Source of the DNA: Bilabrum cf. latius | Taxonomy: Eukaryota | DNA: 64,000 nucleotides | Assembly: GCA_965178125.1 (NCBI GenBank) | Contig: OZ237736.1 | Location: 558,001-622,000, forward strand | Reading direction: 5' to 3' | Shown here: positions 1 to 64,000 of the stretch, one piece after another | Layout of the letters: each line of letters begins with the position of its first letter | How positions within the stretch are numbered: the first letter of the stretch is position 1 | Position numbers and translations under genes: made by a program | Notes under the pieces: generated by a model | Database searches by the model: none | Seen by the model: only the letters and a program-made list of their open reading frames with translations | What the model was told of the DNA's origin: nothing

Positions 1-2468
1 ATTCAGCGCTGAGCGTGCAGGCATCAGGTGCGACCCAGAATGGTGGAGCACATGAAGTCTCGGTCAGCACGGGCAGTTTGAATGATGGTCCTGTGCCGGC
101 AACGTTCGGTGCAATTGCAGGCCCGTACGCCGTCTACAGAGGCATCGTCAACGCCAGAGCATACCCGCCGCCCCCCAATGCCACGCTGCCCGCTGTGTCA
201 GGCGGTCGATGGCTGCCCTACAGGACGCAGGTCTACGGTTACTTCCAGGGCCGTGTGGCAGTGATGGCCGTGTGCGACAATCCTGACGATGTGCCCGTGG
301 ATCCCGGTGTGGAGGCCGCCATGGGTCGGGGCTCGCAGGGCGGGTGGTCGTTGGCAGCGAGCGTGCATCGCATCTGGTACTCTTACTGGCTGGGATATCC
401 TGGTCTAGTCTAGAATGTGTCGGCATTGGTACAGCGTCGGCTGGCTCCAGTGTCAGCTGGTGTGCAGCTGCGTTGGAACGGCGGTAGTACCCGTCTTCCG
501 GTGTCGTATGATGGGAACAGCACAGTTGATAGCTTGGTGCCTCGCATGGAATGCCGATCGGAAGAATCGCCTGGCCTTGGATCTGCCCGCAGCATGTATC
601 GATCTGACTGGGCCCGCCACCTGGGCGCCAGCCGCGCTTCCCTGTGGTTTGACCTGGCGTTTGACCGGAACCGGTGGCCCGCTGCACAATCGTGGATGGG
701 CGAGCACATCGGCCAGGCGCCCGGTGTAGACCATCCCCATCCGTCGAACAAGCAGCTGCGCTGGCTGGAGGATGACTTGCTGGACGATCTGCAGGATATG
801 GCTGGGGAGGGCGACATGGACCAGGTGCGGTCCTGGCGGGTGGAGGTGTTGCAAGTAGATGCGTTGCCCGCTGAGCCTGCCCCATCGGGTGATTCACTGA
901 ATGTGTCCCAGCTGTGGATGCGCCTGTCAGTGCAGGTGCATGTGGGCGAGCCAGATGGGGCCGCTCGGACGCAGGTGGCAGGCATGGCATTCTAGCGGTC
1001 CATGTCGGCTGGGTCGGTGGTGGATCGGGTGGTACCAGTGCTGCGCGGGAATCGCGGGGGAGCTCTCGCAGGCACGTGGCTGCTGGCAGTGGACATGGGT
1101 AGTGTCGGCTATCGCATCCAGCTCCCCTGTCTGCGTTCGTCGGTGGAGGCATACGCCGAAGACTGCAATACCGTCGGGGCGATGTGGATGCATCGGGGCG
1201 CCACGTGGGCACAGCTGCTTGCAGTGACGGCGATGATAGCCTGCAGCATGGTGTACGCGGTGTCATGTTGGTATGCTGTGTGCAGACTGCAGGCTTCGAT
1301 TGACCTGGAGATCATCTCGGCGAGCGCGTGTCGGGTCTGCCGGATGGTGCTGCACTGGGTGCTTGCGGCGCAGCTGGTTCGAGCGCGGCTGGACGGGCCG
1401 GGTGACGTGTGGATCATAGCTCTGAGCCTGGGATTGGTATTGCGCGCGATCCTGATCGGATGCTGTAGAATGGACATTGCCAGTCGGTATGTGTTGGAAT
1501 CAGGTGAACAGCAGTAGCACGGCAGAGCGGGTGCAGTCCATGATGGAAATCAGTACCGGCGCAGGGATGCAGTCGTTCCGGAACCTGGGCTAGCAATCAC
1601 TAGCAAGCATGGAATGCTTTAGGCTGATACACGATCATGGAATGCGGATAGTGGAACAGGTCGGGCAGGAGTCATCAAATCCTTGGTTCTTGTTGAGACG
1701 ACGGTTGGCATAGCAGGGTGCAGGAATCCCAGCGCTGAATCGAAGTGGCCCCGCAATAGCGCTCACAGTAGATTGCGTCGCATTGTGTCGACATTGTCGC
1801 TGGCGTACCCCGTGCGATTGGCATTTATCAGAGTGATGGCCGTGCTGGATTGGGACACCTAGCTGCTGCTAGCATCGAGTTGCATCCAGGGAGGCTCGGG
1901 GTTGCGGAACACTGACAGTCGCGAGGCCCCCCTCATTGAAGAAGATGCGTCGGACCATGATAGAATAGTTGGGTAGATGTTTTCAGACTCCGAGTCGGAC
2001 CTTGTGGTCCCCAGCTCGAACCGCAGGACGGATAGCTCAATTAGAGTAGCGCAGGTTGTTGGAGTACGGGGCGACGATCCCCTAGGTAGAGCAACATCGA
2101 ACCGTTGTCGCTCACATCAGCAGACAACTCTGACCCGTCGCGTACTGTTGGACATCAGTGTGTATGGCTGGTACATGCGGGTAGCGGAGGATCTTGTGCT
2201 GGTAGCTGTCTTAGTGTGGTCGGCATTGTGTACTGCAGGCGTGTGCAAGTGGTCGGCCTGCAGTTGGAATGACATCGGGTCAATCGAGGGCGTGCCTCAG
2301 GAACTGGTGGCCTGGCAGCGAGTGCAAGAGGTTGGGTTGGTGTGGTCAGCTTGCCTGTGCGCAGCATTGATCTCCTTGGCAATAATCGCTATGGGTCTTA
2401 TTGCGGGAATCAACGGACTAGGTGGCATTGTGGCTGCTTCTAAACCTGCGTCAAAGCGGCTGACTTGA
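1..2468 (+). CDS. Array gene copy 1 (5'-partial): large secreted/multi-TM hypothetical protein
   Basis: ORFs 15-413, 417-995, 1002-1517 and 1977-2468 share one frame and are separated only by TAG. The frame ends at TGA 2466-2468. Confidence 0.8.
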
Positions 2469-2668
2469 ATCCGGGTGGACGATCAATGCGAGCGACTTCC
2501 CGACCTGGATAGATCTACCTAAGTGTTGTCTTTACCAGCGCTTGAATCCTTCTCGTATCCCAGTGTTGTTTGACCATTCGTCCGATTTATGCTAAAACTT
2601 GCCCTTTTTGCAGCCACTGATCAATGTCCACTGGCGGCCTTGGTCGTGACGAGAAGGAGGACCAAAAC

Positions 2669-5600
2669 ATGCAGTTGCACATCGAGACGAAAAAGCGCAG
2701 CTTTGGCATGCTTGTGGTATTCCTTGCTGCACTGATACACCACACGAATTCATATACACACTCTTATAGTATTGACTCGTACTAGCCAAGCACCTCATTC
2801 CGGTTTGGCGCTTGCACCAAGGACAAGCGACTGAATTAGTACCGGCTGAGGTCGCAACAGTGTAACTGTAAGGCAAGCCGATGAGTTACGTCATGCTAGC
2901 AAATATCAAAAGATATCCGAATTTTCCGATCGTCGCATTTTCTGTTCGCAGCGACATGGGTTGTGTCAGATGGGGCTTCGAAGCTTGGCATCGCTGAATC
3001 GAATCGAACTGTTAGGATTCTGTCCGCAAGCTCAGCGTTTCGCATGAATACTTCAAGCGATCCATCTCGCTGTGATATGATCTCGCCTCCATGGAACGGT
3101 TGGGGATTGACCCCGAGCTCACAGCATCCGCCCGTGTTCAAACGGTGGCGATGGCTGACTGGCCCCGCAGTTCCGTCCCCAAGCCACGCATCACCATCCG
3201 CGATCAGCTGTAGATCAGCTGGAGAGTCGTTTGTGCCATCAATAGGAGTCCACGTTGCTATGCCAGGAGCAAGCGCGTTCTAGCTGCCCCCTCCCTCTGT
3301 CGAGTTGGTCCCACCGGAGCGCCAGGACCTAGTGTTGCCTCCTGATCGGGTGGCTGAGCCATTCACGGTGGAGGCTTGGTTTACGCAGATACGCACCGGC
3401 GATGGGACAAATATTTTGGGACGACAGCCTAGGACGTACAGCGGTACGCAAGGGTACAGCAACACTATCACTTACACACCGCTGTAGGACACAACCTCGT
3501 TGCAAATACGCGCAATTGAGGTCATACATAACCCATTCAGACTATGTGCGAGCAGCACCATTGTGGTATGCCCTGTGGAGTGGTATGACCCGGCCTGCTC
3601 CCCCATGGACCAGCCTGTCGATCCCAGGGACATCTGTCTGCAGACCACCGTGTGGCCCATCCAGGGGACGGGATACCCAGCTCGTGCTCGGGTTCCCTAT
3701 TCCTCTCGACAGAACCATTCATCTGCAGTGCAGTGCCCCGTGAAGTACACATCGAGGCAGCCCATCGACAAGCTGGCCCCGGCTGGTGGCCCCCTCCCGC
3801 TTCCTGATGAGTACAACACCACGGGAGTGGCGGTGCGCATCACGTCGGCCTGCGTAGACTCTCGAGTGCTGCTGACTCGGCGGCGGGACGGCAACAGCGC
3901 GGCGCAGCAGACAGCCAAGTGGCACCAGTCTCTCACCACGGTATATCCACCCGGCTCTGTGGCTGTGCTGCCGTATGGTGAGGATGTAGAGATCGTGGGC
4001 GAGGCTAAGGACTACGCTTGGCGCGTGAATCGAGGACACGTGCTTGCGTTTGTGTTGGATGTGCCGGCATCGGAGCTGTATCCGTGGAATGTGACATCAC
4101 TGGGTGGCAATGGCAGTGCTGCTACTAGTCCGAAGAGAGATGTGCTCTGCTAGGGCGTATCGGTGAATCCTGGCTAGAAAATGCCGTATGTCCCATCCCG
4201 GGCAGTCTTGCTGGACGATGCGTCTTGCGTGGGTTCCCGCTCCTGCACCCCCGACACGGGCAGCATCACCGACAGGCAGGATCCTCGCATGCAGGCCTTG
4301 CTGAAGCAGTACGCCGAGAGCGATGCTGTCCGAGGGCCATTCCCGAGTGTTCGCGTGGGATGCGCGATCTCGTATGATGTGGACTTCAGCCGGTACCGTA
4401 GCGGGCTGATACCGATGGACATGCCAGCATCGCAGAACGGGATGTCGACAATGTTCGGGGGCAAGGACGCGCCATACAACACTCGCAGCGGCGTTGTGGT
4501 GGCGGACCGAGGGCGGTACGAGCCTCCAGCGAACAATTCAGCGCTGAGTGTGCAGGCATCAGGTGCGACCCAGAATGGTGGAGCACATGAAGTCTCGGTC
4601 AGCACGGGCAGTTTGAATGATGGTCCTGTGCCGGCAACGTTCGGTGCAATCGTAGGCCCGTACGCCGTCTACAGAGGCATCGTCAACGCCAGAGCATACC
4701 CGCTGCCCCCCAATGCCACGCTGCCCGCTGTGTCGGGCGGTCGATGGCTGCCCTACAGGACGCAGGTCTACGGTTACTTCCAGGGCCGTGTGGCAGTGAT
4801 GGCCGTGTGCGACAATCCTGACGATGTGCCCGTGGATCCCGGTGTGGAGGCCGCCATGGGTCGGGGCTCGCGGGGCGGGTGGTCGTTGGCAGCGAGCGTG
4901 CATCGCATCTGGTACTCTTACTGGCTGGGATATCCTGGTCTAGTCCAGAATGTGTCGGCATCGGTACAGCGCCGGCTGGCTGCAGTGCCAGCTGGTGTGC
5001 AGCTGCGTTGGAACGGCGGTAGTACCCGTCTTCCGGTGTCGTATGATGGGAACAGCACGGTTGATAGCTTGGTGCCTCGCATGGAATGCCGATCGGAAGA
5101 ATCGCCTGGCCTTGGATCTGCCCGCAGCATGTATCGATCTGACTGGGCCCGCCACCTGGGCGCCAGCCGCGCTTCCCTGTGGTTTGACCTGGCGTTTGAC
5201 CGGAACCGGTGGCCCGCTGCACAATCGTGGATGGGCCAATACATCGGCCAGGCGCCCGGTGTAGACCATCCCCATCCGTCGAACAAGCAGCTGCGCTGGC
5301 TGGAGGATGACTTGCTGGACGATCTGCAGGATATGGCTGGGGAGGGCGACATGGACCAGGTGCGTTCCTGGCGGGCGGAGGTGTTGCAAGTAGATGCGTT
5401 GCCCGCTGAGCCTGCCCCATCGGGTGATTCACTGAATGTGTCCCAGCTGTGGATGCGCCTGTCAGTGCAGGTGCATGTGGGCGAGCCAGATGGGGCCGCT
5501 CGGACGCAGGTGGCAGGCCTGGCATTCTAGCGGTCCATGTCGGCTGGGTCGGTGGTGGATCGGGTGGTACCAGTGCTGCGTGGGAATCGCGGGGGAGCTC

Positions 5601-7003
5601 TCGCAGGCACGTGGCTGCTGGCAGTGGACATGGGTAGTGTCGGCTATCGCATCCAGCTCCCCTGTCTGCGTTCGTCGGTGGAGGCATACGCCGAAGACTG
5701 CAATACCGTCGGGGCGATGTGGATGCATCGGGGCGCCACGTGGGCACAGCTGCTTGTAGTGACGGCGATGATAGCCTGCAGCATGGTGTACGCGGTGTCA
5801 TGTTGGTATGCTGTGTGCGGACTGCAGGCTTCGATTGACCTGGAGATCATCTCGGCGAGCGCGTGTCGGGTCTGCCGGATGGTGCTGCATTGGGTGCTTG
5901 CAGTGCAGCTGGTTCGAGCGCGGCTGGACGGGCCGGGTGACGTGTGGATCATAGCTCTGAGCCTGGGATTGGTATTGCGCGCGATCCTGATCGGATGCTG
6001 TAGAATGGACATTGCCAGTCGGTATGTGTTGGAATCAGGTGAACAGCAGTAGCACGGCAGAGCGGGTGCAGTCCATGATGGAAATCAGTACCGGCGCAGG
6101 GATGCAGTCGTTCCGGAACCTGGGCCAGCAATCACTAGCAAGCATGGAATGCTTTAGGCTGATACACGATCATGGAATGCGGATAGTGGAACAGGTCGGG
6201 CAGGAGTCATCAAATCCTTGGTTCTTGTTGAGACGACGGTTGGCATAGCAGGGTGCAGGAATCCCAGCGCTGAATCGAAGCGGCCCCGCAATAGCGCTCA
6301 CAGTAGATTGCGTCGCATTGTGTCGACATTGTCGCTGGCGTACCCCGTGCGATTGGCATTTATCAGAGTGATGGCCGTGCTGGATTGGGACACCTAGCTG
6401 CTGCTAGCATCGAGTTGCATCCAGGGAGGCTCGGGGTTGCGGAACACTGACAGTCGCGAGGCCCCCCTCATTGAAGAAGATGCGTCGGACCATGATAGAA
6501 TAGTTGGGTAGATGTTTTCAGACTCCGAGTCGGACCTTGTGGTCCCCAGCTCGAACCGCAGGACGGATAGCTCAATTAGAGTAGCGCAGGTTGTTGGAGT
6601 ACGGGGCGACGATCCCCTAGGTAGAGCAACATCGAACCGTTGTCGCTCACATCAGCAGACAACTCTGACCCGTCGCGTACTGTTGGACATCAGTGTGTAT
6701 GGCTGGTACATGCGGGTAGCGGAGGATCTTGTGCTGGTAGCTGTCTTAGTGTGGTCGGCATTGTGTACTGCAGGCGTGTGCAAGTGGTCGGCTTGCAGTT
6801 GGAATGACATCGGGTCAATCGAGGGCGTGCCTCAGGAACTGGTGGCTTGGTAGCGAGTGCAAGAGGTTGGGTTGGTGTGGTCAGCTTGCCTGTGTGCAGC
6901 ATTGATCTCCTTGGCAATAATCGCTATGGGTCTTATTGCGGGAATCAACGGACTAGGTGGCATTGTGGCTGCTTCCAAACCTGCGTCAAAGCGGCTGACT
7001 TGA
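2669..7003 (+). CDS. Array gene copy 2: ~1,416-aa hypothetical protein with signal-like N-terminus and C-terminal hydrophobic segments (TAG=Gln; intron 2868-2951)
   Basis: ATG 2669 gives MQLHIETKKRSFGMLVVFLAALIHHTNS. An 84-nt GTAAGG...TTCGCAG intron removes the in-frame TGA at 2882. ORFs 2963, 3305, 3500, 4181, 5537 and 6512 are all in frame, with 12 internal TAGs in total. Ends at TGA 7001-7003. Confidence 0.8.
2868..2951 (+). other. Spliceosomal intron of the array gene (also 7403-7486 and 11938-12021)
   Basis: GTAAGG donor and pyrimidine-rich TTTTCTGTTCGCAG acceptor. Removing it joins the signal-peptide exon to the main frame. Confidence 0.7.
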
Positions 7004-7203
7004 ATCCGGGTGGACGATCAATGCGAGCGACTTCCCGACCTGGATAGATCTACCTAAGTGTTGTCTTTACCAGCGCTTGAATCCTTCTCGTATCCCAGTG
7101 TTGTTTGACCATTCGTCCGATTTATGCTAAAACTTGCCCTTTTTGCAGCCACTGATCAATGTCCACTGGCGGCCTTGGTCGTGACGAGAAGGAGGACCAA
7201 AAC

Positions 7204-10200
7204 ATGCAGTTGCACATCAAGACGAAAAAGCGCAGCTTTGGCATGCTTGTGGTATTCCTTGCTGCACTGATACACCACACGAATTCATATACACACTCTT
7301 ATAGTATTGACTCGTACTAGCCAAGCACCTCATTCCAGTTTGGCGCTTGCACCAAGGACAAGCGACTGAATTAGTACCGGCTGAGGTCGCAACAGTGTAA
7401 CTGTAAGGCAAGCCGATGAGTTACGTCATGCTAGCAAATATCAAAAGATATCCGAATTTTCCGATCGTCGCATTTTCTGTTCGCAGCGACATGGGTTGTG
7501 TCAGATGGGGCTTCGAAGCTTGGCATCGCTGAATCGAATCGAACTGTTAGGATTCTGTCCGCAAGCTCAGCGTTTCGCATGAATACTTCAAGCGATCCAT
7601 CTCGCTGTGATATGATCTCGCCTCCATGGAACGGTTGGGGGTTGACCCCGAGCTCACAGCATCCGCCCGTGTTCAAACGGTGGCGATGGCTGACTGGCCC
7701 CGCAGTTCCGTCCCCAAGCCACGCATCACCATCCGCGATCAGCTGTAGATCAGCTGGAGAGTCGTTTGTGCCATCAATAGGAGTCCACTCTTTCATGCCA
7801 GGAGCAAGCGCGTTCTAGCTGCCCCCTCCCTCTGTCGAGTTGGTCCCACCGGAGCGCCAGGACCTAGTGTTGCCTCCTGATCGGGTGGCTGAGCCATTCA
7901 CGGTGGAGGCTTGGTTTACGCAGACACGCACCGGCGATGGGACAAATATTTTGGGACGACAGCCTAGGACGTACAGCGGTACGCAAGGGTACAGCAACAC
8001 TATCACTTACACACCGCTGTAGGACACAACCTCGTTGCAAATACGCGCAATTGAGGTCATACATAACCCATTCAGACTATGTGCGAGCAGCACCATTGTG
8101 GTATGCCCTGTGGAGTGGTATGACCCGGCCTGCTCCCCCATGGACCAGCCTGTCGATCCAAGGGACATCTGTCTGCAGACCACCGTGTGGCCCATCCAGG
8201 GGACGGGATACCCAGCTCGTGCTCGGGTTCCCTATTCCTCTCGACAGAACCAGTCCTCTGCAGTGCAGTGCCCCGTGAAGTACACATCGAGGCAGCCCAT
8301 CGACAAGCTGGCCCCGGCTGGTGGCCCCCTCCCGCTTCCTGATGAGTACAACACCACGGGAGTGGCGGTGCGCATCACGTCGGCCTGCGTAGACTCTCGA
8401 GTGCTGCTGACTCGGCGGCGGGACGGCAACAGCGCGGCGCAGCAGACGGCCAAGTGGCACCAGTCTCTCACCACGGTATACCCACCTGGCTCTGTGGCTG
8501 TGCTGCCGTATGGTGAGGATGTAGAGATCGTGGGCGAGGCTAAGGACTACGCTTGGCGCGTGAATCGGGGACATGTGCTTGCGTTTGTGTTGGATGTGCC
8601 GGCATCGGAGCTGTATCCGTGGAATGTGACATCACTGGGTGGTAATGGCAGTGCTGCTACTAGTCCGAAGAGAGATGTGCTCTGCTAGGGCGTATCGGTG
8701 AATCCTGGCTAGAAAATGCCGTATGTCCCATCCCGGGCAGTCTTGCTGGACGATGCGTCTTGCGTGGGTTCCCGCTCCTGCACCCCCGACACGGGCAGCA
8801 TCACCGACAGGCAGGATCCTCGCATGCAGGCCTTGCTGAAGCAGTACGCCGAGAGCGATGCTGTCCGAGGGCCATTCCCGAGTGTTCGCGTGGGATGCGC
8901 GATCTCGTATGATGTGGACTTCAGCCGGTACCGTAGCGGGCTGATACCGATGGACATGCCAGCATCGCAGAACGGGATGTCGACAATGTTCGGGGGCAAG
9001 GACGCGCCATACAACACTCGCAGCGGCGTTGTGGTGGCGGATCGAGGGCGGTACGAGCCTCCAGCGAACAATTCAGCGCTGAGCGTGCAGGCATCAGGTG
9101 CGACCCAGAATGGTGGAGCACATGAAGTCTCGGTCAGCACGGGCAGTTTGAATGATGGTCCTGTGCCGGCAACGTTCGGTGCAATCGTAGGCCCGTACGC
9201 CGTCTACAGAGGCATCGTCAACGCCAGAGCATACCCGCTGCCCCCCAATGCCACGCTGCCCGCTGTGTCAGGCGGTCGATGGCTGCCCTACAGGACGCAG
9301 GTCTACGGTTACTTCCAGGGCCGTGTGGCAGTGATGGCCGTGTGCGACGATCCTGACGATGTGCCCGTGGATCCCGGTGTGGAGGCCGCCGTGGGTCGGG
9401 GCTCGCGGGGCGGGTGGTCGTTGGCAGCGAGCGTGCATCGCATCTGGTACTCTTACTGGCTGGGATATCCTGGTCTAGTCCAGAATGTGTCGGCATTGGT
9501 ACAGCGTCGGCTGGCTGCAGTGCCAGCTGGTGTGCAGCTGCGTTGGAACGGCGGTAGTACCCGTCTTCCGGTGTCGTATGATGGGAACAGCACGGTTGAT
9601 AGCTTGGTGCCTCGCATGGAATGCCGATCGGAAGAATCGCCTGGCCTTGGATCTGCCCGCAGCATGTATCGATCTGACTGGGCCCGCCACCTGGGCGCCA
9701 GCCGCGCTTCCCTGTGGTTTGACCTGGCGTTTGACCGGAACCGGTGGCCCGCTGCACAATCGTGGATGGGCGAGCACATCGGCCAGGCGCCTGGTGTAGA
9801 CCATCCCCATCCGTCGAACAAGCAGCTGCGCTGGCTGGAGGATGACTTGCTGGACGATCTGCAGGATATGGCTGGGGAGGGCGACATGGACCAGGTGCGT
9901 TCCTGGCGGGTGGAGGTGTTGCAGGTAGACGCGTTGCCCGCTGAGCCTGCCCCATCGGTTGATTCACTGAATGTGTCCCAGCTGTGGATGCGCCTGTCAG
10001 TGCAGGTGCATGTGGGCGAGCCAGATGGGGCCGCTCGGACGCAGGTGGCAGGCCTGGCATTCTAGCGGTCCATGTCGGCTGGGTCGGTGGTGGATCGGGT
10101 GGTACCAGTGCTGCGCGGGAATCGCGGGGGAGCTCTCGCAGGCACGTGGCTGCTGGCAGTGGACATGGGTAGTGTCGGCTATCGCATCCAGCTCCCCTGT

Positions 10201-11538
10201 CTGCGTTCGTCGGTGGAGGCATACGCCGAAGACTGCAATACCGTCGGGGCGATGTGGATGCATCGGGGCGCCACGTGGGCACAGCTGCTTGCAGTGTCGG
10301 CGATGATAGCCTGCAGCATGGTGTACGCGGTGTCATGTTGGTATGCTGTGTGCAGACTGCAGGCTTCGATTGACCTGGAGATCATCTCGGCGAGCGCGTG
10401 TCGGGTCTGCCGGATGGTGCTGCACTGGGTGCTTGCGGCGCAGCTGGTTCGAGCGCGGCTGGACGGGCCGGGTGACGTGTGGATCATAGCTCTGAGCCTG
10501 GCGTTGGTATTGCGTGCGATCCTGATCGGATGCTGTAGAATGGACATTGCCAGTCGGTATGTGTTGGAATCAGGTGAACAGCAGTAGCACGGCAGAGCGG
10601 GTGCAGTCCATGATGGAAATCAGTACCGGCGCAGGGATGCAGTCGTTCCGGAACCTGGGCTAGCAATCACTAGCAAGCATGGAATGCTTTAGGCTGATAC
10701 ACGATCATGGAATGCGGATAGTGGAACAGGTCGGGCAGGAGTCATCAAATCCTTGGTTCTTGTTGAGACGACGGTTGGCATAGCAGGGTGCAGGAATCCC
10801 AGCGCTGAATCGAAGTGGCCCCGCAATAGCGCTCACAGTAGATTGCGTCGCATTGTGTCGACATTGTCGCTGGCGTACCCCGTGCGATTGGCATTTATCA
10901 GAGTGATGGCCGTGCTGGATTGGGACACCTAGCTGCTGCTAGCATCGAGTTGCATCCAGGGAGGCTCGGGGTTGCGGAACACTGACAGTCGCGAGGCCCC
11001 CCTCATTGAAGAAGATGCGTCGGACCATGATAGAATAGTTGGGTAGATGTTTTCAGACTCCGAGTCGGACCTTGTGGTCCCCAGCTCGAACCGCAGGACG
11101 GATAGCTCAATTAGAGTAGCGCAGGTTGTTGGAGTACGGGGCGACGATCCCCTAGGTAGAGCAACATCGAACCGTTGTCGCTCACATCAGCAGACAACTC
11201 TGACCCGTCGCGTACTGTTGGACATCAGTGTGTATGGCTGGTACATGCGGGTAGCGGAGGATCTTGTGCTGGTAGCTGTCTTAGTGTGGTCGGCATTGTG
11301 TACTGCAGGCGTGTGCAAGTGGTCGGCCTGCAGTTGGAATGACATCGGGTCAATCGAGGGCGTGCCTCAGGAACTGGTGGCCTGGCAGCGAGTGCAAGAG
11401 GTTGGGTTGGTGTGGTCAGCTTGCCTGTGCGCAGCATTGATCTCCTTGGCAATAATCGCTATGGGTCTTATTGCGGGAATCAACGGACTAGGTGGCATTG
11501 TGGCTGCTTCTAAACCTGCGTCAAAGCGGCTGACTTGA
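7204..11538 (+). CDS. Array gene copy 3
   Basis: Copy 2 shifted by +4535 with the same structure; TGA at 11536-11538. Confidence 0.8.
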
Positions 11539-11738
11539 ATCCGGGTGGACGATCAATGCGAGCGACTTCCCGACCTGGATAGATCTACCTAAGTGTTGTC
11601 TTTACCAGCGCTTGAATCCTTCTCGTATCCCAGTGTTGTTTGACCATTCGTCCGATTTATGCTAAAACTTGCCCTTTTTGCAGCCACTGATCAATGTCCA
11701 CTGGCGGCCTTGGTCGTGACGAGAAGGAGGACCAAAAC

Positions 11739-14700
11739 ATGCAGTTGCACATCGAGACGAAAAAGCGCAGCTTTGGCATGCTTGTGGTATTCCTTGCTGC
11801 ACTGATACACCACACGAATTCATATACACACTCTTATAGTATTGACTCGTACTAGCCAAGCACCTCATTCCGGTTTGGCGCTTGCACCAAGGACAAGCGA
11901 CTGAATTAGTACCGGCTGAGGTCGCAACAGTGTAACTGTAAGGCAAGCCGATGAGTTACGTCATGCTAGCAAATATCAAAAGATATCCGAATTTTCCGAT
12001 CGTCGCATTTTCTGTTCGCAGCGACATGGGTTGTGTCAGATGGGGCTTCGAAGCTTGGCATCGCTGAATCGAATCGAACTGTTAGGATTCTGTCCGCAAG
12101 CTCAGCGTTTCGCATGAATACTTCAAGCGATCCATCTCGCTGTGATATGATCTCGCCTCCATGGAACGGTTGGGGATTGACCCCGAGCTCACAGCATCCG
12201 CCCGTGTTCAAACGGTGGCGATGGCTGACTGGCCCCGCAGTTCCGTCCCCAAGCCACGCATCACCATCCGCGATCAGCTGTAGATCAGCTGGAGAGTCGT
12301 TTGTGCCATCAATAGGAGTCCACGTTGCTATGCCAGGAGCAAGCGCGTTCTAGCTGCCCCCTCCCTCTGTCGAGTTGGTCCCACCGGAGCGCCAGGACCT
12401 AGTGTTGCCTCCTGATCGGGTGGCTGAGCCATTCACGGTGGAGGCTTGGTTTACGCAGATACGCACCGGCGATGGGACAAATATTTTGGGACGACAGCCT
12501 AGGACGTACAGCGGTACGCAAGGGTACAGCAACACTATCACTTACACACCGCTGTAGGACACAACCTCGTTGCAAATACGCGCAATTGAGGTCATACATA
12601 ACCCATTCAGACTATGTGCGAGCAGCACCATTGTGGTATGCCCTGTGGAGTGGTATGACCCGGCCTGCTCCCCCATGGACCAGCCTGTCGATCCCAGGGA
12701 CATCTGTCTGCAGACCACCGTGTGGCCCATCCAGGGGACGGGATACCCAGCTCGTGCTCGGGTTCCCTATTCCTCTCGACAGAACCATTCATCTGCAGTG
12801 CAGTGCCCCGTGAAGTACACATCGAGGCAGCCCATCGACAAGCTGGCCCCGGCTGGTGGCCCCCTCCCGCTTCCTGATGAGTACAACACCACGGGAGTGG
12901 CGGTGCGCATCACGTCGGCCTGCGTAGACTCTCGAGTGCTGCTGACTCGGCGGCGGGACGGCAACAGCGCGGCGCAGCAGACAGCCAAGTGGCACCAGTC
13001 TCTCACCACGGTATATCCACCCGGCTCTGTGGCTGTGCTGCCGTATGGTGAGGATGTAGAGATCGTGGGCGAGGCTAAGGACTACGCTTGGCGCGTGAAT
13101 CGAGGACACGTGCTTGCGTTTGTGTTGGATGTGCCGGCATCGGAGCTGTATCCGTGGAATGTGACATCACTGGGTGGCAATGGCAGTGCTGCTACTAGTC
13201 CGAAGAGAGATGTGCTCTGCTAGGGCGTATCGGTGAATCCTGGCTAGAAAATGCCGTATGTCCCATCCCGGGCAGTCTTGCTGGACGATGCGTCTTGCGT
13301 GGGTTCCCGCTCCTGCACCCCCGACACGGGCAGCATCACCGACAGGCAGGATCCTCGCATGCAGGCCTTGCTGAAGCAGTACGCCGAGAGCGATGCTGTC
13401 CGAGGGCCATTCCCGAGTGTTCGCGTGGGATGCGCGATCTCGTATGATGTGGACTTCAGCCGGTACCGTAGCGGGCTGATACCGATGGACATGCCAGCAT
13501 CGCAGAACGGGATGTCGACAATGTTCGGGGGCAAGGACGCGCCATACAACACTCGCAGCGGCGTTGTGGTGGCGGACCGAGGGCGGTACGAGCCTCCAGC
13601 GAACAATTCAGCGCTGAGTGTGCAGGCATCAGGTGCGACCCAGAATGGTGGAGCACATGAAGTCTCGGTCAGCACGGGCAGTTTGAATGATGGTCCTGTG
13701 CCGGCAACGTTCGGTGCAATCGTAGGCCCGTACGCCGTCTACAGAGGCATCGTCAACGCCAGAGCATACCCGCTGCCCCCCAATGCCACGCTGCCCGCTG
13801 TGTCGGGCGGTCGATGGCTGCCCTACAGGACGCAGGTCTACGGTTACTTCCAGGGCCGTGTGGCAGTGATGGCCGTGTGCGACAATCCTGACGATGTGCC
13901 CGTGGATCCCGGTGTGGAGGCCGCCATGGGTCGGGGCTCGCGGGGCGGGTGGTCGTTGGCAGCGAGCGTGCATCGCATCTGGTACTCTTACTGGCTGGGA
14001 TATCCCGGTCTAGTCCAGAATGTGTCGGCATCGGTACAGCGCCGGCTGGCTGCAGTGCCAGCTGGTGTGCAGCTGCGTTGGAACGGCGGTAGTACCCGTC
14101 TTCCGGTGTCGTATGATGGGAACAGCACGGTTGATAGCTTGGTGCCTCGCATGGAATGCCGATCGGAAGAATCGCCTGGCCTTGGATCTGCCCGCAGCAT
14201 GTATCGATCTGACTGGGCCCGCCACCTGGGCGCCAGCCGCGCTTCCCTGTGGTTTGACCTGGCGTTTGACCGGAACCGGTGGCCCGCTGCACAATCGTGG
14301 ATGGGCGAGCACATCGGCCAGGCGCCCGGTGTAGACCATCCCCATCCGTCGAACAAGCAGCTGCGCTGGCTGGAGGATGACTTGCTGGACGATCTGCAGG
14401 ATATGGCTGGGGAGGGCGACATGGACCAGGTGCGTTCCTGGCGGGCGGAGGTGTTGCAAGTAGATGCGTTGCCCGCTGAGCCTGCCCCATCGGGTGATTC
14501 ACTGAATGTGTCCCAGCTGTGGATGCGCCTGTCAGTGCAGGTGCATGTGGGCGAGCCAGATGGGGCCGCTCGGACGCAGGTGGCAGGCCTGGCATTCTAG
14601 CGGTCCATGTCGGCTGGGTCGGTGGTGGATCGGGTGGTACCAGTGCTGCGTGGGAATCGCGGGGGAGCTCTCGCAGGCACGTGGCTGCTGGCAGTGGACA

Positions 14701-16058
14701 TGGGTAGTGTCGGCTATCGCATCCAGCTCCCCTGTCTGCGTTCGTCGGTGGAGGCATACGCCGAAGACTGCAATACCGTCGGGGCGATGTGGATGCATCG
14801 GGGCGCCACGTGGGCACAGCTGCTTGCAGTGACGGCGATGATAGCCTGCAGCATGGTGTACGCGGTGTCATGTTGGTATGCTGTGTGCAGACTGCAGGCC
14901 TCGATTGACCTGGAGATCATCTCGGCGAGCGCGTGTCGGGTCTGCCGGATGGTGCTGCACTGGGTGCTTGCAGTGCAGCTGGTTCGAGCGCGGCTGGACG
15001 GGCCGGGTGACGTGTGGATCATAGCTCTGAGCCTGGGATTGGTATTGCGTGCGATCCTGATCGGATGCTGTAGAATGGACATTGCCAGTCGGTATGTGTT
15101 GGAATCAGGTGAACAGCAGTAGCACGGCAGAGCGGGTGCAGTCCATGATGGAAATCAGTACCGGCGCAGGGATGCAGTCGTTCCGGAACCTGGGCCAGCA
15201 ATCACTAGCAAGCATGACACGATCGACAATTTATCGAGTTGGGGTGATACGGATAACTCCACGGTGGTCGGAATTCGATTCGAGTCTAGTGGGCTACGCG
15301 GTGGTACTGCGGAAGACACTTTGGGAATACGAGGCAGCATATCATAGTCTCCAATTGACGGCAGACTGCGCCGTAGATTGCGTCGCATTGTGTCGACATT
15401 GTTGCTGGCGTACCCCGTGCGATTGGCATTTATCAGAGTGATGGCCGTGCTGGATTGGGACACCTAGCTGCTGCTAGCATCAAGTTGCGTACAGGGAGGC
15501 TCGGGGTTGCGGAACACTGACAGTCGCGAGGCCCCCCTCATTGAAGAAGCAGCGGCAGATCAGGATGATCTAGTTGGGTAGATGTTTGAAGAGATGCGTG
15601 AAGTTAATCCTGACGTGTAGACCAGAATGACGCCGCCAAATGTGGATGCGCTACCCGAGTCCCCGGCAGGCCGCAGAGCTGATTTGGGCTCAAGCTCGAG
15701 GACTCCAGCAGATCACTGTCATTCCGACTTACAAAATAAACTCTTTTAGGACGTTAGCATGCACGGCTGGTACATGCGGGTAGCGGAGGATCTTGTGCTG
15801 GTAGCTGTCCTGGTGTGGTCGGCGTTGTGCACTGCAGGCGCGTGCCGGTGGTCGATTTGCAGTTGGCAGGACATCGGGTCAATCGAGAGCGTGCCTCAGG
15901 AACTGGTGGCTTGGTAGCGAGTGCAAGAGGTTGGGTTGGTGTGGTCAGCTTGCCTGTGCGCAGCATTGATCTCGTTGGCTTGTATCGTTAGCACTGTACT
16001 CTGCGAGAACATGCCGCCCCAGGCTAAGTCAGCATTCGAATCGAGATTGGCTCGCTGA
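11739..16058 (+). CDS. Array gene copy 4 with a diverged C-terminal region
   Basis: Matches the other copies to ~15215, then alternates diverged and conserved blocks. The frame stays open (TAG only) to TGA 16056-16058. Confidence 0.75.
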
Positions 16059-16141
16059 GATAAAATCCTGTGGTGATAATGTAGTGCTACGCGCTTGGTT
16101 GTCCGTATGAATGCATTGGAAACAAACAAGTAGCTTCAGTT

Positions 16142-19100
16142 TTAGTCGCTGGTACAGTCCGCGTGATCAATGAACACCGCCGTGGCCACGGCTGGGCCCA
16201 TCAAGCGAAGCTCATCGTTGTACGCAGCCTCCATGCGAAATCGGAGGGACGTGCCGGAGGTCACCCCAAATGAAACATATACCCCGCCCGCCATTTGATC
16301 ACTATCAATGCGCTGTGGCGGGGCGATAGGCCTAAGGCTCGACAACTCCATCGCCTTGACCACCTGGGCTGCACCCGAACGATTCCAGTCGACAACATAC
16401 ACGGTGTACATGAGGCACGTCGCAGCCCCCTCAGGCTCATTGCTTACTACAAGATCGAAGAAAGCACTGCCACCCCCTCCAGAATTGCCAACGATCGAGG
16501 CAGAGCCTAGGGATTGGGCGTGCATCCCAGCCGGTAGTCGAGGGACTCGGGGGTCGTGGTCGCTTTTATCCACCGAGGACCTGTTGAAGACTGTGAAGCA
16601 CAGATTGGGCACAGATGTCGAGCGGCCTTCTCTCTAGCCTTCAGGAATGCTATCGCGGCGCAAGCTAGACTGGTCACAGGGAGACCTTGCTGGGTCGAAA
16701 GGGGGACCAAACACGCTCACACTTGAGGGTGCAGAGATACTCATAACGGGATTCTGCCATTGCCGCACATCAACGCATTGTCCTGACGGTGGCGGTGGAG
16801 ACGGGCACTATCCTGATCTGCACCAGTAGTCTCCATCGTCCCAGTTGATTCGATCGCAGTGCAAGTTCTCAGGAATGGCCCCATTCTCGAGCTGATCGTA
16901 CTTTGGAATGTAGTACGAAATGCGCCCGTCCGACGATAGGTTTCCAGTGGCACCAGTCCAGTCTCCGGCAGCGCTGGCAGTGAATGTGCTCGACCCAACC
17001 TCTTGTTTCACAGTGATTGGAGGTCCGGGCCTCTTGCTCCCGCGGTGGTATCCAGACCAAGTCCCATTAATGAAACACAGAGGCCCTTTTAAGACTGCAC
17101 TGCGCGGCATTGAAGTGCTTGAAATTCGCCCCGTGGTTGATTTTGAAGACGGCGAAATGCTACCATCGCTGCAATTCAGGTTCCACAGGCTGTAGCCCAG
17201 CTCGCCGTACTTCCCCTCCCAGCTCCCAGCTGTCACGTTGTCCGTGCCGATCACCCACCCAGCGTACCCTTCTGATGATAGATCGTCATTTCTTGTCAGG
17301 GCTGCTCGAAGCTAGGCCCGGCTTGCATGCACAGTGTATACCCTGCCAGTTTGAGGTGCTGCACAAGAACTCTCGTCATGGATCCACTCCAAGCGGAGGG
17401 CTGTGTGACCCTTCACAGAGGATACGACTCCAAACAGTCCGTGGTTGTCATGCAAAGAATGATTGCTTTGAACAAGCCAGCTGGAGCTAGCAGTCCTGTG
17501 GGAGTTGCGCACTCGAAGACACGCTGCACCGAGCAGCGGTACGTAAACCTCGCCTGTCGTTCCGGCTGGGCTGTCAATCTCGAGCGTCCCAGCCGAAGTG
17601 TCGACAGAAAACGAGATCGTCCCATGAGGAGTGGGGGATGATCCATTCACAAAGTCCAGCATTTCGGTACAATGCTGAGACGTGATGTTCTGCGTGTTTT
17701 TGGATCGCAAGAGCCACGGCTTTGCCTGCCAGCGGCGCCACCCTGGCTCGATTGGAGACAGACCCAAGGCGTTTTTGCTTAGCCATGCAGTCTATCCGGC
17801 CCCCCAGTTGTGGCACAGGGACGTTCGTTGGTTGAGAGTGTTCGGTGGAGCGTCAAGGTGCTGCATCCAGCCGGACCACTGCCAATCATATCTCTCCCAC
17901 GTGCAGTAGGCTCCTGTCTGGTTTGGCAACAGGAACCACTCTCTGCGAACAAGATCCAGGGCCTCTTTACCCAGTCCTGCCGCCGAAAGTCCACGCAGAA
18001 TGAAGTACGTTGAGAAAGGCGAGTGGGATGGCAGCATAGTTGGGTTGGAGAGCGTCTCCACAAGGACTTGTCGCTGTTGGCTGTTGATGCTGACTCCCGA
18101 GTGCAGAGCAGACGCCGCAGCATGGACCCCGAGCGACAAGTACCAGTCGTTGGGTATATGATGCCGCGTTATGTCCCACAGTTTAGTGGCGTTTGCACTG
18201 AGTGCAGCAGCGGTTGCACTGTCTCCGCCCTTCTGGTACGCTGCCGCGGCTGCTCGCATCGCTGCAACCGCCGAAAACCTGTACACGGATTGGGCCTCGG
18301 GGATGCTGCTTTGCTCGAACCCAAAGCCGATGCGGTCGTCGTCACCCACGAACACGAGGTCAAGCGTTCCATTCAGCGATCCCTGCAGGTTGTCCATTGC
18401 CTGGGAGGCCCGTCGCACCACGAAAGGCTGCATCTCTCGGAGGAAGGTCTAGTTGCCGGTGTGCATGTACACCTCGGCAACCATCTCCATCCATAGGTTC
18501 CAGTACCACTAAATATCGTCGTCATGTTGCCAATTGGAGCTCTTGATAACGTTCAACTCCATAAACTTCTGCTACCCAGCGAATACGGATGCCAGCGTGG
18601 CAAGTCCGCCCGATCCCCTCGGTTGATGAGCTGCGACATAGGCGAAAAAATGAGAAACGGGTTCGTAGAGTGGCTCGCTTAGTTCTATTTGAAATGAAAT
18701 GCATCGTGCTGTCACGGTGGTGTTGCAGTGGCCGATAAAGACCCAATTCCTTGCTCTCAGCGCACAGCTACTCCTCACCTCGCTGGTCAGTGTGTCTGCC
18801 AGCATAGTAGTACGGAGAGTGTCTGCACCTAGGTACCATGCCCTTGTCAACTGCGGGTCGCTGCTCGAAAAGCGGCCTTCTCTGTTTGCCGGTCGCACCT
18901 GGCACACTAGCCGAGCCCCTGTGATCGTCCATGTCTTGCCCGTGCTAGACGCAGGGGCGATGATTCGAGCCACCCGGGCGCCATCAAATAGCTCTGGGTT
19001 AGGCTTACCACCCTGTGCCGTGTCTTCCAATCGGTACACGCCAGGCAATGGCTGGTTCGGTGGCATTGGGACGTTCGAGCAGGCGAAATCCTCACCAAGG

Positions 19101-19543
19101 AGCGACGTGAGCTTGGCGCCCAAGTCGGCACGCGCGAGGTCTGGAGAATCAAACTCAAACCAACCGGCACATTCAGCGGGGAACTCGAGTCGAAGAACAG
19201 TTCCATTTGTACCAACGGTCGCTGCTGCTCCAGGATCTTTGTGCAGAAGGCTGGAGGCGTTCAGAACCGAGCCGGATTCAACTAGAAATGCCACTGGTCT
19301 CATTGCAAAAACTTGTAGCTTCTAAATGCCTGGCATGGGCTGGATCTGCGACCATTGCCAGCCATCGAGTGGATCCTTGGATGCCCCCACAGGCGCACTT
19401 GTTGACGAGTTGAAACTACCACCCGACACCGGACCATAGGGCTCAATTTCGAGGTGGGGAGGTGATAATTCAAGCCACTGAGGAGGAGTAAACCCATGGA
19501 CAGCACACGCTACAACGAATAGAATCAGGGTACGGCACAGCAT
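16142..19543 (-). CDS. Secreted GH78 (alpha-L-rhamnosidase)-like glycoside hydrolase; probable intron 18631-18778; apparent frameshift near 18608 (possible pseudogene)
   Basis: Signal peptide MLCRTLILFVVACAVHG. Family-like motifs FSSSDPQLTRAWYLGADT, (L)INRGDR, GAYCTWERY and SLCHNWGAG.TAWL..ALGLSPIEPGW. ORFs 19322, 18572, 17792, 17312, 16808 and 16142 are in one frame joined by TAG. Ends at TAA 16142-16144. Confidence 0.7.
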
Positions 19544-19703
19544 TGGTCCCGGATTCTCCAACTGCAACTGGGTTCGCATTGTGAAGTGATTGAAGCAAAG
19601 CGGTGATCTGCGCCCCTTGATCAGACACAAGGAATCATACAACAACTTCTAGTGTTGCCGGATCTAGGCAGCAATCGCACCCGACAATGCACTGGCGGAA
19701 ACT

Positions 19704-20207
19704 ATGCCGCATATCTACGATCTATTCGGCTTGCTCAAACTACACGTAACCTGCTTTCGCAACGAGGCCGAAGACGCACTCACTCGGATAGAGCGTACGA
19801 TTGCGCGGTCATCGGAACGGACAGCTGTCAAGGAGCTGGCCAACCGAGTGGTGCAGGTGATCAGGAACCAGCTGCGCTAGCAGGAGTAGCTGACGTGCAG
19901 GCAGTGGATGCGAGGCGATGCGGCGGCTGCTCTTGCCGCCACGGCCACGCAAGAGCTGATAGCGGCAACCAATGCGAACGCTCGGCTACAGCGACGGATG
20001 TTTAAGCCCCACGGCTTGCTAAGGGACATAGAGAGGCAATGGGCCAAAGGCATGAGCGCGTGCATGCTAGCCTCTCTGAAGGACCGTGAGACGCAGAGAC
20101 GGTCATGGAGGAGGAAATGGTGGGTCCCGGCAGGGGACCCTGATGTGGGACTGGACCGCGCTTTGTGCCGGGCACATGCTCCGCACCTGTATGCTTTCTC
20201 CCTGTGA
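19704..20207 (+). CDS. Hypothetical protein, 167 aa (TAG=Gln)
   Basis: ATG 19704 is open to TGA 20205-20207 if TAG 19878 and 19887 are read through (RNQLR-q-QE-q-LTCR). Divergent from the GH78-like gene. No recognisable domain. Confidence 0.45.
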
Positions 20208-20427
20208 AGGCATCAGGCTGAGGGCTTGTGGGGGACCACATTGATGGCGAATAAAGGGGACTCGGCGGTGTAGGCTGAGATTGGGGGGCCTTTGGCCTGA
20301 AAGGGTCGGGGGTCTTGTAGTCCTTGTTTGAGGACTCCTCTGGATTCAGGTGATCACTCGAACTCCTTCGGGGGCAACGGTGCATCTGGGTGCTTGTGGA
20401 ATCTTTACCCAACAATGTATTTCTGTA

Positions 20428-23400
20428 TTAAGGATATTATATATAGACACGCTCCCACCCTACTTTGACAATTGGACCTAGCGCCCCGCACGCGCGCCGG
20501 ACCCGGCATCGGACCCCAACCAAGCATTTTTAATCACGCATCCGCAACTTTGTGTGCCAGTCGGCTTCACGCCCTCCGCTGGGAAAGCGCATGCCGGGGC
20601 GAAAAACCTCGAGAATTCCGTCGGCAGCAAGCCGAAATCGGACGTCCGGGGACCTTGCTCGCGAACGAGGACCTAACTCGAAAATTCATCAGGTAGAAAG
20701 GTGCGCACACACACAAACATTGCAACGCACCCAGCGGCATCTCCAAGCGCCCGGCCCGCAACCCGGCAAACAGGATCGTCATTTTCGCCAAAAGCTGCAA
20801 CATGCCTCGCCAACCCGCCCCGCCGCCCCGCCGGATCGCTAGATTGAGACCTGAAGTTACTTAGGCGCCGTACTCCGACGCGCTCCGACGCTGGCAATGC
20901 ACCGGAAATTTGCCCCGACGGCCGAGCCCGAAACCGATTTCCACTCATCTTCCTGAGCGGCCCGACCATCCGAAATCTGGACCTCGCTGCTCGCATAGAG
21001 ATCAGACGGTGCCCGCACCAGCACCATTGCGTTGGGACAGATATTGGCTCCACGATGCACGACTGCTGCGTTCCAACACTGCGTGTGGCAGTCGGTTGCT
21101 CGAGGTTCATGCATCGCTGCAAGGCGAGAGTGTGTTTCAGGAATTCATCTTCGCCGCTCGGCAACGCCACCGTGACGTGGCGATTTCCTGTACACGACTG
21201 GGATACGTGGCGATGCTCAGAAGAGCTGTGACTTACACCACAATACCAACAAGTCGTGTAAAGATCAAGTTAAACTGAACTTGCTGGCTCGCAGCTTTGG
21301 TGCGTTCGTGTGTACAACACTGGGTACTACGACGATGCCGTGGCAGTGACAACCTGTGGAAGTGAGCGACCCCGGCAACCCTGCGCGCACACGTTCAAAC
21401 GCCATGGCTATAGATTGCATACTATGTTTGTTGCAACAATGTCTGCACGAAATATCGTAGGGCAGCAGCCGGCAAGGCCATTCATCCGGCTCCCCCCAGG
21501 CCTTCCACCGGACCAGCTTGCGACCAGCTGTGCGACCACCCTGCGAGTCACGCCCGCGCTGGGCTTCCCTCGCTTCGGGACAAGGCGCGCCCTGCTCCCG
21601 GCCCCTTCCCCCCTATAAGACAGACGGGGGAAGGGGCCTAAGGCCATGTCTAGTTAGGGATATTATATATAGACACGCTCCCACCCTACCTTGGCAATTG
21701 GACCCAGCGCCCCGCACGCCCGCCGGACCCGGCATCGGACCCCAACCAAGCATTTGATATCACGCATCCGCAACTTTATATGCCAGTCGGCTTCACGCTC
21801 ACCGCTGGGAAAGCGCATGCCGGGGCGGATTTGGTGCTCGGCGGCCGTCGGCACAAGGCCCAAAACCCACGTTCCGGCACTTTTCTCGCGAACGAGGACC
21901 TAACTCAAAAATGTGCTCTTGCGCTTCCGAGCGCATTCAGATGTAATTCGATATGCACCCAGCGGCTGCGCCCGCCGACGGGCGTGAAGCCCAGATAACT
22001 TTTTCGTCGTTTTGGCAACCTGCGCCAACCGACCACGGCGCGCAGCCCCGCCGCCCCGGCGGATCGCCAGATTGAATCCTTAAGATTCCTCGGCGTCGCA
22101 CTCCGACGCGCTCCGACGCTGGCAATGCACCGGTAATCTGGCCTGAAATCGGGGCCCGAAACCGATTTTCACTCATCTTCCTGAGCGGCCCGACCATCCG
22201 AAATCTGGACCTCGCTGCTCGCAGGGAGATCAGACGGCGTCCGCACCAGCGCCATTGCATTGGGACAGATATTGGCTCCACGATGCACGACTGCTGCGTT
22301 CCAACTCTGTGTGTGGCAGTCGGTTGCTCGAGGTGCATGCATCGCTGCGAGGCGAGTGTGTGTTTCAGGAATTCATCTTCGCCGCTCGGCAACGCCACCG
22401 TGACGTGGCGATTTCCTGTACACGACTGGGATACGTGGCGATGCTCAGAAGAACTGTGACTTACACCACAATACCAACAAGTCGTGCAAAGATCAAGTTA
22501 AACTGAACTTGCTGGCTCGCAGCTTTGGTGCGTTCGTGTGTACAACACTGGGTGCTACGACGATGCCGTGGCAGTGACAACCTGTGGAAGTGAGCGACCC
22601 CGGCAACCCTGCGCGCACACGTTCAAACGCCATGGCTATAGATTGCATACTATGTTTGTTGCAACAATGTCTGCACGAAATATCGTAGGGCAGCAGCCGG
22701 CAAGGCCATTCATCCGGCTCCCCCCAGGCCTCCCACCGGACCAGCTTGCGACCAGCTGCGCGACCACGCTGCGAGTCACGCCCGCGCTGGGCTTCCCTCG
22801 CTTCGGGACGAGACGCGGCCTGCTCCCGGCCCCTTCCCCCCTATAAGACAGACGGGGGAAGGGGCCTAAGGCCATGTCTAGTTAAGGATATTATATATAG
22901 GCTCGCTACCGCAGTGCCTTGACAATTGGATTTCGCGCCGCGCACGCGCGCCGGACCCGGCATCGGACCCCAACCAAACACTTTGCTTCACGCATGCGCA
23001 ACTTTTCGTGCCAGTCGGCTTCACGCTCACCACTGGGAAAGCGCATGCCGGGGCGGATTTGGTGCTCGGCGGCCGTCGGCACCGGGCCCAAAAACCACGT
23101 TCCGGCACTTTTCTCGCGAACGAGGACCTAACTCAAAAATGTGCTCTTGCGCTTCCGAGCGCATTCAGATGTAATATGATATGCACCCAGCGGCTGCGCC
23201 CGCCGACGAGCGTGAGGCCCAGATAACTTTTTCGTCGTTTTGGCAACCTGCGCCAACCGACCATTGTGCGCAGCTCCGCCGCCCCGGCGGATCGCCAGAT
23301 TGAATCCTTAAGTTTCCTCGGCGTCGCACTCCGACGCGCTCCGACGCTGGCAATGCACCGGTAATCTGGCCTGAAATCGGACCCCGAAACCGATTTTCAC

Positions 23401-26400
23401 TCATCTTCCTGAGCGGCCCGACCATCCGAAATCTGGACCTCGCTGCTCACAGGGAGACCAGACGGCGCCCGCACCAGCTCCATTGCGTTGGGACAGATAT
23501 TGGCTCCACGATGCGTGACTGCTGCGTTCCAACACTGTGTGTGGCAGTCGGTTGCTCGAGGTGCATGCATCGCTGCAAGGCGAGTGTGTGTTTCAGGAAT
23601 TCATCTTCGCCGCTCGGCAACGCCACCGTGACGTGGCGATTTCCTGGACACGACTGGGATACGTGGCGATGCTCACAAGAGCTGTGACTTACACCGCAAT
23701 ACCAACAAGTCTTGCAAAGATCGTGTTCAACTTAGCTTGCTGCATACCTTCAGCTCGCAGCTTTACTGTGGTCGAGTGTACAACACTGGGTACGACGGTG
23801 CCGTGGCAGTGACAACCCGTGACGGTGAGCGACTCCGACAACCCTGCGCGCACACGTTCAAATTCAATGGCTGTAGATTGCATATTACATTTGTCAGTTA
23901 TTGCAACAATGCCTGCACGAAATATCGTAGGGCAGCAGCCGGCAAGGCCATTCATCCGGCTCCCCCCAGGCCTCCCACCGGACCAGCTTGCGACCAGCTG
24001 CGCGACCACCCTGCGAGTCACGCCCGCGCTGGGCTTCCCTCGCTTCGGGACAAGGCGCGCCCTGTTCCCGGCCCCTTCCCCCCTATAAGACAGACGGGGG
24101 AAGGGGCCTAAGGTCATGTCTAGTTAGGGATATTATATATAGACACGCTCCCACCCTACCTTGGCACAAGGATTTAGCGCCGCGCACACGCACCGGACCC
24201 GGCATCGGACCCCAACCAAGCATTTGATATCACGCATCCGCAACTTTATGTGCCAGTCGGCTTCACGCCCACCGCTGGGAAAGCGCATGCCGGGGCGAAA
24301 AACCTCGAGAATTCCGTCGGCAGCAAGCCGAAATCGGACGTCCGGGGACCTTGCTCGCGAACGAGGACCTAACTCGAAAATTCCTCTTGCAAATCTCTGC
24401 GTATTTCGACAATCATTGCAACGCACCCTCTGGCAGCGGCAGCCGCTGGGCGGGCAATGCTGCAAAACTTTCCGTCGTTTTCGCGATTCGCTCTGCTCGA
24501 CCACGCCAACCCGCCCCGCCGCCCCGCCGGATCGCTAGATTGAGACCTGAAGTAACCTAGGCGCCGCGCTCCGACGAGCTCCGACGCTGGCAATGCATTG
24601 GAAATTTGCCCCGACGGCCGAGCCCGAAACCGATTTCCACTCATCTTCCTGAGCGGCCCGACCATCCGAAATCTGGACCTCGCTGCTCGCAGGGCGGCCA
24701 GACGGTGCCCGCACGAGCGCCATTGTATTGGGACAGATATTGGCTCCACGATGCGTGACTGCGGCATTCCAACACTGTGTGTGGCAGTCGGTTGCTCGAG
24801 GTGCATGCATCGCTGCAAGGCGAGTGTGTGTTTCAGGAATTCATCTTCGCTGATCGGCAACGCCACCGTGACGTGGCGATTTCCTGGACACGACTGGGAT
24901 ACGTGGCGATGCTCAGAAGAGCTGTGACTTCTACCACAATACCAACAAGTCGTGTAGAGATCGAGTTAAACTAAACTTGCTGCATATACCATCGGCTCGC
25001 AGCTTGAGTGCGGTCGAGTGTACAACACTGGGTACGACGGTGCCGTGGCAGTGACAACCTGCGGAAGTGAGCGACCCCGACAACCCTGCGCGCACACGTT
25101 CATACGCCGTGGCTATGGATTGCATAAATGCAACAATGCCTGCACGAAATATCGTAAGGCAGCGGCCGGCAAGGCCATTCATCCGGCTCCCCCCAGGCCT
25201 CCCACCGGACCAGCTTGCGACCAGCTGCGCGACCACGCTGCGAGTCACGCCCGCGCTGGGCTTCCCTCGCTTCGGGACGAGGTGCGCCCTGCTCCCGGCC
25301 CCTTCCCCCCTATAAGGCAGACGGGGGAAGGGGCCTAAGGCCATGTCTAGTTAAGGATATTATATATAGGCTCGCTCCCACCCTACCTTGGCACAAGGAT
25401 TTAGCGCCGCGCACGCGCGCCGGACCCGGCATCGGACCCCCACCAAACATTTGCTATCACGCATCCGCAACTTTTCGTGCCAGTCGGCTTCACGCCCACC
25501 GCTGGGAAAGCGCATGCCGGGGCGAAAAACCTCGAGAATTCCGTCGGCAGCAAGCCGAAATCGGACGTCCGGGGACCTTGCTCGCGAACGAGGACCTAAC
25601 TCGAAAATTCCTCTTGCAAATCTCTGCGTATTTCGACAATCATTGCAACGCACCCTCTGGCAGCGGCATCCGCTGGGCGGGCAATGCTGCAAAACTTTCC
25701 GTCGTTTTCGCGATTCGCTCTGCTCGACCACGCCAACCCGCCCCGCCGCCCCGCCGGATCGCTAGATTGAGACCTGAAGTAACCTACGCGCCGCGCCCCG
25801 ACGAGCTCCGACGCTGGCAATGCATCGGAAATTTGCCCCGACGGCCGAGCCCGAAACCGATTTCCACTCATCTTCCTGAGCGGCCCGACCATCCGAAATC
25901 TGGACCTCGCTGCTCGCAGGGCGGCCAGACGGTGCCCGCACGAGCGCCATTGTATTGGGACAGATATTGGCTCCACGATGCACGACTGCGGCATTCCAAC
26001 ACTGTGTGTGGCAGTCGGTTGCTCGAGGTGCATGCATCGCTGCAAGGCGAGTGTGTGTTTCAGGAATTCATCTTCGCTGATCGGCAACGCCACCGTGACG
26101 TGGCGATTTCCTGGACACGACTGGGATACGTGGCGATGCTCAGAAGAGCTGTGACTTCTACCACAATACCAACAAGTCGTGTAGAGATCGAGTTAAACTT
26201 AACTTGCTGCATATACCATCGGCTCGCAGCTTGAGTGCAGTCGAGTGTACAACACTGGGTACGACGGTGCCGTGGCAGTGACCACCCGTGACGGTGAGCG
26301 ACCCCGGCAACCCTGCGCGCACACGTTCATATGTCATGGCTATAGATTGCATATCATGTTTAATGCAACAATGTCTGCACGAAATATCGTAGGGCAGCAG

Positions 26401-26585
26401 CCGGCAAGGCCGTACATCCGGCTCCCCCCAGGCCTCCCACCGGACCAGCTTGCGACCAGCTGTGCGACCACCCTGCGAGTCACGCCCGGCCTGGGCTTCC
26501 CTCGCTCCGGGACGAGACGCGCCCTGCTCCCGGCCCCTTCCCCCCTATAAGACAGACGGGGGAAGGGGCCTAAGGCCATGTCTAG
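20428..26585 (+). mobile_element. Head-to-tail array of five ~1.23-kb non-autonomous Helitron-like elements
   Basis: Units are 20428-21653, 21654-22881, 22882-24123, 24124-25350 and 25351-26585. Each starts TTA(A/G)GGATATTATATATAG and ends with a 13-bp GC hairpin, 11 nt, then CTAG. The array sits between a host A and T. The repeat itself is certain; the Helitron call rests on the termini. Confidence 0.7.
21600..21653 (+). other. 3' hairpin plus CTAG terminus of repeat unit 1 (present in all 5 units)
   Basis: GGCCCCTTCCCCC (21600-21612), 13-nt loop, GGGGGAAGGGGCC (21626-21638), TAAGGCCATGT, CTAG (21650-21653). Confidence 0.9.
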
Positions 26586-26740
26586 TTTTCTGTATTTTCT
26601 GAGGCCTCGAAGACTGCTTCAGGAATACACCAAAATAAACAAGACAGGCCCTACTAGTAAACCTTCTAGCAAATGCTATCGTCCACAGCAAGCGACGGTA
26701 TGCTCCACTGCTGAGAGAGGTCCTCGTGTCAGCCAGTACT

Positions 26741-28297
26741 TCAAGTTGTGGTAGAGAGGAGCTCAACGCACTCATCATGCCCATGAAGTCGAGCCGCATC
26801 CACCGCTGACATGATCTTAAATGTACCATCATACAGCTTTACGGTGCCTTGAGCATTCATGCCGCCCGCCAGCTTGCCCAGCCTCAGCCTCCTGGCCAGC
26901 TCCATGGGCCTCCCCTCGCTCGCTGCCTTGAACACCATGCCAGCGTCCCTCTAGGCGTCGGCGCCACGCCTCCAGCGTGCCATCGCATGCTTCCTTTTCG
27001 CACCAGATCCCCAGCACGACACGTTCCAAGGCACCTCTTTATCGCCATCTGGCCCCGCACAGAACAGCAGGAGCTCGTCGATGGCGGCCTGGTACCCACC
27101 CTTCGACCACCCGTGTGCCAGGGCAAACCAGGGGCCGAGTATCTGCAGCGTCTCCTTTGATTGACATTTTTTAGAGATTTCATCGCTGCCATCGCTGCCA
27201 TCGCTGCCATCGCTGCCATCGCTGCCATCGCCGCCATTGCCGAACAGACCGTCCCAATCGTCTGTGGAAGACGAGGACTGTGATGATCGTCCACTTGCCG
27301 GACTGTCGCTGCTAGCAGGGCCAGTCTCGTCTTTGCCCCTCGCCGATCCGTCTTGGAAACACCGCTCACTCAGACTAGACCGCTAGGAGGAGCAGCTACC
27401 GCAACTACACGGAGCATTGAGTCTTGCCCTGGCCCGCCGGGCAGGTTCGCTGCCGAACATGCCACCGTGCAATGCTTCAACGTATGGTGCCCCTAGTGGC
27501 ACGCCTGCGGGTGGGCGATCGACAGCCTGGATGCTTCGCGAGTAACTGCCTGGCATGCACGCACGGGCCTCTATTGTGGGGTCTGCGCCGTGGGCCAGTA
27601 GCAAGACCGCCGCGCAAGCGTCACCTCGCTAGCAAGCCGCCATCAGGGGAGTCGGGTTCTGATCCCAAGCATCCTGAGGGGGTCGCGACTGGTAGCAAAA
27701 TTGAGAGATTTTTCCTGCTAGCAACGGCGGGCATTTGCGTCGGGCGGTAAGGGTCCATGATGGGTCTCACCTCGGCCTCTATATGGGTGCAGTCAACATC
27801 CGCGCCCATGCTGCACAGGAGACGCACAGCGTCTGGGTGCCCATGCGCAGCAGCAAAATGCAGCGGAGTCATGCTGTACTGCGCTATGATCGGCATCAGG
27901 CGACTTCTGAATGTGCAAGAATCACAGGGGCTGCATTCAGGCTGGCCAACTTGGGATACCGATCGCGACTCTATCTTACCCCGCACCACCCATTGACGTC
28001 AAAACCAGTGGCTAGTAGCTCGTGAATACACTGCACTGCTCCTCTACTCGACGCAAAGTGCAGTAAATTGTCACCATTCATAGACATCTGCATTATTATT
28101 GCAGAATAGTCCGAAAGACGCACCGCGGTGCGCGGCAACATATTATTCAAGATGCATTCTTTGCGACCTTGGTGGATGTCTATGGAAACTCTTACCATTA
28201 CACGCTTGGCCTTATCGATGCCTTCCTTCGAGCTGAGCAGACTTGCAAGCGTTTTCGTCTTCTAGACTGCGTCCATGTACATCTGGTCCGAACTCAT
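26741..28297 (-). CDS. Ankyrin-repeat protein (predicted introns 28088-28195, 27879-27979, 27674-27770)
   Basis: Repeats GDNLLHFASSRGAVQCIHELLATGFDVN, MTPLHFAAAHGHPDAVRLLCSMGADVD, PTPLMAAC[TAG]RGDACAAVLLLAHGADP and SAVDAARLHGHDECVELL. GT-AG introns join the frames. Ends at TGA 26741-26743. Confidence 0.75.
27180..27240 (-). repeat. 9-bp coding minisatellite (CATCGCTGC)n encoding (GSD)n in the ankyrin gene
   Basis: About 6 tandem copies, some degenerate, visible at 27181-27240. Confidence 0.9.
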
Positions 28298-28498
28298 TGC
28301 GTGCCGCGGTATCTTATTCTCCCTGCTGACTACTGAAGGTAGTACTATTGCGGCTATTCAGCCCCGTCTTCCTTCAACAGTCTACTAACGTATCATAATC
28401 CATTCTTTGTGTGGTTTCCTTACCCTACTTAATGGTCCCGTATTCCGATATTATGGAACACGCCTGCTATCAGAATGATAGGTGCGAAACTTTGTGAA

Positions 28499-30015
28499 AT
28501 GAAAAGCTTATCGATTTTTTCACGCATATTGATTCTTGCCTCGTTGTCTGCTTTCATGGCAACAGCCCATGATTGGAACTCACCAATCATGGGTCCGGGC
28601 GAGAACGGCTGCAACACAACGCACTGCATGTACAACTGTAACCCCAAAACTGGAGATTGTGAGAAAGGCTGCGATTACGCGTGGGCAAACTTCCCAAAGT
28701 GTAATGTTCGGTGCAACGAGAATTGCGACCGAGCTACTTGTCGTACCCGAGCTGCGAGATGTCCTGCCCGACTGGCTGCCCCTCCGGATGCGATGTAACC
28801 ACCGGGGACTGCCCCCCGGGATCGTGTCCTGCTGGGTACGAAGGCGACAAGTGCCAGCTGCCCAAGGGTCTGGTGAAGGGGTGCGCTGAAATCGGCTCCA
28901 ACCTGCTTGCACGCATCGTGGCTAGGTTCAGGCAGCAGAGTTGCGCGGCCACCGCCGAGGACGTGCTGGAAGCATGCCTGGAAGACCTGCTTGATGCTAT
29001 TGCCGCCTCGGATGGGGCGGCCATCGTAATCGCACCGGAGGTGACGGGTTTCTGCGGGTCCCTATCGGCGTCCATACTGGCGGCGTGTGAGGCATCTGCC
29101 GGCAACACTGAAACGTTCGAGAAGCTTTCCGAATTGGCCCTGGATAAGGGCTGTGAGTACAGCCTGGATGCCTGGGGGTGGCTAAAGCGGCACCTGCATC
29201 CGTCGGTAGCCATGCGTGCCTTCCTAGCGCATGCGCCTGCTCTAGGCTCGGAGTCCGATGGGCCAGCCGGGCATGCTCCCTACGCTTTCTTTCCTCGCCC
29301 GTAGCATAGTGTCAGCAAGGGCATCGAGGCGCCACGACAGCAGCCTCCGTTCCCACCATGCTTCAGCGCGAACATCTCGACCACGATTGCACGCGATGGA
29401 GTACCGGCACCAGGTAGCGAGCTGCGATCTTCAATGCTCTGGAACAGCTCCGCTGGTGCCCTTGTGCTCAATGGTGTGTCGATCAACGGAACGGTCACGG
29501 CCAGCCAGCTCAGGATGTCCTGCCCCGCCGATCCACAGCAGGCAACTGCGACGCTAAAGACAACGGTTGCCGCGGGCAGGCGCCGGACATACAAGGGGCA
29601 GAGGTGCTTCGTAGGGAAAAATTTTGCGGCGCAGGCCGCCGCCATGGCCGCCAATGTATCGATGGGCGCCAGCTGGTAGGTCCAGGCAGCCGCAGGGCCT
29701 GGCGGCCGTGGCCACTCTGCGGTGGCTGCGGCCACTGGTACCGTGGTGACCGACTGTGTTTGGAGAGTAGAGGGTCCCGGATCCCAGTGGGTTGCTGTCG
29801 CCGGCAACCTGACTGGCTCGGCTGTGGGGGGCAGGCGCGATGCACCAGTGCCCTCGTCCACTGCGAGTGGGAATTGCTCGCTCGCCGGCCTTCACAGCAG
29901 GCAGGGGGGCGCACCGGCGGGCGCTGGATTCGTCCCGGCGTACATCGAGACCGGGACGAACGAGAGCTCGGTTACGATCAGAACCGTTTTTGAGGGATTC
30001 AAGGTACTTGTGTGA
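28499..30015 (+). CDS. Secreted Cys-rich (EGF/laminin-EGF-like repeats) protein; frameshift near 28740
   Basis: Signal peptide MKSLSIFSRILILASLSAFMATA. Cys repeats (CNPKTGDCEKGC; CDVTTGDCPPGSCPAGYEGDKC) lie in two frames. ORFs 28711, 29434 and 29722 are joined by TAG 29302 and 29677. Ends at TGA 30013-30015. Confidence 0.6.
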
Positions 30016-30158
30016 GAAAATAAGAGCCTAGATGGAGCTCTCTAGCAATTTATTCACACACCGCTGTCTAGCGAAAGGCTTGGTTGCCCATATTCCATCG
30101 CGCAGCCGGAGCCGCCGTTTTGTGCGGGGTTGTGGGCGGCGCCGCGCCAACTTGTTGA

Positions 30159-33812
<3,654 letters not shown>

Positions 33813-34192
33813 GCACAACTGCTGTTGTGCTAGGTCCTATCCCAAGGGGCGATCGCGACGGGCATTCAGGCTGGGTACTGACCCCACAAGCAGGTTGCAG
33901 TGGTACTATTAGGGCATGGCGTGAGGCCCGATACGTATAAGTATCGAGCACCAGCTTGGTCGGAGCAGGAACAGGGCAGCGACGAGCTGGCGCAGACTAA
34001 TACACATTTTTGTTGTTGAGTGCACATTCGGAGACGCAAGATGTGTCTTTCGCGCTGATACGAATCGGATCCACCACTCCTCCAGGCTACCTTAGGTAAG
34101 GCTAGCAGGCCCTCCTCGTATGAACTGTACCGTAATGCATTCACGGCCTGCCCACTGTTGCTGATGGCCGTCTGTAGTTCAATTGCAACCGC

Positions 34193-35497
34193 ATGTGTAG
34201 TGTTCTTCCTGCCGAGATGCGGTCCCGCATGCTTTCTCTCCTGGATCCTACTCCCATGTCTGATTCGTCGCAGCAGGCTTCTGTTATGAACTCCATCATT
34301 GCTGTGGGGTCGCTCGTGTCTCAGTACCTGGTTTCCATCCATGACGCCGTCGCTACCTTTGAGCGCACAAACCCTACGATCGTGGCACTGAACGATCAAA
34401 TCAGGGGATTTGAACGGGCAGCTGTGAGGTCAGTTTCGTCGCAATTCGATGAAATTGTGTTCTCTCCTGGGGCAGATCCCCGGACGAACCAGTGGGCACT
34501 GATGGAGCCAGCCCTCCCGTTGCTCCTCGCCGCTGGTTACCTTGTTGGCGTCGGAGCCTCGTGCTTCGTCTCCAGCAAGATCGGAAAGGCAGCCAAGCAT
34601 AACCCGAAGAACTTCTCCGTCGTCTACAACATCGTGATGGTGGCACTGAGCCTGTACATGTCGGTGGAGACCGTGCTCGCTGCTCGCGAAGCGTTCGGTT
34701 GGGACAAGGAGAGGGACCCGCGCCTGGAGGGCCTGCTAACGGTCCAGCTTCCAGGTGCCCCAGGATTCTCGTGGTTAGGCAATGCCATGGATGGGCAGGG
34801 TGGCGATCGCAGTGCCTGGGCCACTCCCGGAGGCCGCCGTCTGGCCTACGTGCTGTACATCCACTACATCTCCAAGTACGTCGAGTTCGTGGACACCTTC
34901 CTGATGATCCTGAGGCAGTCTTGGTCGCAGATCTCATTCCTGCACGTGTACCACCACGCCAGCACCGCGCTGTCCTGGTACCTGATCATGCGTTACAACC
35001 CAGGAGGCGAGTGCTACTGGGTGAGCGCCGCCAACAGCATGGTACACGTGTTCATGTACAGCTACTACGCGTTCGCGGCCGCAGGGTTCAGCGCGCGCAA
35101 GTTCGGCTTCATGAAGGCGTGCAAGCCGTGGATCACGCGCACGCAGATGGCGCAGTTCGTGTCATTCCTGGTGCAGTCGATCTTCCTCGCGATCGGAACC
35201 AAGCAGCCCGTCATCCTCCCTCGCTTGCCGGTAGCCCTGGAGTTCTTCCAGGGAGCCATGTTCCTCACGCTCTTCTCCATGTTCTACCTGGAGGACCGCC
35301 GCAAGGCGATGCAGGCGAGCGTGGAGAAGAAGGCGAGCGCGGCAACTGCCCCGCTGGTCGTCGAGGACGTCCCGGGGACGTCCCGTCCGGCGCACCGTGT
35401 TGTCGACGAGTCCGAATCGAAGGAGGCCGATACCAGCGACTCCAAGGCATCCGGGGTGAGGCAGCGCCGGGGCGGCCGTGTAGCCATTGCGGAATGA
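34193..35497 (+). CDS. Fatty-acid elongase (ELO/GNS1/SUR4 family); start codon uncertain
   Basis: SKYVEFVDTFLMIL, QISFLHVYHH histidine box, NSMVHVFMYSYY and ITRTQMAQF motifs; several TM segments; ends in TGA. Confidence 0.93.
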   Translation: MCSVLPAEMRSRMLSLLDPTPMSDSSQQASVMNSIIAVGSLVSQYLVSIHDAVATFERTNPTIVALNDQIRGFERAAVRSVSSQFDEIVFSPGADPRTNQWALMEPALPLLLAAGYLVGVGASCFVSSKIGKAAKHNPKNFSVVYNIVMVALSLYMSVETVLAAREAFGWDKERDPRLEGLLTVQLPGAPGFSWLGNAMDGQGGDRSAWATPGGRRLAYVLYIHYISKYVEFVDTFLMILRQSWSQISFLHVYHHASTALSWYLIMRYNPGGECYWVSAANSMVHVFMYSYYAFAAAGFSARKFGFMKACKPWITRTQMAQFVSFLVQSIFLAIGTKQPVILPRLPVALEFFQGAMFLTLFSMFYLEDRRKAMQASVEKKASAATAPLVVEDVPGTSRPAHRVVDESESKEADTSDSKASGVRQRRGGRVAIAE

Positions 35498-35892
35498 TTG
35501 CTCTCATCGGTCGCTCGCATCTTGCATTTTGACTTGCTGCTTCCACTGCTGGACTACCATCTGGGAATTATGACAGTTTACATCAGAAATCCTGAATTGC
35601 TTCGTGGAATCGTCTCGATTTCACGCAGGAAATATTGCAAGTTTGAGTTTTTCAAAACTACACACAACCTTGAAATAAGATTGCGACCAATTGCGACCAA
35701 TGTGCCAGGTTTGTGTCGACAACGGTGCAGCGACCGTATAATAGCCAGATACTCACGCTATCAAAACGTTTTCACCATTTCCCCCACGATTATTGATAGC
35801 AAGTCTTACAAATTAGCCTCTTTTGTGGAAGCATTCCATTTTGATAACTTTTCCTGCGTTGGGAGCGAGGGACTTCGTGCAAGCGGCCGCAG

Positions 35893-38800
35893 ATGGCGCT
35901 TCATATGACTAGACTATCTGGAGCCAGGCAGCCAAGTTCATCCCATGGTGCTGGTGGGAGATACCGCGGTGGTTCCTCATATGCGGAGAATGCTAGAAGG
36001 TCTGGCATGGTCAATATGACGGCACTCTCCAGAGCAGACGCAGACCAGCAAGAAATGGATCGACGACAAGCTGTTACACGGCGGATTCGAGGACAATTTG
36101 ATGTTTCAGCGGATGATCATGACCTTGGAGCGCCTGTTGCCAATACTCCATCCGGTGGCTGGCACATGCTTCGTGGGATAGCAGCAATGCTAACATTCGG
36201 TGGAAATGGTGACAGACAGAACGACGGCGAAGCTGGAAATGCTTCGGACGGTTCCGACGATATGGTGCAAGCTCTTGATGGTACGGTTGATGTTAAGTCT
36301 CTCCGAGGAAACGAGACAAAGCGCTTGCCGTCTGGCTCAGTTGCCTCTTTAGGTTTTGCTAGCGATTCTGATGATTCCACCGGCAGTCGGACAGCAAGCG
36401 GTAGGTTTGATACCATGGATTAGAATAGCGTGCAGTTCAATAGCGTCGGCGGATCGAGATAGCGTGGACGAAGGCGAATTCGTTCTTCCGGGACGTCTTC
36501 CCAGAGGCAATCCACGGAAGCAGACGCAGCGATTGCCGAGGCGCTCGACATTGGCGAGGAGGGAGGCGGCACCATTTCTGGAGTTCGTGGGCGACTTCGT
36601 TCCATCACTGAACGCGTTGGAGGCGGCAGGCGCTTCAGCACGGTGGCCGGACAGTCCGATGATCCGGAGCTCGCCCAAGCCATCCAGGACGCAACGGCAC
36701 AGCAGAGGGGAGCATCTGGACCAGCGCCAGCTGGGCTGACCACTAGGGCTCTCGCACAGCAGGCTGAGTCTAGACGGTTGCAAGAGCAGGTGCACTAGCG
36801 CAGAATTGCCATGCAGCGCGGCACCAGCCGAAGGCAGCAGCAGCGGCCCTCACGGGGCTCCCAGTTTGGCTCGCGACAGCACACTGGCAATTCCTTTATC
36901 ATGGAGGGAGCAAGCAAGACGCCTTCCTCCGATCGATTGCCTTCGTCAGGAGAGCCGTTGGAGGGGATCGACAACCCAGCAGGCTCACCAGATACCAAGC
37001 GGGGCCCCGGCGGTGCCGAAGCCAAGTATAGGCTTAAGCGGGAAGGCGGCGCACCGCGAGGAGTGCTCAAGAATGCGCCGAGATCCTTGCGAAAAAGGGC
37101 ATCGAGGCGGCGACATAGTAATGCCTCCGACGCCGCAGACTCTGATGCGGTCCTGCATCACCACAAGCAGATTTTCGAGACTATGGACCAGGGTGACGAG
37201 ACCCTCGAGCACGACGACTTGCACAACGCATTCAAGGAAGGCAACCTGCTCGATTCAAATAACGTGAAGGTGGGCCCCTCCTGTCGCGCGCAGGTACAGC
37301 ACCTTATGATTGCCACAAGCTTCGGCGTCGGTCTCGATCTCGGGAACGCCTTGCTGTCGCTTGCTGCCTGCTTCCTCTACGTGATCGAGACATACATGAT
37401 TCCGAACGGGACTGCAGACACGCCCTTCGAAAGAGATGCCGAAACGGTCATCAGCATCAGCGAGATGTCGCTGTCAGCATTCTTTACCGTGGATTTCTTG
37501 CTGCGGCTCTTCATCACAGAGCCATTCTACAACTTTCTGTTGACGTGGAACGCCCTCCTGGACTTGCTCACGATCATCCCAGTGTTTGTGACGGCATTCA
37601 TCACGACGTAGAACACAGACGCTGCCGCTTTTCTGTCGATTCTTGCGCTCGCAAGGGTTTTCAGGGTTCTGCGTATCATAAGGCTGTACCGCACGTTCGA
37701 GGTGAGATTCAGAGATTTGAAAGCAGAGAAGCACCAGTGCCTAGCAAACGGGTGCACGCCAATATATTTCCGTTTCTTTGATCCCTCCCCCCACCTTCGC
37801 AGTACATCGAAAACGAAGTGACAAAGCAGTCAGTGAGGATCGGGCTCACCATCATGAGTCTGCTGTTCGTGGCTGCTGGCCTGTTCCAAATCACGGAGAG
37901 CTTCAATTTTACCGGCGATGAAACAGAAGGCATCAGCTTCTTCGAGTCCCTGTGGTTCTGCGTAGTGACCATTACCACGGTGGGGTACGGTGACGTGGCC
38001 CCAACCAACGACGCTGGCCGGGCTCTAGTGATCATCATCATCCTCACTGCGTTCTTCGCCATCCCTTTGGAGACGAACAAGCTGCTCGAGTTGCTGGCGC
38101 ACCAGTCAGAGTACGCTCTAGCCTACTACACGCCGCCAGAAAAGTCTTCGAGAGAGGCCACATTCGTGCAAGTACTGGTTGTCGGCAACGTCCACTCGGC
38201 GTCAATTCAGGATTTCTTCAGAGAGTTGCTTCACCCCGACCACAGCGTGTCCGTGCATGTCGTGGTGCTACATCCGATGCACCCCTCTGACTACATTTTG
38301 GACATCATGGCAGAGCCCGAGATGGAACAAAAAATCACCTACATCCAGGGGTCGCCCATGCATGGCAAGGACCTCATCAGAGCGCACATCCACACAGCCG
38401 ACGGGTGCTTTATCCTGACCAACAAGCTCACGGTATCGCCGGAGGCAGAGGATGCATCTGCCATGCTCACTGCCCTTGGCATCAAGAAGCACGTGATGTC
38501 GCATGGAGCTCACGATATCAACATGTACATGCAGCTGATCAAGCCTGAATCCAAGAGGCATCTAATGGCTACCATGCCACCGGAGATGAGCCTCACTGTC
38601 GTGTGTACAGAGCAGCTGACGATGAATCTTCTTTCTATGAACGTGGTCTGTCCCGGCTTGAACACGATGTTGTTCAACCTGATGGCCAGTGACGACTCGG
38701 GAGAACCAACTCCTGATGAACTGCTCATTGAAGGGGGGGATCGATTGGAGGACTAGCGGTGGTACCAAGAGTACAGGCGAGGCAAGGGCTTTGAGATCTA

Positions 38801-41800
38801 CCGGACCAGCTTGTCGAAGGCGTTTGCTTTGATTCCCTTTTACCTTGCCGCTGACGTGGTCTACCGCCATACCTCTGCCATGATGTTCGGGCTGGAGCTG
38901 AGCGACCAGTTCGCTGACGGTTACGAGGAGCAGATTAGGATTGTCTTGAACCCAGGGGCCATGCCAATTCCTGCCCAGAAAGGGGTAAGGGTGAAGGCTT
39001 TCGTGATTGCCTCGGATAAAGCGACCGCTGACCTGGTCGGGCTGGGGCACGCTCGTGCCAAGAAGGACACCATCTCAGCGTCGGCGAACAAATCGCTGCA
39101 GGAGCTAAGGAAGAAACTCGAGTACATCAAGGAGCAGCTGACGTCAAACAAAACCTTCAGAAAGAAGGTCAAACGTGTTCGGCGTAAGTCCCATGGCATG
39201 GGATCTCTTCAAGTTCTTGATCAGTCGAAGCTGGATGTCGCGGCACTCCAGGCACTTGGCGGCGGCGGACCCAATTTGCCGCCAGGGTACCGCATGCGGT
39301 CTGCAGGTGGCTCAAAGGAGTACAGCGGGCTACCGGCCAAGGAGTTAAGTACAGAGCAGAGCGGGACGAAGTCGGCTAGGCTGGAGTCGTCTGACACTCC
39401 AACAGTTCCCGGTCCCGCCGCGATCTCTCCAACGAGATCCAGGGTCGTTAAACTCAAAAAGCTTGACTCGTCTGCTGAGGTACCTGACCAGCCATTCCGC
39501 CCCCCGATGACTGTCGCAGCCATGGACGCTCACCAGAGGGAGCTGCTGGGGCGCAGGTCTCAGCAGCAGGGCACCGCATCGTTGCGACGAGGCTCCGGAA
39601 GCGGCATCGTGGCGCGGCAGCCGTTCACAACCACGAACCGAGACGGGGCCGGCGCGATGGATAGGGCAGCTGGCAGAACCAGTACGTTTGGATTCAATAC
39701 CGCGCAAGCCGAGTTTGGACCAGGCGCCTCGGTTCAAGCTGCCGGTTCATCGGAGGGTGAAGGTCAAGGAGGAGGCAAACAGTTCAAGTTCGGCAGCGGG
39801 AGCGAGAAAGCGGTTGATATTACGGACAAACCCATCGCAGGAACAGCCGACAGCAAGTCTGCGGCCAAACCGAGGCTTTCAGTTGATGTAGATGTGTCTG
39901 ACAGTGTTCCAGTCGCAGCAAGTAGCCTCGGCGAGGACAGGCCGCCGGCCACAGCCACTGGACATGCTGGATCTGGAAGTGACGAGAATGCAGCTTTGTT
40001 GCCCGGTGCGGTGCCCAGCAACGGGTCTATCGAAGGTGAAATCGAGACCGGAGGAGAGTCTCTGCATCTAACCAGCCCGGCAGGCCAGCGGATTGATGGC
40101 GAAGTCGTTACGCCCGCTGGTGACTCCCTGGAGCTGTCGGTTGAAATGGAACCCCACAAGAAGATTCCTGCGCCTGTTTCTGGTGCTGAAGCGCCTGATG
40201 GTAGTGTAGAACAGGAAAATGCCAGTGCAAGAGAAGGCCAGGGCCCGCAATTGCACATCAAGCGCCGGTCGAGGGTGTCAGTTGTTGCTCTCGGGGTCGA
40301 CTCGGACGAGAGTGAATCTGGCTCAGGCTCCGGTTCTGACGGTCTGGATGAGACGGACTCTGGTCCTATCGCACAGGCCCAGAGACTCAAAAACAAGGGC
40401 ATCAGCAATGCGAGCCCGATGCCTGCAGATGCTGCTTCCAATCGAGAGATTCCGGAGGCTTCCGGCGGTGCAACCGTCGCCCCAGAGAAGTTGCAGAAAG
40501 CAATGGTTAGAACATCTACTGCGAGCGGGGGTGGAAGTGCGGCTGGAGTGAAGTCTTCCACGACAGGTCCAGCATCTTCTGTCGCCCCGTCAGATGCAAG
40601 AGCCCTTCGCGCGGAGCTCGTTCAGGTGAAGGACATTGTGGTCTCATCGAGCGGCTCGGGTGCGTCGGAACGGGAGGCCCACTCAGGAGATACAAACCTG
40701 TCTGGCGAGTCACCACATGATTCGTTCCGCTTGCAACGTGCTTCGGGCAGGCCAAACGCACAGCATCCTTCGAGACCTTGCCGTCCTGGCACTACATCAG
40801 CTGGTAGAGCTTTGCTCCGTCAACACGGCGCATCGCACCGGTCGACCAGTTCCCCGCGCCCTCCTCGCCGTCTGGTGGCGGACCACCCTCCACTTGTAGC
40901 CAAGTACAACTCCGATGATGACATGGGCATTCGCATCGCCGCTTTTAGGCTAGACAACATTGTGGCGAGGCTGAAGCCAGAGGGCAAGCGACTCGCTCGA
41001 ATGGCCGATGACTTCGCCCCGGTAGCCACTAGGACACCTCCGCGGCGCAGACCCCCAAGCGGCCGGAAAGCCAAGCCGGCCAGACCAGTGCCACCAGGAG
41101 GATTCCGGTCTAGCGTTCGGGCGGAGGCGGGGAGTATGTAGAAAGTGCCTTCGAAGAGCAGCATGCGACGTAGCAGCGTCTCGGGAACTGGGATCGAGCG
41201 TCGAACTGGCATGCGGCAGAGACGCCTGTCTTGGGACCCAAACCTTGACCGTTCAGGTGCGAGACTTCTGCAAGAAAGCGTTGGGTTTGCTGGATCGAGC
41301 CAAGAGGATGATGGCGGTGTGCATCACCAAGCCTTGCAGCCTGCTGCCGGAAGCAGAGGTGCCGCTGTCCGGCGCAGCGTGTCCGCCGAGGAGCATGGCG
41401 TCACCGAACCATCTAAACCCGGTTTTGTCGGCGACAAGGAGTCATCAGGGCCGTCTCACGCTCTATCGTCTTCCATGGGGCAGTCAGGCACAACGATCGG
41501 CAGCAGCATATCCAGGCATCGCTCGAAGGCAACTCCACGGGAACTGCAATCGCCTCAGCCCGCTGGTGGGCTTGCGCTCACACCTCACATCGGGCCCTCG
41601 AAGTCCCTGTCGGCAAGCTCTGCTTGGCTAGATGCTGTCCTTGAGAAGCCACAGGACAGATAGAAGCGAGGGAGGGAGACGATGGACCTTTGGACAACCC
41701 AAGGCATTGCGTCCGCTCACCACGGCCTCGGGTTCGTGGAGAAGGCCTTGCCCGAGCAGCTGTGGGTGCAGCACTTCGTTGAGAAGGCAAAGCGATTAAA

Positions 41801-44800
41801 TAAGGTGCCTGCCATGCTTCGTGCAGAGTTGGGTGACAAAGAGGCGAGGCTTCGCCAGAGGCGGCAATCCGACCAGGCCTTACAGGTGGTGTTTGCAGAC
41901 TCCCAGTTCGGCATGCGCAGCACAGCAGGAGGCGGATCCGACATGGGAAGCCCGAAGAAGTCTGCCCATGGCATGTTTGCGGATCAATTTGGTGGCGTTC
42001 AGCACCGCGAGCAGGAGGCACTTGCGATCGCCTCGGCCGCTGCTGGCTATGAGAGGGGCCAAGCGGCTTGCACGACCGAGGACGTGCTGCATGGCGCCGC
42101 CAGATTTTTCAAGAGGAGGGCAAGCCCAATCGTGACGAGCCGACTGACGGGCCTGCTGTCTCAGGGCCCACCCGCTGCAAGCAAATCCTCGGGCGATGTA
42201 CTGGCTCGCAGACACGCCACCACTGCAGCCACTTCGCTGCCTGCAGGTGGATCACAGCCCGACCAGCGGCCTCGGTCCCTGTCTGGGAGCTTGGCAGGAC
42301 CATCTCCTAGCTTTCGCATGATGCAATGGGCCAATGCTGGCAAGGCTCACAAGCAGGAAAGACCAGTCACTGACTCTATCGGGTACGGCGTGGGCGTGTC
42401 GCCTGCTGCGGTGCATTCGTCAAAGAGTTCATCATGGGGAGCCAAGCCACCACTCCCCGGGTCTGCATCGAAGCCTAAAGCTTCCAATTCGTCAGCTCGT
42501 GGTCTCGCAGCCATTCGTGCAGTTGGTCGCAAGGCTGCCATGATGTCCTCCGTTAACCAGGCCATTTCAGAGCCTGCTCGATGGCGGAGGCGGTACTATT
42601 TGCGGCAGGTACCCATTAAGCTGCACGCAGCCACCATGTTCTCTGTGCGCAACAAGAAAGGATTCGAAGGCCACGTGATCATCTCCGGCAGCGTCAATAA
42701 TCTGCTGCACATCATCAAGCCCTTGCGCAGCAGGATCCTCTCGAGGTGCGTCCCTATCGTGCTGCTGCATGCTCAAGCCCCCACTGATGTAGACTGGAAG
42801 CGCATCTCCGCATTCCAAGAGGTGTACTTTGTCCAAGGCAGCCCTCTCTCTGAGGAAGCGCTTGGTCGGGCTGGAATCCGCACCGCTGCGTGCGCCATCG
42901 TGTTGTCTGGCAGAGACTCTGGCGTGCTGGGTCGTGCTGCAGCCACGTAGATCGAGCACACGGATGCAACGACAGGGGTGACGACCACCCAGGGCGGTCT
43001 TGTGGACAAGGTTACTCTGATTGACTCTGAGGCGCTTTTCTATGCGCAAGCCATGCTTCGCATGCAGCCGCAGCTGACCACAGTCGTTGAGCTCATCAAG
43101 TTCTCGAACAGCGTGTTTCTCAAGCCAGACGTGCAGGCGTTCAGGCATCTCGCGGACGACTCGCAGACTAGCAGTTCCCCGATGTTTGCATCCGGGTCAA
43201 TTTTTAGCCCAGTGCTGCTAGACGTGCTGCTGTGTCAGTCGTTTTTCAACCCCCCTATCGTGGTGATCCTCGAAATGCTTGTGCTCGGAGCAGAGGGGTC
43301 TACTGGCAGGCGGACTGGCACCGCGGACACTATTAGGGGTATGTCAACCATGAGAGGTGGCGGTGCCATGTCGACCCGTGTGTTCAAGGGCAAGTATGCC
43401 ACCTCTGCCAGAAAGAGCATGGGTGGGGCAGCGTCTGGGACCGACTACTCTGGTACAGAGAAGCCCCCACAGCTGGTGGACACGTCCTCATTCGAGATGG
43501 TCAAAACCAGCAGTGTGCAGTCAGTGGCTGGTACTCCGGCGATTCCAAAGTAGACCCTGAAGCGTGGCGACAGCAAGCTACGAGGTGTCCGGGCGACGCG
43601 CAGCGGAGAGCTAAGGCCACCGCCTGCCCCCGAGTCTCCGTCTCTTCCGTCCAAGAAGCTGAATGGGTCCCTCTCTCAGCTTGGAGGCGGATCTGATGAG
43701 GATGCTCCGGCTGGTGATATTGGCGGCTCAGGGATTCAGATCGCCGGGCAGAACGTGAATGAAAAAGCCCTGAAGCGCTTGGGGCTGTCGAAGGAGACTA
43801 CAGAGGCTGGTGGCAGCATCGAGATGTCTGACATTGGTTCTGCAGATGAAAACAGCAAGAAGAAGAAGAACTAGGGTAAGAGGCGCGGAAGCATCCTGGG
43901 CAGCTTCCTTCCTGGGTTCAACCCTGATTCGGACGACGAGAACGAGGGACTGCTTGGAGATGATGACCAGGACAAGGAGCGGCGGCGCAAGCACAAAATG
44001 AATCGCAGACGAAGGCGGGCCAAGCGTCGCGCGAAGATGCAGGCGATGCAGGCTGCTGGCAACGTGAACGCGATCGAATTGAGCTCATCGTCAAGTGAGA
44101 CTGACGAGGATGCAAGCAGTGGGAAGGACAGCTACTCTAGCGCAGATGAGGTCAACAGCGCGACGGTGATGAGATCAAAGAAATCAAGGCAGGAGATGCT
44201 TGGCCTTAACGCACCGAGTCCGCTCGCTGGTTTATCGGACGCCCGCATCCCAGCGAGACCTTCTGAGTTGGTGCCAGTCGGGGAGTCAATGGACAGGAAA
44301 GCAGCCCACATGCGCTGGTCAGAGCAGAAAGGTATCATTGACGACATTGTCAGCGCGTCTCATATGTCTGGAATGGGCAACACGACGGAGACTGGAACCC
44401 ATTCGCGCAGCACTCGGCTAGATACGCATCAAAGCTCGACGGATCCCTCCGCCGCTGCACCTCAACCTTTTGATATGAAACCGAAGTTCAGCAGCTCTCA
44501 CACGGCCACGTCTGCGGACGTGCGGACCTCGGATACAGCTGCTGCAGCGGCATTTTCTACAAGCGGCATTGCGTCATCTCAACCGGCATCGGTCCCGCGC
44601 GCTGGGAGCTAGCGCACGAAGAAGAAGTCTAGCAGGCATCGCCGTTCAAGCAAGAAGGGATACGTGCACAAGATCTCTCACGATGCAGACGGGATGTACA
44701 CAGGCAAGTACGAGGATGAGAGTGAGGAGGAGGAGTCGTACAAGGACAAGAGCACGCTCGGCAAGCTGCTGAAGCGGGTGCGACGCAGCCGAGTGATGAA

Positions 44801-45083
44801 CATTCCCGTGCCCCCGCGCTTTTACAACAAACCGTACCACATGCTCACGTCGTACATGCTTAGGGAGCTGCAGATTGTCCCGCTCGGTTTGTACAGGGGA
44901 GTGTATCGCAGGCACGGGATCGTTTCAGCAGGCAACGACCACCCATACGTGGTCACAAATCCGGACCCTCAATGCGAGATCACTTCCGCTGATGGCGTCT
45001 ACGCACTGGGTCCCATCAAGGATCTTCAGACGATGAAGGCATCTGTCGTCGAGAAGCAGTCTCGGGCCATGGGTGGTCGTTGA
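35893..45083 (+). CDS. BK/Slo-family (RCK-domain) voltage-gated K+ channel, ~3,030 aa; intron 37702-37802
   Basis: TM segments, S4 LARVFRVLRIIRLYR, filter TTVGYGDV (~37974), RCK1 (ITYIQGSPM..DLIRA; EDASAML), RCK2 (GHVIISG; YFVQGSPLSEEALGRAGI; FASGSIF) and C-terminal PLGLYR..YVVTNPDP. Eleven in-frame TAGs. Ends at TGA 45081-45083. Confidence 0.92.
37702..37802 (+). other. Spliceosomal intron (101 nt, phase 0) in the K+ channel gene
   Basis: GAG|GTGAGA...CCTTCGCAG|TAC joins the S4 frame to the S5 frame. Confidence 0.85.
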
Positions 45084-45289
45084 AGTTGAACGGGCTTGGA
45101 GGCCTGGCCGCAGGTAGGTAGGCTGTCGCCTGGGTGGTTCATCCTGCCAGATGTAATGTGATCATACTTGTATTTTAATCAGATTCGGGGTCTCCTGTAG
45201 TCGCCAGGGTGCCTCACCATACTATCCACCCATGTCCCGGGTTTACACAACCATGGCTGGTCTGATCCATTGAGTGTCCGTGTGCAACG

Positions 45290-47778
45290 TCATACACCTA
45301 CTTCGCACACCCCTACGTGGACAGGAAGCAGACCGTCTGCTAGTGACCAATCTGTTTGTATACTTTGCTATCCCAGCCTGAGATTTCTCGCTTCTCTGAC
45401 GTCGGGTGGCTGGGCATGCACGTGTAGCAGGGCGAAGGCTGAACCGGCGCCCCAGATGGGCAGACCACATTCTCTAGCCTCCTTGACGTACAACGCGTCG
45501 ATTGCCGGGGTTCCTAGCGGCACATTGCCCACCTTGTCTTTTAAGCATGAGAAACCGTGCTTCCACCTGTCTCGTCTGCCTGGCACTGCCCAGCCATCCT
45601 GCGAGTCCGCCCGGGGCACAAGCGGTGTGGTTGTCGCCAATAGCTCTGCAGCGACCATTCCCATTCCCCCTCGTGCAGAATGGTTTCCTTCATACTTTGA
45701 CATACAGCGTTGTATCATGGCCAAAACTGCGTCGCTACTAAGTGCTTGCTCGATATTATGACTCAAGTCTAGAGGGTCCTCGTAAGGCCGACGCTCAGCG
45801 ATATGGCCAAGCACTGCCTTCAGCAATGCGACAATAACGCTGACACACGGCTGCTTTGTTGTAGAAGATTTCCCTACTTCAATTGGAAGCTCTCTCCTGT
45901 GGATGGCGGCGGTTGCGTTTCCTGCAGCAACCTACGCGAGCACGCATGTCGAGTCAGGCGGCCTGCCACCTCTGGAACCTGTCTGCTTGTCCAGAAGAAT
46001 CGTGTCAGCATTGATTGTCACGACAACGTCTACTTCATCCGTAGGTATCATTGCATCAGCAGTAATTGCAGACAGTCTTCCCTTGCCAGGGTGGATGTGC
46101 ACTTGCCTGCTCGAGTAATTCGCATGGCAAGCAGCTCGCCATCGGGAGCACAATGCATCAGCAACAGCATGGATGCCATGCGCTAGTGCTAGGTCATCAT
46201 CATTTTCAGGCACAAGATAGATCATTTCTGCCACGCTTCCAATCAAATTTGCTACTGCTGCTACCCCAAGCTCCAGCAGTCGAGCTGAAACTGCAGTGCG
46301 TGACATACCCCTGTCACCAGTAGGTGGCAGAGCATCCTGGGGCCAGAACGGCTGCAGTAGAATACCGACTGTAGGTGCACGCACGACCCCGAGCGCGACC
46401 TATGGTTCTGCTGGTTGCATAGATGAACTCTTAGCGGCAACCTCTGTTGCAGAAATCATGGTGTAGTATCCGAAATGCAGCCTGCTGGATGCACGCTCGC
46501 TGCCGGCGCTTTGGCCGAACGCGGCGGTAAGTGAGCTGGCTGATAGCGGTAGGTACATGCCAAATAGCCTACATAGCGATATCCATCTAGAATCCCTCCA
46601 CTGTACAAAAGCCTCTTTAAAGTGTTGCGTTGCCACACTGGATGCAATCCGGGCTCGCAGTGCGTGGTCCTTGTCACTCGGCTGGATGCCAGAGACAGGG
46701 CTAGTCGCTGAATACGCCACCGCCGCAGCAGTTGCAACAATAGCGACTCGATATGGACGGAACTCATAGGTATTGCAGCAGGACGGGTCGTCTCCAGTGC
46801 ACGCACTTACCTTATGGCCAGGCAGTCTGCAGCCAGACATCGACATCGAACTGTTCCAAGTGGCGACCATCGAGCGAGTAGCGCCTCGCTAACTGTCAGC
46901 AGCTGACAAGTGGATCAACCGAGGGCTCCAATTGATGATGCAATCTAATGCAGTGTCGAGACTGTGCCTTGCCTGTGAAATCCTGACATAATTGTATACC
47001 GCAGAGTCTAGTCGACGACGAAGCTCGAGCGGCCGCGGCGTAGGCTCCGCTTCCGAGACAGCAGGAGCCTGGTTGCTTGTTGACATAGCCGCATCAACCG
47101 CAGCAGCCGCCGCAAGCTCGTACATTGCATGCGCGTGCTCACCATGTCCCGAAAGGCGAAGGGCGGCCGCTACTATGGTGCAAGCCTCGCTGCTCTGCCC
47201 AACCCGGTGCTGTCGTAGCAAGCCTACCGCCACTGATGGCTACATATCCGCTATTGTGACCATAGATTTTAACGTCGGAGCGCCCCAACTGCTCGTCGAA
47301 AGCCCAGAGGAAAGCGCCGACATGAAGGTAGATACTCTTTTTCGTAGAGTTGGAAATGTGGCGGTAGAATGCTTCGATAAGGCATTGTGCAACGAGGCTA
47401 GATGAGCTGCGGACAGATAAACTACCAAATGATTGCAGTGTGTGGACTGAAATTTTAAAAAAAGAATGATGCTGCCAGTACTAGTAGCTTACCAATAGGT
47501 GCGCAAGCCTGTCTCCAAGCGAGGCAAAACTGCCCCCTAGAATGATATTCTTCAATTTTTCGCTACGAACCGCGCCGAGCAAAGGAAGTAAAGTATGCTC
47601 TCATTGCTTTGCAGTCGTGGTTGGAGGCTGTGCAGGATTCCACACGTGAGGCTTCCGGGCAGCAGTATTGCAGGCCAAATGCGGAGCCCTCAACAAAATG
47701 CTTTGGTTCGGAGGAGTCATCAAATACTATGGACCCGATTGCTATAGATAAGAGCCCCACAGATATCACTGCATGCAT
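45290..47778 (-). CDS. Signal-anchored putative glycosyltransferase-like protein; intron 47422-47492
   Basis: Hydrophobic N-terminus MHAVISVGLLSIAIG. ORFs 47240, 46889, 46400, 45932 and 45368 are in one frame joined by TAG. VVVTINADTILL and SQDGW..LGTPAID..HVH resemble GT-A-like motifs (weak). Ends at TGA 45290-45292. Confidence 0.55.
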
Positions 47779-47882
47779 TCAATCCGGACATTCGAATGAT
47801 TTGTTTGTGCTCAAGTGCAAGCGGAACCAGCATTGCGCGGCGCCATTAATCGTGTGTGGATTCATTCTTGCTGCTCCGCGCG

Positions 47883-48740
47883 ATGGCTTTCTATGACTTG
47901 CGTCCAGGGCAAGACAGGGAGCCGCCTGTAAGTGCCAATACAGACTTCGCTGACCCGACGTCGGTGGAGAGTCTCCCGGCTCTACCAAAGGTTGCGATTC
48001 CGGCACTTGATATTCCCACCAGTTCTGCGTTGATTGTTGCTCAAGGCGATGCTGGCATAGTTGCGAGATCGTACCTAGGGCTGCATCTGTCCAAAAAATA
48101 GGATGCAGCCACGGTTCGAGCCGGAGATGCGGGTAGCTTGTATGTTGTCCGCATCCCGGAACGTGTAGGCTCTTCATGTTGTTTGCTCGCTACAGACCCC
48201 AAGGATGGCACTAAATTTGCGCAAAGACTTATCAATTCAGCTATCAGTAGCTATAAGGTTGGGTCCATAGCTGCTTTGGTTGCAGTCCATGGAGAAAGGG
48301 CCGAGAAGCCCGAACTTTGCCGTCTCAGCGTCGGTGACTTGGGCGGGCTTGACGATCGTATCGCTGAGGTCGCTCGCTTGCCAGCGGGAGATTCGTTCGG
48401 GGGAATTGCTGCAGCTGCGTTGGTGGCACCACTGTCGGAGGAGTTCGATTCGGGGGCGGGAGACGGTTCTGCAGCGACAGGGGGGGCTGGCACATCTACT
48501 AGTAGTACTAGGAAGTCGATTCGTAGTACTCGGAGGCATGCGTTCGTGGTGTCCAGACCGGACAGAGCGGCAGCGGATGCAGTGGATCAACTAGCCACAG
48601 CCTTACAGCTGGCATTGCGGAGTGTTAACTGCGATGATCTCTTTCCCACAGACGAGAAGGAATTGGCCTCTCGGCGTGAGCACGCAGTGCGGCAGCTGCG
48701 CAGGTCAGCTGGCCCCACCTATGGCCTCCTATACCTATGA
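47883..48740 (+). CDS. Possible proteasome assembly chaperone (PAC1/PSMG1-like)
   Basis: ATG 47883, one TAG (48099), TGA 48738; 285 aa. RLPAGDSFGGIAAAAL resembles the PAC1 core, and the protein ends in an HbYX motif (LLYL*). The function is tentative. Confidence 0.45.
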
Positions 48741-48973
48741 CGGACGGCGGCCGATTCGCGGCCATGCTCTTTACGATTGAAAGACTAGATATGAATGGTG
48801 ATTGCAGTATAAGCGCACTTTGCAGGCATCATGATTCCACGGCATCCAGGACCCACCTGGAGGCCACGGCTATCCAAAGGCCACCACATCGACTGTTCCT
48901 GCGACTGCGACTGCGAATCACCATCTCCCGGACCCTCCGCCCATTCAACTAGGAGGCTCGCATCGAAGCACTA

Positions 48974-51900
48974 TCAAAGTCGAACGAACCATCGCTACCG
49001 GTGCATGTACCACCCAATCACCATCCAGCACATGACACCGATGATGTTGGCAGCCAGAGCCTCTGAATGCGACCTGAAGCCGTCTGGATACTCCGTCGGC
49101 AAAGCCATCGTGATGGTAAAGGGGAAGAACTGCTAGAAAATCTCCGATCCCGCGTAGATCACGATCGAGTTCTGGCCCAAATACGTGAAGGGCGCCCCCC
49201 TCCAGAGCTGGAAGTAGTCGCACACCAGCCAAAGAAGCCCGAGGGACATGAACGCCACGCCAGCCATCACAAAAATGAACGAGGGCGACCACACGTTCTT
49301 GCAAAGAGGCAGTGCACCCCCGAACTGGGCACCGCCGGCCAGCGCTGTGCCCACGCCTCCGATGATCGCGCCCCAAACCGCCAGACGCAGCACCAGCTCC
49401 CACAGCCCGCGGCCCTGGTCCTCCTCCTCGGGGTGAAGGATAGTGTCAGAGGCAGCTTGGGCTGTGGCTGACTTGGTAGGCCGGTGCGCGATCAGAATTC
49501 TGCCGGCTTGCAGACCAACCCAAGCCATCACCACCGCCATGCAAGCTCCCAGCAGTCCCTCGGGATCGTACACCGGACAGAAGTACGTGTCTGCGCAGGT
49601 CGCCGCCGAGACCGGCTCGTTGCCCGGTGCAGGGCCAGTGTTGTGGTACACGTGCCGAGGTCCAAAAATAAGCATGTCTACAGCGCGGTGCACGCCACCG
49701 GAGCAGTTGAAGTACTGGGCATCCTCAGAGAGCCCACCAGCTCCAATGTACCCGACTGGACAATCCTTCATCCCCTCGAGCACGCCCCTGCTCTCGGTGC
49801 CTTCGGCTGCTGCCTTGTATACATCGCTCGGTGCCACCAGCTGCTACACGCAGAGGTACAGCGTAAGCATTCCTGCCACGAAGAGTAGCTCGGAGGTGTA
49901 CGGCCACACGTCGCCGCACACGTAGGCGGCCCCCTGCCACCCAGCCTCCACCCTTGCTTTCTTCTCGGCCTCCTGGGCTGCCACGGCATAAGCATCACGG
50001 CCTTCCACGACGGGCGGCACGCTGCCGCTTCGAAGGTCTGCCTCCCAGCCGGCAGACGAAGACTCCCTCCCGAACGGGTCGCTGCTCGGATCGAACCCTC
50101 TAGGGCGATCAGAGCTGCCGTCCTCGTCTCCCATGAGGGGCTGCGAGAGCCCCTGGGCATTCACAGCCGTGTCTCCTCGCCGCACATCGTTGCCACGCTT
50201 CTGTGAAGAGGAACCACCAGCAGACGAAGAGCCCTCAAGCATTGCGGCCGTCTCTCCGCACCCGCCAAAGGTGCACAGCGGCATCAGGTTGTAGAGCATG
50301 CCAACGAAGAATGCTGCGATCGCAAAGTACTGCAGCACCCCGGGAACGCGCCACTCCTGCAAAGACGTGCCGTTGTTCAAAAAGAGTCCCACAGCGGCTA
50401 GCTTTGCCGCTCGCCACGCGATCTTAGTGAAGGCAGTCCAGCCCACTTTGCCCTTCCTTCGCAGCGCTGCCATGGACAGTGCCATGGAGGCACCCATGGT
50501 CCACACGAACACAGGGAACACAAGATCTGCCACGGTAAGACCGTCCCATCGGCTGTGATCGAGCCACCAGTACCCACCCCCGCCATAATTAACGAAAATC
50601 ATGATAGACAGGGCGATTCCTCGCAGGGCGTCGACACTGTGCACACGGCCAGGCTTGCTGCCAGGGGCGGGAGAGCTCCCACTGGCACCCGCAGCACCCA
50701 CGTTCAGCTCCCGTCCCGTGGAATCCTTGTATCGCCTGCCATTATCACTGCCCGCTCCGCCCCGACCGACTTCAGCAGACTGATCGTCAAGCCGACGGTC
50801 GGCAGCACCAGGCTTGGAAGGCGAGCACAGGCAGCACAAGCCGCCGCACGGCGCGCCGTCATCCCCATCACCGTCGCCCTGCTGGCAGATGGTCCGCATG
50901 GACACCGACTGGAACAAGTATGCGCACAGCAGTCCCATCACCACCCCGAGCAGACCCCAAGCGAGAGGAATCCATGTGTTGTTGCCCTTGCTGTCAGACA
51001 GCACCACCACGCCGAGCCCGATCTCCTGTCCGTTTTTGACCTCTTTCGGAGTCGGGCGCGCTTTCCAGTCGTTGTCTGGTGCTCGCACAGAGCCGTTGCG
51101 CGCGGCGGCCCCGATGACGATCGTGATGGCCTGATGTTCCTCGAATGCGACGGCCTGCCTCAGGATCACGCTAGGGTGCCCCCGCGGGATGTGGGGCTGG
51201 GCCTCCGTGTAGGAATACTCGGCAGATGCAGCAAGCACGATGGGATGCTTTGCATCTAGCCTCAGGTAGCCCTGGCCGAGGGACTGCGCCGGAGGCGCCC
51301 CCATTTCGTGCGCCGGCCAGATCGGGTCTCCCCCAACGGTGACGCCGCCGCGCTCCAGCACGGAAAGCATCGACTGGCCGGATAGCGGGAGGGCGCACTG
51401 GTAGCAGTCGCTCGAGACTGACCGAAACGCTACTGCTTTCGATGCAGGGAACGCATTCAGCACACGAACCCTCACAGTGTCCATGCCATCTCGGCTGAGC
51501 GCCAGCGAGGGATCCGACAGACCGGATTGATGCCTCCGCTTCGAGCTACCACTGGTGGCCGGTGCCAAAGAATCGCCTCCTCCGATGGAACCATCATCAT
51601 TCTCTGCGGAGCCATCGAATGCTGGCGCACCAAGGTCTGGGAGTATCAAGCACTGGGCATATCTTTGAGCTCCTGGCATTGGATCACCTGGCAGGGCTGG
51701 AAACGCGGACGGAAGCGAGGCCCGAAACACAAGGGCCCCTTGTGGTAGCCCAGGCAGCGGTGTATGTTCCTATAGCTGCGTGCAAAACACTGTCAACCTT
51801 GCGGAGCGTCCTGAATTGTCCTGCTGCGAGCTTGGTACGAAGTCAACAGGCATATCAACAGACACCTCGGATGCCTTAAACCGAACCACTGCCGAGTCAT

Positions 51901-52084
51901 TGTATAGTCTGTTATAGTCTGAGCTTGAACCGGAATGAATAGACACAACAGTTTTGCCGCCGGCTAGAATACTGAGATCTTCGCCTGCCTCGTTGATCCC
52001 TCGCACAAGCAAGTTTGTGGCTTCTGCGCGGCTCGCCGATGCTAGTGCTGTAATTGCTAACACAAGCAAGTCAGTTATTGCCAT
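48974..52084 (-). CDS. HGSNAT: Heparan-alpha-glucosaminide N-acetyltransferase-like protein
   Basis: Signal peptide; RVHSVDALRGIALSIMIFVNYGGGGYWWLDHSRWDGLTVADLVFP; RVPGVLQYF; YDPEGLLG; PLCKNVWSPSF; GQNSIVIYAGSEIF[TAG]QFFPF. The C-terminal TM appears only after reading through TAG 49133 and 48995. Ends at TGA 48974-48976. Confidence 0.92.
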
Positions 52085-52203
52085 CGGAAATATTGAAATA
52101 GTATAAGTTGTCTTGATCGGTGTGCTTGATAGGCGAGAGGAAGATCGCAAGCTTCCTTGAGCGGAACCAGTCAACTTGCAGGCGCCGCGCATGTCGACAC
52201 GGA

Positions 52204-55200
52204 TCAACCACGTTTCAGCGAGCTCCGGTCCATGAAAATGGAGATCCGGCCCTGCCCACTCGGTTGCCCAGCCGCACTTTTGTCCTTTCCGCCGTGCAAG
52301 CTCCCCGAGCGGCCCAGCCCGAGCAGAGAGGAGCGCCTGCGGTGGGAGGCTGCAAGCCTCGTGTTCGCGATGCCGCTCTTCGCGGGCCGTTCGTCTTGAT
52401 CGGCTACGCTTTCAACTGCACCTTCTTTCCTTGCTTCCTGCTGCTCGGCTGCGGATCCAGAGCCCTGCGCTTTGCCAGCATCATCGTCCTGCAGCAGGCT
52501 GCCACCACCCGAAAACGGCATCGTGCAGAGGCTCTGCCTGCCTCTAGCGAGCTTCTTTCTCATCCCGTTGCCCTTGTCCTTGCCCTTGCCAAGCCGAAGC
52601 AGGCCACCACCACCAGCGCCCTCCCTTCCCTTGGCTGCCGGCTTGGAAGGCATCGCTGACTGCCTCCTCTTGGGAGCCCTCCCGCCCGCATCTGGTGCCA
52701 AGAGCTTCACAAAGGAGCCAGCGATGTCCCCTCCATCGTCATCGTCGTCCTCATCGTCATCGAATCCAAGGGAAGCTTCCTCTTCCTCGGCATCAATCTC
52801 CACACTGCCGGCACGGGGGCCATCGGCATCCACTCCACGACGCCGCCGCGCCGCATGCCTAGGCACAGCCGGCGGACCGGCACCGTGCTAGGAAGTTGGA
52901 GTCACCCCAGCTTCCTCGTCAGAAGGCGAAGCGATTGCACTGCTGAAGCCACCTTCAGCAGATGACTTCGCATCAGCGGGGCGTGTACCAAGCCGAGCCA
53001 GCATCGGCAGCTTCGGAACTCCGTGGTTTCCGCTGCCACCAGCACCAGGCAGTACTGCAGGCCCCAGCCCCTCCTCTGAGGTCGGCTCAATGACTCCGTC
53101 CATGCTATCCTCCTCCTGCTCTGGGTCGGCGAATGGGTCGTAGTCGTCTGCTGGTGACCCGCCTTTGGATGGTCCCTCGCCCGACGAAGGCGAAGCAGAT
53201 CCGCTGCTGAACTCGCCGTCGCTTGCAAGTCTCGACTGCGGCAGGAGATCTTCCTCTTCTTCTTCGTCGTGCACGTGCTGCGTGCCGAGGGTGGCATACC
53301 CCGAAGGTGAGGCTGCCAAGAGATCGCTCTCGTCCAGCGAACTGCCGTGTGAACGTGAAGCATCTGTGGGTGAACCCACATCCTTGAAACTGGCAGCAAG
53401 GCTGCTTCCATTTGCTGGTTTCCCGTCCATGGTGCTATCTGTATTCTCCAAGATCTCGCTGCCGAGAAGATCCGGCGATGCGCCTTCATGTACTGTCTGA
53501 GCGTGACAGGCTGGAGTTCTGTGCTGGCCGTGGTGCTCATCGCCCAGCAAAGATGCCAGGGCGGATCGGGCGCTTCGCGACTGGGAATCACTAGCTGTAG
53601 CATTGCGAAGCCTGGCAGCAGCACGTCGCAGCCTGTCATCGTGATGTCCCTCCATCAAGGAGATGATGATGTCGATCGCGGGTACGGTTGGGGTCCTCTG
53701 CGGCGTCTCGGCGGTGTCGGTCCCACTCGACGTGGCGGCATCAGGCTACTGCACAGGGGTAGTAGCTGCCTGCTTGATGGGCACTTCTGCAAAGGCGTTT
53801 TCCTCCGAATCTGCGCTGGCCTGCTGGCTTGAGTTCTCTTGGTCGAGGTGCTAGCCTGGCTCTTGTGGCCTGTTTGAGGTGCCCCCTCGCTCACTTCGCG
53901 TCAGTTCACCCTTTCCTGTGATAGCCACAGCCTTGTCATTACCTTCCTTGCTCTGTGTAGCCTCCCTTTTCTCGTCCTCACCGGGCTGCTGCTCGTCTTG
54001 TACCGACTCATCCAGGCAAGAGTCGCTTTGGAACAGGATCCGGGGCCTGCCCACATCAGAGTCTAGGGACGCAGATGACATGGAGCTCTCGTTCAAGTCG
54101 TTTGCGCTGTCGTTTCGGGCGAAGAGCCCAGTGGGTGTATGGTTGCAGTGATCGGAAGCTATGGGTGCAGTGCTGCCGGGCTCGCTGCTGCTGGCGTGCC
54201 CGATGGCCTGACTCCACCACGACGCTTCTGGTGCCACACCAGGGCTAGGCGCCGCCCGACCTGACTGCTTCTAGCTGTCGCCTACCACGTCGCGATCATC
54301 CACGATTGGGCCCCAAACGTCCTCCACCTCGCACAGAAGGTCGTCTTCCTCCTGTCTCTCCTGCTCGTCGTCAGCGCACTGCCACCACGCCTCTCGCTAC
54401 TCCGCCAGCTCATCAACCTCGGCCTCTCCACCGAAAGGTGGAAGCTTGATGCCGTATCGCCGATAGGCCGCCCTACGTAGGGCCGTATGTTCCCACGCAC
54501 GAGCATTCGTGGTGTCCTCCGTGTCTCTGTGCACCACAGCGTGGTACAGCCCCTCGTACAGCTTGGGGCCGTTGGGAGACCCCGTCTTGGGGTTGAGGTA
54601 CCTGTACGTACCGCCGGGACCGACACGTTTGGGCACCAGGCCAGTTGCCTTGCGCATGCGTGCATCTGCAGTGCGTCGTGACCGCGCCATCCGACCGAGC
54701 CCGGCCTAGATGCCGGCCACCGCCGCTCTTGTGACCTTGGAAGTGAGCTTGCGCTTCGGATGCTTGCCCGGAGTGAATCCTGGCTTCGGGTCGATGCTTG
54801 CAGAAAGCATGCTTTCACTGCTATTGTCACTCCCGCTGGACTGATCACCGCCAGCGCCGAAGATAGGCGGCACGGGGTGGTGTAGCGGGTAGCTGACACG
54901 GCGTTGCAGCTCCTCGCACAGCATCCTCGACCGCTCCAGGCTGAGGCTTGCGGGCACCACTGCATCCGTTGGAGATGAATCGACCTCAACGGCAACATTT
55001 CGAGAGCTGCGACCATCGTGCGCGAGCGGTCGATTGGCATGAAGGGGCGGCACGTGGCTGACGGCTGCCCTGCCCCCTGCGTACCCAGTGACAGGTACCC
55101 CAGGCTCAGGGGAGGCGAATTCTCCGTGCAAATGCGATCCATCGCTGGGTCCCTTGCAGCCCTTAGACGAGTCGCCGTGAGCCCCTCCTCCTAGCGGATG

Positions 55201-56674
55201 CTCCAGGTCGTAACGGAATTTGCGCGGTGTGGCATGCACCACCGTGTGGGTAGGAGCTCGTCCTGCTGAGTGCTGGCGCCCAGGTGATGCACCACTTGCG
55301 CACTCCCCTTCAGTTGGCTTGCTGCTAGAGCCAGCGGCTCTAGCAGCAGCTAGAAGCCTTCGCTCTGCGTTTCGAGCAGTGGAGATTGCAGCGATCTCTC
55401 GCGCGATGGCTGCGATCGACATGGTCGCAATGCCTGGCAGAGCAGAAGCCTTGGCGTCAACAGCGGCGCCAGAGTCAGCCTTACTAGCCGGCTTCTCCTC
55501 GACACTAGCAGTAGGCAAGATCTGGGCTGAGCAAAGTGATCGCGTCTCGCTGCTTGCCGTTGCAGCACCTCCTACTTCTGGGTCCACCTGGCTCTCGGCC
55601 GCCTGGCTTGCCACCATGTCACCCGAGTCTGCACTTCCACCGTTAGAAGCGGCATTGGCTCCGGTCCTTTTGTCATCTTGGCTGCCCTCATGCGAGTCCG
55701 AAGAGGTTGCGCTGTTTGGCGCCTCCTCGTCTTGCCCTTGCGCATGGGAGGAGACAGCTGTTGGGCTGGCATCACCCAGCTGGGAAGCTCTCGTCGCCGG
55801 TTCCTTCTCTCGAGCCGTGGGAATGGCTGGCGGTGGTACCAGGGGAGATGCAGCCTTTAGAATGGCAGGTGGATCCTTCGGTGCGGGTGCGGGTGATTTT
55901 GCTGCCTTATCCGGAATGCTGGAACCAGCCGCTGTAGCTGCGGTCACTGCAGAGGAGTCCTCTCTTTTGGCTCTGCTCCCAACCAGCCGTGAGACGGGGG
56001 GTGGAGTTCGTGCTCGTGCCTTTAGAGCCGCTCTGGAGGAGCTCGGTGCTGTCGCCGATTCCTCCTCCGGCCCGCCTAGCAGGCTCCCACCCTTGCGGGG
56101 CAGCTCGAGGCTTGTCCTCCTTCGCCTCTGCGCAGCGAGTGATTTAGCTCGTGCGCGAATCTCTGCAATCTTTGCCGCTGCCCTCGCCTTTCCGATGGAT
56201 CGACTGTCTACCTTGGTGCTGATCGTAGAGCTGGGTTGCTGCGCGCTTCCTGCCTTGTCGCTTACGCTGGTTCCGAAGCGGTGGAAGGCTGCCTCGGCCA
56301 TCCGAGCGCGAGGAGATGGATGTCTGCTGCCAGCAGCGCCTGCTGCTGACTAGGAATTAGCTGTTCCAGATAGTGACAGTGACTTCTTTGCAGGTGGGCA
56401 AGGGCTGAGCATCGAGGCGCCGGGTTTTTGAGACTTTGCTCTGGATACCCGGACTGGTTGAACGGTGCCCGACTCCTGTGCATCCTGCGAAATAGAGGCG
56501 GTTTATTGCTAGATATACGTTGATTAAAACATCAGGCAGGCTCAAGTTTGCATCTCTAAAGACCCTCACAGCAGATGATGATGTCCCAAGCTTGCCGGCG
56601 GCGGACGGCGTGTTGCTGCTCAACGCAGAAAGTGCTTTTCTGCTTTTCCCAGAGCCCTGAAGCGGACTAAACAT
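52204..56674 (-). CDS. Large low-complexity hypothetical protein (~1,460 aa); intron 56485-56569
   Basis: ORFs 54706, 54397, 53851, 52888 and 52204 are in one frame with 7 TAGs. A GTGAGG...TTTCGCAG intron links them to ATG 56674. Ends at TGA 52204-52206. Confidence 0.65.
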
Positions 56675-56888
56675 GCTTGCAGTACTAGATGTCTCAGCAC
56701 ACCACGCAGGGTGGCCGCTGCAATCTTCGGTGGTCTTCGCGGATCGCGGCCAACGGAAGGAAAGGGCGGCGCCGCGCACATCGGCATCTAGCGGAACCAA
56801 GTGGTGCAGCGATGCAGAACGACGTCTGGAGAACAGAATCGCTGCTTCAGGAAGCTACTTTGCACACTGAAACACTTCAATCGCTAGT

Positions 56889-58775
56889 ATGAGCATGTTT
56901 GCGGTCGGACGGAAGAGTGGAGGGCTGAAGGCGAGCGATCCACTAATCGATTACATTCTTACCTAGCTGCAAACCAGTGCTGCACCTTTAGACGGCGAGT
57001 CCAGCTTGCCGCCCAGCATTCCTATTGCGAAGACTTACGGTGATGCACTGCGAGCAATTCTTGGCCGCATTGAGCCACTGACGCATCCTGAGAGGACCGA
57101 TGCGATCCGCAAGCAAGTTCCCGGAGTGGGGCGATTCCACGTGCCTTTGCCGCTGGTAGACGCTCTTGTGGAGTATGATTCGTACACAAGACTATTGCAC
57201 AGATGTTTTGTGGCTCCAACGTTTCGGGAGGTCCGTCACATCCTGAATATCGCTGCAATCGATGCCACTGTTCGTAGTGAGGATGGTGTGAGGCTCGTAA
57301 CACTGGATGCGGACGAAACGATATACTCTGACGGAGGGACAGTATCTCCAGATTCTCCGATGGTACCACTCATTTCCAGGCTGCTTACTAGCGGGGTGCG
57401 AGTGTCTCTAGTCACAGCGGCTGGTTACACGGATCCAACGCGGTATGAGCAACGACTGAGCGGCCTGCTTCGAGCGTTCGAGCTTGCGATCGAGCTTGGG
57501 GCCGACCCATGCTTCTTGGATAGGTTCTTCGTCATGGGAGGTGAGGCCAATTACTTCCTCATCACCGAGCTGGAAGGCCGTCCCAGGCTCGCGACCGAAC
57601 CGTCTGCGGCTGAGGCAACTGCGTCATCACCTCCGGCGACTGCATCCACTGGCACTGCGGGGGCGAGCGGAGATGAAGAGGAGAAAGGATCCAAGCCAGC
57701 AGCCGGAGGCAAGTCCTCAGGCAGCGTTGACCCAGGGATGACAAGCAAGGCAAGCGTCGGGTCAGTCACCACGGGGGCTGTCCTGCCCTTCTCCCGCCTG
57801 AGGGTCAAGCTCAGGATGGTGCCGCCTTCGGAATGGAAGGACGGCAGGGGCGTCCGCTGGCCTCACGATAAGGTCAAGGACCTCCTAGATAAGGCTGAAA
57901 CATGCCTGGTGGAGACTGCCACCCGGCTGGGCTTAGACGTGCGCGTCATCCGCAAGGAGCGCGCTGTCGGGATCGTGCGTGCCGATGACGCTGAAGGCTC
58001 GAGGCTGCCGTACGAGGTTCTCGAGGAGATCTCTCTCGCCACGCAGCACGCGCTGCACGGGCACATCGTGCCGCACTGCGTGTTTAACGGCGGTGCTGAT
58101 GCTTTCGTGGATGTGGGGCACAAGGCTCTCGGCATCCGCGCTGTGCAGTCATACGCAGAGGCCACGCCTCGCAGCACCCTACACTTCGGCGACAGATATA
58201 CACGCACCGGGAACGACCGCAAGGCGCGGGCCGTGTCGTCTGGCGTGTGGGTGGCAGACCCTAGCGAGACGGAGCTTTTCTTGAACCTGCTCATACGCAA
58301 GCTGAGGGCACGGTCACGAGCAGAGCTTCGCAGGACAGGCGGAGCTGCTGCGCACGCGATTGGGCTGCACGATCAGTACGATGACGATAGCAGGTCAGTG
58401 GGAGGAAGCTCCATTGGCGGTGGATCGCTGGGTGGAGCTGCCGGTATTGCGGACGAGGATGGCACCGTAGCTGCCGGTAGCGCCGGCACGCGTGAGATTC
58501 GCAGGGGTGTCAGCCTTGCCACGCAGCAGATGATGAGAGCAAGGCACACGACTGCAATGGAGCGGTCGCAGTGGGAAAGTGCTGGTGGAGAGGTTGTCGG
58601 TCACGTCGGCCACGGGTCCGTACGCTCTGGGATGGGCACGCCGGTGGATGGGATGGACAGCCCGCTCGTTTCGGACGCTGACCCAGCAGCATCCAAGTCC
58701 GACCCACTGAAGCTTGCACTCGAAAGGTGCCTCTCCGATGGTGGGCGGAGTGGAACGCCCGGTAGTGACCTGTGA
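56889..58775 (+). CDS. ISN1: IMP-specific 5'-nucleotidase (HAD family)
   Basis: PTFREVRHILN, LVTLDADETIYSDG, VTAAGY, MGGEANY, RKERAVGI, FNGGADAFVDVGHK and LHFGDRY..GND motifs. ATG 56889 is reached only through TAG 56964. Ends at TGA 58773. Confidence 0.9.
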
Positions 58776-58938
58776 ATTGGACCTGGGGGCTTCCATGGAG
58801 AAGCGTGATTCGACCCTGTTCCCATTTGAGGGCTAGGGGGTAGTGTAGTCGTTTCCAAAGGTTGGTGATGCTCTGGCAGCTACCCCTTTTGCACAGTGAC
58901 AGTCAAGATGGAAGATTGTTTAATAAGTATTCAAGCGC

Positions 58939-61900
58939 TCAATTAACACTGCCAGAGGAGCTCGCTGCAGTCTGGCCACCTTCTATTTTCCTCAGAGCCG
59001 ATCTTGCGTCCCTGATCACCTCCTCTGGGAATCCCGCCCCAGCTGCCACCTCGATGCCAAAGCTCTTCTGCGACATGCCGGGACAGACCTTGTACAGCAT
59101 CACAACCTCTCCATCGTGCACCTGCGCGTCCATGTGGAGCGCGCACACCCTGCGGGTTGCGGGCGGCTCACTGTTGGGTTTGGCATCGCCCGCACCCACC
59201 CTACTCTTCTTTGAAGGTCTCGAGCGACCGTCCTACGCACTGCCACCGCGCGCACTGCCTGTACCATCCTGCCCAATGCCCGCTGAAGCAGGGAATTCAT
59301 CGACCAGTGAAGCAAGCTCGTGGAAGTGCGTCGCCATCAGTGACATGCAACCGAGCGATGCGAGCTCGTGCGCCACAGCCCAGGCAATCCCGAACCCGTC
59401 GTGCGTGCTTGTGCCTCGTCCAATTTCGTCCAGCACCACAAGAGAGCGCGGTCCCACTCCTCGCAGCATAGATGCAGTCTCCAGCATTTCAGCCATGAAG
59501 CTGCTCACACCTTTTAGCTGATCGTCTGCCGAGCCAACACGAGCAAATATGCTTTCGAAGACAGGCAGCACCGCCTCGTCGGCAGGAACGAAGCACCCTG
59601 CCTGCGCCATCACGACGGCAAGAGCCACGCTCCGAATGTAGGTGCTTTTGCCTCCCATGTTTGGCCCACCTACTAGAGCAAAGCACGGCTACTCGCCAGC
59701 ACGGCCATCTCCTCCCCACCACTGCAGGTCGACGTCGTTCGGGATAAAGTCTGTCCCCAGGCTCGTCTCCACCACCGGGTGTCGAAGACCCCTCAGCTTG
59801 AGAGTGCCCAGCGGACCGCTTGAATCTGCCCTATCGAGCATTGTCGGCTTGGTGTACGGAACAGGAGCGCGAAGTGACACGCACGCGAATGAGGCAAGGG
59901 CATCCAGCGTGTGGATCACCGAGCTGAGGTCGGTGAGGACCGGCGCGTAAGTGGCAGCCACATTGAGAATCTCGAGGCCGTACTCCGACTGGGAGACAGC
60001 GTAGTCATTCTCTGCATCCTCTTCTGCCCTCGACGCGGAGAGAAAGCCTGATGTGGTAAAATGGACACCGTCCCGCTGTACGCTAAGCATGGTATAACCC
60101 CTCCTCAGCTTGCCGTTTCCGGCCGTCCGTCCCGACTTTGCAACGGCCTTGCGCCCCTTTCCTTTCGCGCTAGCACTGGATGATTCCCCTGCAGATTTCT
60201 CGTACAGAAGCTTCTACTACGATGTTGGTATTCGCATGTGCCGTCCTAGAATCGTGTTTGACTCTACTCGGATCTTGTCAGCAGAGGTCCCGACCTCGGC
60301 CGCAACGGACGCCACAGCTCGCTGCACTCCAGCTACTGCCGCAAAGAGCTGGTCATACTGATGCTGCAGCGCAGGCATTGCCTGAGGCCTGATAAGGTAT
60401 CGTTTCTAAGAACCAGCCCAGCCGCTCAGCGAGCTGAGAGCTGCTGGCTTGCTGGCAGACGCACCGAGCGCCTGCTCCACGTCCATTGTCGTTTCCACAA
60501 GCTTTCTAAACCCCTCGCATTTGTTGTCTATTCCGCGCAGGCTCGACAGTAGACTTGAAACTCCCGTGGTGGTGCTAGTATCACCTCGGTGATTTGCGCC
60601 GCCGCTGCCTGAGGCTCGTTTTCTCTTCGTGCCCGCCTGCTGCTTCGCACTAGTATCTGCCGAGCCGGAGCCATCTTCGCACACTTCAAGAAATCCTGGC
60701 AGCCTCAACCCTACGAACTCGTACAGGGCAATCAGGTCCCGTAAATCGGCCTGACGGGCCAGCAGCTTCGCTTGAATCCCATCGAGATCAGCGGAGCCCC
60801 GCAGGAATCGACGAGATCGAATCGCGTCAAGCAGCTGCGGGTGCTCCATGAGGTGGCCCACGCACTCATGTCTCCATCGAATCGTGCTAATCTCAGTGGA
60901 AGGCTGAGTCACCCACTGCCGCAACAACTGCGAACCCCCGGGCGTGCGGCAAGCATCCAGCATCTGCACCAGGCTAGTCCGCCCAGGCAACGATCTGGTG
61001 CTGCCATGCATGGGAGTCACAAGAAGAGAGCTCAATGCTGACCTGTCCATTCGAAGCATACCGTTCGGTCTAATTACCCTAAACTTCAATCCCTAGAGCG
61101 TGATTCCACCTGCAGACAAGGGAGCGATGGCTGTACCCCCGGAAGTCCTTCCCGGTGGTGATTGAGCCTGGCGCACAACTGCAGATGACGCGGACGACGG
61201 CATGAGCGGCGAACCTGCGCTGGCCGCCCCACTCGACGCGGATCGCCGGGGAGGGCTCGTAAATCTATTGAGGTGATCATCTTCACCTCTGTCACTAGCC
61301 TGCTTCGAGCTGGAACCGACCGACCCATCAGCAGCAGCGGCAGCGGGGGACAGGTTATCGCCCTCGCCCTCGCCCTTACAACTGCTTGGCACCTGCACGT
61401 ATGCAGGTTCGACGCTGGTCCCGGCCACTTGCACGTGGCCAATGTCTCGTAGCAATGCGTGCACTGCCAGTGCTGCAACCGGCATGGAGTCGAGGACGCC
61501 TGGGTGGTCAGAGTGGACAGGGCCGCTGCTAGTGTCCTTGCCGCTTGCAACTTGTGACTCTTCACGATCAGTGGATGCCGACAGCGCCCCTGGCGCAGCA
61601 GATGCAAACTTGCTCCAGTCGTCAGCTGCAGAAGAATGCGGATCACCGCTTCGGCTCGACTTGTCGACGGAGCTCATCGCTCTAGGCGCGCGGCCTCCGC
61701 CACTAGACCTGGGAGAACTCTCACCAACCGCGAGACAGTCTGCACATGCCAGCACAGCCATTCTTGCACCAGTTGCTGATGAGAGCCCTTTGCTATCCAC
61801 TTCAACCAGTCCTGGTACGTCGTCAACCTACAGCGACGTACTGAAGGCTGCATCCTAGGGTATGCCTTCGGCGACTGCCCTGACGATGGAACTAGCTAGC

Positions 61901-62703
61901 TGGGCTTGCCGCGCCGCAGGACCGGAGCTTGCTGAGCTGGAGGGTGGATCGTGTCCGGCATGAGCAGATGCAGATGCAATACGGACCAGCGATGATGGAA
62001 GGAGGCAAGACGACGACTTGTTCTGTGAGAGCAGTGCTGAAAGCTCTGACAACCCGCCTCCATGAGTCTGGGATGGAGGCGCGCTCTCGTTTGCAGTGGC
62101 CCCCGTTGCGACGGTTTGCGTTGACGAGCTACTGGAGCTTGAATGCTCGGTTGATTTGCGCGCTTCCCCATCAGCATGAGCTGGTAGACTCAGAGGACGT
62201 GCTTCCCACTCTGCCACTGCCAGTTCACCAGAAGCGTAGTTCAGGCAGCAGAATCCAATCGTTGGCGACGCACCAAGGGTGCACTGCAACGATGCCACGC
62301 TTGGGGCTTGTTGCACGATCCTGTCAAAGCACCCAGAGCACTCCGAGCGTCTCAGGCTTAGCCTACTAGAGGGTAGCAGTGGAGTACCCCCAAATAATCG
62401 AAGCAATTCAAAAGAGCAGCTGGGGCTCGCGTCGACAGCAACCTGCCAGCGCTGCCCATCGCCCTTCGGTGTCCCGCGTCGCTCTGCAGGAGCCAACACC
62501 TGTACCCGTGTGCCATGGTCAAGAACTAGAGCAGTGAGTACTTGTGCGACGGATTTCCGGGACAGTGAGCACTTCAATCCTGTTGTAAGGTTGCCAGTCA
62601 CTGCAATTGCTGCGCCAAGATGCTGCTAGCAACATTTTACATCATGAGGGTGCACTGCAAAGAATGCTCCTTGTTCTTTTGCCAGAAACCTAATTGGCAC
62701 CAT
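58939..62703 (-). CDS. MSH2: DNA mismatch repair MutS homologue, MSH2-like; 5' end uncertain
   Basis: CRTPGGSQLLRQWVTQP, QRDGVHFTT, LRHPVVE..FIPND, Walker A GGPNMGGKSTYIR, SSFMAEMLE, DEIGRGTSTHDGFG, ATHFHEL and SFGIEVA. One frame with 9 TAGs. Ends at TGA 58939-58941. Confidence 0.9.
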
Positions 62704-63368
62704 GCAGTCTGCAAAGACTCGGGCACAGTAGGCCTAAGTAGCTGTACAGGCACCAAAACTAGCCTTCGCAAGAGGCTTTTCTAAAGCTATCGATGGAGCC
62801 AGCCTTTGGATTGTCAGTGCTTAAATACAATAAAATATCCTGACGCACAATATTTCTGGCAACAGGCACTACCGAGTCTGCAAGAGGGAACTGAACGAAA
62901 GGAATCAAATCAAGATGATCTTCATCTTCGGCTCCCGCCGGCGTCACGGTGCCGGTGGGTGCTCCAACTGGAGGCACATACCACCGCCTTTTACTTGCGA
63001 GCCCGCATCTATCCCCTTGTACAAACAAGCACCTATGTCATTGATTCTTAAGCATGAAAGCTCGGGCGGGCTAGCTTCATTCCTTTCCCGCGACTCGCGC
63101 TAGCCCTTTATGCATACGCCCGAGACGATGTAGGCGAGACCTCTTCGATGGCCTGCCCCGGTGATGGCTAGTCCTCATCCTTGTGTCCTCCTCCTCGTCC
63201 CGCACCCCAGCTGCCAGACCGGTCAAATGCAATAGTACGGACTACCCAGCACTGGCACTGGCTGACTGCCCGCTAACTTTTCAATGATGTTGTTTATGTG
63301 CCCATGGTACAGTCTAGTGTAGCAAGGCAACTAACTGCCCATGCCAAGCCAACTGCCGCGATCCATCT

Positions 63369-64000
63369 TCAAAGCCTGCTTGCTTTGACGACAAACAAAG
63401 GGTCACATCGAGTACTACTTGGGAGGCCGAAAAGCTCCGGGCCTACACTCGTCAGGTCCCAGGCCTCGATCGGGCCCCAATGCAGCACCTGCGTGGTGCT
63501 GTCACTGCCTCCACCCCCACCCTCTGCATCCGCAACCGATACTGAGCTACTCTCGATACCACCCGCATCATCCGTCTAAGAAGTATCACCAGAAAATCGG
63601 ATCACATCGGCAGCGTAACAAATCTTCTCGGCGAGTCCGAATTCCAGCCAAGGCCTCACCGATTGGGTGGGAAAGCAGCGACTCGATACTGCGGCCATTA
63701 GGACGCCGCCCGGGCGAAGAAGCAACCCTGCTTCCCGCACCACTTGGAGAGGATGTGTAAGGTATTCAATGCTTAAGCTGCACGTTACAACGTCCAATGT
63801 GCTATCGCTGATTCCGGTAGCTGCCCCGAGGGATGCAGGGATTTGCCCTGGCCCCTTCGATTCAAGGGGTACGTACCGGCCCCGTGCTCGTCCATTGTTG
63901 GAACTCGTGGCACTCGGTTCGTGTTCGCGCCATGAAGCCTTGTCGTTCAAATCTAGTACCGTCCATCTGCCGCAATGACCTGGCAAGTCATGCAGAAGCG
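63369..64000 (-). CDS. SAM-dependent methyltransferase (5'-partial)
   Basis: DVVTCSLSIEYLTHPLQVVREAGLLLRPGG..SSRCFPT. The C-terminal DPLFVVKA is reached through TAG 63576. Ends at TGA 63369-63371. Confidence 0.8.

Follow-up and report, generated by a model that had tools for sequence, protein, structure and literature searches.

Introduction

To our knowledge, UAG and UAA are nearly always reassigned together, and we know of a split between the two in only a few nuclear lineages, namely Iotanema, a rhizarian, Scotinosphaera and a few ciliates. In ciliates, UAG is also known to be read as Leu. The closest described system is the fornicate Iotanema spirale, in which UAG encodes Gln while UAA and UGA are stops (PMC5304391). 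UAG alone is likewise translated as Gln in the ciliate Protocruzia tuzeti and in two phyllopharyngean lineages (PMC11687900). Further, both UAG and UAA encode Gln in the aphelid Amoeboaphelidium protococcarum (PMC6299283, PMC5304391, PMC11687900), and UAG is read as Leu in the rhizarian exLh and as Ser in Scotinosphaera (PMC5304391; PMC11687900).

Here, we analysed a 64-kb stretch of DNA (the window), for which a first-pass annotation had proposed that UAG is read as Gln while UAA and UGA remain stops. The reading that we favour, with a probability of about 0.86, is that the window comes from the nuclear genome of a eukaryote rich in GC and poor in introns, in which UAG is read as Gln in cytoplasmic translation and UGA is the working terminator. 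UAA, which is excluded from coding sequence, would serve as a stop or have no assignment. As in Iotanema, UAG alone would be reassigned to Gln in a non-ciliate nuclear genome with UAA excluded from coding sequence. In contrast, UAA is the primary terminator of Iotanema while UGA closes 16 of the 17 genes in the window, which reverses the preference, and Iotanema is known by transcriptome only while the window is genomic DNA with introns (PMC5304391). The window would share a code of the NCBI table 15 type with P. tuzeti and the phyllopharyngean lineages, but differs from these ciliates in its GC content of 59%, its genes of 3-9 kb, its GT..AG introns of 86-108 nt and its tandem arrays. It would resemble Amoeboaphelidium in carrying a stop-to-Gln change outside the ciliates, whereas both UAR codons are reported to be sense in Amoeboaphelidium and no in-frame TAA was found in the traced genes of the window. 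Finally, UAG is decoupled from UAA as in exLh and Scotinosphaera, but the amino acid differs: Leu scored -22 in columns of distant homologues, and among the 12 changed TAG sites a Leu codon was the partner just once. A further non-ciliate case would add an independent replicate of UAG/UAA splitting, and in this one genomic DNA and transcript evidence are at hand, as is a sister species with which codons can be compared.

Long open reading frames with TAG as a sense codon

Both strands of the window were translated from stop to stop under four code settings. Under the standard code no ORF reached 1000 aa and the longest was 794 aa, while nine ORFs of at least 1000 aa, with a maximum of 2433 aa, were obtained when TAG was treated as sense. 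The controls gave none (TAA as sense) and one (TGA as sense). On the long TAG-sense ORFs we found the Pfam domains MutS_III, MutS_V, UCH, HGSNAT_cat, ISN1, ELO, Slo-like RCK with BK_channel_a, Ion_trans, Bac_rhamnosid_C, Ank and Methyltransf_11, which flanked TAGs on both sides and were distributed along the lengths of the ORFs. Genes for MSH2, a ubiquitin-specific protease (USP), a BK channel, HGSNAT, ISN1, ELO and a GH78-like protein became recognisable in this way, so the earlier claim that reading through TAG restores known proteins was borne out. The traced features are as follows.

1..16058, + strand: tandem array of 4535-bp units, copies of ~1320 aa, no Pfam family
3-2468 (partial), 2885-7003, 7420-11538 and 11955-16058, + strand: array ORFs, all ending in TGA, with 6, 10, 9 and 12 TAGs after the first ATG in copy order
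16142..19579, - strand: rhamnosidase-like (GH78-type) secreted protein, 1145 codons, 8 in-frame TAGs
26741..27766, - strand: last exon of an ankyrin-repeat gene, 3 in-frame TAGs, TGA end
~27896-28357, - strand: upstream exon of the ankyrin-repeat gene, with intron 28088-28195
28705..30015, + strand: ORF without Pfam family, 2 TAGs (29302, 29677), TGA end
30246..33812, + strand: ubiquitin-specific protease (UCH domain), 9 in-frame TAGs, TGA end
34193..35497, + strand: ELO/GNS1-SUR4 fatty-acid elongase, no TAG in the CDS, TGA end, start codon uncertain
35893-37699 and 37801-45083, + strand: exons of a Slo/BK-type K+ channel, 11 in-frame TAGs, TGA end
37700-37800, + strand: BK channel intron, 101 nt, GT..AG
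45290..47779, - strand: gene without Pfam family, 5 TAGs in exon 45290-47406, TGA end
47407-47492, - strand: intron of the preceding gene, 86 nt
47883..48740, + strand: ORF without Pfam family, 1 TAG (48099), TGA end
48974..52192, - strand: HGSNAT-like acetyltransferase, 4 in-frame TAGs, TGA end
52204..56412, - strand: low-complexity protein without Pfam family, 7 in-frame TAGs, TGA end
56889..58775, + strand: IMP-specific 5'-nucleotidase (ISN1), 1 TAG (56964), TGA end
58939..62703, - strand: divergent MSH2 (MutS_III, MutS_V), 9 TAGs after the first ATG, TGA end
63369..63998, - strand: 3' part of a methyltransferase (Methyltransf_11), 1 TAG, TGA end, running off the window

Tandem Repeats Finder, owing to its period limit of 500, gave no result for the window, and another repeat search took its place. 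The homologue search with ELO returned the family only and no useful taxa.

Stop-to-stop ORFs contained 67 TAGs in single-copy genes and 40 in the array (6 + 11 + 10 + 13), in agreement with the first-pass annotation, which had given about 65 and about 40. These counts stand, but some of the TAGs precede likely starts: the one at 34175 in ELO, four in the rhamnosidase-like gene, MSH2 codon 29 and array codon 5. In ELO, the triplet precedes the first ATG and is not covered by the RNA-like contigs, whose first positions are 34272 and 34275. When ORFs were counted from the first ATG onwards, or from a start common with a relative described below, the 17 traced genes contained 98 in-frame TAGs in 16,898 codons (71 in 13,441 when only one array copy was kept), and in-frame TAG was present in every gene except the ELO CDS. 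Neither TAA nor TGA occurred internally in the 16,898 codons, as had been claimed from the first inspection; the remaining two frames of the same DNA contained 331 TAG, 112 TAA and 675 TGA. Gene ends were also as first listed, with TGA at 16, TAA at one (16142) and TAG at none.

Unchanged TAGs in spliced transcript-like contigs

Assembled contigs, not raw reads, were compared with the window over 28001-48000 (20 kb), and identical sequence was found in contigs of four runs from four studies. Runs X5 and X6 belong to two studies, both other than that of run X1, the likely source run, and we infer their RNA nature from splicing and from the gene-sized pieces. Their contigs correspond to gene units, with no other letters than those of the window, and skip three stretches, 37700-37800, 47407-47492 and 28088-28195, which are kept by a 38-kb contig of X1. 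The first of these is bordered by GT..AG, and the other two by CT..AC on the + strand. Single X5 contigs span the ORF at 28705..30015 (contig 28469-30028) and the USP gene (contig 30166-33970), and for the BK channel the frame is restored in a single X5 contig of 9324 nt, in which 37699 is followed directly by 37801, in each case with no other letters. Similarly, for the gene at 45290..47779, an X5 contig joins 45204-47406 to 47493-47779. The contigs of both runs end 83-158 nt 3' of TGA stops.

All 27 coding TAGs of this 20-kb stretch lie inside X5 pieces with their letters unchanged, and X6 agrees with the TAGs of the window wherever it has coverage. Thus, given the RNA nature assigned to X5, TAG is present in mRNA, which the first-pass annotation had named as a point to confirm. 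Neither CAG in RNA nor removal of TAGs by splicing, two of the outcomes that it had set against its own reading, was seen in these contigs: there were no other letters, and only three short introns were removed. Because the spliced contigs carry all 27 TAGs unchanged, sequencing error, editing and splicing-out of TAGs are ruled out within these 20 kb. No sequence variants were found among runs in the compared contigs, hence they offered no between-strain codon comparison.

The same contigs bear on the idea that UAG is ambiguous, being sense within genes and a terminator at some ends, or that it is only partly suppressed. Ambiguous stop/sense codes occur in Condylostoma, karyorelicts and Blastocrithidia, and the present sample comprises 17 gene ends, judged from sequence rather than from a direct view of translation. 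We give this idea a slim chance, since no gene end in this small sample has TAG (0/17), the transcript-like contigs run kilobases beyond internal TAGs and end soon after TGA, and in genes with as many as 12 TAGs hardly any full-length protein would result from partial suppression. Taken together, ORF structure, homology and the intact TAGs of spliced transcript-like contigs show that UAG is a sense codon in this DNA.

The amino acid encoded by UAG

We then compared the window with a relative represented by the metagenomic sequences L001-L003 (88% protein identity, three genes, 2,082 filtered codon pairs). Nine TAG sites of the window were conserved and 12 were changed; among the changed sites the partner was CAG in nine, TTG, TCG and ACG occurred once each, and GAG did not occur. 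The probability of at least 9 CAG in 12 is 4e-4 at p = 0.25. Viewed from the other side, the commonest partner of CAG was TAG (9, vs 6 for CAA), and the control codons had a synonymous codon as their commonest partner in every case. Since TAG to CAG is a transition, some excess is expected through mutation alone; TGG, likewise a single transition from TAG, was never paired with TAG (0 of 64 TGG sites). In the ankyrin-repeat gene, two TAGs were conserved in L002 and one stood opposite TCG.

Exchange between TAG and CAG was also found within the array, at codon 1323 of copy 2 and codon 137 of the partial copy, and TAG was not seen to exchange with any other codon among the array copies. Moreover, library proteins P0194, P0197, P0198 and P0199 (87-100% identity) are pieces that start or stop at TAGs of the window, and in the rhamnosidase-like gene the fragments break exactly at TAGs. 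Standard-code gene callers shred the genes of this organism, and the library proteins are already fragments cut at TAG. Another library protein, P0195 (94% identity), has Q at a TAG of the window and stops at a CAG of the window where L001 and L002 have TAG. The use of UAG as sense is common to at least one further species-level lineage, known from metagenomes at 88% protein identity.

These comparisons also leave a negligible chance that the TAGs of the window as a whole reflect artefact or non-translation, whether by sequencing error, C-to-U editing, hidden introns or a pseudogene tract. The sequence is identical in contigs from four studies, the spliced contigs lose three short introns and retain their TAGs, and the metagenomic relative, an independent source, keeps TAG at nine sites whose surroundings show more synonymous change than expected. 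In addition, 24 of the 43 codon differences between array copies 2 and 3 are synonymous.

Conserved sites of distant homologues were inspected as well. The USP TAG at 30663 (aa 169) aligned with a Gln of the USP15 box GY-Q-Q-Q-D, and at the HGSNAT TAG at 49135 (aa 1093) Q was the modal residue (19 of 68 homologues, and 6 of the 10 closest). For a TAG of the BK channel, Drosophila Slo has Q at the aligned position and Aplysia BK has S. In a Codetta-like tally of distant homologues, nine TAG columns from four genes were usable, and 12 of the 25 TAG columns there had fewer than 20 homologues. Summed log-odds over the nine columns were -1.38 for E, -1.60 for Q and -2.08 for S, all within 0.7 log units, and -22 or lower for L, W, Y, F, M and C. 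Some columns favoured other residues: codon 595 of the rhamnosidase-like gene, TAG in both species, had V, A or P in 117 of 131 distant homologues and Q in none, and MSH2 codon 1044 (TAG) had K in 37 of 97. The MSH2 homologues were all ~30% identical; they carried no signal on taxonomy, and a single TAG column among them was usable. The first-pass annotation had looked to aligned columns for Gln; this was upheld at the conserved Gln sites of USP, HGSNAT and the BK channel, but the distant columns alone leave E, Q and S unseparated.

An amino acid other than Gln (e.g. Glu, Ser or Leu) might be considered, as the distant columns place E slightly above Q with S nearby, and TAG was paired singly with TTG, TCG and ACG in the relative. 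We regard it as a slender prospect, because CAG fills 9 of the 12 changed sites with GAG at none and TCG and TTG at one each, P0195 has Q at a TAG of the window, Gln stands at the aligned positions in USP and HGSNAT, and the distant columns weigh heavily against Leu and the aromatic and other residues scored with it. The exchange of codons with the relative and among the array copies, together with the conserved-Gln sites, supports Gln as the best reading of UAG, as the first-pass annotation had proposed.

UGA as terminator and the status of UAA

The TGA of the array genes is also present in the relative. Together with the TGAs at 16 of 17 gene ends and the ends of the transcript-like contigs shortly beyond them, this supports UGA as a working terminator, as had been claimed. 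UAA was assessed by its absence: no internal TAA was observed in the 16,898 codons, where the TTA:TTG or CAA:CAG ratios predict 8.6-27.8 (P = 2e-4 to 8e-13) and where each off-frame of the same DNA contained ~56. This speaks against UAA as a sense codon in the traced genes.

Both UAG and UAA encode Gln in the table-6-type code, also reported for hexamitin diplomonads and many ciliates, and UAA might then be merely rare owing to the GC-rich genome. Overall, TAA is indeed less frequent (441) than either TAG (1078) or TGA (1691), and the sole TAA 'stop' could be sense: the rhamnosidase-like gene ends in GAC TAA AAC TGA, the TAA at 16142 is TAC in L001 and L003, and the TGA two codons later is common to all. 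Nevertheless, we consider it very improbable that UAA is read as Gln here, given the shortfall of internal TAA and its absence from the 2,082 aligned codons of the relative. Moreover, adding TAA as sense joined no gene pieces, and the longest ORFs gained at most 28 codons, at their 5' ends and at the 3' end of the TAA-terminated gene. The claim that UAA remains a stop has indirect support, its absence inside genes, while its only gene end is equivocal and, with TAC in the relative and TGA two codons on, is no proof of termination.

Returning to UAG as Gln with UAA outside the sense codons, the mechanism established for such codes (PMC5304391) suggests how it could work. A tRNA-Gln with anticodon CUA would decode UAG but not UAA, its probable origin being a single change in the anticodon of tRNA-Gln(CUG), while eRF1 would have lost its affinity for UAG and would still recognise UGA and probably UAA too. 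No tRNA gene (ARAGORN) and no Rfam match was found within the 64-kb window, nor does it contain the eRF1 gene. The case opens direct questions on how eRF1 and a CUA-anticodon tRNA part UAG from UAA, and on GC pressure as a possible driver of the change.

Lineage

Ciliate macronuclear DNA is AT-rich and differently organised, and ciliate homologues were not found among the best named matches; a ciliate origin of the window appears unlikely. In a tree of one gene, HGSNAT, the sequence of the window grouped with the stramenopile Cafeteria, apart from the opisthokont rows; this tree is no test of a metamonad origin, because the rows searched had no named metamonad. The first-pass annotation had suggested a non-ciliate protist and an independent origin of the code, which the 59% GC, the introns and the grouping with Cafeteria make plausible without establishing it. 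In the literature searched, mostly open-access main texts without supplements, UAG as Gln without UAA was not found outside ciliates and Iotanema. Tentatively, and jointly at somewhat less than an even chance, we propose an independent, decoupled origin of UAG as Gln in a supergroup for which the searches of that literature gave no nuclear code change, in a probably heterotrophic, stramenopile-affiliated organism, fixed across at least two species, with UGA as practically the sole terminator and UAA perhaps unassigned.

Some runs that bear the label algae or protist metagenome contain small shares of the window, and for this reason an aphelid identity (Amoeboaphelidium) was considered. It is unlikely, as the traced genes contain no in-frame TAA and the HGSNAT tree places the sequence away from opisthokonts.

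Reading TAG as a Sense Codon Opens the Genes of the Window

With the standard code, no ORF of at least 1000 aa was found on either strand of the window (59% GC), and the longest reached 794 aa. Reading TAG as sense gave nine such ORFs on the two strands, the longest of 2433 aa, while the control recodings yielded none (TAA as sense) or one (TGA as sense). On sequence grounds the TAG-sense ORFs are real genes, because Pfam domains were found in them.

Pfam domains in the TAG-sense ORFs
16142-19579 (minus), rhamnosidase-like (GH78-type): Bac_rhamnosid_C
26741-27766 (minus, last exon), ankyrin: Ank
35893-45083, BK channel: Ion_trans, Slo-like RCK, BK_channel_a
56889-58775, ISN1: ISN1
58939-62703, MSH2: MutS_III, MutS_V
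USP: UCH
HGSNAT-like: HGSNAT_cat
ELO: ELO
Methyltransferase: Methyltransf_11

The hand counts of TAG in the first-pass annotation were correct, with 40 in the ORFs of the tandem array (1-16058) and 67 in the single-copy ORFs. For codon counts, ORFs were trimmed to the first ATG or exon edge, and the rhamnosidase-like gene to the start common with P0195, a protein of the representative protein library. The trimmed set of 16,898 codons contained 98 in-frame TAGs and neither an internal TAA nor an internal TGA; the remaining two frames of the same DNA contained 331 TAG, 112 TAA and 675 TGA.

TAG Is Retained in Spliced, Transcript-Like Contigs

Thirteen sequencing runs from eight studies contained some or all of the stretch 30100-40000, and the contigs of four of these runs were compared with the window over 28001-48000. 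A single 38-kb contig of run X1 spanned the stretch with zero differences from the window, and this run is probably the source of the window sequence. The contigs of runs X5 and X6, from two studies both distinct from that of X1, were gene-sized and skipped three short stretches.

Stretches retained in X1 and absent from the X5 and X6 contigs
28088-28195: CT..AC
37700-37800: GT..AG
47407-47492: CT..AC, that is, GT..AG on the minus strand

The joint across 37700-37800 connected both BK reading frames without a shift, one base on one side and two on the other completing a codon, and depth varied up to about 40-fold between genes. Given the skipped introns, this frame-restoring joint and the uneven depth, the X5 and X6 contigs behave as transcripts, although the RNA label of both runs is a guess. 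No letter in them differed from the window. All 27 coding TAGs within the 20 kb (28001-48000) lay inside X5 pieces and were unchanged in these spliced contigs, ruling out sequence error, editing and splicing-out there, three of the options which the first pass had named as refuting its reading. The one TAG of the ELO ORF (34175) is not coding, since it precedes the first ATG and is not covered by the X5 and X6 contigs.

Close Relatives and Array Copies Exchange TAG with CAG

The clearest answer on the amino acid at TAG comes from close relatives. The protein library held rhamnosidase-like pieces (87-100% identity) starting or stopping at window TAGs, which is the mark of gene callers halting at TAG. 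P0195, from a 94% relative, carried Q at a window TAG site and stopped at a site that is CAG in the window and TAG in L001 and L002. The latter two and L003, metagenome contigs with 86-88% protein identity, span the genes for the rhamnosidase-like and ankyrin proteins as well as the 3′ part of one array gene. Once pairs with gaps or less than 75% identity in their flanks had been removed, 2,082 codon pairs remained. Nine TAG sites were conserved and 12 had changed; nine of the changes were to CAG and the remainder to TTG, TCG and ACG. The probability of at least nine of 12 going to CAG is 4e-4, even granting that mutation bias sends a quarter of TAG changes there. The most frequent partner of CAG was TAG (9), followed by CAA (6). 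None of the 64 TGG sites was paired with TAG, TGG likewise being a single transition away, and the most frequent partner of every control codon was synonymous (TTG/CTG, TCG/TCA, GAG/GAA, AAG/AAA, TAC/TAT). Between array copies 2 and 3 (2885-7003 and 7420-11538), 43 codons differed, 24 of them synonymously; among the array copies, TAG was swapped at two sites, solely with CAG.

We also aligned distant homologues. The USP TAG (30663) aligned with the second of the three Q residues in the GYQQQD of USP15, the USP compared here, within a Gln-Gln-Asp box that we take to be a conserved USP motif. At the HGSNAT TAG (aa 1093), Q was the modal residue (19 of 68 homologues; six of the ten closest), and the BK TAG was matched by Q in fly Slo and by S in Aplysia BK. 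Over the nine TAG columns in which 20 or more distant homologues were aligned, a Codetta-like sum placed E (-1.38), Q (-1.60) and S (-2.08) close to one another and excluded no residues other than L, W, Y, F, M, C and H. One TAG conserved in both species fell in a column where 117 of 131 distant homologues carry V, A or P. We read this near-tie and the V/A/P column as the outcome of columns too few and too variable, and not as evidence for another residue. The Gln assignment of the first pass is thus supported by the TAG/CAG exchange and the USP and HGSNAT sites, while the distant-homologue columns do not separate E, Q and S.

A tRNA decoding UAG without UAA would have to bear the anticodon CUA, for which one change in tRNA-Gln(CUG) would be enough, and eRF1 would presumably also have to drop its affinity for UAG. 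In Iotanema, this loss has been proposed to occur via T32G in the GTS motif (PMC5304391). Scans of the 64-kb window found neither a tRNA gene nor an Rfam match.

UGA Is the Terminator and UAA Is Never Internal

UGA is clearly the terminator, because 16 of the 17 gene ends in the trimmed set are TGA, the other being TAA, and the transcript-like contigs end soon after (83-158 nt downstream of TGA codons). The TGA of the array gene is common to the relative and the window, as is the TGA two codons beyond the TAA of the rhamnosidase-like gene.

If TAA were a Gln codon, about 24-28 internal TAAs would be expected from CAA:CAG usage, and 8.6-9.8 from the most conservative ratio (TTA:TTG), for which the probability of the observed zero is at most 2e-4. 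Adding TAA as sense merged no gene fragments among the window ORFs. At the end of the rhamnosidase-like gene (16142-16150), the window reads GAC TAA AAC TGA and two relatives read GAC TAC AAC TGA; at 16142 a Tyr codon has become TAA, two codons ahead of the ancestral stop, and this single TAA "stop" is no evidence of termination. Since it is never internal and its lone terminal occurrence reads TAC in relatives, UAA is either unassigned or a stop, the latter being a putative role. The earlier proposal that both codons remain stops therefore stands for UGA, and for UAA as far as its absence inside genes.

Lineage and Known Codes

The best named homologue of HGSNAT was from Cafeteria roenbergensis (43% identity), those of ISN1 were from oomycetes, and the divergent MSH2 had its best named matches in fungi and animals, each about 30% identical. 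In a quickly built maximum-likelihood tree of 38 HGSNAT rows, the window fell in a five-row clade (SH-aLRT 97) whose sole named member is Cafeteria, apart from Amoebozoa and from Capsaspora with Metazoa; this is one gene under a model without mixture, with composition warnings on the window's own clade. A ciliate seems unlikely because of this tree together with GC content and gene structure. The tree also argues against an aphelid.

In two papers (PMC11687900; PMC5304391), UAG alone is reported as Gln in Iotanema spirale, Protocruzia tuzeti and two phyllopharyngean ciliate lineages, and UAG is reported as Leu in a rhizarian and a ciliate and as Ser in Scotinosphaera. Iotanema has the same code table as the window, but it is a different organism and its main stop is UAA, whereas that of the window is UGA. 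No such code in a stramenopile or other further lineage was found in the full-text papers searched, which include few subscription journals; a description of the assembly, which is from about 2025, may already be published.

Gene and Repeat Structure

The only Pfam matches of the MSH2 homologue were those tabulated; its N-terminal ~560 aa matched neither MutS_I nor MutS_II and were rich in Ser/Ala runs. In the BK/Slo gene (~3030 codons), low-complexity sequence of more than 1000 residues separates the conserved parts (pore, RCK1 and RCK2) and is kept in a 9.3-kb spliced contig.

The 4535-bp unit of the array occurs about 3.5 times in tandem, and each copy encodes a ~1320-aa protein without a Pfam family and with hydrophobic C-terminal stretches, putative transmembrane segments as judged by eye; in the final copy the C-terminal third has diverged. 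In L003, at least one array-type gene and the rhamnosidase-like gene are convergent. At 20400-26700 a ~1230-bp unit is present five times in tandem; the copies are 62-96% identical over the stretches compared, and their ORFs had no Pfam match. In L002 the rhamnosidase-like gene directly adjoins the ankyrin gene, and the satellite-like block of ~7 kb (19769-26651) is therefore absent there.

P0001, an ISN1 from another assembly (74% identical), ends in ...LFLKLLI, while the window ISN1 and more distant homologues run on to a conserved ...W-E-S/C-A-G-G motif. Because P0001 stops short of this motif, its sequence suggests that its source also has an in-frame TAG that was called as a stop.

Follow-up and report, generated by a model that had tools for sequence, protein, structure and literature searches.

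The DNA analysed here (the window) is a stretch of 64,000 nucleotides of contig OZ237736.1 from Bilabrum cf. latius. It begins with near-identical tandem gene copies whose reading frames are interrupted by TAG, and this raises the question of what TAG means in these copies and in the other genes of the window. The window has a GC content of 59%, densely packed genes and a small number of short GT-AG introns. We conclude with high confidence that it is nuclear DNA of a GC-rich eukaryote in which UAG is an ordinary glutamine codon, UGA is the usual stop and UAA does not encode an amino acid.

TAG is a sense codon throughout the window

When all three stop codons are applied, the longest frame of the window has 794 codons. 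Leaving TAG open gives frames of 600-2433 codons that tile the window. They match real genes, namely those of a ubiquitin carboxyl-terminal hydrolase (USP), ELO, a Slo-type channel, HGSNAT, ISN1 and MSH2. The 13 non-redundant genes, with 12,917 codons, contain 72 in-frame TAG, 0 TAA and 0 TGA. TAG is therefore read as sense over the full length of the window and, if counted as Gln, makes up about 14% of its Gln codons (72/521).

TAA does not share this property. CAA represents 26% of the CAR codons in the window genes, and from the CAA/CAG ratio (116/333) about 25 in-frame TAA would be expected if TAA meant the same as TAG; none was observed (P = 1e-11). TAA is not a sense codon, being absent from the window frames and from the metagenome orthologue described below. 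A code of the NCBI table 6 type, with UAR = Gln, is not encountered here, as TAA is missing from coding frames although CAA is used.

The terminators of the 16 window frames, whose ends were defined with TAG open, are TGA in 15 cases and TAA in one, and the lone TAA-ending frame has a TGA two codons further on. TAA could be either a rare terminator or an unassigned codon. The HGSNAT-like acetyltransferase gene (48974..52192, minus strand) carries four TAG, one of them (48995-48997) 6 codons upstream of the TGA. Translation passes through this TAG, because the end of the resulting protein is level with that of its human counterpart (query 1070/1072 aligned to chain 661/663). Thus TGA works as a terminator, as seen from 15 of the 16 frame ends and from the end of the HGSNAT-like protein. 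Scans of the window revealed neither tRNA genes nor Rfam matches, and no eRF1 gene lies within it.

TAG and CAG in the tandem array

The array occupies positions 1..16058 of the plus strand and consists of four copies of a 4535-bp unit, the first of which is cut by the window start. The period exceeds the limit of 500 of Tandem Repeats Finder, and the array was found by a separate repeat search of the window, which placed successive unit starts 4535 bp apart and showed the copies to be 98-99% identical, in agreement with the near-identical tandem copies described in the earlier note. The 3′ end of unit 4 is diverged, with a 6-bp shift. Contigs of sequencing runs X1 and X8 connect position 15979 back to 11955. 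Each unit contains one gene of about 1320 codons, and the corresponding frames (3-2468, 3044-7003, 7579-11538 and 12114-16058, plus strand) are open only if TAG is sense, with 6-12 TAG each. A Pfam search with the gene product returned no family, and a search of shorter proteins with the tandem gene gave just 5 fragments. The gene belongs to a lineage-specific family resembling membrane proteins. Its frame is coding, since 33 of the 60 coding differences between copies fall in third positions and 29 are synonymous.

The TAG/CAG interchange on which the earlier note was based was found exactly as reported and in the frame of the long ORFs. At the first variable codon, copy 1 has TAG (411..413) and the other copies have CAG (4946-4948, 9481-9483 and 14016-14018). 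At the second, TAG in copies 2 and 4 (6851..6853 and 15915-15917) alternates with CAG in copies 1 and 3 (2316-2318 and 11386-11388). The Gln run that reads CAG CAG TAG at 1509..1517 is shared by all four copies at equivalent positions (6044, 10579 and 15114 in the others). The codon at 6851 corresponds to Q in a database fragment, P0376, that is 78% identical.

Fifteen codon columns of the array have TAG in at least one copy. Nine show TAG in every copy present and two are TAG/CAG; in the remaining four, which belong to the diverged tail of copy 4, TAG stands opposite GAC, CCC, AAC and TTG. Variable CAG/TAG columns number 2 of 54 (3.7%). For comparison, C/T variation among the copies affects 19 of 640 synonymous third positions (3.0%) and 11 of 1125 non-synonymous positions (1.0%). 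At least two variable CAG/TAG columns would arise with a probability of 0.48 under the synonymous rate and of 0.10 under the non-synonymous one. Moreover, the copies differ by 50 transitions versus 12 transversions, so that exchange of TAG with CAG should predominate whichever of several meanings TAG had. Taken alone, the tandem copies weakly favour the synonymy of TAG with a Gln codon, by just about 3:1 over a non-synonymous relationship. The earlier note had considered that the window alone points to Gln. Its choice of amino acid holds, but the weight comes from the metagenome orthologue, from residue 140 of the USP and from the fragment P0122 rather than from the tandem copies.

A ubiquitin hydrolase and its metagenome orthologue

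The USP gene (30246..33812, plus strand; Pfam UCH, E = 4e-56) contains nine in-frame TAG. One of them, at residue 140 (30663..30665), occupies the invariant Gln of the GY-x-Q-x-D box, as judged from an alignment with the USP15 structure (gyhXhd versus gyqQqd). The residue is Q in all 73 homologues that passed the filter.

A metagenome locus, L001, is an orthologue of this gene with 75% nucleotide identity. Its 1068 codons form a single open frame only if TAG is sense; they include 13 TAG, 0 TAA and 0 TGA. Bases 3-5 of L001 align to 30663-30665, so that residue 140 is TAG in both sequences. The well-aligned part comprises 420 columns; 375 of these are identical, and differences occur at 93 of the 141 fourfold third positions. 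The L001 TAGs that fall in well-aligned columns are all opposite CAG in the window (5/5; hypergeometric P = 8e-8), and no L001 TAG stands opposite a Glu, Arg or Lys of the window in 21, 45 and 16 well-aligned columns, respectively. In the other direction, the window TAG at residue 370 (31353..31355) is opposite CAG in L001, and that at residue 772 (32559..32561) is opposite CGT (Arg) in L001 and Glu in two relatives of 51-53% identity. This sequence comparison, which involves one gene and one relative, is the decisive evidence for TAG = Gln. Loci L002-L018 of the metagenomes were also considered as close relatives and rejected. Within them, L012-L017 are intron-rich USP genes in which the TAG inside the match lies at an intron end, and they show no sign of the code.

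Other TAG-bearing genes and their probable transcripts

A rhamnosidase-like gene (16142..19579, minus strand) has eight in-frame TAG downstream of its likely start. At the window TAG 19322-19324, the 94%-identical fragment P0122 has Q, and CAG 18899-18901 of the window corresponds to the stop position of the standard-code ORF of P0122. The frame of this gene presents a problem once its intron is spliced out. The MSH2-type mismatch-repair gene (58939..62703, minus strand) contains nine in-frame TAG. The Slowpoke-type K+ channel gene (35893..45083, plus strand) extends over two frames with 11 in-frame TAG, and these are probably joined by an intron ending near 37801.

Contigs of runs X5 and X6 omit four stretches that are bounded by GT..AG on the minus strand, and from these spliced joints both runs look like RNA. 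Contigs of X5 span 16095-19456 and 30166-31954 with 0 differences from the window and with the TAGs unchanged. As they are both spliced and identical to the window, the RNA keeps T at the TAGs. Contigs of runs X5, X6 and X8, from three other studies, show 0 differences from the window over long TAG-bearing pieces. The TAG-bearing genes are thus expressed and their TAGs unedited, the RNA nature of X5 and X6 being deduced from splicing. The earlier note had raised the possibility that TAG-bearing copies are unexpressed pseudogenes, which does not agree with the presence of TAG-bearing genes, unchanged, on these spliced contigs. X5 and X6 give almost no cover over 20.6-26 kb, an observation that carries no weight as evidence.

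Homologues and sequence context of the TAG sites

Sets of 120 MSH2, 144 rhamnosidase-like and 101 USP sequences yielded eight TAG sites that passed the filter. The commonest residue at these sites is T twice and Q, E, D, V, A and S once each. Two likelihood models disagree: one places Q first, narrowly over S, and the other places T first, with E above Q. On the sequences of distant homologues alone, Q is not separable from S, T, D or E. Single alignments are equally varied. PDB alignments of HGSNAT and ISN1 gave one Glu, one Lys and one unaligned TAG site; a 73% paralogue has Leu and Asn opposite single TAGs, and rhamnosidase homologues have V/A/P.

The residues adjoining TAG differ from those adjoining Glu by 5-6.5 ln units in a neighbour-residue model, which excludes the acidic residues and ranks R, K, L, H and Q together. 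In reliable columns, TAG is opposite Gln at seven sites and Arg at one, and opposite Leu, Ser or Glu at none. Exchange of TAG with TGG, TAC, GAG or TTG, which the earlier note had named as the pattern expected if it were wrong, was likewise absent from these columns. In particular, no TAG/GAG exchange was detected in comparisons of the array copies, P0122, P0376 and the paralogue, or L001.

Alternative readings of TAG

TAG might be sense but specify an amino acid other than Gln, with Glu as the strongest candidate and Leu, Lys, Arg and Ser conceivable. In favour of Glu, the MSH2 columns at TAG contain E in 91 and D in 29 of 120 homologues, human HGSNAT has Glu opposite one window TAG, the two USP relatives of 51-53% identity (P0271 and P0272) also have E, and a top-residue model scores E slightly above Q. 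More generally, with 50 transitions to 12 transversions a TAG/CAG exchange is expected even if the residue changes, and UAG = Glu, Leu and Ser are reported for other eukaryotes in the account of PMC11687900. Other results oppose Glu. In the L001 comparison, at saturated synonymous divergence, the five well-aligned TAGs of L001 are all opposite CAG, and TAG occurs in none of the 21 Glu columns that align well; TAG occupies the Gln that is invariant in 73/73 homologues, whereas 0 of 66 true Glu sites of the window proteins lie in columns where Q is commonest; and both the lack of TAG/GAG exchange and the context of the neighbouring residues speak against E. We therefore consider another amino acid very improbable. 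A code in which TAG is Gln inside genes but a stop in some contexts, as in Condylostoma or karyorelict ciliates, is in our opinion most unlikely, though the gene ends leave some room for it: there are 16 of them, defined with TAG open, and any TAG that acts as a terminator would have been taken for sense. Nevertheless, 16 of 16 frames reach TGA or TAA, no window gene needs a TAG stop, and the one C-terminus checked against a solved homologue, that of HGSNAT, passes a TAG 6 codons before its end.

There is almost no probability left for the two readings in which TAG keeps its standard meaning or is not present in the message. If the frames were pseudogenes or chance open frames, the frame break of the rhamnosidase-like gene after intron removal and a tandem family without a known domain would be accounted for. 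But decay would scatter all three stops, and this reading is refuted by the asymmetry actually seen between 72 TAG and no other stop. In addition, the TAGs lie in conserved enzymes, the 1068-codon frame of L001 is maintained with 13 TAG but neither TAA nor TGA, third-position and synonymous changes between the array copies are in excess, and spliced, RNA-like contigs cover the genes. Sequencing or assembly errors from C to T, or U-to-C editing to CAG in the mRNA, would fit the fact that each TAG is one transition from CAG. This is extremely hard to reconcile with the 0 differences in X5, X6 and X8, the T retained in spliced X5, the 13 in-frame TAG that L001, a separate metagenome contig, has of its own, and the standard-code ORF fragments in public protein sets, which end exactly at TAGs.

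Under the preferred reading, UAG = Gln, the TAG/CAG differences of the tandem copies would be synonymous C/T transitions, still ongoing within the gene family. UAG would be decoded by a tRNA-Gln bearing the anticodon CUA, in which C34 would be unable to pair with UAA, and eRF1 would have lost recognition of UAG.

Relation to known codes

The code is probably the nuclear UAG = Gln code of the NCBI table 15 type, which is rare but of a kind already described, and the window would represent a further case. UAG = Gln with UAA not reassigned is described in the sources cited for the fornicate Iotanema spirale, for Protocruzia tuzeti and for the phyllopharyngean ciliates Hartmannula sinica and Trochilia petrani (PMC11687900, PMC9161772, PMC5304391). 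As in these, the window has TAG in conserved genes and opposite Gln, lacks TAA in frame and separates UAG from UAA. However, the window has a GC content of 59%, genes uninterrupted for up to 2400 codons and features that are not ciliate-like, and the main stop is UAA in the table 15 cases as described in those sources but TGA in the window (15/16). The GTS motif of eRF1 is reported as altered in Iotanema (PMC9161772).

UAR = Gln (table 6) is listed, in PMC11687900 and PMC5304391 among other sources, for many ciliates, Hexamita, Streblomastix, ulvophycean green algae and the aphelid Amoeboaphelidium protococcarum, described as a non-ciliate parasite of algae. These codes, as described, also reassign a stop to Gln and leave TGA as terminator, but they read TAA as Gln too, unlike the window (0 TAA in 12,917 codons) and L001 (0 in 1068). 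Other meanings restricted to UAG are given for the rhizarian exLh (Leu), Scotinosphaera (Ser) and the ciliate PL0344 (UAG = Glu, UAA = Lys) (PMC11687900, PMC5304391); in all of them UAG differs in meaning from UAA, as in the window, but the amino acid is not the same. Code 15 is also reported from crAss-like and other gut phages, in which TAG = Gln through a suppressor tRNA (PMC9523058, PMC10879173). Those phages are described as low-GC and as recoding late genes, whereas the window comes from a eukaryotic chromosome and has eukaryotic genes as well as spliceosomal introns.

Nuclear codes that split UAG from UAA are few in the account of PMC11687900, which names a single fornicate, rhizarian and green alga each, together with a handful of ciliates. 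Such codes are informative on the discrimination of the two codons by eRF1 and tRNAs. A lineage rich in GC, with long genes ended by TGA and a living relative that uses the same code, would offer a new test case. Tentatively, and with some doubt, we also entertain an independent new origin of UAG-only = Gln in a GC-rich lineage that is neither ciliate nor fornicate, with TGA as near-sole stop and TAA virtually unused, being unassigned instead of a functional stop. Were this the case, the code would mark a clade and not a single strain, as L001, which represents at least one related species from environmental metagenomes, shares it.

Whatever its origin, standard-code gene calling breaks the genes of the window organism, and re-annotation with TAG = Q is needed. 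Public protein sets already contain window ORFs cut at TAG (P0121, P0124 and P0125; 99-100% identity). In the homologue search of the window, the best named matches were scattered over fungi, fish and oomycetes.

TAG is a sense codon in the window

Read with all three standard stops in force, the window has no frame longer than 794 codons. When TAG is left open, frames of 600–2433 codons tile both strands, and the proteins read from them form a eukaryotic set: a USP ubiquitin hydrolase, an ELO elongase, a Slowpoke-type K+ channel, an HGSNAT acetyltransferase, an ISN1 nucleotidase, MSH2 and a rhamnosidase-like protein. The 12,917 non-redundant codons include 72 in-frame TAG and no TAA, where about 25 TAA would be expected if the two triplets had the same meaning, at the CAA/CAG ratio of 116/333 (P = 1e-11). 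This asymmetry between in-frame stops rules out that the frames are decayed pseudogenes. Frames end with TGA in 15 of 16 cases and with TAA in one. We show that UAA is not a sense codon and that UGA terminates. In HGSNAT, a TAG six codons ahead of the TGA is passed, and the C-terminal end is then level with that of the human protein. The sole TAA-ending frame (16136–16144, minus strand) closes with TAA AAC TGA; the TGA two codons on may be where translation really ends, or it may serve as a backup. UAA itself may be either a functional stop or effectively without assignment.

TAG and CAG in the tandem array

The first 16 kb of the window consist of a 4535-bp unit present four times head-to-tail at 98–99% identity, an array missed by Tandem Repeats Finder solely because of its period limit. 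Contigs of X8, a sequencing run from another study, span 11955–15195 with 5 differences, and contigs of both X8 and a further run, X1, link 15979 back to 11955, as expected of a tandem array; X1 may be the run from which the assembly was made. Each unit carries one long plus-strand frame, which is coding. Between copies there are 60 coding differences, 33 at third positions and 29 synonymous; transitions outnumber transversions by 50 to 12. At the 3′ end of copy 4 (15150–16058), strong divergence from the other three copies, a 6-bp length difference and four additional TAG are observed, and the C-terminus is unlike that of the others.

At 15 codon columns at least one copy has TAG: nine have it in all copies present, two alternate between TAG and CAG, and four lie in the diverged tail of copy 4, with GAC, CCC, AAC and TTG as partners. 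The codons named in the earlier note proved exact in state and position, all within the long frame: TAG at 411 in copy 1 against CAG at 4946, 9481 and 14016; TAG at 6851 and 15915 against CAG at 2316 and 11386; and CAG CAG TAG (1509–1517 in the first copy), shared by all four copies. From these exchanges the note had read Gln out of the window alone. C/T sites vary between copies at 2/54 CAG/TAG columns (3.7%), 19/640 synonymous third positions (3.0%) and 11/1125 non-synonymous positions (1.0%). The synonymous rate makes two TAG/CAG events about threefold more probable than the non-synonymous rate does; under the latter, the probability of at least two is still 0.10. Moreover, the strong transition bias makes CAG the expected commonest partner of TAG under several meanings of the codon. 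Read from the window alone, the exchanges are suggestive of Gln but not conclusive.

An orthologue identifies TAG as a glutamine codon

Searching metagenomes with the catalytic domain of USP yielded a 3206-bp contig, L001, with 75% nucleotide identity to the USP gene of the window (30246–33812, plus strand). All 1068 codons of its frame are open only if TAG is sense (13 TAG, no TAA, no TGA), and the code is thus shared by a related organism. Of 420 well-aligned columns, 375 are identical; 93 of 141 fourfold third positions differ, so that synonymous sites are saturated. All five L001 TAGs in these columns stand opposite a window CAG (hypergeometric P = 8e-8); none was found opposite the Glu (0/21), Arg (0/45) or Lys (0/16) columns. 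Reciprocally, window TAG 370 of USP faces CAG in L001, and TAG 772 faces CGT, the one non-Gln partner. At the invariant-Gln site of USP (residue 140) both genes have TAG. We consider this alignment the decisive comparison for the meaning of TAG, and on such sequence comparison we show that UAG is translated, as Gln.

Fragments in public protein sets agree with the L001 result. P0122, a relative of the rhamnosidase-like gene (94% identical), has Q where the window has TAG, and its standard-code ORF ends at the position of a window CAG. P0376, a relative of the tandem gene, has Q at codon 6851. The ends of P0372, P0375, P0373 and P0126 coincide exactly with window TAGs. In P0373 (73% identical) the residues opposite two TAGs are L and N; the stretch is variable and includes an indel. 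More generally, P0121–P0126 and P0372–P0376 are genes of the organism or its relatives stored as short standard-code ORFs ending exactly at TAG; such TAG-cut ORFs in public protein collections are mis-annotated.

Distant homologues did not on their own settle the meaning of TAG. Alignment of 120 MSH2, 144 rhamnosidase-like and 101 USP homologues left eight TAG sites after filtering, with T as top residue at two and Q, E, D, V, A and S at one each. After calibration on residues from the window itself, two likelihood models gave conflicting rankings: one placed Q top with S close behind, the other T top with E above Q. Glu is found opposite TAG at a single site in human HGSNAT and at a single site in two USP relatives (51–53% identity). 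The exceptional site is residue 140 of USP, which is TAG in the window and Gln in 73/73 homologues and in the USP15 structure; of the 66 genuine Glu positions in these proteins, none falls in a column where Q is commonest. The residues flanking TAG differ from those flanking Glu by 5–6.5 ln units, but give no distinction between Q and R, K, L or H. Named matches among the homologues are scattered over fungi, fish and oomycetes.

Splicing and expression

Contigs of runs X5 and X6 omit four minus-strand GT..AG stretches (18631–18778, 27673–27769, 27879–27979 and 28088–28195) and hence look like spliced transcripts. Those of X5 cover 16095–19456 and 30166–31954 without differences and keep the TAGs unchanged, which is consistent neither with U-to-C editing of TAG nor with TAG-bearing genes being silent.

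In the gene at 16142–19579 (minus strand), the 148-nt GT..AG intron at 18631–18778 is absent from the X5 contig. Once spliced, the frame first gives SE-LINRGDR, against the conserved SELMDRGDR of homologues, and meets TGA 25 codons past the motif, with the remaining conserved domain in another frame; unspliced, the frame has no stop. Possible explanations of the conflict are a true frameshift, damage to the gene or use of another donor site. The ankyrin-repeat gene at 26741–28357 (minus strand) is interrupted by three GT..AG introns, each roughly 100 nt long (27673–27769, 27879–27979, 28088–28195), and contains a 9-bp repeat (CATCGCTGC) in 6.3 copies at 27181–27237, encoding GSD repeats. Two overlapping frames encode the Slowpoke-type K+ channel (35893–45083), and a CAG preceded by a stretch of pyrimidines near 37801 points to an intron that ends there and joins them.

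Comparison with known codes

In the sections of the literature drawn on here, UAG alone encodes Gln in Iotanema spirale, Protocruzia tuzeti and two phyllopharyngean ciliate lineages (PMC11687900, PMC9161772, PMC5304391). UAR encodes Gln in many ciliates, Hexamita, Streblomastix, ulvophytes and the aphelid Amoeboaphelidium, and UAG is Leu, Ser or Glu in other systems (PMC11687900, PMC5304391). With the table 15 type (UAG = Gln, UAA not reassigned) the window shares in-frame TAG in conserved genes, alignment of TAG with Gln, the absence of sense TAA and the use of TGA as a terminator; the table 6 type (UAR = Gln) fails, because TAA is not sense. Compared with the table 15 cases described in those sections, the window has 59% GC and very long uninterrupted genes, and its main stop is TGA instead of TAA. 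By analogy with cases described in the same parts of PMC5304391 and PMC9161772, UAG would be read by a tRNA-Gln(CUA), whose C34 would be unable to read UAA, and eRF1 would have lost recognition of UAG. Neither a tRNA-Gln(CUA) gene nor an eRF1 gene was found within the 64-kb window.

Other repeats

At 20428–26663 a unit of about 1228 bp occurs in about five tandem copies with 62–96% identity, and no Pfam match was found for it in any frame. Its summed contig depth in X1 is 80–180, against about 18–20 in neighbouring genes, so the unit is also repeated elsewhere in the genome. A very high-copy element lies at about 19769–20339, where summed X1 depth reaches 4305 near 20323 (about 18 nearby). Its depth is also high in X5, X6 and X8, and loose ends occur at 19769, 20282, 20325 and 20339.
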